Shown here: piece by piece, positions 1 to 64,000 of the stretch
Layout of the letters: each line of letters opens with the position of its first letter
How positions within the stretch are numbered: the stretch's first letter is position 1
NCBI GenBank assembly: GCA_964354375.1
Contig: CAYGZQ010000013.1
Span: 10,087-74,086, forward strand
Length of the DNA: 64,000 bases
Origin: an uncultured Planctomycetota bacterium
GTDB taxonomy: Bacteria > JAJVIF01 > JAPKYR01
Reading direction: 5' to 3'
Made by a program: the position numbers and the translations under genes
The notes under the pieces: model-generated
The model's database searches: none
What the model was told of the DNA's origin: nothing
What the model saw: the letters and a program-made list of their open reading frames with translations, nothing else

Positions 1-1093
1 CCAGGTTCGTGCGGCTGTTGGGGAACTCGATGCCGACCGCGGTTTTGCCCGGGATCGGGGCCTCGACCCTCACGCGCTTGGCGGGAAGGGTGTAGGCGAT
101 GTCCTTCTCCATCCCTTCGATTTGCTTTACGCGTATACCTTCTCCCAGGACCACCTCCACCCTCGTAACCGCCGGACCCGTGATGACGTCGCAAACCTGG
201 CATGGGATACCGAACGTATCAAGGGTCTTGACTATGCGCTGGGCTGCGAACTCGCGGAATGCGTCATCCATCACCGGCTCGGACGGCGGGTCGAGAAGAT
301 CCATCGGAGGGAGCTTGTAGAGTCTCGGCTTGGGCAGCGGAGCGGGCTCGTCCAGTGAAAGCTCGAGCTGGCTCCCCGGCGGCGCGACCTGTTGAGGTGG
401 AGGAGCCTCCTCGCTGACCGGGGACGGTTGAGGAACCGGAACTTCGACTTCCGCGGCTATCTCCGGCGGGAGCGTCTCCACATCGCTAGCCGAGGCATAG
501 GCGAGCTTCGGTCGCGCGGGAATAGGTCGCGGCCGGACCGCGATCTTCGTCAGCGCCTTCCAGGCCGAGATCAGCACTGCCTTGGGACTGAGTCTCAGTA
601 TGACAAACGTCATGACGACGAGCAGAACGAGGGACACTGCGACGGCGGAATCGCCGACGAGCAGCCTCAGAAGCCTCCCGGCGAGAAGTCCGATCCAGCC
701 GGTCATGTCGCGCGCTTTGAGGTCCCAGTAGAAAACCCTCGAGTACATCGCGTTTTCCCACGCAGCCAGGATCAGCGGTATGGACCAGAACGCAAGCCTT
801 GTGAGCCTTGCGGCGAACGGGATTTTCCCGGCTGCGAGGAGATGGACGGTGCCGGTGACGAGGGCGACGGCGATGAGCCACGCTCCGACCTCGCCGAGGA
901 GCGGCCTTATGAGAATGATCAGTGTCTCCCCGACCAGTCCTCCACGTCCGCTGAGTCCGAGGATGTAGACGATGGTGAGGGCAAGGACGATTATGCCCCA
1001 GGCCTCGAACGCGATGATTTTCTTGAGTGCCGCGCGAGGATCGGGGGCGGAATCAAGGAAATCGAGGTTGGGTGAGTGTTTCTTGTCCGGCAT
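1..1093 (-). CDS. ftsK: DNA translocase FtsK/SpoIIIE, N-terminal part (runs off window start)
   Basis: Not in the ORF track because it has no stop in the window. My manual translation from ATG 1093 gives MPDKKHSPNL..., a multi-TM N-terminus, then GPAVTRVEVVLGEGIRVKQIEGMEKDIAYTLPAKRVRVEAPIPGKTAVGIEFPN, the FtsK alpha-domain signature. Confidence 0.92.
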   Translation of the reverse strand, partial: MPDKKHSPNLDFLDSAPDPRAALKKIIAFEAWGIIVLALTIVYILGLSGRGGLVGETLIILIRPLLGEVGAWLIAVALVTGTVHLLAAGKIPFAARLTRLAFWSIPLILAAWENAMYSRVFYWDLKARDMTGWIGLLAGRLLRLLVGDSAVAVSLVLLVVMTFVILRLSPKAVLISAWKALTKIAVRPRPIPARPKLAYASASDVETLPPEIAAEVEVPVPQPSPVSEEAPPPQQVAPPGSQLELSLDEPAPLPKPRLYKLPPMDLLDPPSEPVMDDAFREFAAQRIVKTLDTFGIPCQVCDVITGPAVTRVEVVLGEGIRVKQIEGMEKDIAYTLPAKRVRVEAPIPGKTAVGIEFPNSRTNL

Positions 1094-1163
1094 GCAACAC
1101 CCGCGCCGGGACACACCGCCGGCGCATTAATAGAATCAAGTGCGACTTAATTTTCCTGAACCC

Positions 1164-1191
1164 GCAGCATGCGTCCCCGGCGCATGGTTCT
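1164..1191 (+). repeat. Degenerate copy of GTAG-type REP-like palindrome
   Basis: GCAGCATGCGTCCCCGGCGCATGGTTCT resembles the consensus GTAGCATGCGC-N5-GCGCATGGTTCTT seen at five other intergenic loci. Confidence 0.55.
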
Positions 1192-1397
1192 CAGGCTCTC
1201 ATGTGCTTTGTGAAGCACCATGCAGAGGATGGGGCCGTTGAAAAAGTCCGATTTGCAGGGGTACGGCATACCGTGCTTCCACTTATACTGCAAGGGCGTT
1301 GGGCAATGTCCTGGTCTTTGTCAAATTTAATCGGACTGAAAGGATATTAAATCGTGCGGGCCGGCCCAAGGACCTGCCCGACGCGTGAGGTTTAGCC

Positions 1398-1871
1398 ATG
1401 GTTAAACGCTACTCGATTTCAGCACTGGTATGTATGGCTCTGATTCTCGGGCTCTCGGTTCCTGCGTGGGCTCAGGAGCAGGAAGCCTGGTCTATGGGCG
1501 GCGGATACTGGACGCTTCCCAATGTGGATGACCAGGACGGCGCAATAAGCACTTCCGGAATGTACGCGTGCGCGATCATGCACAGCGCAGAGTACCAGGT
1601 CGAGTTCGACTATGCGTTCGGCGACACGAAGTTCTACGCACTGGCGGCGGATTACCTCTATCCGCTGACCGAAGGAGCGGATTATTTCGGCGGAAGCGCC
1701 TTTCTCGGCGCAGGCTACACGTATTTCTCGGCGGACGATCTCGACAACGAGTCGGGATTCAATGTTTTGCTGGGCGCAGGTGTCGGCAACAAGCTCTCGG
1801 GCACTCTCAGGTACGACTTCCTTGCGTCGGACCAGGAGCTTTTCACTCTTGGCGTGTCGTACAGTTTCTAA
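1398..1871 (+). CDS. Small outer-membrane beta-barrel protein (OmpA-TM/OMP_b-brl-like)
   Basis: Signal peptide ending AWA-QE, alternating aromatic/hydrophobic strands, C-terminal GVSYSF typical of BAM substrates. Confidence 0.75.
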   Translation: MVKRYSISALVCMALILGLSVPAWAQEQEAWSMGGGYWTLPNVDDQDGAISTSGMYACAIMHSAEYQVEFDYAFGDTKFYALAADYLYPLTEGADYFGGSAFLGAGYTYFSADDLDNESGFNVLLGAGVGNKLSGTLRYDFLASDQELFTLGVSYSF

Positions 1872-1930
1872 GGACATCGGGAAAATCCGAAGCGACGGCC
1901 CTGGATAGGAATCTGCCGGTCAACACGAAA

Positions 1931-2422
1931 ATGAGAGCAACAAAGACACTGATGACGGCGATGCTGGCGGCCTTCGCGATCGCAGCGATGCCGTCTCCCG
2001 CGCACGCTCAGGACCTGGGGCTGATGCCCTCGAGCCTGGGACGGTTCTCGGTCGGCGCCGGAGCGTACCAGGCTCCCGGTGGCGAAAAGAGCTCCAGCGG
2101 GGTGTATGGCCTGGCCAGGTTTGAAATATCCCAATTCGAATTTGAAATCGATTATGGTCTGTCCGATCAGGATTTCTTTCTCGGAGCCGCAGATTACCTC
2201 TACTACATACCGATGGCTCAGGGCATCACCGGTACGGAGGCGGCGATAGGGGGTGGGATTACGTTTGTGAATGACGATCCCTCGCTTGATGAGTCGAAAT
2301 TCGGCCCGAACCTCCTGGCGCAGATTCGATTCATGGATTCGTATGCCGTCCAGCTTCGCCATGACTTCCTCGGCGGCAGCGCCAACCTGTGGACCTTCGG
2401 GCTGAGCTATTCATTCAACTGA
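1931..2422 (+). CDS. Small outer-membrane beta-barrel protein, paralog of 1398..1871
   Basis: True start is ATG 1931 inside track ORF 1568..2422 (MRATKTLMTA...AHA-QD). Shares EFEIDYG/ADYLY motifs and ends GLSYSFN. Confidence 0.75.
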   Translation: MRATKTLMTAMLAAFAIAAMPSPAHAQDLGLMPSSLGRFSVGAGAYQAPGGEKSSSGVYGLARFEISQFEFEIDYGLSDQDFFLGAADYLYYIPMAQGITGTEAAIGGGITFVNDDPSLDESKFGPNLLAQIRFMDSYAVQLRHDFLGGSANLWTFGLSYSFN

Positions 2423-2518
2423 GTGAGACGGAAAAGACGCAAGCCTCCTTTCCTGAATAAAGTCCACCCACCCTCATCCTCCTCCCGACGACCCGCCCAC
2501 CGGCGGGTCGTCGACTAT

Positions 2519-2545
2519 GTAGCATGCGCATCTTGCGCATGCTAC
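2519..2545. repeat. GTAG-type REP-like perfect palindrome
   Basis: GTAGCATGCGCA-TCT-TGCGCATGCTAC, a 12-bp stem, intergenic. It is preceded by a second hairpin, GACGACCCGCC-CACC-GGCGGGTCGTC (about 2487-2512). Confidence 0.75.
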
Positions 2546-2634
2546 GTTCGATGCGCATGCAGCGGTTTTGGCAAGCTGGTATACTTCCCGCGGATTCCGG
2601 GCAATGGGGAGTATTCCGACCGGGAGGATGCCGG

Positions 2635-4125
2635 ATGGTCGAGACGCGAAATCTGAAAAAGCCGGGGAAAGCCGTCCTGATAGTCAATATCCTTGCGGTG
2701 TTTCTGTTGATTCCCGCATTCCTTGTATCCACCGCGAGAGCGGATGAGCAGGAGTCCGGCTCGACGACTGGCCAGATACCGGCGGGATTCGGCGGTGTCG
2801 AGCTGTCGGCGCAGCCGGGGAGTGTGTCCTCCGACCTGCTTCAGGGAGAAGCCGGGATTCCGCAGACGCTTACGATGGAATCGGCTGTGGAATGGGCGCT
2901 TGGGCATAACAGGGAGATTGCCCGACTGACGCTGGAGATCGATGCTGCCCAGGCTGCGGTGCGCGGAAGCCGACTTCTGTACATGCCCTCGCTCGACATC
3001 GGGGGCAGGTCGATGAGCGTAGGCCCTGCCGGTACGGTTGAAATCCCCGTACCTCTCGGGGGGAACCCGATAGAGATCCAGACGAGCACCACGGACGTAA
3101 CCAACACGATTTCGATGACCTTGTCGCAGCCGGTGTACACATTCGGCTCGTTCTCGCTTGCCGGGAGGGCCGCGAGTCTGGGTCTGGACCAGGCGCGCCT
3201 GAATCTGGCCAGAGCTCGGCAGACGGTGAGAAACGACACAGAGGAAGCGTTTTTGAGAGCCGCGCTGGCGCAGGCGATGGTGGGGGTGAGGGAGCAGGCC
3301 GTCGCCACGGCCGAGGAGCGGCTAAGGATCGCGCAGGTGAGGTTCGACGCCGGGGAGGCGGCGCGATTCGAGGTCCTGAGGGCCGAGGTGGGGGTCGCGA
3401 CGTCGCGTCAGGACCTCCTCCAGGCGCAGACATTGTCGGAGCTCGCCATGAGCGTTCTGGTACAGAAAATGGGTTTGCCGACCGGCACGACGATCAATAT
3501 CGAGCCCCCGGACGCGGAAGAAGTGGACGCGGTCGCGCCCGGATTCACCCTCGATGAGGCATGGCAGACCGCCCTTGACAACAGAATGGATTTAAAGGCG
3601 CTGGAGCTCGCGGTGGAGCTGTCGGAAGTCGGCGCGCTTTCTCAGCGGAACCGTCCGATGCTCGCGTTCCAGGGAAACTACTCGAGGTCCGATCGGGCGT
3701 CGATGTTCACCAACAAGGAGAGCTGGAGCGTCATATTGAATTTCACATATCGGTTCTACGATTTCGGTCGATCGCGCGCGTCCATGGAGGAAGGCTGGGC
3801 GAAGAGGGATGCACTGAGGGCACAGGTTGAGGACATTCGGACCCTTGTCGGGCTGGAGGTGGAGAGCGCGTACAAGTCGCTGATGACCTCGCTCGAGAGG
3901 ATCGAGGTGGCGCGAGCGACATTGGAATCGGCGCGAGAGGCTGTGCGAATCGCGGAGTTGGGCTACTCGGAGGGCGTGATCACCTACATTGACTACCAGG
4001 ATGCGGACCTGGGATACCGTCAGGCGGAGACGCTCCATCTGCAGGCGGTGTACGAATACCTGACGGCGGTCAGCGGGCTGAGGGCTGCAATGGGGGTAGA
4101 TGATTTTCCGATGCAGGCGCAGTGA
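2635..4125 (+). CDS. TolC-family outer membrane efflux protein
   Basis: GGAGG RBS at 2623-2627 before ATG 2635. Signal peptide, two OEP-like helical repeats, and motifs such as A..NR.D, RFDAGE and YSEGVITYIDY. Confidence 0.88.
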   Translation: MVETRNLKKPGKAVLIVNILAVFLLIPAFLVSTARADEQESGSTTGQIPAGFGGVELSAQPGSVSSDLLQGEAGIPQTLTMESAVEWALGHNREIARLTLEIDAAQAAVRGSRLLYMPSLDIGGRSMSVGPAGTVEIPVPLGGNPIEIQTSTTDVTNTISMTLSQPVYTFGSFSLAGRAASLGLDQARLNLARARQTVRNDTEEAFLRAALAQAMVGVREQAVATAEERLRIAQVRFDAGEAARFEVLRAEVGVATSRQDLLQAQTLSELAMSVLVQKMGLPTGTTINIEPPDAEEVDAVAPGFTLDEAWQTALDNRMDLKALELAVELSEVGALSQRNRPMLAFQGNYSRSDRASMFTNKESWSVILNFTYRFYDFGRSRASMEEGWAKRDALRAQVEDIRTLVGLEVESAYKSLMTSLERIEVARATLESAREAVRIAELGYSEGVITYIDYQDADLGYRQAETLHLQAVYEYLTAVSGLRAAMGVDDFPMQAQ

Positions 4126-4154
4126 GGCGAGCGCGGTCGACCCGCCTCGGCGGG

Positions 4155-4194
4155 TTGCATCGTACGCGAAACAGTGCTATAAATCTGCTATAAT
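4155..4194 (+). promoter_or_regulatory. Sigma70-like promoter upstream of P1
   Basis: TTGCAT(4155)-17 nt-TATAAA(4178), and a second TGCTATAAT extended -10 at 4186-4194. Confidence 0.5.
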
Positions 4195-4271
4195 TTGATG
4201 TAAGAGCGATTTCGGGTGTGGTCTGGAGAGGCCCGGGCGGGTTGATCATTCCTTTGGAGGTTCGTTCCGGA

Positions 4272-6992
4272 ATGCGAAACGTTATCTTGGTGGTCATCAT
4301 GGCGCTCGTGCTCGGTTGCGCGAACAGCCAATCGCCGGTGGCGCCGGACGGAAAGGACACGGGGGGAACCACCGGTCCTCAGAAGACGGCTCAGATCCCA
4401 GGCAAGGCTTTGTGGGGCATTTTCGAGGTGACGCTGGATCCGATCGCCGAGACGGCGACAATTGTCCTCCTCAGGACCGCCGCGTTCAAGGCCAACGTGA
4501 CCCAGTTTCTTCAGCCCCCTTTGGGGAAGCCCAACTATGTCAGCTTCGGTAATCTGGATTTCTCGGATTTCAGCTCCGAAGGGATAGTGAGGCTGCAGGT
4601 GGGTGTGACGCATCCGTTTCCCGGGCTGAACCAGTATCGCGGGTTCGACGTGCTGGGCGTGTTCATGTCGGATGCGTCGTTCGCCAGCCAGTCCGAACCC
4701 GGCGCGATTCTGCCCAGGCAGGACGGGTCGGAGGCCAGGCTTCTCAATGCCGACGGGTACACTCGCTGGTTCAATCCCGGCGAGTTCCCGGCCAAAACCA
4801 TCTTCGGGTTCGTACCCGGCATCTACGGGTCGCCCGGTTTCACGCCGGACGCGACAGTGAACGGATACAAGTATTTCTGCGACGGTCTCGCTGCGGATGA
4901 AGACTTGGTGACCTTCTTCACCGACCCCGGCAATCTCGCGAATCGCGGCAGCTTTACGCCCGGGACGGTGAACAAGCGCGACTATGAAATCCAGTTCCCG
5001 AATCGCCTGAGCCCGCTCAAATACCAGTACGCCATCCTGGCGAGCTGGGAGCAGCCGTCGAACCCTCACAATCCGACGCTGGATGACTTCTCTCTTGCTG
5101 CTAACCAGGGCGAGCCGTTCCTGCTTATGGCGGATACTTCCGCCTCGACGGTGTACTACGAGAGTCCCGATAACAACGGAGGGACACTGCACATAGAGCT
5201 GACGGTTTATGACTGGCAGGCTCTGGCGGGCGAGGGCGGCGGGATACCGGTGGATCAGCAGATCGACGGATGGTGGATCGAGAGCTTTTTCGATGTGTTC
5301 CTCAGCCCGCAGGATGTACTCCCGGGCGCGACCGTGGCGGTTGATGGACCTGCATCGAGCACATTCACTGTGGACATAGCGGATGTGAATCCGACTCATG
5401 CCGGCGATGAGTGGCTGATACTGGCTGTCGAGAGCGCCGACCCGAGCTCATATGATCAGGGATTCGGTGCGCCTGCGTCGGACGGCAGGCTGGCTGCGTA
5501 CCTCGTCACGAAAGTGACGGTATCGCCGGAGAATCCGATGAACCAGGCGCCCAGCGTGGGGAACATCACGGGCGAGACGAATCCGTGGGAAATAGACTCG
5601 GAAGAGTACACCATTACCGCCCTCGACCCTGAGGGAGATCAGCTTCATTACGAGTGGAGCCTTGTTGTCGACGGCGCCGCTATTGTATGGGGCAATGTCG
5701 GGTCCGATACGGACGCCGTCACGATCGACTGGAGCGACTACGGTCCGGGGGACTACGATCTGCACTGCCGCGTGAAGGACGATTTCAACGCCTGGCAGCT
5801 CGCAGCGAATGATCCGCTCGACATAGCGGTGAAGGAGCTCAGCATCACGTGCGGCAACGGGGTGTTCGGGTATAACGACTACGCCTACACGCAGTGCCAG
5901 CAGGTGGAGAGCGTCTTCCTGTCGGACGGCACGGCGATAAGCGAGTACGGGTACAGCTCTATGTCGAGGGAGTTCGAGGTAATGAAGGTGTACTACGGGT
6001 GGCATCAGCCTGGGTACTGCGGACAGACGAACTACGAGGATCCATGCGACGACACCTGGTGCGAGCTGTACAGCGACCTGTATTTCCCAAGCACAGATCC
6101 GACAAACCGCACGATACACATGGATTGCGACATGGCCGGGACCTATGGGTCCGGCCAGGAGACCAACGATGTCGTGGCATTCGTGATGTTGCAGCAACCG
6201 AACATTCTGAGATTCCTGCACGGCTTCAATACCTCCAGTCATTCGGCTGCGACGGAGTATCCGAGCAAGACGCTCCCATCGGGCACGGTGACAGCGATGG
6301 ACTTCGACGAGGCCGGCGACCTCTGGGTGCTCTCGTCGAACGGAAATACCTACGAGCTTACGAAGTCATCGACATACGACATGGGCAGTCTGAAATTCAC
6401 CGTGGACATGTCGGAGTTGGCGCCGACCGGGACGAAAGTGTTCGACTGGGCGATCAGCTACCTGAACGGGGATTTCTACGTATTCACCGACGAGACGACG
6501 GGCGGAACGCTTCACAGGGTCTCCGGGACGAACGGGGCTATCGTCGACACGGTGCACAATGCGCTCGATGCAGGCATCAGCAACCCTGACTACGGGCTTG
6601 GGACGACCGGCGCGAGGGCCGATGTTGAGATCGATCACCGGATAATGACCGGCGAGAATCCGCTGGCTGAGAACTGCCGCTTGGTGATAGGCGGAGGTCC
6701 CGGCGGGACCGGCAAGGCAGTGATGTTCGCGCGGTACGATCAGGCGCTGAACCTGCTCAGCACGTGGGACAACAACCAGCTCGGCGGCGGGACCTGCTAC
6801 AACTACGCCAGCACCAGCGGCGGAAGGTTCATAATCTTCGATCCCGTGGAGCACGAGGACAACCCAGCCACTATCGTGGACGAGGAGGAATGCCGTCACA
6901 CGATGTGGGTCGGCGATGCCGGCACCGGCGCAGGCAACCTGATCTGGGCCGACAGCTGCCGCCCCATCCCGGACGATTGGGACGGGAACTGA
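4272..6992 (+). CDS. P1: large lipoprotein, unassigned conserved N-domain + Ig/PKD-like domain + propeller-like C-terminus
   Basis: GGAGG RBS before ATG 4272, lipobox LVLG-C. Motifs HPFPG, GFDV, NADGYTRWFNP, DWQ. NQAP...DWS..V.D Ig-like module. Confidence 0.8.
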   Translation: MRNVILVVIMALVLGCANSQSPVAPDGKDTGGTTGPQKTAQIPGKALWGIFEVTLDPIAETATIVLLRTAAFKANVTQFLQPPLGKPNYVSFGNLDFSDFSSEGIVRLQVGVTHPFPGLNQYRGFDVLGVFMSDASFASQSEPGAILPRQDGSEARLLNADGYTRWFNPGEFPAKTIFGFVPGIYGSPGFTPDATVNGYKYFCDGLAADEDLVTFFTDPGNLANRGSFTPGTVNKRDYEIQFPNRLSPLKYQYAILASWEQPSNPHNPTLDDFSLAANQGEPFLLMADTSASTVYYESPDNNGGTLHIELTVYDWQALAGEGGGIPVDQQIDGWWIESFFDVFLSPQDVLPGATVAVDGPASSTFTVDIADVNPTHAGDEWLILAVESADPSSYDQGFGAPASDGRLAAYLVTKVTVSPENPMNQAPSVGNITGETNPWEIDSEEYTITALDPEGDQLHYEWSLVVDGAAIVWGNVGSDTDAVTIDWSDYGPGDYDLHCRVKDDFNAWQLAANDPLDIAVKELSITCGNGVFGYNDYAYTQCQQVESVFLSDGTAISEYGYSSMSREFEVMKVYYGWHQPGYCGQTNYEDPCDDTWCELYSDLYFPSTDPTNRTIHMDCDMAGTYGSGQETNDVVAFVMLQQPNILRFLHGFNTSSHSAATEYPSKTLPSGTVTAMDFDEAGDLWVLSSNGNTYELTKSSTYDMGSLKFTVDMSELAPTGTKVFDWAISYLNGDFYVFTDETTGGTLHRVSGTNGAIVDTVHNALDAGISNPDYGLGTTGARADVEIDHRIMTGENPLAENCRLVIGGGPGGTGKAVMFARYDQALNLLSTWDNNQLGGGTCYNYASTSGGRFIIFDPVEHEDNPATIVDEEECRHTMWVGDAGTGAGNLIWADSCRPIPDDWDGN

Positions 6993-7021
6993 TGGAACGA
7001 TCAGCCGGGAGTGAGAAGCAG

Positions 7022-9604
7022 ATGAAACTGAGAACCCTGGCAATATGCGCGCTCGTTCTGGGCGCGTTTGCCTGTTCAAGAGGTGCCGTACCGACGGCGC
7101 CGGGGATGAGTCCCGGAAAATCCGACATGCAGGCGAGCATCGGGCTCGACACGCCGGGACGTGCGCTGTTCGGGGTCTGGATGATGGAAGTGTCGTCGGA
7201 TCACACTGGGGTGAACGCAGTGTCTGTCAGACTTGGGGAGGGACATTTCAACGTTCGGACGTTTCTGGAAAACGGACCGTGCGCGACCTGTCTTTCGGTT
7301 GTGGGAGTGCACCCGCAGGGGAACGGCGTGCTGGATGTGGACGTGCGGCTCACGCATCCGTTCATCGGGCAGGACAGGTTCACCGGTTTCGATGTGCGGG
7401 GCACGGTGATCTTCCCCGCGACGTCGTACTGGCCCGCGAACGGGCTTTCATGGAGTCGAGCTGCGGACGGCGGCGGCGAGCTTCTCAATCCCGACGGATG
7501 GACGACATTGTTCAATCCCGTCGATTTCGAGCAGAATCCCGGGGACCCGGCCATCCTGACGTACCAGAAGGGTACGTTCGCGACGGTGCTGGAGAACGCA
7601 TCTTCGCTGAATGCGTACAGGGCGTTTTACGTGGAACCGGACCGCCGTCCGTTCTACACGAGCGATGCGATCACGAAGACATATTCCATCAAACTGCCCG
7701 CCGGACCGTTCAGGTTCGGGTATGTTGTGGATGCGAGCTGGGCTAAGCCCGATCCGAATCCGCCGGTGAATGTTCCCGAGGATTTTCCGATTGAGGCGAA
7801 TTGCCGGGAGGCGTACCGGTTAAGCGCGCATGTGGAGGAAGGTCTGAACGTGTCGGGCGGGATCGCCACGTGCGAGATCGACGTGTACGACTGGCAGGGA
7901 ACATCAACCGTCTCGCTTGTCGCGGTCGAGGCGCCCGATTTGTTCGACGGGACGGCGGCCGCGAGCCTGAAGACCGACTTCGGAACCATCAGCCGCTGGG
8001 AGGCGCAGATTCAAAACGACAAGGTGGATTTGATAGACGACTACCCGGTGCTGGTGAGGGTCGACGACGCGACCGAGGATGAATTCCTGGGTCCCATGTC
8101 GGCATTCAGGGTTATCATGGCGCACGTGGGTCCTGCGTCCCAGTATCCGGACGGGATTTATGTCGACAGGGACTACCCTGGCCTCGCGGGCGGATTTCCC
8201 GAGATCGGCACGCCGGACGCTCCATTCACCCAGATCAACTCGGCGATCCTTGTGGCAAACGCCGACCAGGAGATCTTCATCGACCCGTCGCCGGAACCGT
8301 ACAACGAGCAGGTCAGCCTTCATAGCGAACGATACCTTCTGGGCTGGAACTGGCGGGACGATGGGGACAGCGGTCAACCCGTGGTGGAGGCGATGGATTT
8401 CGGCAGCAGCATTTACGGGATAGCGGTGAGCGACGTGACTCTGGACAATCTCGAGGTGCGTCCGGGCGGCGACCTCGAGGAGGAGTTCCTGTACGGGATA
8501 TTCTTCGATTACTCGGACCCGTATGCGCACCAGAAGGACGTGACGGTGAAGAACTGCACGTTCACCGGCGACCGTGTCCACACCGGAAACGAGACGGGAG
8601 ACGAGATTGTCTGCTGCCAGGTGTACCTGACTGACAACTTCACTTTCGAGGACAACCTGATAACCGATTGCCACGTGGGCAGCGACCAGGGGGGATATTT
8701 CGGGGGACTCCACGTGGACGTGTGCGACGGGGTCAAGGTGAGGGGAAACGTGATCACGCAGTGCACCTTCAGGAATAGCTTCCTTGGAATGCACATATGG
8801 TATTCCGACCTTCCAGTGCTTGTGGAGGACAACGAGGTAAGCTGGATGAACAATTCGGATACTCCGACCGGATTTACAATCGGCTGGGCGATCAATGTCA
8901 TCGGCTACTCGGACGTGACGGTGCGGCACAACACGGTCCACGACCTCGGCGGACCGGGTCACAGGCTCGAAACGGTGGGCCTGTTCTTCCGATGCGTCGG
9001 CGACACCACATACTACAACTGGAGCATCGAGAATAATCTCATCTACAACCTCTACTCGCAGGATGCAGCGAATACGACGAACTCTGCGGACTGCCGCGGC
9101 ATCATGTTCAGGATGAACAACTACAACAACCTTGACGGGCTCAGAATAGCGAACAATACGCTTGTCGGGCTGACATCGGGCGAGTACGTGCACGGCCTGA
9201 GTTTCGACATCGGGTCCGGGAATCTCCTCTACAACTACGCCATCGAGAACAACATCGTCAAGGGCCTGACCGGCCCGGCGCAGCCGGACGATTACGAGAC
9301 TTCGGCGGCGGTCTATGCCTACTGGCCGGACGATGATCTCCTGATCGAGTACACGCTTTTCGACGACATCGTCCTTCCCGATCCCATGTTCTATGGTGTG
9401 GATGAGGGCACGGGGAATATCTTCGATCAGGATCCGGTGTTCGACCCGGCGTGGCATTTCCCGATCGGCTCTCCTGCTCAGCTTGGGAATCCGACATTCC
9501 TCGATTTCGACGATCCCGGACCGCCGTCCGGCGACCCGGATGATCCGGATCCCGACACGCGATCCAGAATGGGCGCCTATGGGGGTCCGGGGGGCGACTG
9601 GTAG
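7022..9604 (+). CDS. P2: large lipoprotein, conserved N-domain + right-handed parallel beta-helix
   Basis: Lipobox AFA-C. The start could instead be ATG 6992, overlapping the P1 stop. Family motifs are present, followed by IYVD...GTPDAPFTQINSAI, repeated V/I-x-x-N-x-I PbH1-like turns, and terminal RSRMGAYGG. Confidence 0.8.
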   Translation: MKLRTLAICALVLGAFACSRGAVPTAPGMSPGKSDMQASIGLDTPGRALFGVWMMEVSSDHTGVNAVSVRLGEGHFNVRTFLENGPCATCLSVVGVHPQGNGVLDVDVRLTHPFIGQDRFTGFDVRGTVIFPATSYWPANGLSWSRAADGGGELLNPDGWTTLFNPVDFEQNPGDPAILTYQKGTFATVLENASSLNAYRAFYVEPDRRPFYTSDAITKTYSIKLPAGPFRFGYVVDASWAKPDPNPPVNVPEDFPIEANCREAYRLSAHVEEGLNVSGGIATCEIDVYDWQGTSTVSLVAVEAPDLFDGTAAASLKTDFGTISRWEAQIQNDKVDLIDDYPVLVRVDDATEDEFLGPMSAFRVIMAHVGPASQYPDGIYVDRDYPGLAGGFPEIGTPDAPFTQINSAILVANADQEIFIDPSPEPYNEQVSLHSERYLLGWNWRDDGDSGQPVVEAMDFGSSIYGIAVSDVTLDNLEVRPGGDLEEEFLYGIFFDYSDPYAHQKDVTVKNCTFTGDRVHTGNETGDEIVCCQVYLTDNFTFEDNLITDCHVGSDQGGYFGGLHVDVCDGVKVRGNVITQCTFRNSFLGMHIWYSDLPVLVEDNEVSWMNNSDTPTGFTIGWAINVIGYSDVTVRHNTVHDLGGPGHRLETVGLFFRCVGDTTYYNWSIENNLIYNLYSQDAANTTNSADCRGIMFRMNNYNNLDGLRIANNTLVGLTSGEYVHGLSFDIGSGNLLYNYAIENNIVKGLTGPAQPDDYETSAAVYAYWPDDDLLIEYTLFDDIVLPDPMFYGVDEGTGNIFDQDPVFDPAWHFPIGSPAQLGNPTFLDFDDPGPPSGDPDDPDPDTRSRMGAYGGPGGDW

Positions 9605-9625
9605 GTTAATTCCCGGTGCGGCTTG

Positions 9626-9634
9626 TGCTATAAT
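9626..9634 (+). promoter_or_regulatory. Extended -10 element upstream of P3
   Basis: TGCTATAAT about 50 nt upstream of ATG 9686. Confidence 0.45.
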
Positions 9635-9685
9635 TCAACATGATCCGTATGATCCATCAATAAAGGCGGCAAAAGGGGTACAGGA

Positions 9686-12238
9686 ATGAACAGGAACGCT
9701 CTCATCGCATTGGCACTTTTCGTGCTCGGAGGACTTTGTACGGGGTGCAGCGGAGCGGGAAATCCGATCGTGGCGGGACAGGATGTGTCGCTCCAGACGA
9801 GCGGGACGGTCGACTCGAACCGTGTCCTGTGGGGCATGTGGCAATGCAGCGTGGACCCCGCGTCGGGACGGATCGAGGTGGTCCCGCTCAGGGGCGCCAT
9901 GTTCACTGCGAACGTCAACAACCTTCTCGAAGGCAAGCCGGGAAACCTCCTTATCCAGAACATGGATACAACCAACTTCTTCACCGAGGGTCGCCTCGAC
10001 TGCACGGTCATGCTGAAGCATCCGTTTCCCGGCCTGGACATGTATAACGGGTTCGATGTCTGGGGCGTGTTCATGCATAACGGGTCGGCCACGCTGAAAT
10101 ACGATGACCTGGTCTACAGCGATGGGAGCGGCCCCGACGAGGGAATGCTGCTGAACCCGGACGGCTACACGCGGTGGTTCAACCACAGCGAGTTCGACGG
10201 GAACGGGTCGCCGATCCTGGAATACTGGCCGGGAAAGCTCTCGAATCTGCCCGCGCCCACCGCGACTCTGAACGCATACAAGGTGTTCGCTGACGGGCTT
10301 GGTGTTGAGGACGACTATTACGAGTGGGTCACGACCAGCGGGAACGCCGACGATCGCGGCGTGTTCAGTGCCGGGATCGCGAACTCGCGAAGATATCAGC
10401 TCAAGTTCCCCATCATTGGGGGAGTTCCGGAAGCCAGCTTCCAGTACGCTGTAATCGCGACATGGGAGCCGGGCGATCCGACGCTGACCGGCAACCCGAC
10501 GACATATGACCCGGGCGATTTTCCCCCGAACGCCAACTGCGAAGAGCCGTTCTGCCTTCATGTGACGACGGATGACAGCGATCTTTACAACGACGGTGCG
10601 GGATCCGCGGGCGGGTCTTTCAAGGCGAATGTCGAGGTGTTCGACTGGCAAGGCGGGATCGCGGCGGGCAATGGGGTTCCGAACGAAGTCAACCGGATGG
10701 TGGTCGAGGGCGATTTCGTGCCGGGAGGAACCTACGAGTTCAGCCAGGCTGAGCTGGCGACGGTGGCGATTCCTGCGACAGAAAACTCGTCCGTGTTCCA
10801 GGTTGAGATCGCGGACTGTCAGCCCCAGGCCTCCGGCGTCGCGGACTTCTGGGTGATAGTGGAAGCTGCGGGGGCCAACGGGGAGACGTACGGGCAGGGC
10901 TTCCCGACGAAATACCCTGACGCGCCACGGGCAAGCTTCACTCCCGGCACGGTGGACGTCTCAGACATCGCGCCCTGGCCGGATGTCATCTATGTCGACG
11001 ATTCCAACACGACGGGAGTCGAGGACGGGACACACACTCATCCCTACAATACGATCCAGGAAGGGATAGACAACAATCCCGACCTGAAGGAAGTGTGGGT
11101 CGACGATTCCGGTGCGATATATGCCGAGAATGTCCAGATGAAGGACAACACCATTCTGAAATCCACAAACTGGGATGATTCCGACGGCACGGGTCGCACG
11201 AAAATTCAGGGGCCCAGCGGTACGGCCATACACACCCTGGAATTCAACAACGTGTCCGGCGCTACGCTTCAGGGATTCGAGATCATGCCCTTCAATTTCA
11301 TCGCTTCCTTCAGCGCAATGGACATACTCCTGGTCACCAACGGCTCGGGAAACACTATCAAGGACTGCCTGTTCAAGGGAGCGATGCCCGACTCCGCCAC
11401 CATTTATGTCCTTAACGTCCGAGGCGTAACGGCAACCGGCTCAAGCGATCTGACTGTTCAGAACTGCCGCTTCGATGGTCTTGACCGAGGAGCCAATATG
11501 CGGTCAATGAGCAGCTGGAACATAGTCCGGGCCACTAATTGTCCGGGCATGGACATCGTAAACAACATCTTCACGAACATAAGATCGACGGCTGACACAT
11601 GGGGCAAGAGCGGTTACATCACCTATATGGATACGTGTAGTGACCTGGTTCTGAAGAATAACCTTATTCATGACATAAAGCCTATCGCCACCGGCAATTC
11701 GAATCTTCACGAGGGCTTTCGACTCACAAACTGCACGAATCCCACCCTGGTGAACAACACGGTCGATTCATTCGATGTCACCCAGGGTTTCATGATTCAA
11801 CAGGTGTTTGCCTACAGAATCGAGAATTGCACCGGCGTGACGTTCAAGAACAATATCGCGACGCGGATCTACTGCAACGGCTTTCCGCCTCCGCTGGCCA
11901 GAGGACTCCTCGCGGTCAACAGCACATTTACAGTCTACTACTGCGACATGTGGGATATCGGCCCGGGGGGCAACGGCCAGAACTACTACTGGTCCGGTGG
12001 CGTCCTGACGATCGATCCATCGTGCATCTCGGCGGATCCGCAGTACATCGATGCCGATAATGAGGACTTCGACCTCCAATCGGGCTCTCCCGCTCAGCAG
12101 GGCGACCCGACCATCGTTGACTGGGACGATACCGGGACACCGTCCGGCGATCCCGACAATACCGACACAAACAAGCGTAGCCGAATGGGCTCCTGCGGCG
12201 GTCCGGACGGGCAGTATATCGGTCTGCTCACTCCCTGA
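9686..12238 (+). CDS. P3: large lipoprotein, conserved N-domain + right-handed parallel beta-helix
   Basis: Lipobox CTG-C. Family motifs, then IYVDDSN...GTHTHPYNTIQEGI, beta-helix repeats and terminal RSRMGSCGG. Confidence 0.8.
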   Translation: MNRNALIALALFVLGGLCTGCSGAGNPIVAGQDVSLQTSGTVDSNRVLWGMWQCSVDPASGRIEVVPLRGAMFTANVNNLLEGKPGNLLIQNMDTTNFFTEGRLDCTVMLKHPFPGLDMYNGFDVWGVFMHNGSATLKYDDLVYSDGSGPDEGMLLNPDGYTRWFNHSEFDGNGSPILEYWPGKLSNLPAPTATLNAYKVFADGLGVEDDYYEWVTTSGNADDRGVFSAGIANSRRYQLKFPIIGGVPEASFQYAVIATWEPGDPTLTGNPTTYDPGDFPPNANCEEPFCLHVTTDDSDLYNDGAGSAGGSFKANVEVFDWQGGIAAGNGVPNEVNRMVVEGDFVPGGTYEFSQAELATVAIPATENSSVFQVEIADCQPQASGVADFWVIVEAAGANGETYGQGFPTKYPDAPRASFTPGTVDVSDIAPWPDVIYVDDSNTTGVEDGTHTHPYNTIQEGIDNNPDLKEVWVDDSGAIYAENVQMKDNTILKSTNWDDSDGTGRTKIQGPSGTAIHTLEFNNVSGATLQGFEIMPFNFIASFSAMDILLVTNGSGNTIKDCLFKGAMPDSATIYVLNVRGVTATGSSDLTVQNCRFDGLDRGANMRSMSSWNIVRATNCPGMDIVNNIFTNIRSTADTWGKSGYITYMDTCSDLVLKNNLIHDIKPIATGNSNLHEGFRLTNCTNPTLVNNTVDSFDVTQGFMIQQVFAYRIENCTGVTFKNNIATRIYCNGFPPPLARGLLAVNSTFTVYYCDMWDIGPGGNGQNYYWSGGVLTIDPSCISADPQYIDADNEDFDLQSGSPAQQGDPTIVDWDDTGTPSGDPDNTDTNKRSRMGSCGGPDGQYIGLLTP

Positions 12239-12272
12239 CCGGGCGACGCGGAAGCACCTGCATTCCGCCGGA

Positions 12273-14369
12273 CTATTCGCTGTCTTCCCGATCGGTTCTC
12301 ATCTCGAACAGCTCCCACTGATCCGTTCCCGCCACCTGCGAGACATCATCCATCGATGACAATCGAGACTCAAAATCTATGATTCCTTGAAGCACGGGCG
12401 ACCTGAATCGTCTCAGATCCACTTTCCAGAACCTTTCACCGTTGATATCGACTCGCTCGCCGCCGGTCGCGTAGATAAGGTTTCTCGCCCTGCCGGCGCG
12501 AACCCCCCTTTCCTCGGAAATTGCAGACAGCTCATCCTCAGGAATAACTGAGATCCCAAAGGGATCGACCTGCCTCTCGAGGCACCAGCCAAGCACTATG
12601 CTCGCATGATGCTGCGCGGTGGGAACCAGGAGCAAGCCGAATTTCATTTCGGACAAGCGCGACACGATTTCCGCGACATCGTCCGACTGCTCAAAGACCT
12701 CAAACGGCGGAAACTCCCATGGGGCTTCGAGACGGTAGGTCCTCAGTCCGAACATGCATATCTTCCCTTGTTCGTTCCCAAGTTCATTTGCCTTGTTGAA
12801 GACGCCGGAGCTTGGAAAGACGCTCTCGTTGTATTCATTGCGGGATACCCGTCCGGCAAGGAATGGAACATCCGCCTTGAGATCGCGACCGAGAAGGACG
12901 AACTGCGAAAGCAGTTGCAGCGCCACGACGGCGAAGATTATCCACCTTGCGATTCCCTCCCATCCGGCCTTCCCCGGCTTCACGAATCCGAACAGGAAAG
13001 TGACGACCAGCCACAGTGCAAGGATCGTGAAGGGCAGGAAATACCGGGCCTGCTTGCTCATGGTGAAGAAGGCATATGTAAAAAACACCGCGCACCAGAC
13101 GACCGCGATTCTCTCGAGTCTCTTTCGAAACAGAAAAACAGCGGCCACGGGCGCCAGCGGCGTCAGCCAGCTCGAGTAAGGCAAGGGCGCCATCAGGAAC
13201 GGCGCCGATTCGACGGGATTGGAGAACGCGAGGATGAACGGGTAGAGGAGAAAATTGCGCAATGTGACCCGGACTCCCCAGCCGGCCCACGTATTGACGT
13301 CATCGGCGAGCCATATTTGCGGGCTGCCCAGCACGCCCCGAAAAAACGGATATAAAGGGTTCCCGGTTTCGATCAGGTTCCTCAGGTACCAGGGCGCGGC
13401 GACGAGAAGAAACGCCGCAAGGCCGGGAATAACCCGGGGCAACAGCCATGACCTCGATTTCCGATTCAGAACAAGCAGGACGATATGCACCGCGATCAGA
13501 AGGGCTGGAAACAGCGAGGAATACTTCGACGCAACGGCGGTCCCGAGGAAAACCGCTGCGAGAAGCATATCCGATTGGCCGCCCGAATCCCCCTTCTCGA
13601 CTTGCCCGAACCAGGTGAACATCGCAGCGACCGAGAACAGTGCAACTCCCATATCGATGAGGCCTGAATAGGCCAGCATTTTCCACATGTGTATTCCACA
13701 GACCACCGCAGCCGTGTGCCATCCGATCGATTTCTTTCCCCTCGAGGCGCCGAAATCAATCACCCAGCCGACAAGAAGCAGCTGCAGGAACCAGTGACAT
13801 ACATTGCCTGCCTCCGGTCCGCTTTCACCGCCGATCTTGAAGGCCGGAAGAAGCATCATCTCAATGGCCTGAGGGTAATAGCTGTAGCCGTTCTGATTGA
13901 TTGTCCCGATGTGCCCGAGGCCGAGATAATGCCGCATGAAAAGGTAATGGGCGCCCTCGCAGTCGGGGTTGTAGCACGGCGCGGTCGCGGCGACCAGCAT
14001 GCCGATTTCGTAAGTGACAATCAGCGCGATGAGCACGCGCGATTGGATGTCGGTGGCCTCCCAGTCGCTCCACCTCACGGGTTTGGCGGAACGATGTTCA
14101 GGCTTCCGCGCGCATGACCAGGCGGTGAGAATCAGCAGAAGGCAGGTCAGGGCGGTTAATGGAAGAATGAAATCGAGGAGTCCCAGAAACCCCACCATTG
14201 TGAAAATCAGCGAATGCCCGGCAAGCGACAATGTAGCGCCCCGGAGCAAGTCCCCGGGCCGCGGGTCGCGCCACTTGATTACCCGGACATAGAATAGTGC
14301 GCCCGCAAAAGCGATCGGGAAAAATCCAATCAGAAAACTCAACAACGGTATGCCGATATTGGCAAGCAT
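12273..14369 (-). CDS. Multi-TM GT-C-fold glycosyltransferase (GT39/ArnT/PMT-like)
   Basis: About 12 hydrophobic segments, PQAIEM, KYSS and PWYLRNLIETGNPLYPF motifs typical of uncharacterised GT-C proteins, and a soluble C-terminal domain. Confidence 0.65.
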   Translation of the reverse strand: MLANIGIPLLSFLIGFFPIAFAGALFYVRVIKWRDPRPGDLLRGATLSLAGHSLIFTMVGFLGLLDFILPLTALTCLLLILTAWSCARKPEHRSAKPVRWSDWEATDIQSRVLIALIVTYEIGMLVAATAPCYNPDCEGAHYLFMRHYLGLGHIGTINQNGYSYYPQAIEMMLLPAFKIGGESGPEAGNVCHWFLQLLLVGWVIDFGASRGKKSIGWHTAAVVCGIHMWKMLAYSGLIDMGVALFSVAAMFTWFGQVEKGDSGGQSDMLLAAVFLGTAVASKYSSLFPALLIAVHIVLLVLNRKSRSWLLPRVIPGLAAFLLVAAPWYLRNLIETGNPLYPFFRGVLGSPQIWLADDVNTWAGWGVRVTLRNFLLYPFILAFSNPVESAPFLMAPLPYSSWLTPLAPVAAVFLFRKRLERIAVVWCAVFFTYAFFTMSKQARYFLPFTILALWLVVTFLFGFVKPGKAGWEGIARWIIFAVVALQLLSQFVLLGRDLKADVPFLAGRVSRNEYNESVFPSSGVFNKANELGNEQGKICMFGLRTYRLEAPWEFPPFEVFEQSDDVAEIVSRLSEMKFGLLLVPTAQHHASIVLGWCLERQVDPFGISVIPEDELSAISEERGVRAGRARNLIYATGGERVDINGERFWKVDLRRFRSPVLQGIIDFESRLSSMDDVSQVAGTDQWELFEMRTDREDSE

Positions 14370-14568
14370 GATCTACGTATTCCGCTCCTCTCCGGAATCG
14401 CTGCTTGCCTCCGACAATACGCCCTTCATCTATCCTGCCATATTCCGGCGACTTTCTCCACATCATGACGGTTGGCGAGCCGGGGTCGACTCGGTCGCTT
14501 GAAGGCATAATTGACCATGTAATATCCGCGCTTACCTCCCCGGTCCGGGGGGCAATTGTTATCCGATT

Positions 14569-14924
14569 ATGGTAACCTATTACAAGGTCACAGGGGGTGA
14601 CCGGACAGAATCGGGATCGACAATTGAGCGACAAGCACGGTACGCCAGAATAGGAGAAACCATGAAGCTGAATGCTCTCTACATCATGGCAGGTCTGGTT
14701 TCCGCATTGACGGGGAGATTCAGTACAGACAATCCGCTGACGGCTCGTCCTGGTCGGAAATCGAGACCGTCAATCCGTCCGGAGAAGACCTGCCGCCGGG
14801 TACCGACGATTTCACTCCGAAGATGCTGGTGACGTCCGACAGTGTCATGCACGTGGCCTGGATCAGGCATGATTCCAGTGACAAATACGGAGACCTCTAC
14901 CACAGAATGCGCGATCTGTTCTGA
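14569..14924 (+). pseudogene. Probable remnant: C-terminal fragment of a BNR-like beta-propeller protein
   Basis: The frame 14715-14924 reads EIQYRQSADGSSWSEIETVNP...PKMLVTSDSVMHVAWIRHD...DLYHRMRDLF*. That frame has no ATG upstream before an in-frame TGA near 14624. Confidence 0.45.
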
Positions 14925-14998
14925 TCCTTAACGAGGGAATACCGGTCTGAATTTGACGGGGGATCGCGTGATGAGAGACAGCGGAAGGCAGCCAAACC

Positions 14999-15676
14999 AT
15001 GACCAGGACTGTAATACTTGCTCTGATCGTAGCCGTCATCGTCGCCGTCTCCGGCTGTAACGATGCTCGTAAGGTCGGAGATACGAAGGACAGCGCGGGG
15101 TCGGGCGGTCAGACAAGAGCCGCGAATTCGCCCGATGTGAATGAGGCGCCGCCGAGAAGGTACGCCGAGCCGATGCCCGTCGACATACTTGCCAGAACGG
15201 CGGAGTGCGACTGGATCGAGATATCGTACGTGGACACGGATCAGGCTAATCCGGGCCAGGGAATGAACTGCAATTTCATCCTTGAGCCCGGAAACGAGAA
15301 CTCGATGAGATGCATCGGATACGACTCCGCAAGCAGGCAGGAGTACTCCGGCGATGTTGTGGACGAGCAGTCGTTCAAAGGGCTCATTGAGTACATGGCG
15401 GACAATCCGGATGTGTTTTTCAACCACTCCGAGTTTGAGGGCGTCGCGCCGGGCGACTATCCGGTCCCGGAAGGCTTCAGTGAATGGGTCTTTCTGCATG
15501 CGCCGACCAGCCTGGTAGATTCGTCGACTGGTTGGAAGATTGAGTACGTCATCTTGAAGGAGATTACCCCTGGCGAGACGGTCGCGCCCGAGATGCAGTA
15601 TGTTTTGGATACACTGAACGAGTGGAAGCAGAGCCTTCTCAGCAATCCGGTTCAGCAGAACTCGACGGTCGACTAG
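14999..15676 (+). CDS. Hypothetical lipoprotein
   Basis: Lipobox VSG-C, low-complexity tether, then a globular domain. GGAAGG RBS-like sequence upstream. Confidence 0.7.
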   Translation: MTRTVILALIVAVIVAVSGCNDARKVGDTKDSAGSGGQTRAANSPDVNEAPPRRYAEPMPVDILARTAECDWIEISYVDTDQANPGQGMNCNFILEPGNENSMRCIGYDSASRQEYSGDVVDEQSFKGLIEYMADNPDVFFNHSEFEGVAPGDYPVPEGFSEWVFLHAPTSLVDSSTGWKIEYVILKEITPGETVAPEMQYVLDTLNEWKQSLLSNPVQQNSTVD

Positions 15677-15701
15677 GTCTGCAGATTATTGGAATACGAG
15701 G

Positions 15702-15731
15702 CGAGCCCGGCGCGAACAGCGCCGGGCTTTC
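15702..15731 (+). terminator. Putative intrinsic terminator
   Basis: AGCCCGGCGC-GAACA-GCGCCGGGCT followed by TTCC, after the 14999..15676 stop. Confidence 0.5.
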
Positions 15732-15905
15732 CGTTGATTATCCGGTCGCCTTTCCGCACGCGTGCGGTCAACCTGTTGGGCTGTGTCCGGTTATCGGCTA
15801 GAATATGGAATGAATCCGGCAAGGTGGACCAGGCTCAGCAGGCGCAAGCGACAGGACAAGAACATCGTTCCCGATGCATGTCCACCAAGAACCGATGCGC
15901 CGGCT

Positions 15906-15980
15906 GTAGTCATACGCATCCTGCGTATGGTTCTTGATTGGGGTGTCCCTAAGAACTATGCGCCGGAGGCGCATTGCTAC
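15906..15980. repeat. Inverted REP doublet (REPIN-like)
   Basis: GTAGTCATACGCATCCTGCGTATGGTTCTT - 15 nt - AAGAACTATGCGCCGGAGGCGCATTGCTAC. Confidence 0.8.
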
Positions 15981-16047
15981 TACAATATAGGAGCGATTGT
16001 CGGGCATCGAATCGAGCGAGTCGGGGGGCGAGCGAAAGGACAGGATC

Positions 16048-18762
16048 ATGAGAAAGTCCATCGTATTTGCGACTACGGTCATAGCTACGATACTGATCGG
16101 GTTCGGCTGCGCAGGGAGTGGGAATCCCGTAGCCGTCGGCGAATCGTTATCGCAAGCCGGTCTTGCAGCGGAGACGACGCCCTCCGGTCGAATGCTGTGG
16201 GGACTGTGGCGATGCATCATGGAGCCAGGGAGCGACCGGATCGATGTGGTCGAGGCCAGAACGTGCAACCTCACGATGAACGTCAATGTCCTGCTCAACG
16301 CGAAACCCGGAAGTCTGCAGATAGGAGAACTGGACGCGACGCACTTCCTCAGCGAAGGTCGTTTGGACTGCACGGTGACTCTGACGCATCCGCTTGGCGG
16401 ACAGGACCGTTTCAGCGGGTTCGATGTATGGGGCGCATTTCTTCACAACGGCGCGTCGGCGCTCAACTACCAGGGACTGACTTATCCGGGCGGGCCCGTC
16501 GGTGGGACCAACGAGGCGATGCTTCTGAACGCGGACGGATACACCAGATGGTTCAATCAGCCGGAGTTTGACGGGGACGGTCCGGACCTCTTCGAGTTTT
16601 TCCCGGGGAAGCCCTCCAACCTTCCCATGCCGACCGCGGAGCTGAACGGGTACAGGATATTCGCGGACGGTCTTGGCGCCGAGGTCGACTATCATGACTG
16701 GATAAGCTCGCCCGTGTACCCCGGCAATCGTGGAATCTTCCGCTCGGGCGCGTCGAACTCGCGACGGTATCAGCTTGACTTCCCGATCATCGGCGGGAGC
16801 CCCAAGGTGGATTTCCAGTTCGCCATGGTGGCGTCATGGGCCAAGGGGGATCCCACTCTGACCGGGAATCCGAAGCTGTACGAGCCGTGGGACTTCCCTC
16901 CGGAGGCGAACGTTGACGAGCCGTTTTTCGTTGATACGTCAACGGTTGCGAGCACGCTCTTCTATGACGATTCGGGGGGCACGCCTGTCGCAGGCGGCAA
17001 TTTCTCTGCGGAAGTGGAGGTCTTCGATTGGCAGGGCGGGATAGTGGCGCATCTCGGGGTCCCGAACGAGATCGAACGCCTGGTTATCGAGGGAGATTTC
17101 CTGCCGGACGGCTCGGTGGAGTACGGGCAATCTGAGCTGGGCGCGATTGCCTCGGAGGGGACGTCCAATTCATCGGTCTTCGCGATCGAGATTGTCGACT
17201 GCTCACCGGTTTCGAGCGGTGATGCTGAGTTCTGGGTCATTGCGGAAAGCGCCGGAGAGAACGGCTCAAGCTACGATCAGGGGTTCGGGTCGGCGTATCC
17301 AGCGGGGCCAAGGCGCGCCGCATTCTATCGCGGTTCGGTGACAGTGTCGCCCCAAGCTCCGTTTGTGAACACGCCCCCTGAGATTTCAGGGATCGAGGAC
17401 GATATCGCTGGCCCGGGTGCGTACAAGAATCCCGTCTCGACCGACGACAAATCGGTGACATACTCGGTCATCTTCACTGACCCCGACGTCGGCCAGGATC
17501 ATTCGATCACATGGTGGATAACGGCCGACGGCGCCGCGCCGGGTCCGGGAGATGTCGTTGCGATGCCGATCGACTGGTCGACATACGCGGTCGGTGAATT
17601 CGACATTTACGTCGAGGTAGATGACGGCTACGATGCGGCACTGGGAGGGCCCTTCGACATCACGCTCGAGGAAGGAACTGCGCCCGAGTGGGGGGACCCG
17701 GTCAATATAGACTATTCGTCCGAAATGCCGAGGGCGGTCGTGAACGCCGCCGGCGAGATCGTGTTGATTTACTACAGAAATGACGACAGCGTAATGTACG
17801 CGGTGAATGACGGCACCTGGCATACGCCCGAGCTGGCCCGCAAGTTTGATCCGATCCCGGGTTTCATGCACATAGTCGCAGCCGATCCGTCGGAAGGGGT
17901 TCACACCGTTTATGCCGGCCTGGAAGGGACGGCGGAGGAAGCGGCGGAAGACTGTCACGCGCTGAGATGGCAGGGCGCGGCGGGTGAGTGGGACTACATG
18001 TCATGCCACACCACATCGGACCTTCCAAGCATCTTCGTTCCTGACGACGACGGAACTTTCACCCATGTGTTCACCACCACGACCCTGAACTCGGTGACTC
18101 GTTTCGAGTCCTGGGCTGGCCCGCCGGGAGGCGTCATGACCGTGCCCGGAGACGAGGAATGCACCTACTCGTGCGCGGGTTTTGCGGAAAGAGACTCCGA
18201 CTATCACGTGCTTGCGTTCGGCTGCTTCGATTCCGTGCTTGGGGTGTACAGGGTGAAGGTGCTCGGGGTGCCCAAGTCGGACGACATCCCCATGGGATTT
18301 GTCATACCGATCGCGAACTCGGGCGATTCCATAGCTACTCCCGGACTGTGCATGGACACGCTCGGAGTGCTGCACGCGGCATGGAAAGTGAATGACGCCG
18401 GAGCGGGAAGAATCGAGTACTCGAGATCGACCGACGGCGGGCTGAGCTGGAGCGCGCCCGTGACCGTGTTCACCACCGACTACGAGACGAGTCTTCTGGG
18501 CTCTTACATAGGAATCGATTCGGATCAGAATGATCGTGTTTACATCACATATGCCCTCGAACCTTACGTGTACATGGTGTACTCGGATGACGGGGTCGAC
18601 TGGAGCGAGCCGTCGAGCCCGTACGAGGGTCCCCTGCCGCTGGGATATCATTGGACGGAGCCGTACCCTGTCGTTACCCTCGACGGGACTCTTTACGTGT
18701 TCTACGCTGTGAAAAACGAAGGCTTCAACGTCAGCTCGGTCAACGTGGTTACGTGCAAGTGA
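16048..18762 (+). CDS. P4: large lipoprotein, conserved N-domain + Ig-like domain + BNR/sialidase-like propeller
   Basis: ATG 16048 after AGGA, lipobox GFG-C. The N-domain is closely similar to P3. Contains NTPPEI Ig module and Asp-box-like SRSTDGGLSW and YSDDGVDW. Confidence 0.8.
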   Translation: MRKSIVFATTVIATILIGFGCAGSGNPVAVGESLSQAGLAAETTPSGRMLWGLWRCIMEPGSDRIDVVEARTCNLTMNVNVLLNAKPGSLQIGELDATHFLSEGRLDCTVTLTHPLGGQDRFSGFDVWGAFLHNGASALNYQGLTYPGGPVGGTNEAMLLNADGYTRWFNQPEFDGDGPDLFEFFPGKPSNLPMPTAELNGYRIFADGLGAEVDYHDWISSPVYPGNRGIFRSGASNSRRYQLDFPIIGGSPKVDFQFAMVASWAKGDPTLTGNPKLYEPWDFPPEANVDEPFFVDTSTVASTLFYDDSGGTPVAGGNFSAEVEVFDWQGGIVAHLGVPNEIERLVIEGDFLPDGSVEYGQSELGAIASEGTSNSSVFAIEIVDCSPVSSGDAEFWVIAESAGENGSSYDQGFGSAYPAGPRRAAFYRGSVTVSPQAPFVNTPPEISGIEDDIAGPGAYKNPVSTDDKSVTYSVIFTDPDVGQDHSITWWITADGAAPGPGDVVAMPIDWSTYAVGEFDIYVEVDDGYDAALGGPFDITLEEGTAPEWGDPVNIDYSSEMPRAVVNAAGEIVLIYYRNDDSVMYAVNDGTWHTPELARKFDPIPGFMHIVAADPSEGVHTVYAGLEGTAEEAAEDCHALRWQGAAGEWDYMSCHTTSDLPSIFVPDDDGTFTHVFTTTTLNSVTRFESWAGPPGGVMTVPGDEECTYSCAGFAERDSDYHVLAFGCFDSVLGVYRVKVLGVPKSDDIPMGFVIPIANSGDSIATPGLCMDTLGVLHAAWKVNDAGAGRIEYSRSTDGGLSWSAPVTVFTTDYETSLLGSYIGIDSDQNDRVYITYALEPYVYMVYSDDGVDWSEPSSPYEGPLPLGYHWTEPYPVVTLDGTLYVFYAVKNEGFNVSSVNVVTCK

Positions 18763-18850
18763 GACCCCGCCACTCCAGGGATTTTTCCCGTATAGGATCG
18801 TGCCGGGCAATGGTATACTTCGTCAATCATTGCGGACGGCGGAGGGGAAA

Positions 18851-19567
18851 ATGCGCTGGGAGACCTGCGAGCCCGATATCAGAGAGAGAATGTCCCGTAG
18901 ACCGGGGGGAGAGTATGTGGCTGACGCGCTCCTGGAGGCGCTCGAGCTGGCGGAGGGCCTCAAGGTTCTGGACCTGAGCGGCGGGGACGGCGTGTTGTCG
19001 GCGCTTATGGCGAAGGAGTACGGAGTTGACGTGACATGCGTGGCCGAGGACGCGTCGAGTGAAGCCGAGTCGGAGGCGAGTGCGAAGAAGCTCGGAGTTG
19101 CGGATCGAGTGAGGGTCATTCCCGGCAAGCCGTGGTCGCTCGCGGTAAGGAGCGAGGAGTTCGCGAGGGTCCTATGTCTTGGGAACCCGGTTCTCCCCAA
19201 CGCATCGCCGGAAGCGGCGAAAGAACTCTACCGGGTGCTGGGGTCGGACGGGACGTTGGGGTTCGCAGGGCCGGTGTCGCTGGGGAACACGACCCCGGAC
19301 TACATGAGGGTTGCTATGGCCGGCTTTGAGGGGAAGGCTTTGAAGACGCCCGCGTACACGGCGCTGATGTTTTCCCGGGAAGGGTTTCACATCGCGAAAG
19401 CGGAGTACCTGGGCGGGGCATGGGACCACTGGCTCAGGTGGCTCGATGCGCCTGCGGATTCGATCCCGGAAAAATTGAGGGAAGGCATAATAGAGGACGG
19501 GGGTCGGTGGCTGTCGATGGGACTGATCGTCCTCAAGAAACCCCCCAAGCCCCGATGGGCACTGTAG
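18851..19567 (+). CDS. Class I SAM-dependent methyltransferase
   Basis: GGAGGGG RBS before ATG 18851. Motif I variant KVLDLSGGDG, then AKEYGVDVT and RVLGSDG. Confidence 0.75.
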   Translation: MRWETCEPDIRERMSRRPGGEYVADALLEALELAEGLKVLDLSGGDGVLSALMAKEYGVDVTCVAEDASSEAESEASAKKLGVADRVRVIPGKPWSLAVRSEEFARVLCLGNPVLPNASPEAAKELYRVLGSDGTLGFAGPVSLGNTTPDYMRVAMAGFEGKALKTPAYTALMFSREGFHIAKAEYLGGAWDHWLRWLDAPADSIPEKLREGIIEDGGRWLSMGLIVLKKPPKPRWAL

Positions 19568-19645
19568 TAATGCGCATCCTGCGCATGGTTCTTAGACGAG
19601 CCGTTTCGCTAGGAAAAGAACTATGCGCAGGATGCGCATTGTTAC
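19564..19645. repeat. Inverted REP doublet (REPIN-like) between convergent genes
   Basis: GTAGTAATGCGCATCCTGCGCATGGTTCTT - 22 nt - AAGAACTATGCGCAGGATGCGCATTGTTAC. The GTAG overlaps the methyltransferase stop codon. Confidence 0.82.
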
Positions 19646-19652
19646 ATCGTGC

Positions 19653-21884
19653 CTAGTCTTTGATTCTTATATAGATGTTATAATCGCCGTCTTCCAGCTT
19701 CGCATATGCTGCGACGGTGCTCGTGCCGTAGGGATCGATGCGAACGTGGCTGTAGGCGCAGCGGCCTCCGCCACCGCCGCCAAGGACTTCGGCGGCTCCG
19801 AACGTATCGCCCCCATCGCCCGACTCAACGTACTGCACCTCATCATCGGCATCGAACAGGACCGACACGGTGTTACCGTCGACACTGATCGAATGAAAAA
19901 CCGGCAGGGTCGCCAGACCGGTCGCGATCGCTGCAGTGGTCGGGGATGACGGTGGCCAGGAGGCGAATCGGAAGTACTGCACGTCGTAGGTGCCCCCCTG
20001 GTCGATCGCGACCACGCCGTGGAATGGCCCGTTCGACTCCGGAGCGATTGCCGGCTCGATCAGCGTTTTGGCTCCAGTCATTGCCGCGCCATTGTTCCAG
20101 GCAGTGTCGTACCAGCCGTAGTCAAGCTCCGTGCCCCCGTGCACAAAGAACCATCTCGGCTCCGCAGCCTGCTGGACGAAACCGTCATTGACTGAATAGA
20201 TGGCATCGTAGAAACCCTGAATGATCCCACCGGTCCAGGAGCCGGTGTCCCATGGCTTGTTGCTCCTCCAACCGAACATCGAGAAGTAGTCGCCCACCAG
20301 CGAGTAGACGTAGCCGTCCGAGGCGATCCCCAGGTCGCAGGAATACGGGGGCGAAGATATTCCCATGCCTGGACTTGTGCTTGAAGGTGACGACCAGACC
20401 CCGCCATGGTAGCTCGCGACGTAAGTGCTCTTGCTGTCCGATCGCTGGTACTGGACATAGATCCCGTTGTCGCCGCCAAGAACAGCGTGGAGCGTATCTA
20501 TGTCGGCAAAGGACCCGATGGTCATCGGTGCGGACCAGGTGTAACCGCCGTCCGTCGATTGCCTTGCGAGCGCGCTTGACCCGTCAGTGTAGATGATCCA
20601 CCAGTCCGTTTCACTGAGAACGATCCTCGGGAGCGTCTCATCGAAGCCGGCCTCCCCGGAGACAAGTATCGGGTCGGACCACTCGCCCGGCATGCGTATG
20701 ACGACATGAAGCGTATCAGCGGCCACCGGCGGGCTGTAACCGTCGGAGACGGAGCAATCGATATCGAACGTGTCGCCCGGAAGAGCGTTGAGAGCCCCCC
20801 AGTCGACATCGAGAGAGCCGGTCGTGTCGTCGGGCACATCGAGCACAACGGTGGCCGAGTCATCGGTGACGGTCCATGAGAAAGTCACAGGGTCGCCGTC
20901 GTCGTCATGCGCCGTGACCGTGTAAGTCTCGACAGAATCGGGCAAAGGACTGGAATCGCCGTCGACCCCGCTGTCGATGACAGGCGGCACGTTAATGAAC
21001 GGCTCGACCGTGATCGTGAACTTGTTGTAGAGCGCGTTGGGGTCGATCTCATCCCACGCTGCCGCCCAGACTTCGTACTCGCCCACCGGCGCTTCACCGG
21101 TGTTGGAAATCGTGGCCTGCCAGTGTGTCTGATCGATCTTCGTCATCCATACGTCCGTTCCGGTAACCGGATTGCTCTCGATAATCACATGATCGGCGGT
21201 GACATCCTGCCAGTCGAGTACCTCCAGAGTGACGTCGATCGACCCGCCCATTTCGTCGATCTCCCCGGTCTGCTCGATGGAGACGATGTCGTACGGCTCG
21301 GCGCAATTGTCCGGGTAGGACGCGGTGATCATGAAAGAGGCCCCGATTGTCCCGGGGAAGTAAATCTGGAAAGATTCGGTCTTGATGCGATGAACCGGAT
21401 CGGAGTACTTGTTCCAGAACTTGCGGTTCGGCTCATCCTTCGCATAGGCGCGGAACGGGTTCGCGACTTGGGGCGAGTTTGGATCGAAGATCTTCGTGTA
21501 GTCGTCGGCATTGAGGAGCTTCTTCTCGCCCAGGTTATAGAGTATACCCCTGACGTCATAGCCCGTAAGCGCGAAGGGATTCGTGACGGTTGCGTCGATG
21601 ACCATGATTCTTGAAAGAGGGTCCCAGCTCACGATTTTTAGCTTGAGATATCCGGCGAGGATGAAATGGGTTATGTCGTAATGAGCGGCGAGGGTGCGGT
21701 CGGGGACGACCGTCAGCTCGTCCGACACACCGTCCCAGGTGAAATCCACCGCAGCCCAGATGTGGTGAGATGACGCGGGAACGCGGGACTGATCGGCGTC
21801 GGGAGCGCTGGGAAGCCCGGCTTGTGAACACCCGAGCGCCGCCGCGAGAATGGACGTGAGAATGAGGTATGTCGCGAATCTCAT
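19653..21884 (-). CDS. P5: large lipoprotein, compact conserved N-domain + Ig-like domain + BNR-like propeller
   Basis: GGAGG RBS, lipobox ALG-C. Motifs VVPDR, NPF, GYDVRG, NADDYT, DWQ, then NVPPVI Ig module and STDGGYTW and SGDGGDTF Asp-boxes. Confidence 0.78.
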   Translation of the reverse strand: MRFATYLILTSILAAALGCSQAGLPSAPDADQSRVPASSHHIWAAVDFTWDGVSDELTVVPDRTLAAHYDITHFILAGYLKLKIVSWDPLSRIMVIDATVTNPFALTGYDVRGILYNLGEKKLLNADDYTKIFDPNSPQVANPFRAYAKDEPNRKFWNKYSDPVHRIKTESFQIYFPGTIGASFMITASYPDNCAEPYDIVSIEQTGEIDEMGGSIDVTLEVLDWQDVTADHVIIESNPVTGTDVWMTKIDQTHWQATISNTGEAPVGEYEVWAAAWDEIDPNALYNKFTITVEPFINVPPVIDSGVDGDSSPLPDSVETYTVTAHDDDGDPVTFSWTVTDDSATVVLDVPDDTTGSLDVDWGALNALPGDTFDIDCSVSDGYSPPVAADTLHVVIRMPGEWSDPILVSGEAGFDETLPRIVLSETDWWIIYTDGSSALARQSTDGGYTWSAPMTIGSFADIDTLHAVLGGDNGIYVQYQRSDSKSTYVASYHGGVWSSPSSTSPGMGISSPPYSCDLGIASDGYVYSLVGDYFSMFGWRSNKPWDTGSWTGGIIQGFYDAIYSVNDGFVQQAAEPRWFFVHGGTELDYGWYDTAWNNGAAMTGAKTLIEPAIAPESNGPFHGVVAIDQGGTYDVQYFRFASWPPSSPTTAAIATGLATLPVFHSISVDGNTVSVLFDADDEVQYVESGDGGDTFGAAEVLGGGGGGRCAYSHVRIDPYGTSTVAAYAKLEDGDYNIYIRIKD

Positions 21885-22199
21885 TTGACTTGCCTCCGCA
21901 GGATGTGTATGCAGCTGGGCCCTTCAGGAAGAGGCCGAACGCTCAGGTATTCCGGTGTTCGCATTGCCGGGCAGGTGAACATAGACCGATGGGAGAAAAG
22001 GGAAAACACTCGGCTGCGTGAAGAGACCCCGCACCAGCTACCCAAACGATACGGATCGGCTTCACCGACAGACCTCCGAGACGAAACAACATTGAGAAAC
22101 AGAGCCCCTTCTGTAAAGCCCATGATATCAAAAAGAGCGGCCTTCCTCAATGAAATGCTTCAGGTTTGAAGTAAATCGGGGCTGAGCAAGACGGCGGAG

Positions 22200-23378
22200 T
22201 CAACGGACCGTGACCATCTTCTCGACCCGGTCGGCGATGGCCTGGGCCTCGGGTAGAGAATCGGCGACCGTGATCATGTAGCCGTGCCGATGCGTGTCCA
22301 TGACCGGGGGGACGAGCGTGTCGCCGGGCTTGATGTAGAGATCGCACGCGACAACTCCCACAAACGATCGTGCGGCCTCCAAACCCTCGATGGCTGTCAC
22401 TTTTCCCGGTGGGAAAATGAAGAATCGAAGGACCCCTGCGCGATTCATCGTGCGCCGTACGGGAGCCTCCTCGCCGACCGCGTAGCGGACGTTGGCTTCA
22501 ATGAGATTGACGCCGGACAGCGCGGGCACGACATGGCTTGACGTGCCGCTGCCGCCCCCCCGGTTCGCCATCTCGACAAGATAGATGCCGTGATCCGTGA
22601 CGATCAGCTCGCCGTGAATGCTTCCCGCCACGATCCCCAATGCGTCGACCAGTCGGCTGTAGACATCCTCGATTTCGCGGTGAATCTCATCCGGGAACGG
22701 CGCCGGAAAATCGAGATTAATCGCGATGATATGCGGGGGCGGCGTGTGACGTTTCGCGCTGACGGCCAGAAGATGCGTGACCCCTGCGTATCTGCAGCCC
22801 TCGACCGTTACCTCGGTCCCGACAAGATATCCCTCCACAAGGATTCTGCCCTCTCGAGAAAATCGGAAAGCTTCCTCGGCAGCGGGCAGAAGATCTTCCT
22901 CTCGCCTGATGAGCTGGACACCGCGACTCGCCTGCGCGTCGGTTGGTTTCACAACGCAGGGCAGGCCGACATCGGTCGCGTTGAGGGCATCCTGGACGGT
23001 CGTGCAGACGCGGTATCGCGGGTTCTTCAGACCCGCCCTTCCGGCAAGCTCCCGCATGCGCGCTTTGTTCGTCGTGTTGTGAGCAACTTCAGGCGTGGGT
23101 CCGGGAAGACCGAGCGCCTGCGTGACCCTCGCGAGCGTGGGAACGGAGAGATCGGTCTGGTCGGAGACCGCGCCCGCTATTTCGTATCTTCGGGCGAGGG
23201 CAATCGTGCCGTCGATGTCTGTGATGTCGACGGGCTCGAAACGGTCGGCGACCGACGCCCCTTCTGCTGAGGGATTTTTGTCGGTGGCGAGTGCCCGGAA
23301 TCCGAGCGACCGTACGGTGCGAATGAGGGGAATCTGCCAGTAGCCCGCACCCAGCACGAGAACCCATCGCTCAGCCAC
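22200..23378 (-). CDS. ATP-grasp domain protein (carboxylate-amine ligase)
   Basis: VLVLGAG.WQ N-domain, NKARMR, VVKPTDAQASRGV, VEGYL.G.EVTVEG and EMANRGGG motifs. Confidence 0.85.
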   Translation of the reverse strand: MAERWVLVLGAGYWQIPLIRTVRSLGFRALATDKNPSAEGASVADRFEPVDITDIDGTIALARRYEIAGAVSDQTDLSVPTLARVTQALGLPGPTPEVAHNTTNKARMRELAGRAGLKNPRYRVCTTVQDALNATDVGLPCVVKPTDAQASRGVQLIRREEDLLPAAEEAFRFSREGRILVEGYLVGTEVTVEGCRYAGVTHLLAVSAKRHTPPPHIIAINLDFPAPFPDEIHREIEDVYSRLVDALGIVAGSIHGELIVTDHGIYLVEMANRGGGSGTSSHVVPALSGVNLIEANVRYAVGEEAPVRRTMNRAGVLRFFIFPPGKVTAIEGLEAARSFVGVVACDLYIKPGDTLVPPVMDTHRHGYMITVADSLPEAQAIADRVEKMVTVR

Positions 23379-23381
23379 GGC

Positions 23382-24176
23382 TCAGTCCGCTCCTTCTTCG
23401 GAGCCGGAATCGGAGGTGGAGTCTGGGTCCTTCGCATCGCCGTTTCCGTCGGCGACAGGCGGCTCGACCGCGCTTTCCTCAGCCTCGGCGCGTTTGTGCT
23501 CCTCCTCCTCCTGTTGCTTCCGATATTCATCCGCCCATTGCTGAGCCTGCTCGGGTGTGACGAAAACGCCCATGGGGCTGAGTCCGGGCGGAGTGGCCTC
23601 GAGCGTCGTGAGCACGATCTGGACCGCGTGCTGAGCGGGAAATTCCTTGAGCATGACCTTCATCCCGGCGCGAGGTCCGCCGCCTCCGGGTCCCGAGTCG
23701 TTGACGAACAGAGCCGACTGGCATCGCCCGTCGCTGTCCTTGCTGTCGATAGTGTTGACAATGCTCTCTTCCGCCGGCACCGCTTCATCCACAGACATTC
23801 GGCCGGTAGCGAGATACATGATGTAAAACTCCTTGATCGCTTCGAACGGCGCGTGTGTGATGTAGGACTCGCGCAGGGCGGGATCTTCACCGGCAGGATG
23901 GATCCGCTGGGAGCCCGCAAAGACCGGCGCCAGGTGGGAATCGCGCTCGGACTGACCCTGTGCGGAGGTCCGGGAGTCTTTGTAGATCACCCGGCCCTGG
24001 TCGTCGACAAAATACTCCGGCTCATTCGTTGTAGAGCCCTCATCAAGGACAACGGGCTTCTCTTGAGGCTTGGACGAGGGTTGAGCACGTTTCGAGCAGC
24101 CGAGCATCGACGGAAGGGTGAGGGATATCGCGGTCGCGACGAAAAACAATACCGTGCATGCTGATCTGGCTCTCAT
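23382..24176 (-). CDS. Hypothetical lipoprotein with acidic low-complexity tail
   Basis: Signal peptide with MLG-C, ending 3 nt before the ATP-grasp gene start. Confidence 0.65.
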   Translation of the reverse strand: MRARSACTVLFFVATAISLTLPSMLGCSKRAQPSSKPQEKPVVLDEGSTTNEPEYFVDDQGRVIYKDSRTSAQGQSERDSHLAPVFAGSQRIHPAGEDPALRESYITHAPFEAIKEFYIMYLATGRMSVDEAVPAEESIVNTIDSKDSDGRCQSALFVNDSGPGGGGPRAGMKVMLKEFPAQHAVQIVLTTLEATPPGLSPMGVFVTPEQAQQWADEYRKQQEEEEHKRAEAEESAVEPPVADGNGDAKDPDSTSDSGSEEGAD

Positions 24177-24200
24177 GTTGAAATACCTGACGGGGAGACA

Positions 24201-25400
24201 TTATACACCCGTGGCCGGCGGTTGGGATCGAAGCGTGAGACGTCTCTGCCTTACGTTGCTTGCACCAATCCTTACGGTCTCGACCGGTATCTTGTCGAGC
24301 TGTCTCCAGAACCAGATTCCTGCGGCGAGGAGGAAAGCGGCCTCAACGACCCCAAGCCAGGGGGGGCTGATCTTGGCGAGAATGCCGAATGCTCCAAACA
24401 CTGCGCCGATCAGCCACACCAGGACCACTGCGAACGCTTTTGAGAAGCCGAAATTGACGAATCGATGAGAGGTGTGATCCTTTCCGCCCCACCAGAAGTT
24501 GATCTTCCGCTTTCCCCTGCTGAAAGCGACGAAGAAGGTGTCGAAGACGAAGACACCGACGACGAGTACGGGAGCGAGCGTGTAGCTCAGGACATGGAAT
24601 CCCTGGGGCAGCGACGCGATCTCGTAGGGGATGCGTCCGGTCATCAGTCCCAGGAAGCTTATGAAGAAGCCCAGCGTGATGCTGCCCGCGTCGCCGAGGA
24701 ATATCGACGCCCTCGGGAAGTTGTAGGGGAGGTATCCGATGAGGGCGCCGACGAGGGCGAGGGACAGCCCGATAGCGACAGGATCGCCTCCGATGGAAGC
24801 GATCGCGAGGAAACTGAGCCCGGCAACGATGCCCGTCCCGGCGGCGAGACCGTTCATGTTATCCATCAAATTAGCCGAGTTCGTGATCCCGAGCACCCAG
24901 AAGAGAGTCAGGACCCATGCGAGAATCTGGCCGGGCAAACCCCATTCGACCGGGATGAAGAACACTTTTGCGCCGCCGAAAAAAAGGATGGTTCCGGCGA
25001 TCGCAAGCATGAGCATCTTCACGCCAGGGATCATGCCCAGGATATCGTCCCACAGACCGACAAGGAAAATGAAAGTGACTGCGCCCAGGATCAGCATCGG
25101 CTGGAAATCGTCCGGAAGGACCCGGGCCGTTTCATGGAGGACGATATAGGAGCCGGCGAAAAGGGCGATGAAAAGCGGAAGGCCGCCAAGGTATGGTGTG
25201 ATGGTTTCATGGGTCTTGCTGCTTCCGGCAATGGGTGCGTCCACGATCCCGAAGCGCAACGCGATCTGCCGCGCGATGGGGGTGCCCATGATGGTGGCGA
25301 AGAACGGGATAGCGATGATGAAAACGGGTGGCGTCCCGAGGAGATCGAGAGCGAAGGTCCGGTCGGACGCAAGAGGTGGTGAGGATAGTAAACCGAACAC
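24201..25400 (-). CDS. MraY/WecA/TagO-family polyprenyl-phosphate HexNAc-1-phosphate transferase
   Basis: TPYLGG, GLWDDI, NSANLMDNMNGL, FLGDAGS and KDHTSHR motifs, multi-TM. Confidence 0.88.
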   Translation of the reverse strand: MFGLLSSPPLASDRTFALDLLGTPPVFIIAIPFFATIMGTPIARQIALRFGIVDAPIAGSSKTHETITPYLGGLPLFIALFAGSYIVLHETARVLPDDFQPMLILGAVTFIFLVGLWDDILGMIPGVKMLMLAIAGTILFFGGAKVFFIPVEWGLPGQILAWVLTLFWVLGITNSANLMDNMNGLAAGTGIVAGLSFLAIASIGGDPVAIGLSLALVGALIGYLPYNFPRASIFLGDAGSITLGFFISFLGLMTGRIPYEIASLPQGFHVLSYTLAPVLVVGVFVFDTFFVAFSRGKRKINFWWGGKDHTSHRFVNFGFSKAFAVVLVWLIGAVFGAFGILAKISPPWLGVVEAAFLLAAGIWFWRQLDKIPVETVRIGASNVRQRRLTLRSQPPATGV

Positions 25401-25535
25401 GGTGGGACATTATAGCGAAACACGCCGCGCCGCGGACACTTTCCAGGAGATTTGGCGCCGCACGTTCTGCGTGGGCCGTGCGACAGGTGCGGCAGGAAAA
25501 ATGCGTTTTTTTTGGCTGGAGGGACTCCGGAGGAC

Positions 25536-25564
25536 TTGACAAGTTTTGTTAGTTATGGTAACGT
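25536..25564 (+). promoter_or_regulatory. Sigma70-like promoter for the 25783-29776 operon
   Basis: TTGACA(25536)-17 nt-TAACGT(25559). Confidence 0.55.
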
Positions 25565-25782
25565 TATGTAGCTTTGCTGAGGATTCGGAAGCAGAGAGGT
25601 CTCAGCGGTCGGGTGGGCGGTCGGTTCAACGAGGGATGAAGATAAAGCACACGGGAGAGCCATAAGGTTGATTTTTGGAAGTCATATGATAAAATGGCCG
25701 TCTCAAGTCCGCGAAGAGCGGGCTTAAGTTAGTCATACATTTTTCGAAAAAGGACCAGGCGCAGTAAGCGCGAGGTGGCCAG

Positions 25783-26244
25783 ATGATCGGGAGATCAATG
25801 ATACTGATGGCAGTGATTATCCTTGCGGCGGGCGTTGTGTCGGCGTGTTCGTCGGATGACAATGCTGCGACGCCGGGGATGCGTGCAGTGGGAACGATCC
25901 AGGGCCGGGTGATAGACTTGGCGGCGGACGAGCCGCTCGCGGGCGTGAAGGTGGAAATCCTGTCAAAACCTTTCGTGACCGACCTGACGGGCACGGGGGA
26001 AATAGTTATATACACAACAACGGATGTTAACGGGATGTTTCTGCGGAACGATGTTGCGAACGGGTCGGTGACCGTGTGGGTGAGCCGGGACGGCTACCGC
26101 ACTCCCGATCCAAAGAACTGGGCCCTGTCCGCGGGGGGCACGGGCGAGTTCAGGTTTGAGATGGCTCCCGGCGAGGACCCGGTGCCCGAATTCGAGGGCG
26201 ACGAGCAGAACGCTCGACCGCCGGATTGGTCCGAAGGCAAGTAA
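25783..26244 (+). CDS. Lipoprotein with carboxypeptidase-regulatory-like (prealbumin-fold) domain
   Basis: Lipobox VSA-C, GTIQGRVID...EPLAGVKV...TTDVNGMF...SRDGY pattern. Confidence 0.72.
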   Translation: MIGRSMILMAVIILAAGVVSACSSDDNAATPGMRAVGTIQGRVIDLAADEPLAGVKVEILSKPFVTDLTGTGEIVIYTTTDVNGMFLRNDVANGSVTVWVSRDGYRTPDPKNWALSAGGTGEFRFEMAPGEDPVPEFEGDEQNARPPDWSEGK

Positions 26245-26313
26245 CAAGAGAACCCGCCGCGTTTTGGCGGCATTAAGATCATATCCAGTTCCGAAGGAGA
26301 AAAAGGAGCTACT

Positions 26314-27885
26314 TTGATGAGGATGAAAACCGTACTTAGCCTGGGGTTCCTCCTGATAGTGCTGATCCTCGCGGCGGGGATTGCATCGTGCTCGAATCCG
26401 GATGAGAGGCCGATGGATGGGTTCTACGGAGGGTTTCCGAATCCGCTGCCCAAGTCGGCCGTGGGTCTCATAGTCACCGACCCGGTGTTTCGGCAAGTCG
26501 AGCCGGACCCGCTCATCGAGGAAGCGTATCTTGCTGCGAACCTGCAACCGCTGACCTCAAGCGACCTGTGGGGATACTTCACGAACGCGACCCAGAGGAT
26601 CGATCTGGTCGGTACGCGAATCACCAACGCGCAGATGGTGGCGCGGCTGGTTGGAGTCGCGAACAAGGGTGTCCAGGTGAACATTGTGGCGGAGAAGGGG
26701 TATTTCGATGATGCCGAGTCCGCTCCGTTCATTTCGCAGCTCGCTCAGACGGGGCATGTGACGATGAAGACGGACAAGGACGACATCGCGAGGCAGGTCC
26801 ATGCCCGGTACGCCATCATTGACGATCACATTGTCCTTGCGTCGTCCGGTGACTTTCTCGACGACTCATTCAATACATCGATCAACAACACGCTTGTGTT
26901 CGACAACCCGAGGACCTACGTGGACAGCAGCGGCCCCGGGGGAGTCAAGACCATAACCGATGCGTTTCTGTTCGATTTCGACCAGATGTTCAACATGGGG
27001 AGATTCGGCGGCGACAAGGTGGTTCTGGGCCACAACACGTTCAATATCGGCGTCAGCGTGGAGGTCTACTTCGGCCCCAATGATAACCTTCTGGGTGAAG
27101 TGGCGAACGAGATCAATAACATGCAGAGCAGCATGATGTACGCGATCAACCAGGTGACGGATTCAACGATGCTGTATGTATGCGCGGCGTTCGGGGATGT
27201 CGGGCTGTACGATGCTCCGTCGAACCCGGACTACTCGGAGATCCTTCCGCTCGCGTTGCCCTTCGGCTGGCCCGGATTCAACAGCCTTAATCACAAGTTC
27301 ATGCTGATCGATCTTCCGACCGATGTCACTACCACGATCGATCCGACAGTGCTGGGGGTTCTCGACCCTGTGGTCATAACCTGCAGCAACAACTGGACTC
27401 ATAACGGGCTTGAGCTGAACGACGAGCAGATGCTGATAATCCACGACCTGACGCTGGGCTTTGAGTATGCGGTTGAGATGGGCGCGCTGGAGAGAGAGGC
27501 GATGGGATTGGGAGTCGTCTTCGGCACCGTGCGCACCAACAAGAATGTGCCGATCGCAGGCGCCCAGCTTACATGCGACAGCCTGGCGATTCCGGGCGGA
27601 TTCTTCCCCGGAGACGGGGGAGTTCCGCCGGAGGGCGAGTCGGATGCGCGAGGGAGTTACGGCATGCTTGTGCCGACGGGTTTCCTCAGGAACATCCAGG
27701 TCCTGGACCTCGGTGACGCAGGGGGCGCTTACCTGCTGCCCGATCCCATATGGGGCGACACCATGCCGAACCAGGGCTACAACCTTATGCCTGGTTCGAG
27801 TTACAAAGCGAATTTCTATGTGATACCCGTTCCTACCGGTACAGGTACCGGTACCGGCGGGGGTGGGGGCGGATTCGGACACTAA
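26314..27885 (+). CDS. PLD/Nuc-fold lipoprotein with two degenerate HKD motifs + C-terminal prealbumin-like domain
   Basis: Lipobox IAS-C. VHARYAIID...SSGDF and LNHKFMLID...VITCSNNWT...NDEQMLII align with the two HKD motifs. GVVFGTVR...PIAGA tail. Confidence 0.75.
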   Translation: MMRMKTVLSLGFLLIVLILAAGIASCSNPDERPMDGFYGGFPNPLPKSAVGLIVTDPVFRQVEPDPLIEEAYLAANLQPLTSSDLWGYFTNATQRIDLVGTRITNAQMVARLVGVANKGVQVNIVAEKGYFDDAESAPFISQLAQTGHVTMKTDKDDIARQVHARYAIIDDHIVLASSGDFLDDSFNTSINNTLVFDNPRTYVDSSGPGGVKTITDAFLFDFDQMFNMGRFGGDKVVLGHNTFNIGVSVEVYFGPNDNLLGEVANEINNMQSSMMYAINQVTDSTMLYVCAAFGDVGLYDAPSNPDYSEILPLALPFGWPGFNSLNHKFMLIDLPTDVTTTIDPTVLGVLDPVVITCSNNWTHNGLELNDEQMLIIHDLTLGFEYAVEMGALEREAMGLGVVFGTVRTNKNVPIAGAQLTCDSLAIPGGFFPGDGGVPPEGESDARGSYGMLVPTGFLRNIQVLDLGDAGGAYLLPDPIWGDTMPNQGYNLMPGSSYKANFYVIPVPTGTGTGTGGGGGGFGH

Positions 27886-27940
27886 GAGCCTGACCTGCGA
27901 CATGCCAACAGTACTAAAGTAGACTTGGAAGAAGGAGTCA

Positions 27941-29776
27941 ATGATGCGGAGAATCTCAGTCATATCAACACTAGTTGTCCTGGCCGTACTGCTGACGGTG
28001 GCGGTCTGGGGCTGCAAGAACCCGGATGACGGAAGCAAGCCGGTAGTGCCGGATCCCCATGGACCCGGCGCGACCGGGGATCCTATGGACCCCGGCATAC
28101 CCGAGCCGTTCGCGTACGAGTTCGGGCCGGTTGTGGACATCACGATCGAAGGGGACGGCGACATTGTTCTTGCCACGGAAGCCGGGCTGGAGCTGTTCAC
28201 GCCGTACGGGGTGCACAAGCGCATGATGTCGGCCTCGTATTACCAGGGACTGGCCATGTCGAACTTCGGCCAGGTTGACACCGGCCGAGGAATAATCGGT
28301 GTCGTCCCGGAGAACATGTGCCTTCCAACGCCCGCATTTGACGATCTGTATGTCAGCGGCGGAGTGCCCGGGGTCAGCTTTGATCCGATCTGGTGGGGAG
28401 GCGAGCCGGACCCCTATATGCCCCCCGGCACGTGCGTTAACTTCGCCTCGTCGTCGACTTTCGGGAGCTGCGATTGCACGCCGCACCCGATAGCCTACCA
28501 CCCTCTGAACCCCCCGTATCTCTTCCAGAAGGTGTACACCCCGAACTGCATCGCGGACTCCGACTGCGACTGGCCGTTCACGAACACGATCGACGTGAAC
28601 GACTATGCGATCGTCGCATACCACCCGGATGCTCCGTGGGTGCCGGACTACATGTACCCGATATTCGAAGGCGGGCAGGACTATCTCGTCTACTACGATT
28701 ACCCGACATACATGGGTCTGCAGAATGCCGCTGCGGCCCTCGGCGTTGTCCCTGCATGCGCCATAAACAGCAATTTCATCGTCTGGGACCTCACGTCCAT
28801 CAACTACATGTCGACTCGAAGCGGCATGACCACTTCCAACATCTGCGACTTCGAGTTCGACAACTTGCACAGGCTGATCTGGGTTATGCCGAACGCGGAC
28901 AGCATAGCGATCACAGAGCCTGTGGTGTTCGGGGCGCCGATCGTCGTGCAGAAGACCATCGGCGGACGCCAGAACGGCATGGGCACCCTTCCCGGCGAGT
29001 TCCAGGGACCCAGGGCTTTGGCCATCGATCCCAGGAACCAGAACATTGTCGTCTCCGACACCGGCAACAAGCGCGTCCAGATTTTCGACAATGACGGCAA
29101 CTACATTCGCGAGTTCGGCGCTGCGGACCCGACGTTCACGCCTGCAGCGATCCGTGTCGATGCGTTCGGGGCCATCTATGTGTCCAACATCAACCCGAAC
29201 AGGGCCGAGGGCGACAACCTCAGAATCTACAATGAGTACGGAAGCCCGGTGATCTTCGGCACGATCGAGGGCTGGGTCTTCGATAAGGACACCAACCAGC
29301 CGCTGGACAACGCAAGGGTTATGGTGCAGTCCACATTTAATGCGCTGAGTGACATTACCGACGAGAACGGTTACTTCGAGTTCCCCGCGGTTGCTCAGGG
29401 CACCCACAATATCGTGGCGGAGAAGTACGGGTTCAATTCCGGCCAGGTGAACGTGACGGTCAACGGAGGCTACAAGAGCAAGGTTGACATCTACCTCAAG
29501 AGAGTCATGACCGAGCCTCCGGGATACGGGCAGGTCACCGGCACGGTGTTCTCGAGCCTGTACAACAAGCCGCAGCCGGGTCTGACGGCCGAGATTGTCG
29601 GGGCCGGAATCTCCAACCAGACGAACGGAAACGGCGAGTTCACCCTGTACAACGTGCCCGAGGGCGAGCATACCTTCCGGCTCACCGGCAACGGCACTAT
29701 CTACTACGAGAAGTACATCGTGGTCACCAAGGGCGGAATTGTCGACCTTGGAGTGATGTACCTGCCGATACCGTAA
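27941..29776 (+). CDS. Lipoprotein with NHL repeats and two carboxypeptidase-regulatory-like domains
   Basis: Lipobox VWG-C, GEFQGPRALAIDP...IVVSDTGNKRVQIFD NHL repeat, two G.I/V.G.V...T...G.F domains. Confidence 0.78.
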   Translation: MMRRISVISTLVVLAVLLTVAVWGCKNPDDGSKPVVPDPHGPGATGDPMDPGIPEPFAYEFGPVVDITIEGDGDIVLATEAGLELFTPYGVHKRMMSASYYQGLAMSNFGQVDTGRGIIGVVPENMCLPTPAFDDLYVSGGVPGVSFDPIWWGGEPDPYMPPGTCVNFASSSTFGSCDCTPHPIAYHPLNPPYLFQKVYTPNCIADSDCDWPFTNTIDVNDYAIVAYHPDAPWVPDYMYPIFEGGQDYLVYYDYPTYMGLQNAAAALGVVPACAINSNFIVWDLTSINYMSTRSGMTTSNICDFEFDNLHRLIWVMPNADSIAITEPVVFGAPIVVQKTIGGRQNGMGTLPGEFQGPRALAIDPRNQNIVVSDTGNKRVQIFDNDGNYIREFGAADPTFTPAAIRVDAFGAIYVSNINPNRAEGDNLRIYNEYGSPVIFGTIEGWVFDKDTNQPLDNARVMVQSTFNALSDITDENGYFEFPAVAQGTHNIVAEKYGFNSGQVNVTVNGGYKSKVDIYLKRVMTEPPGYGQVTGTVFSSLYNKPQPGLTAEIVGAGISNQTNGNGEFTLYNVPEGEHTFRLTGNGTIYYEKYIVVTKGGIVDLGVMYLPIP

Positions 29777-29802
29777 AGATCCTCGGCATCAGTGAAACCA
29801 AC

Positions 29803-29832
29803 AACGGAGCCTCCAAAGGGCTCCGTTTTGTT
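29803..29832 (+). terminator. Intrinsic terminator
   Basis: AACGGAGCC-TCCAAAG-GGCTCCGTT followed by a T-rich tail. Confidence 0.7.
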
Positions 29833-29883
29833 TCGTGCCAGTGCCGATGAGGCGGTTTGTGGCCCGAAAGCATGTGTTAAGCA

Positions 29884-29912
29884 TTGACAAAACCGGGGGG
29901 GGATGATATACG
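29884..29912 (+). promoter_or_regulatory. Sigma70-like promoter upstream of P6
   Basis: TTGACA(29884)-17 nt-TATACG(29907) with TGn extension, and a TATAAT also at 29913. Confidence 0.55.
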
Positions 29913-29981
29913 TATAATTGCAGGCAGGTGGGATTTGCCGGGTGGTGCCGACCGGCAGGGATCGGCGGGAGGGTTGTCCTG

Positions 29982-31157
29982 ATGAGATACATCTCCGTTG
30001 TCGCGATTCTGGCCGCGCTGCTGGTTGGCTGCGCCCGCGCTGGCGATGTCGTCTCCCCATCGACTCGCAATGACCTCGGGCAGACCCCTGCGGCTGAGAA
30101 TCAAGGCCCATACCGTCTGTGGGGCGAGTGGACATGGTATATAAATGCCGACCATACGCGGGTTGATGTCGTACCCAATCGCTACGGGAGATTCCATCTG
30201 AACACGCTCAAGTTCCTCGAGAGCTACTGCACTGATTGTCTTGAAATCACGAACATTCACAATAACGGGGACGGGACGATCGATCTCGGTGTGAAAATCA
30301 CGCACCCATTCGACAATCTGCCGCAGTACACGGGTTTCGATGTCAAGGGGATCGTGATGTTCAATGCTTCGCATGAGGTCCCGTGGGAAAGTGAGCTGAT
30401 ATTCCCGCAACAGAATCCCGTTTGGGTGAGTTGGCGAGTCAAGGGCGACCCCGAGGTGCTGAACGCGGACGGGTATACTCCGAGATGGAGTCCGTGGTGG
30501 GAGACGGGCTCGGACCTTCCGATGTTCAATTACTGGCCCGGGAAATACTCGAAGGGCACACCGACCGGAGTGGTGAACGCTTTTCTGAATTTCTACACGG
30601 ATGAGGAAAGGCACATGTTTCGGGTGAACAAGTCGGTGGAAAGAGTGTATCACATCTGGCTTCCGGGGGGACCTGTTGTGGCGGGTTACGCGGTAGAGGC
30701 CTGCTGGGAGCCGCCATTAGTAAGCCCGGTGACCGATCCCGCGAGTGATTTCCCGATCTCCGCGAACCAGCCCGAGCCGTATTACTTCCGCTATGTCGTG
30801 AACGGCGGGAATATAATAACCGAGGCTCCCTGCTGCGGGAAGCCTGATGACTGCAGCACGCTATGGATAGAGAGTCATACGTGGATTGACTTCGGGAAGT
30901 GGCACGGATTCGGGAGGCTTCCCGGCTGGGCGAAGTATATCAGCTACGATGTAGGCATCGACTACATGTGCCCCGCGGAGTCGCCGGCGCCGAAACCCGA
31001 CTCATATGGGCCTTGGCCCATGTTAGAGGTATTCACAGACGCATTCCCGGATGGTACGTACCGTGGAGTTGCATGCCTTTATCCTTACCCTCAAGGCATA
31101 TACTGGACCGATACCGTCGCTTACGATGTTTTCGATTTCACAATAAACCTCGAATGA
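29982..31157 (+). CDS. P6: short family lipoprotein (conserved N-domain + small C-domain)
   Basis: GGAGG before ATG 29982, lipobox LVG-C. Motifs LWGEW, VVPNR, CTDC, HPF, GFDVKG, NADGYT, DFPISAN. No DWQ segment. Confidence 0.8.
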   Translation: MRYISVVAILAALLVGCARAGDVVSPSTRNDLGQTPAAENQGPYRLWGEWTWYINADHTRVDVVPNRYGRFHLNTLKFLESYCTDCLEITNIHNNGDGTIDLGVKITHPFDNLPQYTGFDVKGIVMFNASHEVPWESELIFPQQNPVWVSWRVKGDPEVLNADGYTPRWSPWWETGSDLPMFNYWPGKYSKGTPTGVVNAFLNFYTDEERHMFRVNKSVERVYHIWLPGGPVVAGYAVEACWEPPLVSPVTDPASDFPISANQPEPYYFRYVVNGGNIITEAPCCGKPDDCSTLWIESHTWIDFGKWHGFGRLPGWAKYISYDVGIDYMCPAESPAPKPDSYGPWPMLEVFTDAFPDGTYRGVACLYPYPQGIYWTDTVAYDVFDFTINLE

Positions 31158-31175
31158 GGAGAACGGAGGAAGCAG

Positions 31176-32954
31176 ATGAGAACAATCAGATTGGTTGCGG
31201 GGGCGATTGTCGCCCTCATGTGCGCAGCAGTTTGGGCGTCCGGATGTTCACGCGCAACTGGTCCGCTTGTGCCTGAAGCAGAAAGAGGGGGAGCTGGTTT
31301 CATCAACTCGGTTCCATTGTTCGAACCTGAGGATGCCGTCGATGATCTCGGGTTAGAGTCCGCTGGGGGGTTCCATGAGATCGCTCTTGGAACCCTTGCG
31401 CGATCCGCACTGGGAGCGGGAACTCCCGGAGAGCAGTATACATTCAATTCCTATGGAACAGCCGCGGTAAGCCTTCTGCGGCCTGACAGCGAGGATCCTC
31501 AGGCGCCGTTCAAGCCTGTGTTCAGATGGCTGCAGGGATCTCCTCAAGGGGACTTGGATCCAGGCACACCCACGGACATCGACTGGGTCACCGAAAGGGA
31601 TAATGACTCAAGCGGCAGCCATGTTGCAGAGTACAGATCAGTATCCTGTGATGCCATCTTAGCATGTTCCGAATACCCATTCTCTTATGATGTCGAGCTG
31701 GTTGTATGCTATGCGGTCAGGGGCATCCCTAAAGAGGAGGTCGACGACTTGCTCGGCGACGACTTTGGCGAGGGGGGCGAGTTTAACACCGACTGGGACA
31801 TCGGGCTCACTGTGCTTCGATGGGACGAAGAGAACGAGTTTCCCGACGCGGAACCCGCACGGACGGATTTCCTGATTCCGGACGGAGACTGGGGCGGTCT
31901 TGCCGAGAGCCAGTATCCGGATTACGACCCGGATGTAGCTTACGATCATTTCTCGGGTAATCTCTATCTGGTCTGGTCGTCGGCCGAGACCCCTTATGGT
32001 CTGGACGAGCGAGTGTTGAAATATGTCGAGTTCACCCGCGAAGGAGACTTCCAGCTTGTGCCCAGGTGGGAATATGACTACAGATGGGACGATGGATGGC
32101 CGCGAGATGTCCAGACAGACACCAGCCACAACGGCTACGACGCTAGCATAGACATTGGATATCTGGATTTCTTCCACTACCCGAATATTTGGACTCAGAA
32201 CAGTCTTTGGGTGGTTGTCGCGTACACTTCGCAGTTCCAGGGCGAACACACCGGTTTTCATGTGATGGCAGGGGGCTGGCAGGTCGACCACTGGGGAGAC
32301 AGGGTTTTCATGCCCGTCCGAATCAAAGAGAACGGAGATTATGTCAAGCGTGATGCAGGCCTGCCGTGTGTTGACATCACCCCCAATGAGAACGATCGCA
32401 ATTTCGCCGCCCTGGTGTTTGCGCAGGACACCGGGATCGACGGATATGGCCCAGTGATGAGCGTCTACGAGGCCGACCTGTTTGGGCTGGGGACAATTCT
32501 CTCCACGGAAACCAACACCGATGCGTTCACCGTTGTCCCCTGCCCGGAAGAGTACCCCGGTGACGGGCTTTTCCCGGCAATCGCACTGCATAAGGAGACA
32601 GGGACCCAGGGGCCGTTTCGCGCGAGCATCACATTCATGGCTCAGGCACCGCAGTCCGACGAGCTCAAAGCAGCCGTCATTCGCCTGGCTATCACCCCTC
32701 AGGTGAATCAGTTTCCGCCATATCTGACGGCCGATCATGAATTCGTCTGGGGGCCGGAGATTGTCCCCGGAGCACTGAGTAACATCAGCGGCAACTACAA
32801 CTTCTCCCAGATTCCGTTTCTGGACCCGGGGATTTCAACGTCCGTTGTCATCGAGCCGAGCGGCCACCGGTACTGGGCTGCGTGGTGCGAGCGAATCGAA
32901 ATGGAGCCACCTCCCGTGAATGTCTGCGGCACTTTCGGCTACACGGCGGAATGA
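31176..32954 (+). CDS. Lipoprotein, predicted beta-propeller with P-x-I/V...V-V-W-type blades
   Basis: Lipobox ASG-C. Repeats such as PDVAYD..LYLVWS, PCVDIT..ALVFAQ and PAIALH..SITFM. Confidence 0.6.
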   Translation: MRTIRLVAGAIVALMCAAVWASGCSRATGPLVPEAERGGAGFINSVPLFEPEDAVDDLGLESAGGFHEIALGTLARSALGAGTPGEQYTFNSYGTAAVSLLRPDSEDPQAPFKPVFRWLQGSPQGDLDPGTPTDIDWVTERDNDSSGSHVAEYRSVSCDAILACSEYPFSYDVELVVCYAVRGIPKEEVDDLLGDDFGEGGEFNTDWDIGLTVLRWDEENEFPDAEPARTDFLIPDGDWGGLAESQYPDYDPDVAYDHFSGNLYLVWSSAETPYGLDERVLKYVEFTREGDFQLVPRWEYDYRWDDGWPRDVQTDTSHNGYDASIDIGYLDFFHYPNIWTQNSLWVVVAYTSQFQGEHTGFHVMAGGWQVDHWGDRVFMPVRIKENGDYVKRDAGLPCVDITPNENDRNFAALVFAQDTGIDGYGPVMSVYEADLFGLGTILSTETNTDAFTVVPCPEEYPGDGLFPAIALHKETGTQGPFRASITFMAQAPQSDELKAAVIRLAITPQVNQFPPYLTADHEFVWGPEIVPGALSNISGNYNFSQIPFLDPGISTSVVIEPSGHRYWAAWCERIEMEPPPVNVCGTFGYTAE

Positions 32955-32987
32955 TGCGGCCCCGAAAGCGAGCGGTCCTAAGGGCGG

Positions 32988-34277
32988 TTATCCCAGCTCG
33001 ACCATTTGCCTGCGGCGGGTGCCGACGCCGAGGAGTGTTATCGGGACGCCCACGGCTCTGCTGATGAAGTCCAGGTAGTTCTGGAGGGCCTCGGGGAGCA
33101 CGTCGCCGGTGGCCAGAGTGCTCGTGTCGATGAGCCAGCCGGGGAGGGATTTGTAGACAGGTTTGAGCCTGGCGAGGAGCGCAGGGCCGGTCGGGAGGCG
33201 GGTGGTTATCTCGCCGTCGATTTCGTACGCTACGGCGACCCGTATCTCGGGGATATCGTCAAGAACATCCACCTTGGTGAAGGCGATGTTGGTGAGGCCG
33301 TTGATGATGGCGGAGTAACGAAGGAGGACGAGGTCGAGCCAGCCCACGCGCCTGGGACGTCCGGTCGCCGTCCCGTACTCGCTTCCCCGGTCGCGTATCT
33401 GCACCCCGAGCTCGTCCTTGAGCTCGGTGGGGAAGGGGCCCTCGCCGACCCTCGAGATATACGCCTTGACCACGCCATAGACACTGTCGATTCGATTCGG
33501 CGCCAGGCCGGTTCCGAGACACATCCCGCCCGTCACCGGATGCGAGCTCGTGAGAAACGGGTACTGGATGCCGTAGTCGATGTCCAGAAGCGTGCCCTGG
33601 GCCCCCTCGAACAGGATTGTCTTGCCGCTTTCGAGGCCCGTGATGACCGCGTCCACAGCATCCCCGACGTACTGAACCAGTTTGCCTCCGGCCTCCAGGT
33701 ATTCGTCGGCCACTTTCCCCGGATCCAGGGGCTCGACCTTGTAGAGGCCGGTAAGAAGGACATTCTTTTCCTCGCAGACATAGGCGACCCGCTCGCGAAA
33801 GGTCCTGGGATCGGTCAGATCGGCGACTCTCAGGCCGCTTCTCGACATCTTGTCGGCGAAGACCGGACCGATGCCTCGTTTCGTGGTGCCGATGATCCCC
33901 CTGGAGTCTCGCGACTGCCGGCGATTCTCCTCAAGCTCGTCGATCAGCATGTGCCAGGGCATAATGAGGTGGGCGTTGTGGCTTATGAGCAGGTTGGTGC
34001 ACGGGATTCCCCTGGCTTTGAGGCCATCGATCTCATCCAGGAGTCGTACGGGATTCAGAGCCATTCCGCTCGCGATGATGCTGGTTTTTTCGGGATGGAG
34101 GATGCCGCAGGGAATATGGTAAAGGCGAAAAACCTCCTCCTCCACCGTCACCGTGTGACCGGCGTTGTTGCCTCCCTGGCTTCGTACGACAATGTCGGCA
34201 TCCCGGGCGAGGAAATCGACTACCTTGCCCTTCCCTTCATCGCCCCATTGGGTTCCGACAACTGCAGTGGTCGGCAT
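32988..34277 (-). CDS. purA: Adenylosuccinate synthetase
   Basis: GTQWGDEGKGK, QGGNNAGHT, GTTKRGIGP, EGAQG and EYGTATGRPRRVGWLD. ATG 34277 follows AAGGAG. Confidence 0.98.
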   Translation of the reverse strand: MPTTAVVGTQWGDEGKGKVVDFLARDADIVVRSQGGNNAGHTVTVEEEVFRLYHIPCGILHPEKTSIIASGMALNPVRLLDEIDGLKARGIPCTNLLISHNAHLIMPWHMLIDELEENRRQSRDSRGIIGTTKRGIGPVFADKMSRSGLRVADLTDPRTFRERVAYVCEEKNVLLTGLYKVEPLDPGKVADEYLEAGGKLVQYVGDAVDAVITGLESGKTILFEGAQGTLLDIDYGIQYPFLTSSHPVTGGMCLGTGLAPNRIDSVYGVVKAYISRVGEGPFPTELKDELGVQIRDRGSEYGTATGRPRRVGWLDLVLLRYSAIINGLTNIAFTKVDVLDDIPEIRVAVAYEIDGEITTRLPTGPALLARLKPVYKSLPGWLIDTSTLATGDVLPEALQNYLDFISRAVGVPITLLGVGTRRRQMVELG

Positions 34278-34358
34278 CAGCAAGCTCCTTCCAGCAAAAG
34301 CGGGGAGTAAGCACCAAGAGATGAAGTGTACGTGCGACTCGAGCGCGCGTCAAGCCCC

Positions 34359-34433
34359 GTTGCATGCGTGTCCCGCGAATGGTTCTTCGGGGTTGCGCCG
34401 GAGTATGAACCATGCGCCGGAGGCGCATGCTAC
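34359..34433. repeat. Inverted REP doublet (left arm degenerate)
   Basis: GTTGCATGCGTGTCCCGCGAATGGTTCTT ... GAACCATGCGCCGGAGGCGCATGCTAC, located between the divergent purA and lemA. Confidence 0.7.
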
Positions 34434-34530
34434 GCATGTAAGAATCAGGCGCTTCAGGCGCGTGCCACATGCGGTCGACTTGTGATATACTCCGGCGCAT
34501 TAGCAGGGCATTGAAACAGCGAGAAACGGA

Positions 34531-35103
34531 GTGGACAACGTGGGAGGATTCGCGGCAGTCATAGTATTGATCGTAGCGCTTGTGGTGCTGATCTTCTGGT
34601 TCGTCGGCATCTATAACCGTCTGGTTGGCCTGAGGAACCGGGTGGACACCCAGTGGGCGCAGATCGATGTGGAGCTGAAGCGTCGGTACGACCTGATTCC
34701 GAACCTGGTGGAGACGGTAAAGGGATACGCGGCGCACGAGCGCCAGACGCTCCAGAACGTCATTGAGGCGAGGCAGGTGGCGATAGACGCGAAGACGGTG
34801 GATGAGCAGGGCGCTGCAGAGAATGTTCTGACACGGGCGCTCAGAAGCATATTCGCGCTCGCGGAAGCCTATCCGGACCTCAAAGCCAACCAGAATTTCC
34901 TTCAGTTGCAGGGCCAGTTGTCCGAAATAGAAGGAGTGATAGCAAGGGCCAGGGCGGCGTTTAACGAGTCGGTGCTTCAGTACAACAACACGGTCCAGAT
35001 GTTCCCATCGAATGTTGTGGCGGGGATGAGCGGATTCGGGCTGAGGGAGTTCTTTGAGGTCACCGATCCTGAGGTGCGAGAAGTTCCGAAAGTCCAGTTT
35101 TGA
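34531..35103 (+). CDS. lemA: LemA family protein
   Basis: N-terminal TM, then YNRLV, QIDVELKRRYDLIPNLVETVKGYAAHE, AEAYPDLKANQNFLQLQ and FPSN. Confidence 0.95.
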   Translation: MDNVGGFAAVIVLIVALVVLIFWFVGIYNRLVGLRNRVDTQWAQIDVELKRRYDLIPNLVETVKGYAAHERQTLQNVIEARQVAIDAKTVDEQGAAENVLTRALRSIFALAEAYPDLKANQNFLQLQGQLSEIEGVIARARAAFNESVLQYNNTVQMFPSNVVAGMSGFGLREFFEVTDPEVREVPKVQF

Positions 35104-35227
35104 CAGGCGGAATTGCGGTGGTATAATTCCCGCCTGGAGGCTGAATCAGAAGGCGGGAAAAGAGACGCAGGCCCAGAGAGATCACAACCCAAGGGGTTCC
35201 ATAGCAGACCCGGAAAGGAAGTGAGAC

Positions 35228-35830
35228 GTGGAACGGGATCAATTCGACCTTTTTCTAGAGCGGTGTGCGCGGGAAGTGGACCTCGGCGCCGAATTCGGCA
35301 AGGAGGGCGCGAAGGAGATATCGGAAGGGATCTGTCCGACGTGCTTCAGCTCGGTTGCCAAGGGAAGCCGCCATTGTTCGCATTGCGGGGAGTTTCAGTC
35401 GATCCCCGAAGGCGTGTCATGCACCTTCAAACCGAAGACGATCATAAAGCGGCACCTCGCGGTGACTCTCCTGTCGATTGAGGGCGGCGTGGAGATCGAC
35501 GGGCGCACATACACGCGGGCGCATCTGAAAATCCAGAATCTGTCGCCGAAACGCGTGCATATCTCGCTCACCTACGTGGACAGCGTGCTCGTGGACGTGA
35601 CAGGGAGGCAGTACTCGCCCGTGGATGCCGACGAGTTCAATGAGGATCCTGGCGAGAAGCTCTTCCCGACCTGGTTTTACATCTATCCGGATGCGTACCG
35701 CGACGGGGTTCTTCTGTTCCGCGAGAGCCCGGTGCAACTGCAGAAGGCGATAGTCTGCGCCATGCACCAGGAGAATGAAGACGAGTTGTTTGTGTTCGAT
35801 CTGAACGTCTCGCCGAAGATGCCCGAATAG
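35228..35830 (+). CDS. Hypothetical protein: zinc-ribbon (CPTC/CSHC) + beta-sandwich-like domain
   Basis: GGAAG RBS before GTG, CxxC-x10-CxxC, coding-like composition. Confidence 0.65.
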   Translation: MERDQFDLFLERCAREVDLGAEFGKEGAKEISEGICPTCFSSVAKGSRHCSHCGEFQSIPEGVSCTFKPKTIIKRHLAVTLLSIEGGVEIDGRTYTRAHLKIQNLSPKRVHISLTYVDSVLVDVTGRQYSPVDADEFNEDPGEKLFPTWFYIYPDAYRDGVLLFRESPVQLQKAIVCAMHQENEDELFVFDLNVSPKMPE

Positions 35831-35856
35831 CCCCGGATCGGCCGTTCCCGAACTGG

Positions 35857-35950
35857 AAAAAGTGCCGCCTTGACCGGCGGCTTTTCTGTTTTCCCCTCTC
35901 CGCCCGCACAAAAAAAAGCCGTCTCGAGGAACACCTCAAGACGGCCTTGA
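35857..35950. terminator. Terminators of convergent genes
   Basis: AAAAGTGCCGCC-TTGACC-GGCGGCTTTT (+ strand). On the - strand, GCCGTCT-loop-AGACGGC followed by T8. Confidence 0.65.
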
Positions 35951-35969
35951 CTGCTTCTGATTGGGCCCG

Positions 35970-36161
35970 TTAGTTACCGACGGGCGAGATATCCTGTCGT
36001 TGTACCTCGACGCCCTGGTCAATGACCTGGCCCTGAAGTCGTATGGCCTGGTCACTGACTGAAACGGACGGGCTCTTAGCCAGGGTGGCCACTCCCCAGG
36101 TCAGGAGACCGGCGAGGACCAGCAGTAGAAGAACCTTTTTGATGATCTTGGACATCGTCAT
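35970..36161 (-). CDS. Small secreted/membrane-anchored protein (63 aa) downstream of P7
   Basis: GGAAAGGAG RBS, KIIKK plus hydrophobic signal, 12 nt after the P7 stop and followed by a terminator. Confidence 0.6.
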   Translation of the reverse strand: MTMSKIIKKVLLLLVLAGLLTWGVATLAKSPSVSVSDQAIRLQGQVIDQGVEVQRQDISPVGN

Positions 36162-36173
36162 GTCTCCTTTCCA

Positions 36174-38972
36174 CTAAGGCGTATAGTTGAACACTGTGGC
36201 CTCAATAGTCCCGCCGTTATCGGCGATGACGTGAATGGTGAAGTTGTAGCCGTCCACGTCCAGCGCCAGCGGAGTCCCGTCGATGGGATCCGTGGTGTCG
36301 ATGGTTGTGAGCTCCAAACCCGTTTCGGCGGTCCAGTCGACCTCATATACGCGGACGACATACTGAGTACCTGTATCGAAGAGGACGGCGCACCAGTTCC
36401 AGCCCTGCTCCCAGTCCTGCTCGTACAGGTAGGTGATCGTGGGCAGCATCTCGAGGTCCACCGCCAAGGCGCCTTCAACGTACAGCTCATCGGTGGTGAA
36501 GATCTTGAGCGAGTTGCCCAGCCCGATATAGTAGAACTGACCGCCTGCCCAGTCGACCTGATAGCCGCTGCCGTAGAAGTTCCCCAGGCTGTCCAGCATG
36601 TAGGTCATCACGGCAAGGCCCTCGAGGTCTGAGCTGAAAGTGAGGTAGCTGTCGGTATCGGCAGCCATGCGGCACTTGCCCGGATCGTTGACATCGAATG
36701 CCTGGAACAGAGGTGGATCGAGGTCCGTGGTGTACTCGGGGAACGGGAGCCTGTAGATGCCACCGGTGAGGAACGGGTACTGCCAGAAACCGATCTGCAG
36801 GTCGCCGAGTTCCTCGGGAAGGGGCTCAGGAGCGCCGGCCTCATGAGAGTAGCACATGAGCCATGTCAGGGAATCCTGCTGGTCGTCGCCCTGCCAGCCC
36901 GGCAAACCGCCCGAAACGTCGCACGTGTGGAACCACGGCACCGCGTCGGGATCGTCGCCCGGAGGATCCCCTTCGCCCTGATCGCCCCACATTACCGTGA
37001 AGAGATCGCCCGCAACAGCCGTCTCATCGTCCTTGAGGTAGCTTATGTACCAGATGGCGGTGAGGGGGTCGTTTACCACGGGCGGGTCCATCTGCATGGT
37101 ATTGGCGGAGCAACCGGCGATGACTATGCCGTTCGAGCTCACGTCATGTCGGTTGAACGGTGCGAAGTTGAAGTTGAACCCTGACGGATATGCGTTGCCG
37201 CCCGGTCCGGACCAGTCGAGCAGATAATCGTAGAATAGCGGGGACCCGTCTGTGACTCCCCCCTCCTGGTCGACCATCCATGCGCCCTCTCCGCCGGCAT
37301 CGTCATTCCGGATGCCGAGATCCGGAGAGACTGTGCTCTGGTTGGGGGCGGGGCTGTTGACAGGCATCTGGGTCTTGCCGGGAACGGGGTTCCAGCCCTG
37401 CTCCGCAGAAGCGGAGATCGTGAAGTCGTTGTCGGATGCATCCTGTGCGAGAGGTGACGGAGCGGCATCCGTAATCCGCACCTTGGCGGTCGTGGTCGGA
37501 GTATCCGGGACCGGGTCCCAGATGAAGCTTCCGTCGCTGGGTGTCGTAGGGACGATCACGTTCGGGTAAGTGGCGCCGCTGTCCGTGGAGTACTCGATCA
37601 CGACGTCGGTTATCAAATACGAGGTCCACTTGATCTCGTATGTTGTACCGATGATCGCAGTCTCTCCGCCGTTCGGGTCGGTAACAATGATGGACGGGAC
37701 TGGGTTGCCCGAGGGGAGAATACCTGCTCCGAAGAGCTGGTATGCGGCCAGGGGCTGGCTCGGATAGAGAAAACCGGGCAACGGAGGCTCGTAAGTCGTT
37801 GGATCAGCGCTCACAACCGTGATGAACAGCTCCTGGTCCTCCTGGGACGTGGGCGTCACATTGCTCAGAGTCCCGGAATAGATAACCGAATTCGGACTGG
37901 AGCCTCCACCCTGGGTCCAGGTTGCCTTGATTTCAACTTTGTCGCCCTGGTTGCTGAGGAGAGTCGGACTCTCAAGCCAGATTTCCGAGATCTCGTTCGC
38001 CGCGTTGCCGTCGGCTTGCCAGTCCCAGATCTCGATGCTGAGAATCAGGTCGCCCCCGAAAGTCTGATCATCGTTATCGTAGAACGCGGTCGATGCCGGA
38101 TCCTGCGTGACGACGATCTGGTAGGCTTCCTGCTGGTTCGCTGTAGCCGGGAACTGGCTGACATTGGTCGGCGGACTGGTGGTTGGAGTATCCCAACTGG
38201 CAGAGATGGAATACTTGAACTTGAAAGGTTTCGGAGTGCCCTGCGGGAACTGCAGGAGCATCTGTCGGGTGACTGAGCCGCTGGCGAAACTCCCGCGACT
38301 CACGTCGGTCGGATTCGGCGGAACCTGCGTGGCGGGTATGCCCGTCGCGAAGTACTTGTAGCCGTTGACGGTGGCGAAGTTCAAGGTGAAGTTCTTGGGC
38401 GCGAGAGCGCCTTCGGTGTATCCGAAGATTTTCTCAAATGGCCCGAACTCATCGCGGTTCCACCATCTCGTGTACCCGTCGGCGTTGACCAGCCTGAGCT
38501 CACTAGGGGTCGCATAGCGCACCGTCGTGTCGTTCTTGCCGGTCGTGCTGCCGCCCCCGATGATAATGACCCGAACGTCGAATCCCCAGTAGTCGGTACC
38601 CGGGAAGGGGTGGCTGATTGTCGTGTCGACATCGACATACGCGTTGGGGATGTCGCAGTTGGGCAGGTCGAAGGCAACCTGCAGGTTCGCAAGGCTGCCC
38701 GCGGGGGGCTGCATAAATTTCACGATGTTGAGAGTGAATTCGGCCGTTCGAAGTGGTACGACCGTCGTTTCGAGTCCCTCGGTGTCGAGGATTACCTCGC
38801 CTGATTCCCAGATGTAGCTGTTGCCTGCAGCAGAATGGTCCACGTTGGCCGTGAACTCACTGTCGCCGGTGCCGGGGGCGGTTGGGGTCTGTCCCCCGCC
38901 TCCCGAGCAGCCACACACCAGGGCTAAGATGACGAGGTAGATGAGAATCGAGGTCCTATGGGGAAAGACCAT
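36174..38972 (-). CDS. P7: large lipoprotein, conserved N-domain + Kre9/GPI-anchored-type Ig domain + unassigned C-domain
   Basis: GGAGG RBS, lipobox VCG-C. Motifs VVPLR, HPFPG, GFDV, NADGYTRWW, DWQ, then TDPNGGE...YEIKWTS...IEYSTDSG Ig module. Confidence 0.8.
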   Translation of the reverse strand: MVFPHRTSILIYLVILALVCGCSGGGGQTPTAPGTGDSEFTANVDHSAAGNSYIWESGEVILDTEGLETTVVPLRTAEFTLNIVKFMQPPAGSLANLQVAFDLPNCDIPNAYVDVDTTISHPFPGTDYWGFDVRVIIIGGGSTTGKNDTTVRYATPSELRLVNADGYTRWWNRDEFGPFEKIFGYTEGALAPKNFTLNFATVNGYKYFATGIPATQVPPNPTDVSRGSFASGSVTRQMLLQFPQGTPKPFKFKYSISASWDTPTTSPPTNVSQFPATANQQEAYQIVVTQDPASTAFYDNDDQTFGGDLILSIEIWDWQADGNAANEISEIWLESPTLLSNQGDKVEIKATWTQGGGSSPNSVIYSGTLSNVTPTSQEDQELFITVVSADPTTYEPPLPGFLYPSQPLAAYQLFGAGILPSGNPVPSIIVTDPNGGETAIIGTTYEIKWTSYLITDVVIEYSTDSGATYPNVIVPTTPSDGSFIWDPVPDTPTTTAKVRITDAAPSPLAQDASDNDFTISASAEQGWNPVPGKTQMPVNSPAPNQSTVSPDLGIRNDDAGGEGAWMVDQEGGVTDGSPLFYDYLLDWSGPGGNAYPSGFNFNFAPFNRHDVSSNGIVIAGCSANTMQMDPPVVNDPLTAIWYISYLKDDETAVAGDLFTVMWGDQGEGDPPGDDPDAVPWFHTCDVSGGLPGWQGDDQQDSLTWLMCYSHEAGAPEPLPEELGDLQIGFWQYPFLTGGIYRLPFPEYTTDLDPPLFQAFDVNDPGKCRMAADTDSYLTFSSDLEGLAVMTYMLDSLGNFYGSGYQVDWAGGQFYYIGLGNSLKIFTTDELYVEGALAVDLEMLPTITYLYEQDWEQGWNWCAVLFDTGTQYVVRVYEVDWTAETGLELTTIDTTDPIDGTPLALDVDGYNFTIHVIADNGGTIEATVFNYTP

Positions 38973-39449
38973 CTCAAACCTCCTGGTTCGAATTTGTTTT
39001 TTTCGCCGCCCTCAGGACGGCAAGATATGCGATTTAGGGCGCCCATGTCAACATCTGAGGACCGTAATCCTGATGCCGCGAGGTCAAGTGACTTTGAGCC
39101 CCGCGCGAGAGTCCGACCGGAATGGTAAGCTCGCATGCAATGCTGACCGTTGAGCAGGTCTAATCGCTGATATCGAAGGATATCATTTTTTGCGGTCTCC
39201 TGTCAATGGAGCCGGGGGATGGGAACTCCGGTGAAGCTCTTTGTGGGCTGATTCTTAACTATGGTGACCTATCCCGCAACGGTCGATCGAGGGGGCGGCT
39301 CGGAATCGCTAATTGCGCCCCGGCAGCACCAGACTCATGCGACGGAGCGCCGCAGGTACTTCCGGGTGACCATGGCGAGATGCTATATTCGGGATATTGC
39401 CCGTGACGCTCAAGGCGTGTATACTTCATTGCACTTGGTGATGGACCGT

Positions 39450-39524
39450 GCCGAAGTAGCTCAGTGGTAGAGCAGCTGATTCGTAATCAGCTGGTCAGGG
39501 GTTCGACTCCCCTCTTCGGCTCCA
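39450..39524 (+). tRNA. tRNA-Thr(CGT)
   Basis: GCCGAAG/CTTCGGC acceptor stem, D-loop AGTGGTA, anticodon arm GCTGA-TTCGTAA-TCAGC, TTCGA T-loop, encoded CCA. Confidence 0.97.
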
Positions 39525-39595
39525 GATGAAAGGATTCCGGCGCCGTCGGCGCCGGTTCGAGTTTTGAGACGTAGTTGACGCGGTCGCGCTGGGTC

Positions 39596-40447
39596 ATGTC
39601 GAATGCGGAACGCAACGAAAGCAGGGCTCATCCCCCGGCAAGCCTGGAGGATTGGCTCCAGTTGCCTGAAAAGGCCGATGTGACGCAGGAGGATGGCGGG
39701 CCCGCTGAGACGGGCGATACGCCGGCAGAAGCCGGGTTCCCGGGTCCGGACGCTTCGGGAAATCCGCAGGAGCGTGCTGAGGCCGCGGATGCCGTTACGA
39801 TCCCGCTTTTTTCCCCTATCGACGCAGTGAGTGATGGCAATCGGGAGAGTCCGGAGGCGCCGGAAGAGGTCAGGGACACCGAACAAGAGCCGGATGGAGC
39901 AGGCGATGAGAACGCCGAAGAAATCGAGAGGCTGGAGAATATACTCGTCACCGAATTCAGTGATACATTAGCCGGCCCGGGCGCAGCGACACTTCCCCTC
40001 GGAATCGGATTACTTGTAACGGCAGTACTGACGTGGTTCCTGGGACCGATTCTTGGGTTCCTGCGCGGCTCCGGGATTTCGGGCGGTTATGCGGATTTGT
40101 CGAAAATTATCGGAGTCGTGCTGGCCCTTGCCGGTGTCCACCTGGTTTTCTACTGGACGATTCACCGTGTTTCAAATGCGGTGAAATCGAGGGAGCTCGA
40201 CAGGCTGCTCGAGGAGCGTCGGACCAGGTATCCCTGCAAGTACCTTGACTGCGGGGAAATGACGAAATCGGACGACCCGGTGGACAAGGTCGAAAACGCT
40301 GAAATGGATGTGCCGAGGGACGATGACCTTGCCTGGCAGTGCAGTCTGTTCAGCTTGAGTTTGGAGGGAAATCCGCTATGCGCCGTGTGCGACCGATATG
40401 AAAGGCCGGCGCTTTCGGTGGAGCGGGAAGAATACGTGGATGGTTGA
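39596..40447 (+). CDS. Hypothetical membrane protein: acidic disordered N-terminus, 2 TM, Cys-rich C-terminus
   Basis: Two hydrophobic segments, C-terminal CKYLDC...WQC...CAVC. Start uncertain (39575 TTG or 39596 ATG). Confidence 0.65.
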   Translation: MSNAERNESRAHPPASLEDWLQLPEKADVTQEDGGPAETGDTPAEAGFPGPDASGNPQERAEAADAVTIPLFSPIDAVSDGNRESPEAPEEVRDTEQEPDGAGDENAEEIERLENILVTEFSDTLAGPGAATLPLGIGLLVTAVLTWFLGPILGFLRGSGISGGYADLSKIIGVVLALAGVHLVFYWTIHRVSNAVKSRELDRLLEERRTRYPCKYLDCGEMTKSDDPVDKVENAEMDVPRDDDLAWQCSLFSLSLEGNPLCAVCDRYERPALSVEREEYVDG

Positions 40448-40569
40448 CCTTTCGGAGCAGTTGGCATTTCGGGATTGCCAAGAGGGATTAAATCTGTTAG
40501 GATAGCAGTCTACTTTCCGGGTCGAGCCCGGCTGGCGATATGACTATCACGATTGGAGGACGCCTCTTA

Positions 40570-41250
40570 ATGCGTCGATACCTTGTTTCCTTACTTGCTG
40601 CGGTGCTGTTGATTCTGCTGGCAGGCTGCGGCGGCAATGGTCCGGTGTGGCCCGGCGACCCCAAGCCGCCGGTGACGCCTCCTCCCGGACCGAATCCCGG
40701 CGGCGCTGCGTACCAGTTGCAGGTCTACATCGGTCTCTCCAAGACGACCGGCAACGCACCGATGCCGGTGAATATGTGGGCGAACGTGAAAGGCGGGAAA
40801 GGGCCCTATTACTACAGGTGGGATGTTAACGGCGACGGATGGTGGGACTACGGCGGGATCGGCGTTAGCGAAGTGGGCATCCACTATTCGTCCGCCGGTG
40901 TGTACCATATCCTCCTCGAAGTGGAGGATTCTCTCGGGCAGGCGTACCACGCGACCGGCCTGGTCCAGGTGAAACCCTCCGGTCCCGCGGCTTCACCCGC
41001 TGCGATCCCGGGCGTGGGTGTCGCGCCGATCATGGTGACGCTGGACGGGTCGGGATCGTACGATATTGACGGCGATGTCGTGTACTGGGAGTGGGATTTC
41101 GAGTCCGACGGCGTCTGGGACTACGAGTCCGACACGAGCGGCGTTACGACCGCGGTATACGAATTACCGGGCACTTACAACGCATCGTTGCGTGTCACCG
41201 ACGATGACGGGCTTACCGACATAGCGTCAGTGCAGATCATCGCGCTTTAG
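40570..41250 (+). CDS. Lipoprotein with two PKD domains
   Basis: GGAGGA RBS, lipobox LAG-C. YYRWDVNGDG and VTLDGSGSYDIDGDVVYWEWDFESDG...GTYNASLRVTDDDG. Confidence 0.85.
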   Translation: MRRYLVSLLAAVLLILLAGCGGNGPVWPGDPKPPVTPPPGPNPGGAAYQLQVYIGLSKTTGNAPMPVNMWANVKGGKGPYYYRWDVNGDGWWDYGGIGVSEVGIHYSSAGVYHILLEVEDSLGQAYHATGLVQVKPSGPAASPAAIPGVGVAPIMVTLDGSGSYDIDGDVVYWEWDFESDGVWDYESDTSGVTTAVYELPGTYNASLRVTDDDGLTDIASVQIIAL

Positions 41251-41283
41251 ACTTGCAGAATAGGTAAGGCCAGCGAAAGGATC

Positions 41284-41311
41284 AGCCCCCGTATCTCTCG
41301 GGGGCTTTTTT
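41284..41311 (+). terminator. Intrinsic terminator
   Basis: AGCCCCCG-TATCTCT-CGGGGGCT followed by a T run. Confidence 0.7.
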
Positions 41312-41486
41312 GTGCGAAAGCCGCTCCGCCGGAGAGACCGGCTGAGTTGGCCGCCGAAAGCACCGGTGATGGTTTACTGAGAAACTATCTCCAGCGGGTC
41401 TGCTTGGCTCTCGGTTGCCTGGTCCGCGCCCGCGATCTCTCGGGGCAGTGAAGCTCGCGGGGAGTTTCAGCGGGGAGAAGCTCCTC

Positions 41487-43673
41487 TTAGAACACCGCTT
41501 CGCCTTCGCCTGAATCGTCGTCGGAGTCGGTTCCCTCGTCGCCGGACTGGCCTTCGTCGGCCCCTGCGCTGTCCGAGTCGCCCTCGGAACCGTCGTCTGC
41601 CGGAAGCTCCGCGGCGGTTTCATCTTCATTTCCCTCATCCTGCCTGAGATTGCCGAAGACATCGCCCTGGGCGGCCATGGCCCTGAGTTGCTCGAGGGAA
41701 TAATCTTCTGGGTCGACTCCGAGCTCCTTTGCGAGGGTCTGGATCTCCTGCTCGGTCAGGAGGTCGGCCTGGGAGGTCGAGTCCATGGCTTTAGTCTGGC
41801 GCGGCGGGAAGCCAGCGGGGAAGGTCTCGTCGGGCATCTCCGCGAGGACTTTCATCATGTAATCGTGCCAGATAAGCGCGGGGTATCGTCCGCCGGTGAC
41901 CTTAGCCATGGCAGAGTTGTCGCGGTTACCGATCCACACGCCGGTGACAATGGAAGGCGTGAAGCCGATGAACCAGGCGTCGCGCCAGTCGTCCGTGGTG
42001 CCGGTCTTGCCTGCGATGTGGTGACCCGAGATACGCGCATGCGTGCCCGTGCCGCTTGTGACCACCGTCTCCATCATGTTGACGAGCAGGCGGATGGGAT
42101 TGGCGTCGACCACCCGCTGGGGCGATCCGGTGTGACTGTAAAGGACGTTGCCGCGGGAATCGGTGATGCGCTCGATGGCGTAGGGCTCGTTCCTGACACC
42201 GTCATTCGCGAATGTGCCGTAGGCCGACGTGTGTTCGAGGAGCGTGACCTCGCTCGTCCCTATGCCCATCGACAGGGAGGGCCGGATCTCCGACTTGATT
42301 CCGCATGTATGGGCGACATCGGCGACATCCTGCGCGCCCACGATGTCGACGATTCTGACGGCAGGGACATTGCGACTCGCCGCGATAGCGCTTCTCAGGC
42401 TGATTACGCCGCGAAACCCGCTGTCGTAGTTCTTCGGTCGATAAGTGCCCCATCCGGCGAGGTGGAACTCGACCGGCTGGTCCCGCACCAGGCTGTTCGG
42501 CGAATATCCGTCCATCATGGCCCGCAGATACACGTAGGGCTTGAAGCTGGAGCCCGGCTGTCTCTTGGCCTGCCAGGCGCAGTTGAACTCGCTCGAGTCG
42601 AAATCGACACCCCCAACCATCGCGCGTATTGCTCCCGTGCGTACGTCGATGCTGACCAGAGCGCCTTCGCTCACTCTGGCGCTGTTGAACGATGCAACCT
42701 TCTCGGTGACAACCTTCTCCGCCTCGGCCTGCCATTCGTGGTTGACCGTCGTGTAGATCCTCAGTCCGTCGGTGTACAGGCGTCGGAGTCCGAATTTCTC
42801 CTGGACCTCGTTGATGACGTAGGTGCAGAAGTACGGGTGCTGGAGTCCGGTGAAACCGACATCGTGCCGTCCCGCGAGGACGATCTCGGCCTTGTCGGCC
42901 TGGTCGAACTCCTCTTGCGTGACGTAACCTTCCTCGATCATGCGGCTGAGCACGTGGGTACGTCTCGCCCTGGCGGCATCCATGCCGGCGTATGGCGAGA
43001 GTCGACTGGGGGCCTGCGGCAGGCCTGCCAGAAGAGCGCATTCCGCAAGATCGCATTCGGAGACCGATTTCCCGAAGTACGTCTGAGCGGCCGCCTCGAC
43101 TCCGTACGCGTTCGAGCCGAAGTAAACCTGGTTGAGGTAGAAAGTGAGAATCTCGTCCTTGGAGTATTTCTGTTCGATTTTTACGGCCAGGATGATTTCG
43201 GCGATCTTCCGCTCGAAAGTCGCCTGGGGGGTCAGGTAGAGTGCCCGCACGAGCTGCTGAGTGAGAGTGCTCGCGCCCTGACCCTTTATGTCGCCGCTAG
43301 CAAGATTCTCTTTGACCGCACGAGCGATGCCCCTGACATCGAAGCCCGGATGACTGTAAAAGTCCTTATCTTCGGTGGCCACGATGGCGTCGCGAAGGTC
43401 CTGCGGGATCTGGTGCCACCCCACCAGGACCCGGTTTTCCTCCCCGAACACGTCCCCGAGAAGAGTGCCGTCGGACGCGTAGATCTTGCTCGTCATGGCA
43501 AGATCGGGCACCCCCAGGCTCTCGATCATCGGCATGTCCTTGACTACTTCGGACAGGAAGCCGTTCACGAAGGCCGTCAGGCACAGAAGGAAGAAAACCA
43601 GGAGGAAAAGGAGGACTTTCAGCACGGCAAACAGCTTGAGGAAAAACCACTGGATTGCTCTGAATACGATCAT
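41487..43673 (-). CDS. Class A penicillin-binding protein (PBP1A family)
   Basis: ATEDKDF, GASTLTQQLVR, KIAEI and EILTFYLN transglycosylase motifs. RQPGSSFKP, SRN and KTGT transpeptidase motifs. Confidence 0.95.
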   Translation of the reverse strand: MIVFRAIQWFFLKLFAVLKVLLFLLVFFLLCLTAFVNGFLSEVVKDMPMIESLGVPDLAMTSKIYASDGTLLGDVFGEENRVLVGWHQIPQDLRDAIVATEDKDFYSHPGFDVRGIARAVKENLASGDIKGQGASTLTQQLVRALYLTPQATFERKIAEIILAVKIEQKYSKDEILTFYLNQVYFGSNAYGVEAAAQTYFGKSVSECDLAECALLAGLPQAPSRLSPYAGMDAARARRTHVLSRMIEEGYVTQEEFDQADKAEIVLAGRHDVGFTGLQHPYFCTYVINEVQEKFGLRRLYTDGLRIYTTVNHEWQAEAEKVVTEKVASFNSARVSEGALVSIDVRTGAIRAMVGGVDFDSSEFNCAWQAKRQPGSSFKPYVYLRAMMDGYSPNSLVRDQPVEFHLAGWGTYRPKNYDSGFRGVISLRSAIAASRNVPAVRIVDIVGAQDVADVAHTCGIKSEIRPSLSMGIGTSEVTLLEHTSAYGTFANDGVRNEPYAIERITDSRGNVLYSHTGSPQRVVDANPIRLLVNMMETVVTSGTGTHARISGHHIAGKTGTTDDWRDAWFIGFTPSIVTGVWIGNRDNSAMAKVTGGRYPALIWHDYMMKVLAEMPDETFPAGFPPRQTKAMDSTSQADLLTEQEIQTLAKELGVDPEDYSLEQLRAMAAQGDVFGNLRQDEGNEDETAAELPADDGSEGDSDSAGADEGQSGDEGTDSDDDSGEGEAVF

Positions 43674-44011
43674 GACTTTAGGGGTTCTTTTGTGACACAA
43701 TAATGTCTCATAAAACCCACACAATATGTTACCACGTGCGGGCTCGGAAGACTAAAGGCACGAAAGGTTCCAAACCCGGACATGAGATGGGAGAACTGAG
43801 ACGCAGGTTCAGGGGAAGGGGTCGGCGCCAGCGATCTCGGGATTGACAAAGCCGATTTTCTTTGAACCTGGATGCGGAGGATGAGTCTAATGTCAACGGG
43901 ACTGAGGGGACTGGCGAGGTCGTGGAGATCGACAGAGCCTGGCAAGGCGGCCTTCCCAATCCTCCCGGTTAAAACGATAATATTTGCGCAATCGACCAGA
44001 GGTGAAAAACC

Positions 44012-45607
44012 ATGGATCCACGCACAGCGAGTCAACGCAGGGGAGCGGTGTTGCTTGTAGTGTTTTTCGCGCTTCTGCTCGGGGTAATGAGCGGAGTGCT
44101 GCTGGCCACAGGATTGGACTGGGTGCCTCACACGCGGGCGACGGACGGACAGAGCGCCGATCTGAAGCCGAGCGAATTCCTGACCGACACCCAGGAGAGC
44201 TTCCGGGACCTCGTGGCCGCCGTTCGCCCCGCGGTGGTGAGTATCCAGGCGGAGGGCCAGAGCACAGCGGTCTCGATGATGCCGTTCGACATGCAGGATC
44301 CCTTCAAGATGTTCGGCATGCCGAGCCCGTTCGATGACAGGGGCCAGGGCCAGGACAACGGACAGGGACAGGGTCAGGATCAGTACATGATTCCCGAGGT
44401 CGCCGCGGGCAGCGGATTCATCGTCGACCCCAAGGGATATATCCTGACTAACAACCATGTCGTGGCGAACGCCGACAAGGTGAAAGTGGTGCTCGACAGC
44501 GGGAAGGAGTACCAGGCTCAGATCGTCTGGAAGGACCCGGACACCGATGTAGCGGTGCTGAAGATAGAGGACCAGGATCCGCTTCCCTACGTTGCGCTGG
44601 GCGACTCGGACGCGCTCCAGGTCGGCGACTGGGTGATGGCGGTAGGGAATCCGTTCGGGTATCTTGCCGGAACCGTGACGATCGGGATTGTGTCCGCCAC
44701 GAACAGGGAATACCTGCAGCTGCCGGGGGACACCTACTACCAGAATTTCATTCAGACCGACGCTGCGATCAATCTTGGGAACTCCGGCGGTCCGCTCGTG
44801 GACATTTACGGCCACGTAGTCGGCATAAACACGGCTATAGCGGCACAGGGCAGCGGAATAGGGTTTGCGACGCCGATCAACATGGCCAAGTTTGTATATG
44901 ACAGTTACATGCAGAACGGCGAGGTCGTGAGGGGATGGATCGGGGTGACGATCCAGAACCTGGACGCCGACCTTGCCAAGACCATGGGGCTGGGCGACAC
45001 CCGCGGCTCACTCGTGGCCGAGGTCCGCTCCGGCGATCCCGCGGATAAGGCTGGTCTGAGAGCCGGGGACGTCATACTGGAAGTGGGCGGGCAGAAAGTG
45101 GTCAGCACCCAGACCGCGTCGCGGTTGATAGCTACTCTTCCTGTCGGCAAACCCGCGGACATGAGAATCTGGCGTGACGGTCAGGAAATGACGATAACGG
45201 TCACGCCTGAGAGGAGGGAGATGACCGCCGCGGCACAGCCAACGGGTGGCGAGGAGAAGGATCAGGGCACCGGCAAGACCCCGAAGAATGAGGAGTACCT
45301 CGGACTGCAGGTTGAGGAACTCAACAGCGACATCCTCAAGGAGTACGATCTCCCGCAGGGTACCGTGGGGGTTATTGTGACCGCCGTCGATCCCGCAAGC
45401 TCCGCCTACTCCAAGGGCCTCAGGGAAGGCGTCGTGATTGTGGCGATCAATCGCCAGGATATCGACAGCCTGGGTACCTACGAGCGCCTCATGTCCGAGG
45501 CCCACGATGCATGGGCAAAGGACGGTTCGAACGTGCTCATACGCTTCCTTATCTACGATCAGAAGACCGGATGGACACGTCAATTCATGGCACTTCCGTT
45601 TGAGTGA
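44012..45607 (+). CDS. DegP/DegQ/HtrA (Do family) serine endopeptidase with two PDZ domains
   Basis: TNNHVV, DTDVAVL, QTDAAINLGNSGGPL catalytic triad, followed by RGWIGV and YLGLQV PDZ domains. Confidence 0.95.
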   Translation: MDPRTASQRRGAVLLVVFFALLLGVMSGVLLATGLDWVPHTRATDGQSADLKPSEFLTDTQESFRDLVAAVRPAVVSIQAEGQSTAVSMMPFDMQDPFKMFGMPSPFDDRGQGQDNGQGQGQDQYMIPEVAAGSGFIVDPKGYILTNNHVVANADKVKVVLDSGKEYQAQIVWKDPDTDVAVLKIEDQDPLPYVALGDSDALQVGDWVMAVGNPFGYLAGTVTIGIVSATNREYLQLPGDTYYQNFIQTDAAINLGNSGGPLVDIYGHVVGINTAIAAQGSGIGFATPINMAKFVYDSYMQNGEVVRGWIGVTIQNLDADLAKTMGLGDTRGSLVAEVRSGDPADKAGLRAGDVILEVGGQKVVSTQTASRLIATLPVGKPADMRIWRDGQEMTITVTPERREMTAAAQPTGGEEKDQGTGKTPKNEEYLGLQVEELNSDILKEYDLPQGTVGVIVTAVDPASSAYSKGLREGVVIVAINRQDIDSLGTYERLMSEAHDAWAKDGSNVLIRFLIYDQKTGWTRQFMALPFE

Positions 45608-45634
45608 CGATAGCAGCAAGACTGGGTTTCCGGG

Positions 45635-45664
45635 AAAAGCCCCCGGCTGAGTCCGGGGGCTTTT
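45635..45664. terminator. Bidirectional-type intrinsic terminator
   Basis: AAAAGCCCCCGG-CTGAGT-CCGGGGGCTTTT. Confidence 0.75.
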
Positions 45665-45667
45665 CGT

Positions 45668-45715
45668 GTAGCACGCGCATCCCAATGTAGCACGCGCATC
45701 TTGCGCGTGGTTCTT
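45668..45715 (+). repeat. REP-like palindrome with a truncated tandem copy
   Basis: GTAGCACGCGCATC (partial), then GTAGCACGCGCA-TCT-TGCGCGTGGTTCTT. Confidence 0.75.
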
Positions 45716-45757
45716 CATGTTGCAAACGGAGCAGTCCGGAGAGTACTCTGGCGTCAC

Positions 45758-46579
45758 ATGGGCAAAGAGCAGCGTCTGATTGAGTTCGAGAAAGCCCGGC
45801 CGCTCGGGATCGGGCGCCTGACCGCGTGCGTTCCGTCCACGGAAAAGCAAAGGGGTCTTTTGATCGGGAGCACGAAGGGTCTTTATCATATGAGCAATTC
45901 GGAATCGAAGGTGCGACGTGTCAGGAATCGTCCTGTTGGGTACCTCTTATCAAGTGAAGATGGGGTGGTGTGCTACGAGGAGGCGGGGGGGCACGGAAGA
46001 ATAGCGGTGCTGGACACCGACCTCGAGGAGCGCATTGTCGACGATCAACTGGCCAGGGAGATCAATCCGAAGGCGTGCACGTGCGACGGTCTGCTGATTC
46101 TGCACCGCGACGCAATCGAGCGCATGGACCTGTCGACGCGGGAGCGACGGAGGCTTGCCGAGTTTGAGCCGGCCATTACCGTGGGGCCGTTCGCGAGCGT
46201 GAAGGGCGGCTATGAATTTCTGGCTGTCCACCGGGGGGCGCATTGGCCGACCTGGCTGTACAGGCTCGATATCAGGGGCGAACGTTGCGAGGAAGCTGTC
46301 CTGAGCAGAATCGCCCAGGCTGAGGACCCGATCTTTCCGCGAGTCTTCCTGCCGCTTCCCACCGGCGACTATTTCATCGTTCCGCAGGGGCAGTCTGTGT
46401 TCCAGACCTACCGACTGTTTTCCGGTGCAAAGCCCGAGATGAAGACATGGTCGCTGGTGGCGATACCGGGGGACGCACATCCGGTCGGAATTGTCTTGAT
46501 GGACGGGAAGCTGTACGCGGCGGGTGCGGATTGCCTGTTGATTTTCAAGCCCGGGGAAGAGCTTCTGCGCGGCTCCTGA
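45758..46579 (+). CDS. Hypothetical protein (possibly beta-rich/propeller-like)
   Basis: Long ORF filling the gap between the DegP-like gene and P8. Start uncertain, no recognised motif. Confidence 0.55.
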   Translation: MGKEQRLIEFEKARPLGIGRLTACVPSTEKQRGLLIGSTKGLYHMSNSESKVRRVRNRPVGYLLSSEDGVVCYEEAGGHGRIAVLDTDLEERIVDDQLAREINPKACTCDGLLILHRDAIERMDLSTRERRRLAEFEPAITVGPFASVKGGYEFLAVHRGAHWPTWLYRLDIRGERCEEAVLSRIAQAEDPIFPRVFLPLPTGDYFIVPQGQSVFQTYRLFSGAKPEMKTWSLVAIPGDAHPVGIVLMDGKLYAAGADCLLIFKPGEELLRGS

Positions 46580-46656
46580 AGCCATTTGCGCTATTCCATG
46601 ATATAATGCGTAGAGGTGTAGGAGTATTAGGTAATCTCTGTTCATGGAGGGAAAGC

Positions 46657-48798
46657 ATGGCTCGCAACCTGTTTCTTACAGTGAGCATGTTTCTGGTGTG
46701 CGCGATGTTATCCTGCTCAGGCGGTTTGGGCGCGCCGGTGAGTCCCGCCGGCAGCGCGTCGGGGACCGGTTCGTCCCTTGCGGCTCAGCAGACCCCTGAT
46801 TCGAGCGGGAGTAGCCGCTATCTCTGGGGATACTGGACCATGCGCTGGAATCCCGAGGCGCAGAAGCTCGAGGCGATACCGCTCCGCACGACGGAGCTGC
46901 ATGTCAATGTGGTTAGAGCCCTCGAGGACGGGATGTGTCTGACCTGCCTGGTGATCGGGAAGAACGAGTTCAATGCGGACGGAGACCTCGAAGTGCACAT
47001 TTTCATAATACATCCCGTGGAAGACACCCCGGAATTCGATGCGGACGTGTTCACTGGGTTCGATGTGAGAGGAATCGCGATCTTTGAGGGCACATATTAT
47101 TTCGATGAAAACGGACTGAAGACAAGCTGGCACGAGTACGACGAGTTTACCCTGGTGAATGCGGACGGATACACGAAGCTATGGTCTCCGGCAGCGTACC
47201 CCCCGGACTGGTTCGGTCGCCCGATTTTCGAGTACTACCCCGGGAAATACGAAGCGAACGGGTCGCAGCTTTCGACCACGCTGAACCCGTTCCGCGCATT
47301 CTATACATTGTCCGAGCGTCGCACGTTCGAAGCGCTTGGTCAGGACGAGAGGATCTTCACAATCCGCTTCCCCCACGATCCCGGCGTCCCTCTTGAGTTC
47401 GGCTACGCGGTGGACGCAAGCTGGGCGGCGCCCTCGAATCTCGATAACCCGCTTGTGCCGGATGATTTCCCGCCAAACGCGAACGCGATAGAAGCCTACA
47501 GGATCACCGCCGAATTCTCGGGCTCCCTGACTCCCATAGGCGGACAGAGCTTTGTTCTCATACATGTCTATGACTGGCAGGGGAACGGAACCATTGCATC
47601 GGTGTCTCTTGAAGCTCCGGACCTGTTCAATGGTATCGTGACTGCCAACCATGCCGCCGATTTTCCGACCTACTCCGAGTTTACGGCCACCATTAACAAC
47701 GGCCTGCTGGCGGACCTTGGGACATATCCGGTGTTGATCACCGTCGAGGACACAGCCACGGTGGCGATAGTCGGAAAAATAAACGCCTACGATGTCTTCA
47801 CTATTGATGTGATCCCGCCTCTGGATCTGCTCGAAACCGTGCCCCTCGCTTGCGACCCTATCGAGGGCGATTTCGATACCGTCACCCAGACCTGCTACTT
47901 CGCCCCCGTACCCGGCGTGCTGAACAAGCGAATCATGGGAATCGACTCGACTTTCAATGTCGTGACCGGTTTCCCCAAGGTCCTCGCGACCGGAGGGATC
48001 GGACTCTGCGGCGTCAAGTCGGAGATTTACCTGGCGACGGACATCGGGACCCCCGATTTCGAGGACGACATCAGCGTGTTCGACATAGACGCAAAGGCGC
48101 TGAAGTATGCGATCGACATAGTCACCCCGAACGGGTCGGCGAAACCTATCGATTTCGTCGCCTACGACCTGATGGCCGAGGTCTGGGTTTCCAGGTTCAA
48201 CGACAACCTTGTAGGTGTCTTTTTCGCCGACAACGCGAACCCGGACATCACTGGTATCGACCTTGATGGAACGGGTCCGACAACTCTGGCGCTGGACGAC
48301 GCAAACTACCAGGTTTTCGTGGCGTGCGACGGGAGCGACACGATAGCGGTCATCGACGGATACGGGCACAGCCTCAAGGGCACGATCGAGCTGAACACGC
48401 CGCTGGTGAGTCCCGATCCGCTGCTTCCGGCCGTCATTGGTATGGCCTACGTGCCGTCTTCGAACATGTTGTATGCCACAACGCTGGGAGCCGGGAAAGT
48501 GGAATACTACGATCTCAGCGACTACAGCTACAAAGGCTCGATCCAGTTGATGCCGGAAGATACCGGAGCGGTGGTCGGACTCGTGTACGATCCGGGTCTG
48601 AATATCCTGGTGGCCACCGGCCAGGTGGCATCGGGCCACGGACATCTCTGGGCCATCGATCCGGTCGCGAACGAGGAAATCTACGATGCGGAGACGACGG
48701 GCATGAACCCGAGCTTCCCCGGCATCGATAAGGTCAACCACATACTGTTTGTGCCCGATCCGATCGGCCACGTCGACATCTTCAAAATCGTGAATTAG
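46657..48798 (+). CDS. P8: large lipoprotein, conserved N-domain + YVTN-like beta-propeller
   Basis: TGATATAAT at 46599, GGAGG RBS, lipobox MLS-C. Motifs IPLR, CLTC, GFDVRG, NADGYT, DWQG, then GPTTLALD..VFVACDGSDTIAVID repeats. Confidence 0.82.
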   Translation: MARNLFLTVSMFLVCAMLSCSGGLGAPVSPAGSASGTGSSLAAQQTPDSSGSSRYLWGYWTMRWNPEAQKLEAIPLRTTELHVNVVRALEDGMCLTCLVIGKNEFNADGDLEVHIFIIHPVEDTPEFDADVFTGFDVRGIAIFEGTYYFDENGLKTSWHEYDEFTLVNADGYTKLWSPAAYPPDWFGRPIFEYYPGKYEANGSQLSTTLNPFRAFYTLSERRTFEALGQDERIFTIRFPHDPGVPLEFGYAVDASWAAPSNLDNPLVPDDFPPNANAIEAYRITAEFSGSLTPIGGQSFVLIHVYDWQGNGTIASVSLEAPDLFNGIVTANHAADFPTYSEFTATINNGLLADLGTYPVLITVEDTATVAIVGKINAYDVFTIDVIPPLDLLETVPLACDPIEGDFDTVTQTCYFAPVPGVLNKRIMGIDSTFNVVTGFPKVLATGGIGLCGVKSEIYLATDIGTPDFEDDISVFDIDAKALKYAIDIVTPNGSAKPIDFVAYDLMAEVWVSRFNDNLVGVFFADNANPDITGIDLDGTGPTTLALDDANYQVFVACDGSDTIAVIDGYGHSLKGTIELNTPLVSPDPLLPAVIGMAYVPSSNMLYATTLGAGKVEYYDLSDYSYKGSIQLMPEDTGAVVGLVYDPGLNILVATGQVASGHGHLWAIDPVANEEIYDAETTGMNPSFPGIDKVNHILFVPDPIGHVDIFKIVN

Positions 48799-48904
48799 TA
48801 AACAGGGGGAACGACGACCAAAATCCGGCTCGGCAGGAGCCTCGCCCTCCCATCGGTACCGTTCGGGTGTGAGGCACTTGCCGAGCCGTTCTGTTGCTGA
48901 AGGC

Positions 48905-50440
48905 CTAGTGATTCAGGCTTATGTCGATCTCGCCGATCTCGGACTCGACGGCATCGACCACTTCTCCCGACCACACAAGCTCCCCGCACTTGATGACATC
49001 GTGATACAGCACCCTGTCGTCGACAAGCCTCGTGACATACTTCCGGATGACATCGTACGCCACCTTCGACCCCTTTCCGGGTTTACTGGGAGCGCGGAAG
49101 TCGAAAGCCTGCGCAGCCGACATCATCTCGATGCCGATGACATTGGCCACGTTCTTGAGCACCTCGTTGAACTTGCGGATCGCAATCGGGCCCATGCTGA
49201 CGTGATCCTCCTGGTCGGCTGAAACGGAGATGGAGTCGCAGCTTGCCGGGTGGCAGAAGACCTTGTTCTCGCTGACGAGGCTGGCGGCGGTGTACTGAGC
49301 GACCATGAGGCCGGAATTCAGGCCGCGACCCTCGACGAGGAAGTCGGGCAGTCCGGACAGTACCGGGTTCAAAAGACGGTTCGTGTGTCGCTCGGAGAGA
49401 TCGGCCAGCTCGGCGACCGCGATTGTGAGGTAGTCGATCGCGAGGCCGATGCCCTGGCCGTGGAAATTGCCGCCGGCGATGTGCATTTTTTCGTCCGGGA
49501 AAAACAGGGGATTGTCGGCGGCGGAATTAAGCTCCTGCTCGATCCAGTCTTTGGCGAAGTGCCAGATATCGATTGTGGGGCCCTGTACCTGCGGCGTGCA
49601 TCGCATCGAGTACCCGTCCTGCACTTTCCCGGACTTGTCGGCCATGATCTCGCTGTCGGCGAAGACGGCATTGAGATAATGGGCGACGGTCATCTGGCCC
49701 TTGTGCGGTCGGGCGGCGTGAAGCTTGGGATGGTAGGCTTTGAGCACTCCCTTGAGCGCGTCTATTGTCATCGCGGCCGCGATAATGGCTGCCTTGATAA
49801 GGCGGCGGGCGTCGGTGAGCTGTATGCAGGCCTCGCCCGTCATCATTTGCGAGCCGTTGATCAGACCCAGTCCTTCCTTGTAGAAAAGCTCCAGGGGTTT
49901 CAGGCCGACCTTTTTCATGGCCTCGGCGCCCGGCATGCGCACGCCGTCCACCCAGGCCTCGCCCTCGCCCAGGCACACTTCCGCAAGCTGGGACAGCGGG
50001 CTTAAGTCGCCGGACGTTCCGACGGAACCCTTCTCGTTAACGATGGGAACCACACCGCGATTGAACATCTCTGCGTAGAAATCGGCGGTGCTCTCGCGCA
50101 CGCCGGTATGCCCGTTCGCGATCACGTTGGCCCTCGCGACCATGGCGGCGCGGACCCTCTCGGGAGGGAACAGGCCGCCGCAACCCGCTGCGTGTGAGTA
50201 TATGATCCGTTTCTGCAGCTCGCCTCCCATCGCGGGATCGATGCGTATGCGGGCGAACTCGCCGATGCCGGTGGTTACGCCGTAGATGGCCTCCCCGCTG
50301 TCGACAAGCTCCCTCACCACGGCCTCGCATTTCCTGATCTTCTCTCTCGCCTCTTTCGAGAACGAAATCCTGCCGCCTTCTTTTGCGATGCCGGCAACCT
50401 GATCGATGGTAAGGCTTACGCCGTCAAGGATGACATCCAT
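48905..50440 (-). CDS. hutH: Histidine ammonia-lyase
   Basis: IYGVTTGIG, YSHAAG (His-specificity SH), GSVGTSGDL, KEGLGLING, QDGYSMRCTPQV, NSAADNP, GGNFHG and QEDHVSMG. Confidence 0.88.
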   Translation of the reverse strand: MDVILDGVSLTIDQVAGIAKEGGRISFSKEAREKIRKCEAVVRELVDSGEAIYGVTTGIGEFARIRIDPAMGGELQKRIIYSHAAGCGGLFPPERVRAAMVARANVIANGHTGVRESTADFYAEMFNRGVVPIVNEKGSVGTSGDLSPLSQLAEVCLGEGEAWVDGVRMPGAEAMKKVGLKPLELFYKEGLGLINGSQMMTGEACIQLTDARRLIKAAIIAAAMTIDALKGVLKAYHPKLHAARPHKGQMTVAHYLNAVFADSEIMADKSGKVQDGYSMRCTPQVQGPTIDIWHFAKDWIEQELNSAADNPLFFPDEKMHIAGGNFHGQGIGLAIDYLTIAVAELADLSERHTNRLLNPVLSGLPDFLVEGRGLNSGLMVAQYTAASLVSENKVFCHPASCDSISVSADQEDHVSMGPIAIRKFNEVLKNVANVIGIEMMSAAQAFDFRAPSKPGKGSKVAYDVIRKYVTRLVDDRVLYHDVIKCGELVWSGEVVDAVESEIGEIDISLNH

Positions 50441-50632
50441 GTATCTCACTCCCGTGAAAATGTGCTCCTGAGAAACCCGCGTATTCTACCAGCTTGGGTA
50501 CTACGGGACAACAGGCCGGGTCCGCCGCCTTTCCAGGCGGCATCTTATTGACTAATCAGAGCCGACTGGAAAGTCGGCGCACCCGGCAACTGATTCAAGG
50601 GTGATCCGGTCCAGTTCAATGTCGGCGCTCTT

Positions 50633-51103
50633 TCACTTCTCCTGTTCAACTGCGATAACGGTCGGCTCGATTGCGATGTCGGCGTTCACGCTGTGAGCCA
50701 TGAAGCACATCTTATGGGCTCTCTCAATGTAAGCGCGCGCCGTTTCTACATCGCTTTCGTTTCTCACCACAACTCTGGGCCTGATAGTCATCTTCGTGAA
50801 TCTGATGGTGACGCCGTCATTTTCGAGAAGTCCTTCTGTTTCCGATTCATATGAGACGAACTCGAAGTTCTTGCGCAGGCAGTAGCTGACAAAGGAGGCC
50901 AGCAGGCAGGAGTTCACGGAGGCAAGAAGAAGCTCCCCGGGAGGCCATCGCCCCGGAGGTCCCCCGGAATCGATCGGCGAACCTCCGTCAATCGAGCTCG
51001 TTCCCTGGGACGTGATCTGCCAGGTGCGATCACCGGTCCATGCTGCGGATACCCTGTAAGTGTGAGGCTTGAAGGTTTTTTCCTTATCAGGTTTCTCGTT
51101 CAT
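50633..51103 (-). CDS. OsmC family protein
   Basis: PGELLLASVNSC and AHKMCFMAHSV, containing the two conserved Cys. Confidence 0.85.
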   Translation of the reverse strand: MNEKPDKEKTFKPHTYRVSAAWTGDRTWQITSQGTSSIDGGSPIDSGGPPGRWPPGELLLASVNSCLLASFVSYCLRKNFEFVSYESETEGLLENDGVTIRFTKMTIRPRVVVRNESDVETARAYIERAHKMCFMAHSVNADIAIEPTVIAVEQEK

Positions 51104-51196
51104 GGGGCATCAACCTTCGTAAGTCACAAAAAACCCCGGACAGAGCCGGGGACTATTTCCGTGCTGCCGAGCGAGCAACTACGCCTGGGCGTCCTG

Positions 51197-51889
51197 TTAT
51201 TCCCGGACTATGACAGTGACGTAGTTCGAGACAACGCCTATATACTCGCAGCTCACGACGGTGGTGCCGACGGGTCCGGTCGCCCGGAAGAGACCGTACA
51301 GCGAGCCCCATGCGTACGCATTGTCGGCGTCGATGATGAAGCCGGGCTTGTCGTCTGAGACGCGCCAGTCGACCAGGTTAGTGACAACCTGGCTCGTGCC
51401 GTTCGAGTAGTAGGCGGTGGCCTCAAACTGCGCGGTCTGGCCGATCGGAACGGAGACCCAGGTCGGCTCGACCTGCAGGGCCGACAGAATCACAGGCTGA
51501 GGTCCGCCGGTCCCTGGGATTTCGGGGCCTTCCACGACGATCACGATCGCCTGGCTCGTAACGCCCTTGTAAGAGCATGTTATCGAGGCCGTCCCCCCAC
51601 CCACGGCGTGCAGGATGCCCTTGGCAAGTATCTCGATCACTTTCGTGTCGCTCGACATCCAGTCGGCATAGGCGGTGATCCTGTAGGTCGCGGTGCCGGA
51701 ATAGATTCCCGTGGCGCCGACCGCGAAAACCTGACCGGGTCTCATCGAGCCGGGATCGTTGAAGATGTTGATCTGCAACAGGGCCCCCTTGGGCTCCAGG
51801 CTCGGCGTGATGCTGCCTCTGCAGCCCAGTCCGAACAGGACGGCGATGACGGCCAGCGGCAGAATTATTCGGAACATGGATACGCGCAT
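51197..51889 (-). CDS. Lipoprotein with two bacterial Ig-like group 2 (BIG2) domains
   Basis: Lipobox GLG-C, WMSSDTKV...GTASITCSY and QFEATAYYSNGT...VDWRVSD. Followed by a terminator-like hairpin at about 51127-51157. Confidence 0.8.
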   Translation of the reverse strand: MRVSMFRIILPLAVIAVLFGLGCRGSITPSLEPKGALLQINIFNDPGSMRPGQVFAVGATGIYSGTATYRITAYADWMSSDTKVIEILAKGILHAVGGGTASITCSYKGVTSQAIVIVVEGPEIPGTGGPQPVILSALQVEPTWVSVPIGQTAQFEATAYYSNGTSQVVTNLVDWRVSDDKPGFIIDADNAYAWGSLYGLFRATGPVGTTVVSCEYIGVVSNYVTVIVRE

Positions 51890-52086
51890 CTAGCGCACCT
51901 CCGAAGGAGTTCGACAGATAGAAACCAACCCGGCGGTCAGACCGTCCCGGTTGAATCGGCATAGTAGCATCAGCCGTTCGCAGGTGTCAAGGTTTGAGCC
52001 GAAATGCTGAGGAGCGATCTGCAAACATGCATCGGCACAACCACAAGCGGGGATGCGGTCCGGCCCCATCCCCGCTTTGATTTCAA

Positions 52087-53352
52087 TCACCACTCCCCGT
52101 CGGGAGCTTCCATGGCTACGTCGAGCAGATGCCATTCGAGCGAAAGTAGAGTATGCGTATCAGGGTTCTTGATGTTCAGCCTGAAAATATACGGCACTTC
52201 CGCGGGCAAGAAGTCCGGCTGATTCTCATATACCTCCGGATAGAGAGCTGTGTAGAAGGAGGGTCCCTGATTTGGTCCTGCGAAGACGTAGTCATCGGGT
52301 TCGCCATTGGGATCCGGCATCAAATCGTTATTCGCGATGCCATTGTCAACGATCCCAGCTTCTTGAGCCACCCACTTAGTCTTGAAATAATCGTTCCAGA
52401 GTTTGACATGCCAGTGGATTTTTGCGCCGTTCACTTCCGAAGGAGCATCTGGGTCGATCGGGGCATCCTGAGTGATGTAGAACTCGTACGGCATCGGCGA
52501 GTTCGCCTCGGGCCCGAAGTCGGTTGCCGGGTTTACGACGGGTGTCTTCACCGGCGGCGCCCAGTGCGCGTATATCGCGTACGACGCCTGAATCGGGCCA
52601 TCAGAGGGGGGCCTGATTATGTACGTGCGAGTGACGGTCTTCCCGGCCTCAAACATGTGCCTCGTCTCGTTCGAGTAGTACCTCTTGAAGGCATTGATCG
52701 TTCCCAGGTTCTCCCCCGACGCCCACTTGCCGGGATAATAGCCGAAGATCGGCAGACCCTCGTCAAGATCATGATCCGTCGGGTGCGGATTGTCTGGAGA
52801 GAATATGGTTGTCCACCCGTCAGGACTAGTCAGTTCTGCGTCGCCTTTTTCGTGAGACGACCATCTCCCTTTCCACTCTCCGGGATCGTCGATTCCCGCG
52901 ATGATCCACAGGTCGTCGTCAGGCCAGTTCTGCGAGGCGGGGAACATTATGATGCCCTTGACGTCGAAGCCGGTGCAGTACTTATTGTCCGCAGGCCATG
53001 GATGCCTGATGGAGATATCAACTGATACGTCCCCGCCCGCTGTCAGATGAATGTTTGAAAGCTTCAGGCAGTCCATGCAAGGAGCGACCTCGAGGAGCTT
53101 GACCACATTGAGGTGGTAACCCCATTCCCCCGATGCCGTCCGATCAAGAGTGGCAGTCCCGTATGAGCCGTCTCTGCCGATCTCGAGGTTGTAAAGGCCC
53201 CACTTCAGATATTGCCCCATGTCGCTCCTTGATGTGCCTTGAGGCGCCGCATTCATGAAAAGTGACAGGTTGCCGATCGGGTCCCTCCCGGTGCTTCGGC
53301 TGCACCCTATGGAGAGAACAAACATAACCAGAAGGAATATGCGTCCTTTCAT
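52087..53352 (-). CDS. P9: short family lipoprotein (conserved N-domain + small C-domain)
   Basis: GGAGG RBS, lipobox SIG-C. Motifs CMDC, HPW, GFDVKG, SPDGWT, DFGPEAN. No DWQ segment. Confidence 0.8.
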   Translation of the reverse strand: MKGRIFLLVMFVLSIGCSRSTGRDPIGNLSLFMNAAPQGTSRSDMGQYLKWGLYNLEIGRDGSYGTATLDRTASGEWGYHLNVVKLLEVAPCMDCLKLSNIHLTAGGDVSVDISIRHPWPADNKYCTGFDVKGIIMFPASQNWPDDDLWIIAGIDDPGEWKGRWSSHEKGDAELTSPDGWTTIFSPDNPHPTDHDLDEGLPIFGYYPGKWASGENLGTINAFKRYYSNETRHMFEAGKTVTRTYIIRPPSDGPIQASYAIYAHWAPPVKTPVVNPATDFGPEANSPMPYEFYITQDAPIDPDAPSEVNGAKIHWHVKLWNDYFKTKWVAQEAGIVDNGIANNDLMPDPNGEPDDYVFAGPNQGPSFYTALYPEVYENQPDFLPAEVPYIFRLNIKNPDTHTLLSLEWHLLDVAMEAPDGEW

Positions 53353-53372
53353 GAGAAACCTCCTTTGAAGTG

Positions 53373-54944
53373 TCACTGCACCTGGCAATCGGTCAGCTCC
53401 GCATAGTAACTGCTAGTGTCAATCCAACCAAGCCCGAGGTAGGAATCACCGACCGTCTCATCGGGAATCCGCAAACAGACGGTTGAGCCCGTGAAGGGAT
53501 TTACCCCTGTCCAGTAGCAGTCCGCGTCTTCATTCCATTCGACACCCTTGCTGGTGAAAGTGAAAGTGCTCGATTGATAGTTCATTTCCAAGCCGATTCG
53601 CCTGACGTAGATGTCCCAGTCTTGGTCATCCTCATTGTAGGAATAGTAGCTGACTGCGAACTGGTGCTCTTCGTCGTTCATCTGGTAAGCAGCCACGTCC
53701 GAGCACCGGCTCCAGCCGCTTGCGCCGGGCATGCTCTGATAGTTGCCCATGTAAGGTGTTGCCGTAATCGCAACCCAGTAGTTTCCCCATTCCTCGGTTT
53801 GGGAGTCGTAGGTGGTCGTCCACCATGTAATCATCGCCTCATGCACCTGCGACGAATGCGAAGGGATGGACAATTGCGGAAGCAAGTTGCTTGTGTACTC
53901 TCCCTCACCACTAAAGGAGATCTGCTGGGTGCTGTAGGGGTCCGGCGTGGAGAGCGGCTCCCAATCGTTATAGAAAACATTGTAGATATCGCTGTTGACG
54001 GTTGACGTGTTCTCACACCACACAGCGACTACGTCTCCATAGGAGCCCGGGTGGAGCTCGTTGTTTCTGATTTGGCCCGCATCGATGTTGGCACACCATT
54101 TCGCATTCGAATTCGATTCGTTGACCTGCTCCGGAGAGTCCCAGGCATCAAGATCGTCAATGTCCGCATACTCATGACGTGCAGCCCTTATGACATCATT
54201 GAAGGTCGGCGCCTGCTGCAGGAAGACGACGAAGAGATCATTGAATGCTGTGAGAACGCACAGGTCCGGTTCGATCTGGTCAGTATCAGGTTCGTCCCAC
54301 GGCAGCTTCACCGTCTCATCCGTGTCCGGGTTATACCAGTCGATACCGTCATCGTTCTCGTCGACGTCCCAGGCCAGCATCCGGTAGTACAAAGCCCAGA
54401 AATCATTCTCCGGGTAGGCCTCCGTCAATTCCGACCAGATCACGTGCACTCTGAGTGTCCCGACCTCCCCCTCCGGTGCACGCTCGTACGTGACTTCCAC
54501 CGCGGGATGCCGTGCGAAAGGATCGCTTGGCGACATTGCATCGGCACTGAAAGTATCTTCGAATACATTCACCTCCTCCTCATCGAGGAGGATCAAATGT
54601 ATCTCGGATTTCGCTTCGTAGTTGTCGTGTCTCACGACGGCAGTGACAAAGGTAGAGAAGGTGTCGCCGTCCCCTATCCTGTCGTTGTACGCGATATCGC
54701 CGCAGACTGTGCTCTCGCAGGGATATACTGAGATCGTCGATCCCGAGTCGAGACTGTAACCTACTCCCCACTGTGATGGGGCGTTGATGCTTTGTCCTGT
54801 TCTGAAGATTCCGCCCGAGCCATCGAAGGAAATCGGGTCTGATGCGCCGTTACAACCGACCGCCATGCTGAGAGTGAGGGACATAACCAGGAACGCGGTT
54901 AGCGCATTCCCCCCCCCCGAATACGACCGAGACTTGCGGAACAT
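53373..54944 (-). CDS. Lipoprotein, predicted beta-propeller (similar blade pattern to 31176..32954)
   Basis: Lipobox AVG-C. Repeats HPAVEV..VHVIWSE, PDLCVL..LFVVFLQ, ANIDAG..VVAVWCE and PQLSIP..AMITWW. Confidence 0.6.
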   Translation of the reverse strand: MFRKSRSYSGGGNALTAFLVMSLTLSMAVGCNGASDPISFDGSGGIFRTGQSINAPSQWGVGYSLDSGSTISVYPCESTVCGDIAYNDRIGDGDTFSTFVTAVVRHDNYEAKSEIHLILLDEEEVNVFEDTFSADAMSPSDPFARHPAVEVTYERAPEGEVGTLRVHVIWSELTEAYPENDFWALYYRMLAWDVDENDDGIDWYNPDTDETVKLPWDEPDTDQIEPDLCVLTAFNDLFVVFLQQAPTFNDVIRAARHEYADIDDLDAWDSPEQVNESNSNAKWCANIDAGQIRNNELHPGSYGDVVAVWCENTSTVNSDIYNVFYNDWEPLSTPDPYSTQQISFSGEGEYTSNLLPQLSIPSHSSQVHEAMITWWTTTYDSQTEEWGNYWVAITATPYMGNYQSMPGASGWSRCSDVAAYQMNDEEHQFAVSYYSYNEDDQDWDIYVRRIGLEMNYQSSTFTFTSKGVEWNEDADCYWTGVNPFTGSTVCLRIPDETVGDSYLGLGWIDTSSYYAELTDCQVQ

Positions 54945-55255
54945 GATCTTACCCTCGGTTCCCCCCTTTCCCTCCCGGACCTGAGCGGCACTACCCCAGC
55001 CCCGAGCGGCTTATATCTACCCTGTATCATATTTTCTTGGATTCTGCAAGATACCAGTTGGAAAATATTCGGATGCCGGTGTGCTAAGCCGGCACATACT
55101 TGCCGGATGAAGTGGGAGAACGATGGGGAATCGCGTGGTTATGAGAAGGCGCCCGAGAGGGGCGCCCGGAAGAACCCTGGCCAACAGGAATAAACGTCCC
55201 CGTCCGATTCAACATTCCGACATCGGCGGGCTTCCCGACCGATGCCGCCAACCCG

Positions 55256-55609
55256 TCAGCTCGACGTCGCGTGTTCGGGCGTCGGCGACGGAAGTTCAGT
55301 GTGAGAACACAGACAAATCGATCCCACATAAGGCAGCCCGCCCGAAGGGCAGACTCTGCGAACAGGCTCCCGCCCTGGGTCAAGTCGGGCAAGGCAGGAA
55401 ATCAGGGGCGACCCGGACAGCTTATCTATCGGTTGCGCATATATATCGGGGTTGTCCTGGCAGACCACCCAGGGGGAGATCGATGCGGGATCGTCGGTCC
55501 GGACCGAGTCGGCTCTTGCGATGCTCACGACCGAAAAGACGAAAAATACCAAAAAGACGGTTCCCGCGATCAACGCGCAGTGCATTTCCGTGTCGAGGTG
55601 TCTGTACAT
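55256..55609 (-). CDS. Small hypothetical exported protein
   Basis: GGGAGG RBS before ATG 55609, hydrophobic segment ending ARA-DS. The C-terminal part is uncertain and may be frameshifted. Confidence 0.4.
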   Translation of the reverse strand: MYRHLDTEMHCALIAGTVFLVFFVFSVVSIARADSVRTDDPASISPWVVCQDNPDIYAQPIDKLSGSPLISCLARLDPGREPVRRVCPSGGLPYVGSICLCSHTELPSPTPEHATSS

Positions 55610-55648
55610 CGTAACGCGACCTCCCTTCCCCACATGGGCCGCGGGCAC

Positions 55649-55723
55649 AAAAAAAAGGCTCCGCGGCAAGTATGGCGTAACGCGCCAAACCCCACGATGG
55701 GGGCGATATAGTCCGCTGGAGCC
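55649..55723 (-). other. Candidate structured leader RNA/terminator
   Basis: Closing stem GGCTCC-A-GCGG/CCGC-GGAGCC enclosing two hairpins, followed by T8, about 40 nt upstream of ATG 55609. Confidence 0.35.
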
Positions 55724-55826
55724 TCGATAATTCTATAACGTACTATCCTATATATACCACACTATAGGCCCGCCGTCAAGGGGGAATGTGGCACGTTCAT
55801 CCTGGGGCTGTTGAGAAAGTCTCTTT

Positions 55827-55895
55827 GTGGGGCAGGCTTTCCAGCCTGCCGCCTCTGGATGCCGCATGAATGGCAGGCTGGAAAGCCTGCCCCAC
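55827..55895. repeat. Second REP-type inverted doublet
   Basis: Perfect 24-bp inverted repeat GTGGGGCAGGCTTTCCAGCCTGCC - 21 nt - GGCAGGCTGGAAAGCCTGCCCCAC. Each arm is itself a hairpin (GGCAGGCT-TTCC-AGCCTGCC). Confidence 0.8.
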
Positions 55896-55900
55896 GTGCG

Positions 55901-56992
55901 CTACCGCTGTTTGATCACGCGAAGATAGACTCGGAACGTTTCCTCCGCCGCGAGGTCCCAACTGAAACTGAGCGACCGGGCGAATCCCCTGCGCACAAAC
56001 TCGGCGCGGTACGGTGGGTCCTCCAGCATCCTGAGCATCTGCTCGGAAAGCTCGGCGGGCTCGTGAGTTTTCAGATACGCTACCGCGTCGCTGCCGATCT
56101 CGTGAAAAACGTCCAGATCCGTCGCGATGACCGGGCACCCGATCGACATCGCCTCGAGCAGCGGAAGTCCGAAGCCTTCAGCCGATGAGATGAACAGGAA
56201 TGCGGCCGCGACCGAATACAGCGTGGCCAGCTCCTTGTCGGGAACGTACCCCGGGAACAGCACCTGCTCCTCCAGACCCGAGGCCCTGACAAGCTGTGCC
56301 ATTTTTCGCTGGTACGGTCCGGGCTTCCCGACGAGGAGCAGCTTAAGGTGCGGGGACGCGTTCGATATGCGCGAGAAAGCCTCGATGACCGAAGCGATAT
56401 TTTTCCTGGCTTCGAACGACCCCACCATGAGGAAAAATTCCATTGGCGCATGGTACTTGAAGCGGATTCTGCCTATCTCGTGAGGGTCGGTGGTTCGTGT
56501 GAACACCGGATTGACCCCGTGGTGTATAACGGTGATCTTGTCGGGGTTTATCTGAAGGATATTGACGAGGTCGTTCTTGGTCGCGCGGGAGACGGCGATG
56601 ATGTGGTCGGCGTGTCTATACGAACCGGGAATCCATTTCGAAAAATACCAGCGACTTCCAGGCGGCATCAGCCTGGGTTGCTTGAGGACGATCAGGTCGT
56701 GGGCCGTAACAACCTTCGGAATCCGCGAAAGCCGGGGAACGGAGAAGCAGGGCGTGTGAATGACGTTGACCTCCTCCCTGGTCGCAGCCATGACGAGGTG
56801 ATACTGCTCCCAGATGAGGCGCTGCAGGGTGCGTTCGAAGGGCTGTCGATTCCTGGGCCATAGGAGGCGGAGATCGATCGTCTCGGGATGCCTCTCAAGA
56901 ATGCGGACAAGGTTTCTCGAATACACGCCGAGCCCGGTTGGGTATTTGCCGGTCAGCGACTGAGCATCCAATCCGACGATGATGGGCTCCAT
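55901..56992 (-). CDS. Glycosyltransferase family 4 (GT-B, group 1)
   Basis: TGLGVY, VVTAHDL, IAVSRATK, VGSFEARKNI and EGFGLPLLEAMSIGCPV. Confidence 0.93.
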   Translation of the reverse strand: MEPIIVGLDAQSLTGKYPTGLGVYSRNLVRILERHPETIDLRLLWPRNRQPFERTLQRLIWEQYHLVMAATREEVNVIHTPCFSVPRLSRIPKVVTAHDLIVLKQPRLMPPGSRWYFSKWIPGSYRHADHIIAVSRATKNDLVNILQINPDKITVIHHGVNPVFTRTTDPHEIGRIRFKYHAPMEFFLMVGSFEARKNIASVIEAFSRISNASPHLKLLLVGKPGPYQRKMAQLVRASGLEEQVLFPGYVPDKELATLYSVAAAFLFISSAEGFGLPLLEAMSIGCPVIATDLDVFHEIGSDAVAYLKTHEPAELSEQMLRMLEDPPYRAEFVRRGFARSLSFSWDLAAEETFRVYLRVIKQR

Positions 56993-57158
56993 GGAATCAG
57001 ACGAGGAATTCTACCCCGGAGGGGGGTCCAAGGTAAAGGATAGCCGGATAAGAGTATAGGTGGCGCAACCGAAAGGTTTTGAGTATCATACTGGCTTCTA
57101 CTGTCGGGCGTTCGCGGGTGTCATGCGAAAGGGTCCGCAGCAAGGGCAAACAGGATCA

Positions 57159-58514
57159 ATGACGAAACAACAGGCCGGAGACGATCATTTCGCCGAAATT
57201 CGGAAGCTTGCCGCGGGGGGTGCGCTTGCGATCGAGAGGATGCCCGGCATGGAGAGCTTCACGCTGGGCTTCTTTCTGCCCGTGGGTGCGGTGCACGAGA
57301 ACGGCGCCAACAGCGGGATCAGCCATTTCATGGAGCATATGCTGTTCAAGGGATCGAGGAAACGCAGCGCGAAGGCAATAGTCAAGGCGGTTGAGCGTGT
57401 AGGGGGCCTGATAAACGCGTCGACCGGTCGCGAGCTGACGTACTTCTACGTGCGGGTCGCGGCGCGGCGTCTGGAGCTCGCGCTGGATGTTCTCACAGAC
57501 CTGGTGTTCAACCCGGAGCTGGACAAGGACGCCCTCGAGCGCGAGAAAGGCGTCATCCTCGAAGAGATAAACATGAACGAGGATGAGCCGGGGCAGGCGC
57601 TCTACGACAGGTTCCTGATGTCCATACACGGCAAAACATCCTACGGCAGGCCCATACTCGGAGCCCCGAAGAACATAGCCTCATTCACTCGGAAGAAGCT
57701 TGAGTCCTATCATCGGTCTCAGTACCTGCCCTCGAGGCTCGTGGCGTCCATTGCCGGCGGGATTGACCCGGACCGGGCGCACAGCCTTCTCGAAAAGCGC
57801 CTGACCGGGATTCCGGGTCGGAAGGGGAGCGCCATGAGCCCGACCAGGGCTCCGAGGTTCGAGGCTGCGGTCAGGGTAATATCGAAAGACGTCGAGCAGG
57901 CGGCGCTTGTCATGGGATTCCCCTCCGCGAGCATCAAATCGAACGACCGATACGCATGCAGCCTTCTGGACGCGATTACCGCCGGGGGCATGATGAGCCG
58001 TCTCTTCCAGGAAATCCGCGAGAAACGCGGGCTCGTGTACTCGATTGACTCCACGCACCAGCCATACTCCAAGGGGGGCCTGTTCACCGTCGAGGCCGGG
58101 ATGCGCGAGGAGAACCTGCTTGTCGTGCTGAAGCTGATCCTGAGGGAGCTGAGGCGTCTTGGGCAGGAAGGTCCGGGAGAGAGGGAGTTGGCGGACGCAA
58201 AGCTCTACCTGCGCGGGCACTGGGCGCTCGGGCTGGAGTCGACATCGGCGCGCATGATCCGGAACGCGATGTCCACCTTGTTCTTCGACCGGCTGTTGAG
58301 ACACGACGAAGTGGTGGAAAAACTGCAAGCTGTGACGGTGCAAGATGTGGCGAAGGCCGCCGGTCGGGCTTTCGAGGAGGGCGGTCCGGCCGTGGGCGCC
58401 CTGTCGAGATTCGAGGACGGGCACAAGATCGGCGAGATCGAGGAGCAGATCGAAGAACTCCGCAGGCGGCAGGGGGATGCCAACAGCAAGGCCAGGAGAA
58501 AGAACGTACGATAG
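57159..58514 (+). CDS. M16 family (pitrilysin-like) zinc peptidase
   Basis: GISHFMEHMLFKGS (HxxEH), NASTGRE, EKGVILEEI and SRLFQEIREKRGLVYSI. Start uncertain. Confidence 0.93.
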   Translation: MTKQQAGDDHFAEIRKLAAGGALAIERMPGMESFTLGFFLPVGAVHENGANSGISHFMEHMLFKGSRKRSAKAIVKAVERVGGLINASTGRELTYFYVRVAARRLELALDVLTDLVFNPELDKDALEREKGVILEEINMNEDEPGQALYDRFLMSIHGKTSYGRPILGAPKNIASFTRKKLESYHRSQYLPSRLVASIAGGIDPDRAHSLLEKRLTGIPGRKGSAMSPTRAPRFEAAVRVISKDVEQAALVMGFPSASIKSNDRYACSLLDAITAGGMMSRLFQEIREKRGLVYSIDSTHQPYSKGGLFTVEAGMREENLLVVLKLILRELRRLGQEGPGERELADAKLYLRGHWALGLESTSARMIRNAMSTLFFDRLLRHDEVVEKLQAVTVQDVAKAAGRAFEEGGPAVGALSRFEDGHKIGEIEEQIEELRRRQGDANSKARRKNVR

Positions 58515-58655
58515 GCGACAACAGGGAGTGAACATTCCAGGTAACGGGGCGGTCTGGATACATTGATACCCCCCCTGTAGTCCCGCCAAGGTGGGGACAG
58601 CGTGTTCTGAACGCCTTTGAAACGCTCCTGGATTCCGATTACGGTGGGAGGAAAG

Positions 58656-59018
58656 TCAACGGTACTTCCGGTCGCGCCGCTCAGGGCCTTTTTTCACCGG
58701 TCTTCCATACGGGTCGAACGGCGTGACCGACATCTGCGATGAAGACGTGCGGCGCCTGCCTTTGGGGGGCTGAGGCGCGAAGAATTCCGGCTTGGCGGAA
58801 ATGTCACTGATGACTTTCATGCTTTCCTTTCTGTGGCGCTCGTAAAAAAGAAGGTAGATAAACAGCGCGTGCGATATCACCGGCACAACGTTGAAGAGAA
58901 TCAGCCAGAACCAGAAATTGTCGAGGCGACGGCGCGCGACCTCGGCGAGCGCGAGGTTGGCGCCCACGTACACAATAGAGAAAAACACAAACCGGATCGC
59001 GTTACCGAAGGGGTCCAA
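58656..59018 (-). CDS. Small membrane protein
   Basis: Two to three hydrophobic segments and a basic tail, GTG start. Confidence 0.6.
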   Translation of the reverse strand: MDPFGNAIRFVFFSIVYVGANLALAEVARRRLDNFWFWLILFNVVPVISHALFIYLLFYERHRKESMKVISDISAKPEFFAPQPPKGRRRTSSSQMSVTPFDPYGRPVKKGPERRDRKYR

Positions 59019-59143
59019 GTGGCACAGCCTTTCTATACCTACATCAACCGAAACTCACAGTGTCGCCGGAATGTTGCGGGGCGACGCCGAGCGCCTAGAG
59101 TATACCTTATCCGCTGAAGATTGTCTTGAACAGGAGGGTCGCA

Positions 59144-60508
59144 ATGTCGGCCAATAAGATCATTTCAGTCATTCTCTGTGCAACCGTTCTTGTGCTGGCG
59201 GGATGTGTATCGCAGACGAAGGGCGATTCAGGGGGCTCGAATGGAGGGGAAACCGGGGACACGACGGGAAGCCCGATAGCGTCGACCATCCAGAATGAGG
59301 GCTTCGCGTTCGGGAGCCGGCAGCGTGAGATGAATCCCGCCGTCAGCGAACAGGAAGTAAGCCAACTTGTCCAGGGCAACACCCAGTTCGCGTTCGAGCT
59401 TTACCGACAGCTCATTCAGAGCAACGACAACCTGATAATCTCCCCTTACAGCATATCGACGGCGCTCGCGATGACCTACGCGGGCGCGAACGGTCAGACC
59501 AAGACCGATATGGCGAACGTCCTTCATTTCACGCTTCCCGACGACAAGCTCCATGCCGCGTTCAACAAGATCGACCTTGCGCTGAATGCCCTTGGAAACA
59601 AGCCCGCGGGTGAAGAGGGGCAGCCGTTCAAGCTGAGCGTCGCCGATTCTCTCTGGGTTCAGAAGGATATCCCGCTGAATCCCCCGTTTCTGGATGTCGT
59701 TGCGTTGAACTACGGAGCCGGTGTGGGGCAGGTGGACTTTTGGGGCGACCCCAATGGTGCCGCAAAGATCGTCAACGACTGGATTTCCGGCAGGACGGAA
59801 GACCGAATCAAGAATGCGCTCGACCCAAGTTCGATTGACAAAGGGACAACTGCGCTCTTGATCGTAGACGCGATCTACTTCCTGGCGAGTTGGTCGCTGC
59901 AGTTCGAGACGGAAGCGACGGAGGACGGCCCCTTCCATTTGCTCGGCGGACGGGAAGTGACCATGCCGATGATGAGCCGGACCGAGCATTTCAGGTTCTT
60001 TCAGGGGCAGGGATTCAAGGCAGTGTCCCTGGGATACGTCGGGGGAGAAACATCAATGGTGATAATGCTCCCCGATGAAGGTAAGTTCGAGGAATTCGAG
60101 GGGAAGCTTGATGGGGCGCTGGTCTCGGATGTTCTCGGAAACCTGGAGACCAAGAGCGTGGACCTGACAATGCCGAAGTTCAAGTACGAGACCTCACTCA
60201 AGCTGGAGAAAACGCTCCCGCTGATGGGCATGGAGAGCGCATTCAACAGCGGGCTCGAAAACATATTCAGCGGCGCGGTGCTGGGTCCTGTTTGCATTGG
60301 CGAGGTGATCCACAAGGCGTTTGTGTCCGTGGACGAAGCCGGGACCGAAGCCGCTGCTGTGACGATCGTCGAGATACTAGCACTCTCCGCGCCCTCCGAA
60401 CCTGAGATTCCGATGGAATTCAGAGTTGACCGGCCGTTTGTGTTCATGATTGTCGAGGAGAGCACGAAGACGGTTCTGTTCATCGGACGAGTGCTGGACC
60501 CGTCCTGA
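59144..60508 (+). CDS. Serpin lipoprotein 1
   Basis: Lipobox LAG-C. NLIISPYSI, VDAIYFLASW, hinge DEAGTEAAAVT and FRVDRPFVF...LFIGRV. Confidence 0.95.
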   Translation: MSANKIISVILCATVLVLAGCVSQTKGDSGGSNGGETGDTTGSPIASTIQNEGFAFGSRQREMNPAVSEQEVSQLVQGNTQFAFELYRQLIQSNDNLIISPYSISTALAMTYAGANGQTKTDMANVLHFTLPDDKLHAAFNKIDLALNALGNKPAGEEGQPFKLSVADSLWVQKDIPLNPPFLDVVALNYGAGVGQVDFWGDPNGAAKIVNDWISGRTEDRIKNALDPSSIDKGTTALLIVDAIYFLASWSLQFETEATEDGPFHLLGGREVTMPMMSRTEHFRFFQGQGFKAVSLGYVGGETSMVIMLPDEGKFEEFEGKLDGALVSDVLGNLETKSVDLTMPKFKYETSLKLEKTLPLMGMESAFNSGLENIFSGAVLGPVCIGEVIHKAFVSVDEAGTEAAAVTIVEILALSAPSEPEIPMEFRVDRPFVFMIVEESTKTVLFIGRVLDPS

Positions 60509-60610
60509 GGATAGTCTGATGTGAGCCCCGAGGAGATGCGGCGGTCCGACGGGCATGAGTGGATATTCGGCCTTCTTGCCGCCGGAAACCGAAGGAACAG
60601 GAGCATCGAA

Positions 60611-61990
60611 ATGCGCACCCACAACACAATGCCGATTTTTCTCTGCGCAGCTTTTCTGGTACTCGCAGGCTGCGTTTCGCAGACCGAGGGCACATCGGGA
60701 GGATCAACCGACGGAAAGACAGTGGATACGACGGGAGGGTCCACCGGAAGCCCGACAGCGTCGACCGTCCAGGATGAGGGCTTTGTGTTCGGGATCGACG
60801 GGCGTGAGATGAACCCCGCCGTCAGCGAACAGGAAGTAAGCCAACTTGTCCAGGGCAACACCCAGTTCGCGTTCGAGCTGTACCGCTGGCTTATCCAGGA
60901 CAACAATAACCTGATCATCTCCCCATACAGCATCTCTACCGCTCTTGCCATGACTTACGCGGGCGCGAACGGTCAGACCAAAACTGACATGGCGAACGTT
61001 CTTCATTTCACGCTCCCCGACGACAAGCTCCATGCCGCGTTCAATAAAATCGACCTGACGCTTAACGCGCTTGGGAGCAAACCTGCGGGGGAAGAGGGGC
61101 AGCCGTTGAAACTGAGCGTCGCTAACTCTCTCTGGGTGCAGAAGGATATCCCGCTGAATCCCCCGTTTCTGGATGTCGTTACGCTGAACTATGGAGCCGG
61201 AGTGGGCCAGGTGGATTTCTGGGGTGATCCTGGAGGAGCCGCGAAAACGGTCAACGACTGGATCTCCGGCAAAACGGGGGGCAAAATCAAGGATGCGCTG
61301 GACCCGGACTCTCTGAACCCGGGAGAGACGCAGCTGCTTCTGGTCGATGCGATCTACTTCCTTGCCAACTGGGAGTTGCAGTTCGACAAGGAAGCGACAA
61401 CCGACGGTCCGTTTCATCTTTTGGGAGGACAGGACGTCACGGTTCCGATGATGACGAAAACGGACCAGTTCAGGTACTTCAAGGGGGATGGTTTCGCCGT
61501 GGCCTCGCTCGGATACGTGGGCGGCGACACCTCGATGGTGATAATGCTTCCCGATGAAGGTAAGTTCGAGGAATTCGAGGGGAAGCTTGATGGGGCGCTG
61601 GTTTCGGATGTGCTCGGAAACCTGGAAATGAAGAGCGTGGACTTGACCATGCCGAGATTCAAATACGAGTCGTCTCTCAAGCTGGCGAAGACGCTGAAGC
61701 CGATGGGCATGGAGAGCGCGTTTTACGGCGGATTTGACTACATGTTCGTCAATCTCCTCATCGAAGGCCCCCCGCACATAGGCGAGGTAATTCACAAGGC
61801 GTTCGTGGCGGTGGACGAGGCCGGCACAGAAGCTGCGGCGGTGACGATTGTCATAATAGAGGCGGAGTCCATGCCCGCCGAGCCCGAGATTCCGATAGAG
61901 TTCAAAGCGGATCGTCCGTTCGTGTTCCTGATCGTGGAGGAGAGCACGAAGACGGTTCTGTTCATCGGACGTGTGCTGGACCCGTCCTGA
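60611..61990 (+). CDS. Serpin lipoprotein 2
   Basis: Lipobox LAG-C, the same serpin motifs, hinge DEAGTEAAAVT, FKADRPF. Confidence 0.95.
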   Translation: MRTHNTMPIFLCAAFLVLAGCVSQTEGTSGGSTDGKTVDTTGGSTGSPTASTVQDEGFVFGIDGREMNPAVSEQEVSQLVQGNTQFAFELYRWLIQDNNNLIISPYSISTALAMTYAGANGQTKTDMANVLHFTLPDDKLHAAFNKIDLTLNALGSKPAGEEGQPLKLSVANSLWVQKDIPLNPPFLDVVTLNYGAGVGQVDFWGDPGGAAKTVNDWISGKTGGKIKDALDPDSLNPGETQLLLVDAIYFLANWELQFDKEATTDGPFHLLGGQDVTVPMMTKTDQFRYFKGDGFAVASLGYVGGDTSMVIMLPDEGKFEEFEGKLDGALVSDVLGNLEMKSVDLTMPRFKYESSLKLAKTLKPMGMESAFYGGFDYMFVNLLIEGPPHIGEVIHKAFVAVDEAGTEAAAVTIVIIEAESMPAEPEIPIEFKADRPFVFLIVEESTKTVLFIGRVLDPS

Positions 61991-62035
61991 ACAACCACGA
62001 TGGGCCGGTCCCCGGACCCGACAAAGGAGGAAGTC

Positions 62036-63358
62036 ATGTCGACGTTAGGTAGGCAGTACGTCCTTGTGTTGGCTGGAGCGATGGTCCTTATGGGAGGTCT
62101 TTCCTGCGCTTCCGTCTCACTCCCGCCTGCACGTAACCCCGCCTTTGTCTATTCCGAGAAGGAGCGGGATCTCGATCCGTCTGTGAGCCAGGAGCAGACC
62201 GCCCAGCTTGTGGAGGGGAACACGAAATTCGCCTGCGAGCTGTATCAGCAGCTGATCGAACCGGAGCCGAACCTGGTTTTCTCGCCATACGGCATTTCGG
62301 TTGCCCTCGCGATGGCGTACGCGGGCGCGCAGGGCCAAACCAAAACCGAGATGGCGAACGTCCTCCATTTCACGTTGCCCGATGCCCAGCTTCACGCCGC
62401 AATCAACAAGTTAACCCTGCAGCTTGCAGGTCCCGAGGAGAGTCCGGAGGGTTTCTGGAGGCCATATACCCTGAATGTTGCGAACTCCCTTTGGATGGAC
62501 CAGAAATATACGATTAATCCTGACTTTCTCGACACGATAGGCGCGAACTACGGCGCCGGTGTGGGCATGGCGGATTTCGTAAGGAATCCGTCCTGGAGCG
62601 CAGGGACTATGAACGGTTGGATCAGCGAGGCCACCGAGGGCAGGATCACAAACATGGTGGACCCGCAGATGCTGAAGGATCTGGTCCTTCTCATCGTCAA
62701 CGCGATCTATTTCAAGGCCGAATGGCAGGAGCAATTCGACAAGGCGTCCACCCAGGAAGAGCCGTTTCACTTGTTGTGGGGTACCGATGTAACCGTGCCG
62801 ATGATGAAGATTACGCATTCCTTTAGCTACAGCGAAGGAGACGGCTGGCAGGCGGTGTCGCTTCCGTACAAGGAGTGGGAGATCTCGATGACGGTGATCC
62901 TCCCGACGTCCGATAAATTCACGGCATTTGAGGGCAGTCTGGATGAGACCGTGCTTAAGAGTATCCACGACGGGATGGAAACGAGGACTGTGATTCTCTC
63001 GCTACCCAGGTTCGAGTTTGACACCGACTTGAAACTGGCGGAAACACTGAAGGCGATGGGCATGGAGAGTGCCTTCGAGTCCGGGTTCGAGCCGATGGTC
63101 GTCAATCCGCCTGACAGTATTTTCATCAGTGATGTCCTTCACCGGGCGTTTGTGTCGGTTGATGAGGAAGGCACCGAGGCTGCCGCTGCAACGGTGGTTC
63201 CTGTGGCGCCCGGGGCTGCTTTCGAGCCTGAGCAGGAAAAGCCCCCCGTGGAATTCAAGGCGGACCATCCGTTCATTTTCCTCATCATGGACCAAAGCAC
63301 GAAGTCGGTACTTTTCATGGGACGCGTGATGGATCCGACCGACATGGGAGGAATATGA
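62036..63358 (+). CDS. Serpin lipoprotein 3
   Basis: GGAGG RBS, lipobox GLS-C. NAIYFKAEW, hinge DEEGTEAAAAT, FKADHPF. Confidence 0.95.
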   Translation: MSTLGRQYVLVLAGAMVLMGGLSCASVSLPPARNPAFVYSEKERDLDPSVSQEQTAQLVEGNTKFACELYQQLIEPEPNLVFSPYGISVALAMAYAGAQGQTKTEMANVLHFTLPDAQLHAAINKLTLQLAGPEESPEGFWRPYTLNVANSLWMDQKYTINPDFLDTIGANYGAGVGMADFVRNPSWSAGTMNGWISEATEGRITNMVDPQMLKDLVLLIVNAIYFKAEWQEQFDKASTQEEPFHLLWGTDVTVPMMKITHSFSYSEGDGWQAVSLPYKEWEISMTVILPTSDKFTAFEGSLDETVLKSIHDGMETRTVILSLPRFEFDTDLKLAETLKAMGMESAFESGFEPMVVNPPDSIFISDVLHRAFVSVDEEGTEAAAATVVPVAPGAAFEPEQEKPPVEFKADHPFIFLIMDQSTKSVLFMGRVMDPTDMGGI

Positions 63359-64000
63359 GAGCGCTCTTTCTGGTTAATCCGCTGGCAGGGGGCCGAGGCA
63401 ACCGCAGGGCTGTGGAGACCGCCCTTGCGCGATTCGACTCAGCCGGCTGGAATACCACCACGGTGAGAACCGTCACGCCCCAGCATGCGGGCGAGCTGAT
63501 AGAAAGCGCTCACGGGGAAGGTTACGATCTCCTGATTGTTGCCGGGGGAGACGGGACCATACATCGCGCAGTGCAGCACCTGCCTCTCGGGTCGTACGAG
63601 GAACCCTCGAAGCTCCCGTTCGCGATCTTCCCCCTGGGCAGCGGGAACGATTTTTTTCGAGGCACCGGCGCGCCGCGAGATCACGAGGGAGCCGCCGAGA
63701 ACATCATTCATGGTCGAGCGGTGCCGGTCGACATCGGCGTGTGCGAGCCCATAAGCGAGTCCGGGGAGCCGAGAGCGGAGGAGTCGGTTCGGTTTATCAA
63801 TACGGCGGGCGTCGGGATGGACTCGCAGACCCTCGCGACAAGGGAGAGGGCGCCGGCACGTCTGTCAGCAAGATACGAGCTTCTTTTCCTGATGACCCTG
63901 ATGCGGTTGTATCCCCTCCGAGTGAGCATGAAGAGCGACGATTGGGCCCTCGACGTGGATGCCTACTGGATTCTTTGCTGCAACAACGGATTTATCGGGT
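63355..64000 (+). CDS. Diacylglycerol kinase-family lipid kinase (YegS/BmrU-like), partial
   Basis: Not in the ORF track because it runs off the end. ATG overlaps the serpin 3 stop. Manual translation gives MRALFLVNPLAGG...VAGGDGTIH...PLGSGNDF...FINTAGVGMD. Confidence 0.9.
   Translation, partial: MRALFLVNPLAGGRGNRRAVETALARFDSAGWNTTTVRTVTPQHAGELIESAHGEGYDLLIVAGGDGTIHRAVQHLPLGSYEEPSKLPFAIFPLGSGNDFFRGTGAPRDHEGAAENIIHGRAVPVDIGVCEPISESGEPRAEESVRFINTAGVGMDSQTLATRERAPARLSARYELLFLMTLMRLYPLRVSMKSDDWALDVDAYWILCCNNGFIG

Follow-up and report, generated by a model that had tools for sequence, protein, structure and literature searches.

Two-gene loci pairing short domain A lipoproteins with putative beta-propeller lipoproteins in an uncultured Planctomycetota bacterium: what looks like a variable surface-protein system

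Two short members of a large lipoprotein family, the A-family, are each encoded next to a stand-alone lipoprotein gene in the 64,000-nucleotide stretch of DNA (the window) analysed here from an uncultured Planctomycetota bacterium. On the forward strand, PA6 (P6; 29982..31157, 391 aa) is followed after 18 nt by PB6 (31176..32954), which has a GGAGG ribosome-binding site ahead of it and encodes a 592-aa lipoprotein predicted to fold as a six-bladed, sialidase-like beta-propeller devoid of Asp-boxes. On the reverse strand, PB9 (53373..54944), whose 523-aa product is a remote homologue of PB6 and by that homology probably also a propeller, is followed after 20 nt by PA9 (P9; 52087..53352, 421 aa, with the C-terminus APDGEW), which is preceded by AAGGAGG. 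A previous sequence-only reading had placed a co-oriented lipoprotein gene within about 20 nt of each short A-family gene, in opposite order at the two loci (A then B at the P6 locus, B then A at the P9 locus), and the coordinates bear this out. A signal peptide and lipobox are found in all four genes, 17-31 residues from the start (PA6 LVGC, following an N-terminus that begins MRYISVVAILAALLVGC; PB6 ASGC, as WASGC; PB9 AVGC; PA9 SIGC), and the match to the pattern [LVI][ASTVI][GAS]C would make the products Lgt/LspA substrates. From the lipobox we infer that the A and PB products may be surface-exposed and located in the outer membrane.

The A-family amounts to 256 lipoprotein copies, or about 15% of the genome, and has nine members in the window. 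Domain A is followed by a DWQ motif in the seven long window members; P6 and P9 have domain A with a CxxC (YCTDC in PA6, PCMDC in PA9) and lack DWQ, as had been described. The CxxC is shared only with P2 and P8 among the nine and is not universal in the family. Fused members, which consist of domain A, a DWQ domain and a passenger, have domain A, the lipoprotein anchor and the host lineage in common with P6 and P9, and some of their passengers are propellers, whereas P6 and P9 themselves have neither the DWQ motif nor a passenger. The tail of about 90-110 aa with which P6 and P9 end may represent a decayed domain B, since it is positioned at the start of domain B, with W-H or W-N in place of DWQ. 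Residues 303-346 of PA6 are poorly ordered and are followed by a conserved C-terminal beta-hairpin. All A proteins that have a PB partner fall into two strongly supported clades, which together form a short-only clade. The PA6 clade (support 0.999) has 13 short members, 12 of them with a PB6-type gene directly downstream and one with remnants; in the PA9 clade (support 1.0), a PB9-type gene lies directly upstream of five of the seven short members and is deleted in the other two. Three loci (C3, C59 and C4) retain A and have lost PB, and A can therefore persist alone, at least as a remnant.

Pairing of the two genes proved to be conserved across genomes: about 19 loci of the home genome keep it, as does each outside contig that has sufficient flanking sequence. 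In the home genome there are 13 A-then-B and five or six B-then-A loci, with gaps of -41 to +108 nt, while outside it pair and order are kept in more than 20 contigs from at least eight related genomes and several metagenomes (L001-L003, L004-L007, L008-L013, a JGI contig, L014-L023 and L031). The unit occurs only in a single family of uncultivated bacteria, and matches elsewhere in the order are weak. Distances within A and within PB are strongly correlated (Mantel r = 0.90, a value reached by none of 2000 permutations), and of the two partners the propeller is the faster-evolving, mean identity being 0.31 for B and 0.49 for A. Such co-divergence would be expected of any two neighboring genes duplicated jointly. 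The partner genes had also been said to favor A/T-ending codons; as a group the partner family is indeed shifted (p = 0.004), the shift being small and giving no outlier signal. GC3 of the four window genes (0.64-0.69, against a genome median of 0.72) lies at the 24th-34th percentile, and a foreign origin by codon usage was rejected on that ground.

A candidate promoter of the PA6-PB6 operon (29884..29912, forward strand) consists of TTGACA (29884-29889), a 17-nt spacer, TGA, and TATACG (29907-29912), about 70 nt upstream of the PA6 ATG, and is separated from the upstream gene by a terminator-like hairpin at 29803-29827. A simple consensus scan did not call this promoter, because the last base of its second hexamer is G; the layout TTGACA-N17/19-(TG)TAnnnn is nevertheless found at 13 of 13 paralogous A-then-B loci. 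Inside the 17-nt spacer is a G8 tract (29895-29902). Such a spacer tract (G8, G9 or C9) occurs at five of the 13 loci, as G8 in the window and C40 and, in the assemblies, as G9 or C9 in C9, C15 and C4, and is interrupted at C36 and in L042. Three of the promoter tracts give a spacer of 19 nt, which we assume to be the "off" state.

At the P9 locus the homopolymer is in the coding sequence: a G10 tract (54909..54918, reverse strand) makes up codons 9-12 of PB9, within the signal peptide, and is in frame in this assembly. Comparison of allelic or paralogous copies of this one 5' cassette showed an interrupted, in-frame tract in L004 (GGGGCGGGGG); an out-of-frame G9 in L006, where the gene caller starts downstream, in C59, and in C2, where the GTG start is out of frame; and a G9 in L007 that is in frame via an upstream 1-nt difference. 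Of the 40 runs of at least nine G or C in the genome, eight lie at the 5' ends of pair loci, to which the A-then-B loci of the window and C40 add their G8 promoter tracts. As at contingency loci, a homopolymer of at least eight is thus found both in a promoter spacer (G8) and in a 5' coding region (G10), and tract length differs between near-identical alleles, these lengths being assembly-derived and subject to possible homopolymer error.

Related strains differ at both loci. In L004 the P9 cassette of the window is replaced (36% and 49% identity, the PB proteins at this locus being 36% identical) amid flanking proteins that are 92-97% identical, with break points at the lipobox and at a conserved 3' element of 63 nt. 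In the metagenome of that same strain (L042), a deletion has gutted the P6 pair, of which the gene ends alone remain. The 5' boundary of the B-then-A operon is a conserved expression cassette (54845..55100, reverse strand) comprising the upstream region, ribosome-binding site and signal peptide, which is common to paralogous loci and to the orthologous locus in the related strain (91.7% identity to C3:7787-7978, 78.8% to C59 and 83-94% to L004); similarity between the window and L004 ends at about 54847, just past the lipobox Cys codon (54852-54854). The 3' element (52060..52122, reverse strand) spans the last 35 nt of PA9 with the stop codon and 27 nt beyond, and is 92-94% identical at the same position in the paralogous loci C59, C10 and C61; it is at 52122 that DNA similarity between the window and L004 picks up again. 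The two genes are passed on, duplicated and exchanged jointly. That the two genes constitute a functional unit is supported by their strict pairing, tight coupling, co-divergence and joint replacement between strains.

The sequence-only reading had argued, by Rosetta-stone logic, that domain A and the propeller cooperate whether fused or encoded in trans, and had likened the partners to the propellers fused in P4 and P5. The partners are not similar in sequence to either passenger: the PB profile matched P4 and P5 (hhalign) at the lipobox region only, for which reason the notion of the same propeller was rejected. Nor is the Rosetta-stone argument supported as it was put forward. A profile search of 1.84 billion representatives matched 206 clusters of the PB family at 50% identity, and none of the 150 relatives listed is longer than 595 aa; in the genome, jackhmmer and hmmsearch found no fused A and PB protein, and no A-family ORF matches the PB profiles. 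A search for related loci with the close sequence set returned only two loci of the genome. The sole hint of a fusion comes from a genome of the same order (G010), where an A-family member carries a BNR propeller fused to domain A, to which there is a one-blade match with an HMM E of 2.5e-8 in a tiny search and a low hhalign probability of 42%. The Rosetta-stone step is thus weakly supported. When PA6 and PB6 were co-folded with AlphaFold2 as a single read-through chain (pTM 0.57, pLDDT 71), the pTM was close to what would be expected of two domains placed independently; the five models varied widely (pLDDT 53-71), and no confident interface was predicted for the direct docking that the sequence-only reading had suggested. 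The alignment used carries some noise, as MAFFT put 20-40 N-terminal residues of the B-only rows in the A half despite trimming. Programmed read-through from PA6 into PB6, which lie in one frame and are separated by a single TGA, was considered as well and set aside, since only six of 11 pairs, partly close relatives, are in frame and PB6 is equipped with a ribosome-binding site, a start codon and a lipobox of its own.

The lack of a confident interface would suit an explanation in which A and PB are co-transcribed and co-duplicating neighbors with independent products, the variability being the ordinary turnover of a large paralogous family and the poly-G differences being assembly noise. The existence of A-only loci fits as well, co-duplication alone predicts a mirror-tree correlation, and homopolymer lengths are error-prone in short-read assemblies. 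We nonetheless regard this explanation as rather unlikely. The pair stays together even where PB identity has fallen to about 13-20%, has survived a reversal of gene order and is kept across several genera; the break points of the replacement coincide with elements that are conserved among paralogous loci; many independent loci have tracts at matching functional positions; and L004 and L005, which are independent assemblies, agree.

The nature of the PB partner bears on a second alternative. The AlphaFold2 model of PB6 (pLDDT 75, pTM 0.84) is all-beta, its strands forming about six blades of four each, and in a Foldseek search of the PDB it best matches sialidase-type propellers with six blades (E 2e-7 to 1e-4, TM 0.33-0.49), among them NanJ, NanI, KDNase and other propellers, at probability 1.0 and 8-12% identity. 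That the partners are propellers, as had been proposed from repeated blades, is therefore favored directly for PB6, and for PB9 by way of its homology. This homology is visible by profiles only. The PB6 and PB9 families match by hhalign (98%, E 2.8e-13, 337 columns) and their HMMs cross-hit, while BLAST and phmmer gave no pairwise match between PB6 and PB9 or of either to all ORFs of the window. By such profile homology the P6 and P9 loci are, it appears, anciently diverged copies of one two-gene operon. No PB partner matches any Pfam or NCBIfam model, the BNR, sialidase and GH models included, and a sequence-profile search of the PDB gave no meaningful match.

It is conceivable, then, that PB is an active carbohydrate-processing enzyme, a propeller hydrolase of the sialidase, GH43 or GH130 kind, with the short A protein as a substrate-binding or anchoring accessory, and that the operon is a glycan-harvesting unit rather than a variable binding or antigen module. 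The closest structural matches of PB6 are sialidases, KDNases, GH43/GH117 hydrolases and GH130 phosphorylases (E down to 2e-7), and A and PB are both lipoproteins, a trait of many surface glycan-utilization systems. Compared with GH33 sialidases and BNR six-bladed propellers (C. perfringens NanI/NanJ, PDB 8u5o and 9c20), PB has the same predicted architecture of six four-stranded blades, but identity is a mere 9-10% and TM is below 0.5. The Asp-box-like motif (S-x-D-x-G-x-T-W) is absent from the five PB proteins examined, PB6 included, and the Arg triad or Tyr/Glu pair of the sialidases is not evident as conserved in PB alignments. An alignment of 20 PB sequences has G328 as its sole invariant residue and W207, D253, W298, D326 and L396 as near-invariant ones, with no conserved set of Arg, Tyr or Glu seen at the level of the alignment; conserved polar residues are nearly absent from the PB superfamily. 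An identity of 36% at one locus, against 92-97% in the flanks, is also unlike a housekeeping enzyme. An enzymatic PB thus seems unlikely, somewhat more so than independent neighbors. A role for short A as a dedicated export, sorting or folding helper that PB needs transiently, analogous to that of surface-lipoprotein helpers, is very improbable, for although A is strictly operon-linked and the more conserved partner, and a domain common to 256 lipoproteins could signify a shared envelope-targeting role, domain A stays attached to the passenger in fused members (as better fits a structural module), A has a lipobox of its own and is made in a stoichiometric operon context, and no known sorting factor was matched in Pfam/NCBIfam or by Foldseek of the fused PA6-PB6 model, whose top 50 matches were to propellers only, with nothing for domain A.

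The explanation that we consider probable is that the two loci are old operon copies of a phase-variable, recombining, two-part surface lipoprotein module, composed of a short A protein and a separately exported, six-bladed, sialidase-like PB propeller. The replacement and deletion between near-identical strains, together with poly-G tracts typical of on/off switches, give it the look of a known type of variable surface-protein system whose protein components are undescribed. In such a module A and PB would cooperate in the cell envelope, dividing between two proteins what the fused "domain A plus passenger" lipoproteins combine in one: the short A protein would form the base, and PB a variable head that binds ligands and is not an enzyme. 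Slippage in poly-G would switch expression on and off, through the promoter spacer in the A-then-B operons and through signal-peptide codons in the B-then-A operons, and the conserved flanks would act as homology arms for the exchange of cassettes among paralogous loci and among strains.

Several bacterial systems offer precedents. In Neisseria hpuAB (and tbpBA) the first gene of the operon encodes a lipoprotein, and poly-G in its 5' coding region sets the reading frame. PA/PB resembles these as a two-gene operon with strongly strain-variable products that are assumed to act as a pair; the hpuAB partner, however, is a TonB-dependent beta-barrel rather than a second lipoprotein, there is no propeller, and neither sequence nor fold is related to PA/PB. 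Iron uptake and phase variation have been demonstrated experimentally for hpuAB, whereas for PA/PB we infer function and phase variation. The promoters of vlp in Mycoplasma hyorhinis (poly-A) and porA/opc in Neisseria meningitidis (poly-G/C), which encode variable surface (lipo)proteins, have a homopolymer between their -35 and -10 hexamers, and tract length consequently sets spacer length. The PA6-PB6 promoter, with G8 in a spacer of 17 nt and 9-mers giving 19 nt in its paralogues, is similar in this respect; it differs in that just five of 13 paralogous promoters have the tract, and in that the host is an uncultivated environmental organism and not a host-associated one. A full-text literature search found nothing on a system such as PA/PB.

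A more far-reaching version of the preferred reading would have the 5' cassette and the 63-nt 3' element as dedicated recombination handles by which matched base and propeller-head cassettes are shuffled among a dozen or more loci, each independently gated by poly-G. Combinatorial surface variation, with a logic comparable to that of antigenic variation in pathogens, would then operate in a free-living sediment lineage by means of a new heterodimeric lipoprotein architecture, presumably under pressure from phages or predators; we regard this as an improbable extension.

The split loci are the one place where the conserved base module and the "head" are separate proteins, and since the two are separately encoded there, the relationship of base to head is directly testable. 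The PB family and the short-A clades have no counterpart among the models of Pfam or NCBIfam and are candidates for definition as new families. Contingency-locus biology is classically a trait of pathogens; replacement of cassettes at the strain level and the two kinds of poly-G tract suggest that it also occurs in an uncultivated environmental lineage. If this is true, the A and PB genes are candidates for the surface molecules under the strongest selection in these bacteria, for example as phage receptors or adhesins.

At two loci of the window (C13:10087-74086), a short member of the A family, which lacks the fused passengers of its longer relatives, is paired with a separate lipoprotein encoded by an adjoining gene. 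At the first, on the plus strand, PA6 (P6; 29982-31157, 391 aa, lipobox LVGC) precedes its partner PB6 (31176-32954, 592 aa, lipobox ASGC); at the second, on the minus strand, the partner PB9 (53373-54944, 523 aa, lipobox AVGC) precedes PA9 (P9; 52087-53352, 421 aa, lipobox SIGC). All four products have a signal peptide, and the sequence-only reading had described the four genes correctly: 18 nt separate the first stop from the second start in PA6-PB6 and 20 nt in PB9-PA9, and the second gene has its own Shine-Dalgarno sequence at both loci. PA6-PB6 is bordered upstream by a terminator-like hairpin that follows an NHL/CarboxypepD_reg gene, and downstream by convergent purA. PB9-PA9 lies between a divergent GT4 glycosyltransferase gene upstream and, downstream, a 230-aa gene, an OsmC-like gene and an aromatic-amino-acid-lyase-like gene. 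Directly after the stop of the GT4 gene is a ~75-nt inverted-repeat insert (~55815-55900; GGGGCAGGCTTTCCAGCCTGCC ... GGCAGGCTGGAAAGCCTGCCCC) that is missing from the otherwise 94% identical outside contig L004, and further along the window two tandem genes (59126-60508 and 60521-61990) share 79-86% protein identity with one L004 gene, annotated as a Pfam serpin (PF00079).

The partner genes had also been described as richer in A/T-ending codons, which is correct, the effect being small: GC3 is 0.673 for PA6, 0.641 for PB6, 0.680 for PA9 and 0.687 for PB9 (24th-34th percentile), with neighbouring genes mostly at 0.72-0.81. Genome-wide, GC3 averages 0.666 for the partner family (PB), 0.694 for paired short A genes and 0.725 for long A genes, against a median of 0.722 for the remaining ORFs. 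So small a shift does not suggest a foreign origin of the four genes.

The gene pair is conserved elsewhere, with no exception wherever it can be judged. In this genome a short A gene stands immediately before each of the 13 PB6-type genes, some of which are truncated at contig ends, and immediately after each of the five to six PB9-type genes or fragments; the intergenic gaps range from -41 to +108 nt. Both ORFs share a reading frame in six of 11 pairs of the PA6-PB6 order (A-then-B), with one stop codon between them (TGA in the window). Read-through is not favoured as an explanation, since each PB gene comes with a separate ribosome-binding site, start ATG and lipobox, and the shared frame is probably phylogenetic inertia. 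Among 5.8 billion clustered proteins PB6 has only three outside relatives and PB9 three, and in all six contigs the partner is kept in the same order. A profile search of 1.84 billion representatives gave 206 PB clusters; four distant relatives (63-412 bits) each have a gene of 365-403 aa lying 26-37 nt upstream, which belongs to the A family in all three contigs with DNA at hand. Across 40 related genomes, PB is present in eight of nine of the same family (this genome counted), is weakly matched in two of the same order and was not found beyond that order; a short A gene adjoins every one of these loci with enough flank. One locus from a different family of the order (L031; G009:C46:5000-13000) carries two identical tandem units of the PB9-PA9 order (B-then-A), in each of which a PB-like gene (587 aa) precedes a short A gene (413 aa). 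The two-gene unit is thus confined to a single uncultivated family, apart from weak matches elsewhere in the order.

Domain A itself (~260 aa) is found in 256 ORFs, nine of them in the window. These ORFs add up to 635 kb, which is 15.2% of the 4.17-Mb genome (153 contigs, 58.5% GC, estimated 99% complete) and unusually much for a single paralogous family. In long members, domain A is followed by a segment with the motif G-G-x(6-8)-[VI]-x-D-W-Q and then by diverse passengers; P6 and P9 have no DWQ motif and end ~90-110 residues past domain A. The earlier statement that they lack this second domain holds for the recognisable motif and everything after it, but in position their tail corresponds to the beginning of the DWQ segment (KWHG in P6, LWNDY in P9) and may therefore be a degenerate remnant. 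In the AF2 single-chain model with PB6 (below), residues 303-346 of PA6 are disordered and a C-terminal beta-hairpin (358-388) is ordered. Among A-family members of the window, CxxC occurs only in P2, P6, P8 and P9.

A phylogeny of 225 domain-A sequences groups the A proteins paired with a PB6-type gene in a single clade (support 0.999), whose sole other member, on contig C4, has PB remnants downstream, and those paired with a PB9-type gene in a second (support 1.0), whose two other members, on C59 and C3, have had PB deleted. The two join in a clade of 20, all short members, with weak support (0.27). Pairwise identity matrices of A and B proteins are strongly correlated over 18 pairs (r = 0.90, reached by none of 2000 permutations), and within the PB6 type alone (r = 0.86); B diverges faster, with a mean PB6-type identity of 0.31 compared with 0.49 for A. 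On the simplest account, the split unit arose once and then underwent a single inversion of its gene order and joint duplication without exchange of partners.

Both window loci are strain-variable cassettes; closely related strains differ by replacement or loss of the cassette, with conserved sequences at its boundaries. L004 (JGI 3300031952), a contig of a related strain that was independently assembled as L005 (ENA), is syntenic with window 48.9-60.5 kb; its flanks are 92-97% identical in protein and 88-95.5% in DNA, whereas PB9 is only 36% and PA9 only 49% identical. DNA similarity ends at ~54847, directly past the PB9 lipobox codon, and returns at 52122, 35 nt ahead of the PA9 stop. These break points coincide with a conserved 5' cassette (91.7% identical at C3, 78.8% at C59) and a 63-nt 3' element (92-94% identical at C59, C10 and C61). 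The PB proteins of L004 and two other outside loci, L006 and L007, are mutually 80-84% identical in three different genomic contexts, with differences clustered in patches. In the metagenome that yielded L004, contig L042 matches window 22642-30155 at 93.6%; of PA6 it retains the first 174 nt and last ~115 nt, joined in frame, and of PB6 the ribosome-binding site and ATG, window similarity returning just beyond the PB6 stop. In place of the deleted PB6 (L042:7700-7830), a 34-nt unit, GTAGCCCGGCATCTCCTTTGCCGGG[G/A]ATAGAGCAA, is repeated three times in tandem; every copy is a perfect hairpin, and the units look like a small REP/MITE-type repeat. Three loci of this genome (C3:7550-8150, C59:12950-13330 and C4:20665-21090) likewise keep the expression cassette and short A gene with nearly all of PB gone; only its first and last codons remain, forming an in-frame mini-ORF in C59.

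Homopolymers occupy expression-controlling positions at these loci, and their lengths differ between alleles, all lengths and frames being read from assemblies. The genome has 40 G/C runs of at least 9 bases, eight of which fall at pair-locus 5' ends; G8 promoter tracts occur at another two A-then-B loci. In B-then-A operons the tract lies within signal-peptide codons: it is in frame in the window (G10), in L004 (GGGGCGGGGG) and, via an upstream 1-nt difference, in L007 (G9); G9 is out of frame in L006 (where the gene call begins at a downstream ATG), in C59, and in C2 relative to a GTG start with a strong ribosome-binding site. A TTGACA-N17/19-(TG)TAnnnn layout is common to all 13 A-then-B loci and lies 70-90 nt before the ATG; in five of them the spacer contains a homopolymer. 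That spacer is 17 nt in the window and C40 (both G8) and in C36 (tract interrupted), and 19 nt in C9 (G9), C15 and C4 (both C9) and L042 (GGGGCGGGGG). From these alleles we infer that the tracts may slip within a population. A separate 185-aa remnant of this genome (C47:16776-17333) has a PB9-like N-terminus and a tail resembling the PA9 C-terminus; G9 directly after its lipobox Cys puts the frame out, and within 900 nt to either side there are two additional G9 runs. Mere co-transcription of the two genes, with assembly noise, is a less probable account.

PB6 and PB9 have no match in Pfam, NCBIfam or PDB sequences, and pairwise comparison linked them neither to each other nor to any ORF of the window. 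Profiles of the two families (11 and 6 sequences) do align by hhalign (probability 98%, E 2.8e-13, 337 columns), and the HMM of each finds members of the other; by these profile matches they are remote homologues in one PB superfamily. The proposal that the partners are propellers is supported for PB6 by an AF2 model (20 sequences; pLDDT 75, pTM 0.84), which is all-beta with about six four-stranded blades and a closing C-terminal sheet, and for PB9 through its homology to PB6. Top Foldseek matches of PB6 in the PDB are six-bladed sialidase-type propellers (NanJ, NanI, fungal KDNases, R. gnavus trans-sialidase and paramyxovirus attachment proteins; E 2e-7 to 1e-4), followed by five-bladed GH43/GH130/GH117 propellers, all at TM 0.33-0.49 and 8-12% identity. 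A sialidase function is not supported: no Asp-box was found in a set of five PB proteins, and superfamily conservation, with one invariant Gly and near-invariant W207, D253, W298, D326 and L396, gives no sign of the active site. With sialidase-type folds on one side and this absence of Asp-boxes on the other, an enzyme-plus-accessory pair is improbable.

The earlier argument that domain A and the propeller act together whether fused or separate is not supported as it stands, since it requires a fused form and the searches gave none: the 150 PB representatives listed, of 206 clusters, are all at most 595 aa and align from their own N-terminus, and A-family ORFs of this genome match the PB profile nowhere beyond the signal-peptide region. 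Nor do the passengers of P4 and P5, to which the partners had been likened, show any relation to PB. A weak similarity to PB was seen in just one fused protein, an 811-aa A-family member from the same order (L028:403-2835; G010:C399), in which domain A precedes a classical four-Asp-box BNR propeller (SADGGMTW, SNDFGITW, STDGGDTW, SCDEGETW). One of its blades is hit by the PB profile (E 2.5e-8 in an HMM search of a tiny database; hhalign probability 42%), a result compatible with PB as a very diverged BNR-like propeller. PA6-PB6 was also translated through its single TGA and folded as one 990-residue chain, on an alignment of seven naturally in-frame paired and 26 unpaired rows. This slightly noisy, single-chain prediction, made with no swapped control, gave pLDDT 71 (53-71 across five models) and pTM 0.57. 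Two domains placed independently would give a pTM close to the larger domain's share of the chain, and we therefore read the model as predicting no confident interface, which lends no support to the docking proposed earlier.

These results show a conserved, co-diverging two-gene lipoprotein unit. We consider it fairly probable that its products would form a base-plus-head complex in the envelope, with PB binding a ligand without catalysis, the poly-G/C tracts acting as switches, and the conserved cassette boundaries serving as recombination arms. Neither Pfam nor NCBIfam includes the A and PB families, and no description of the split unit was found in the literature or databases searched. The kinds of mechanism proposed here (variable surface lipoproteins, homopolymer switches, domain fission) are classical.
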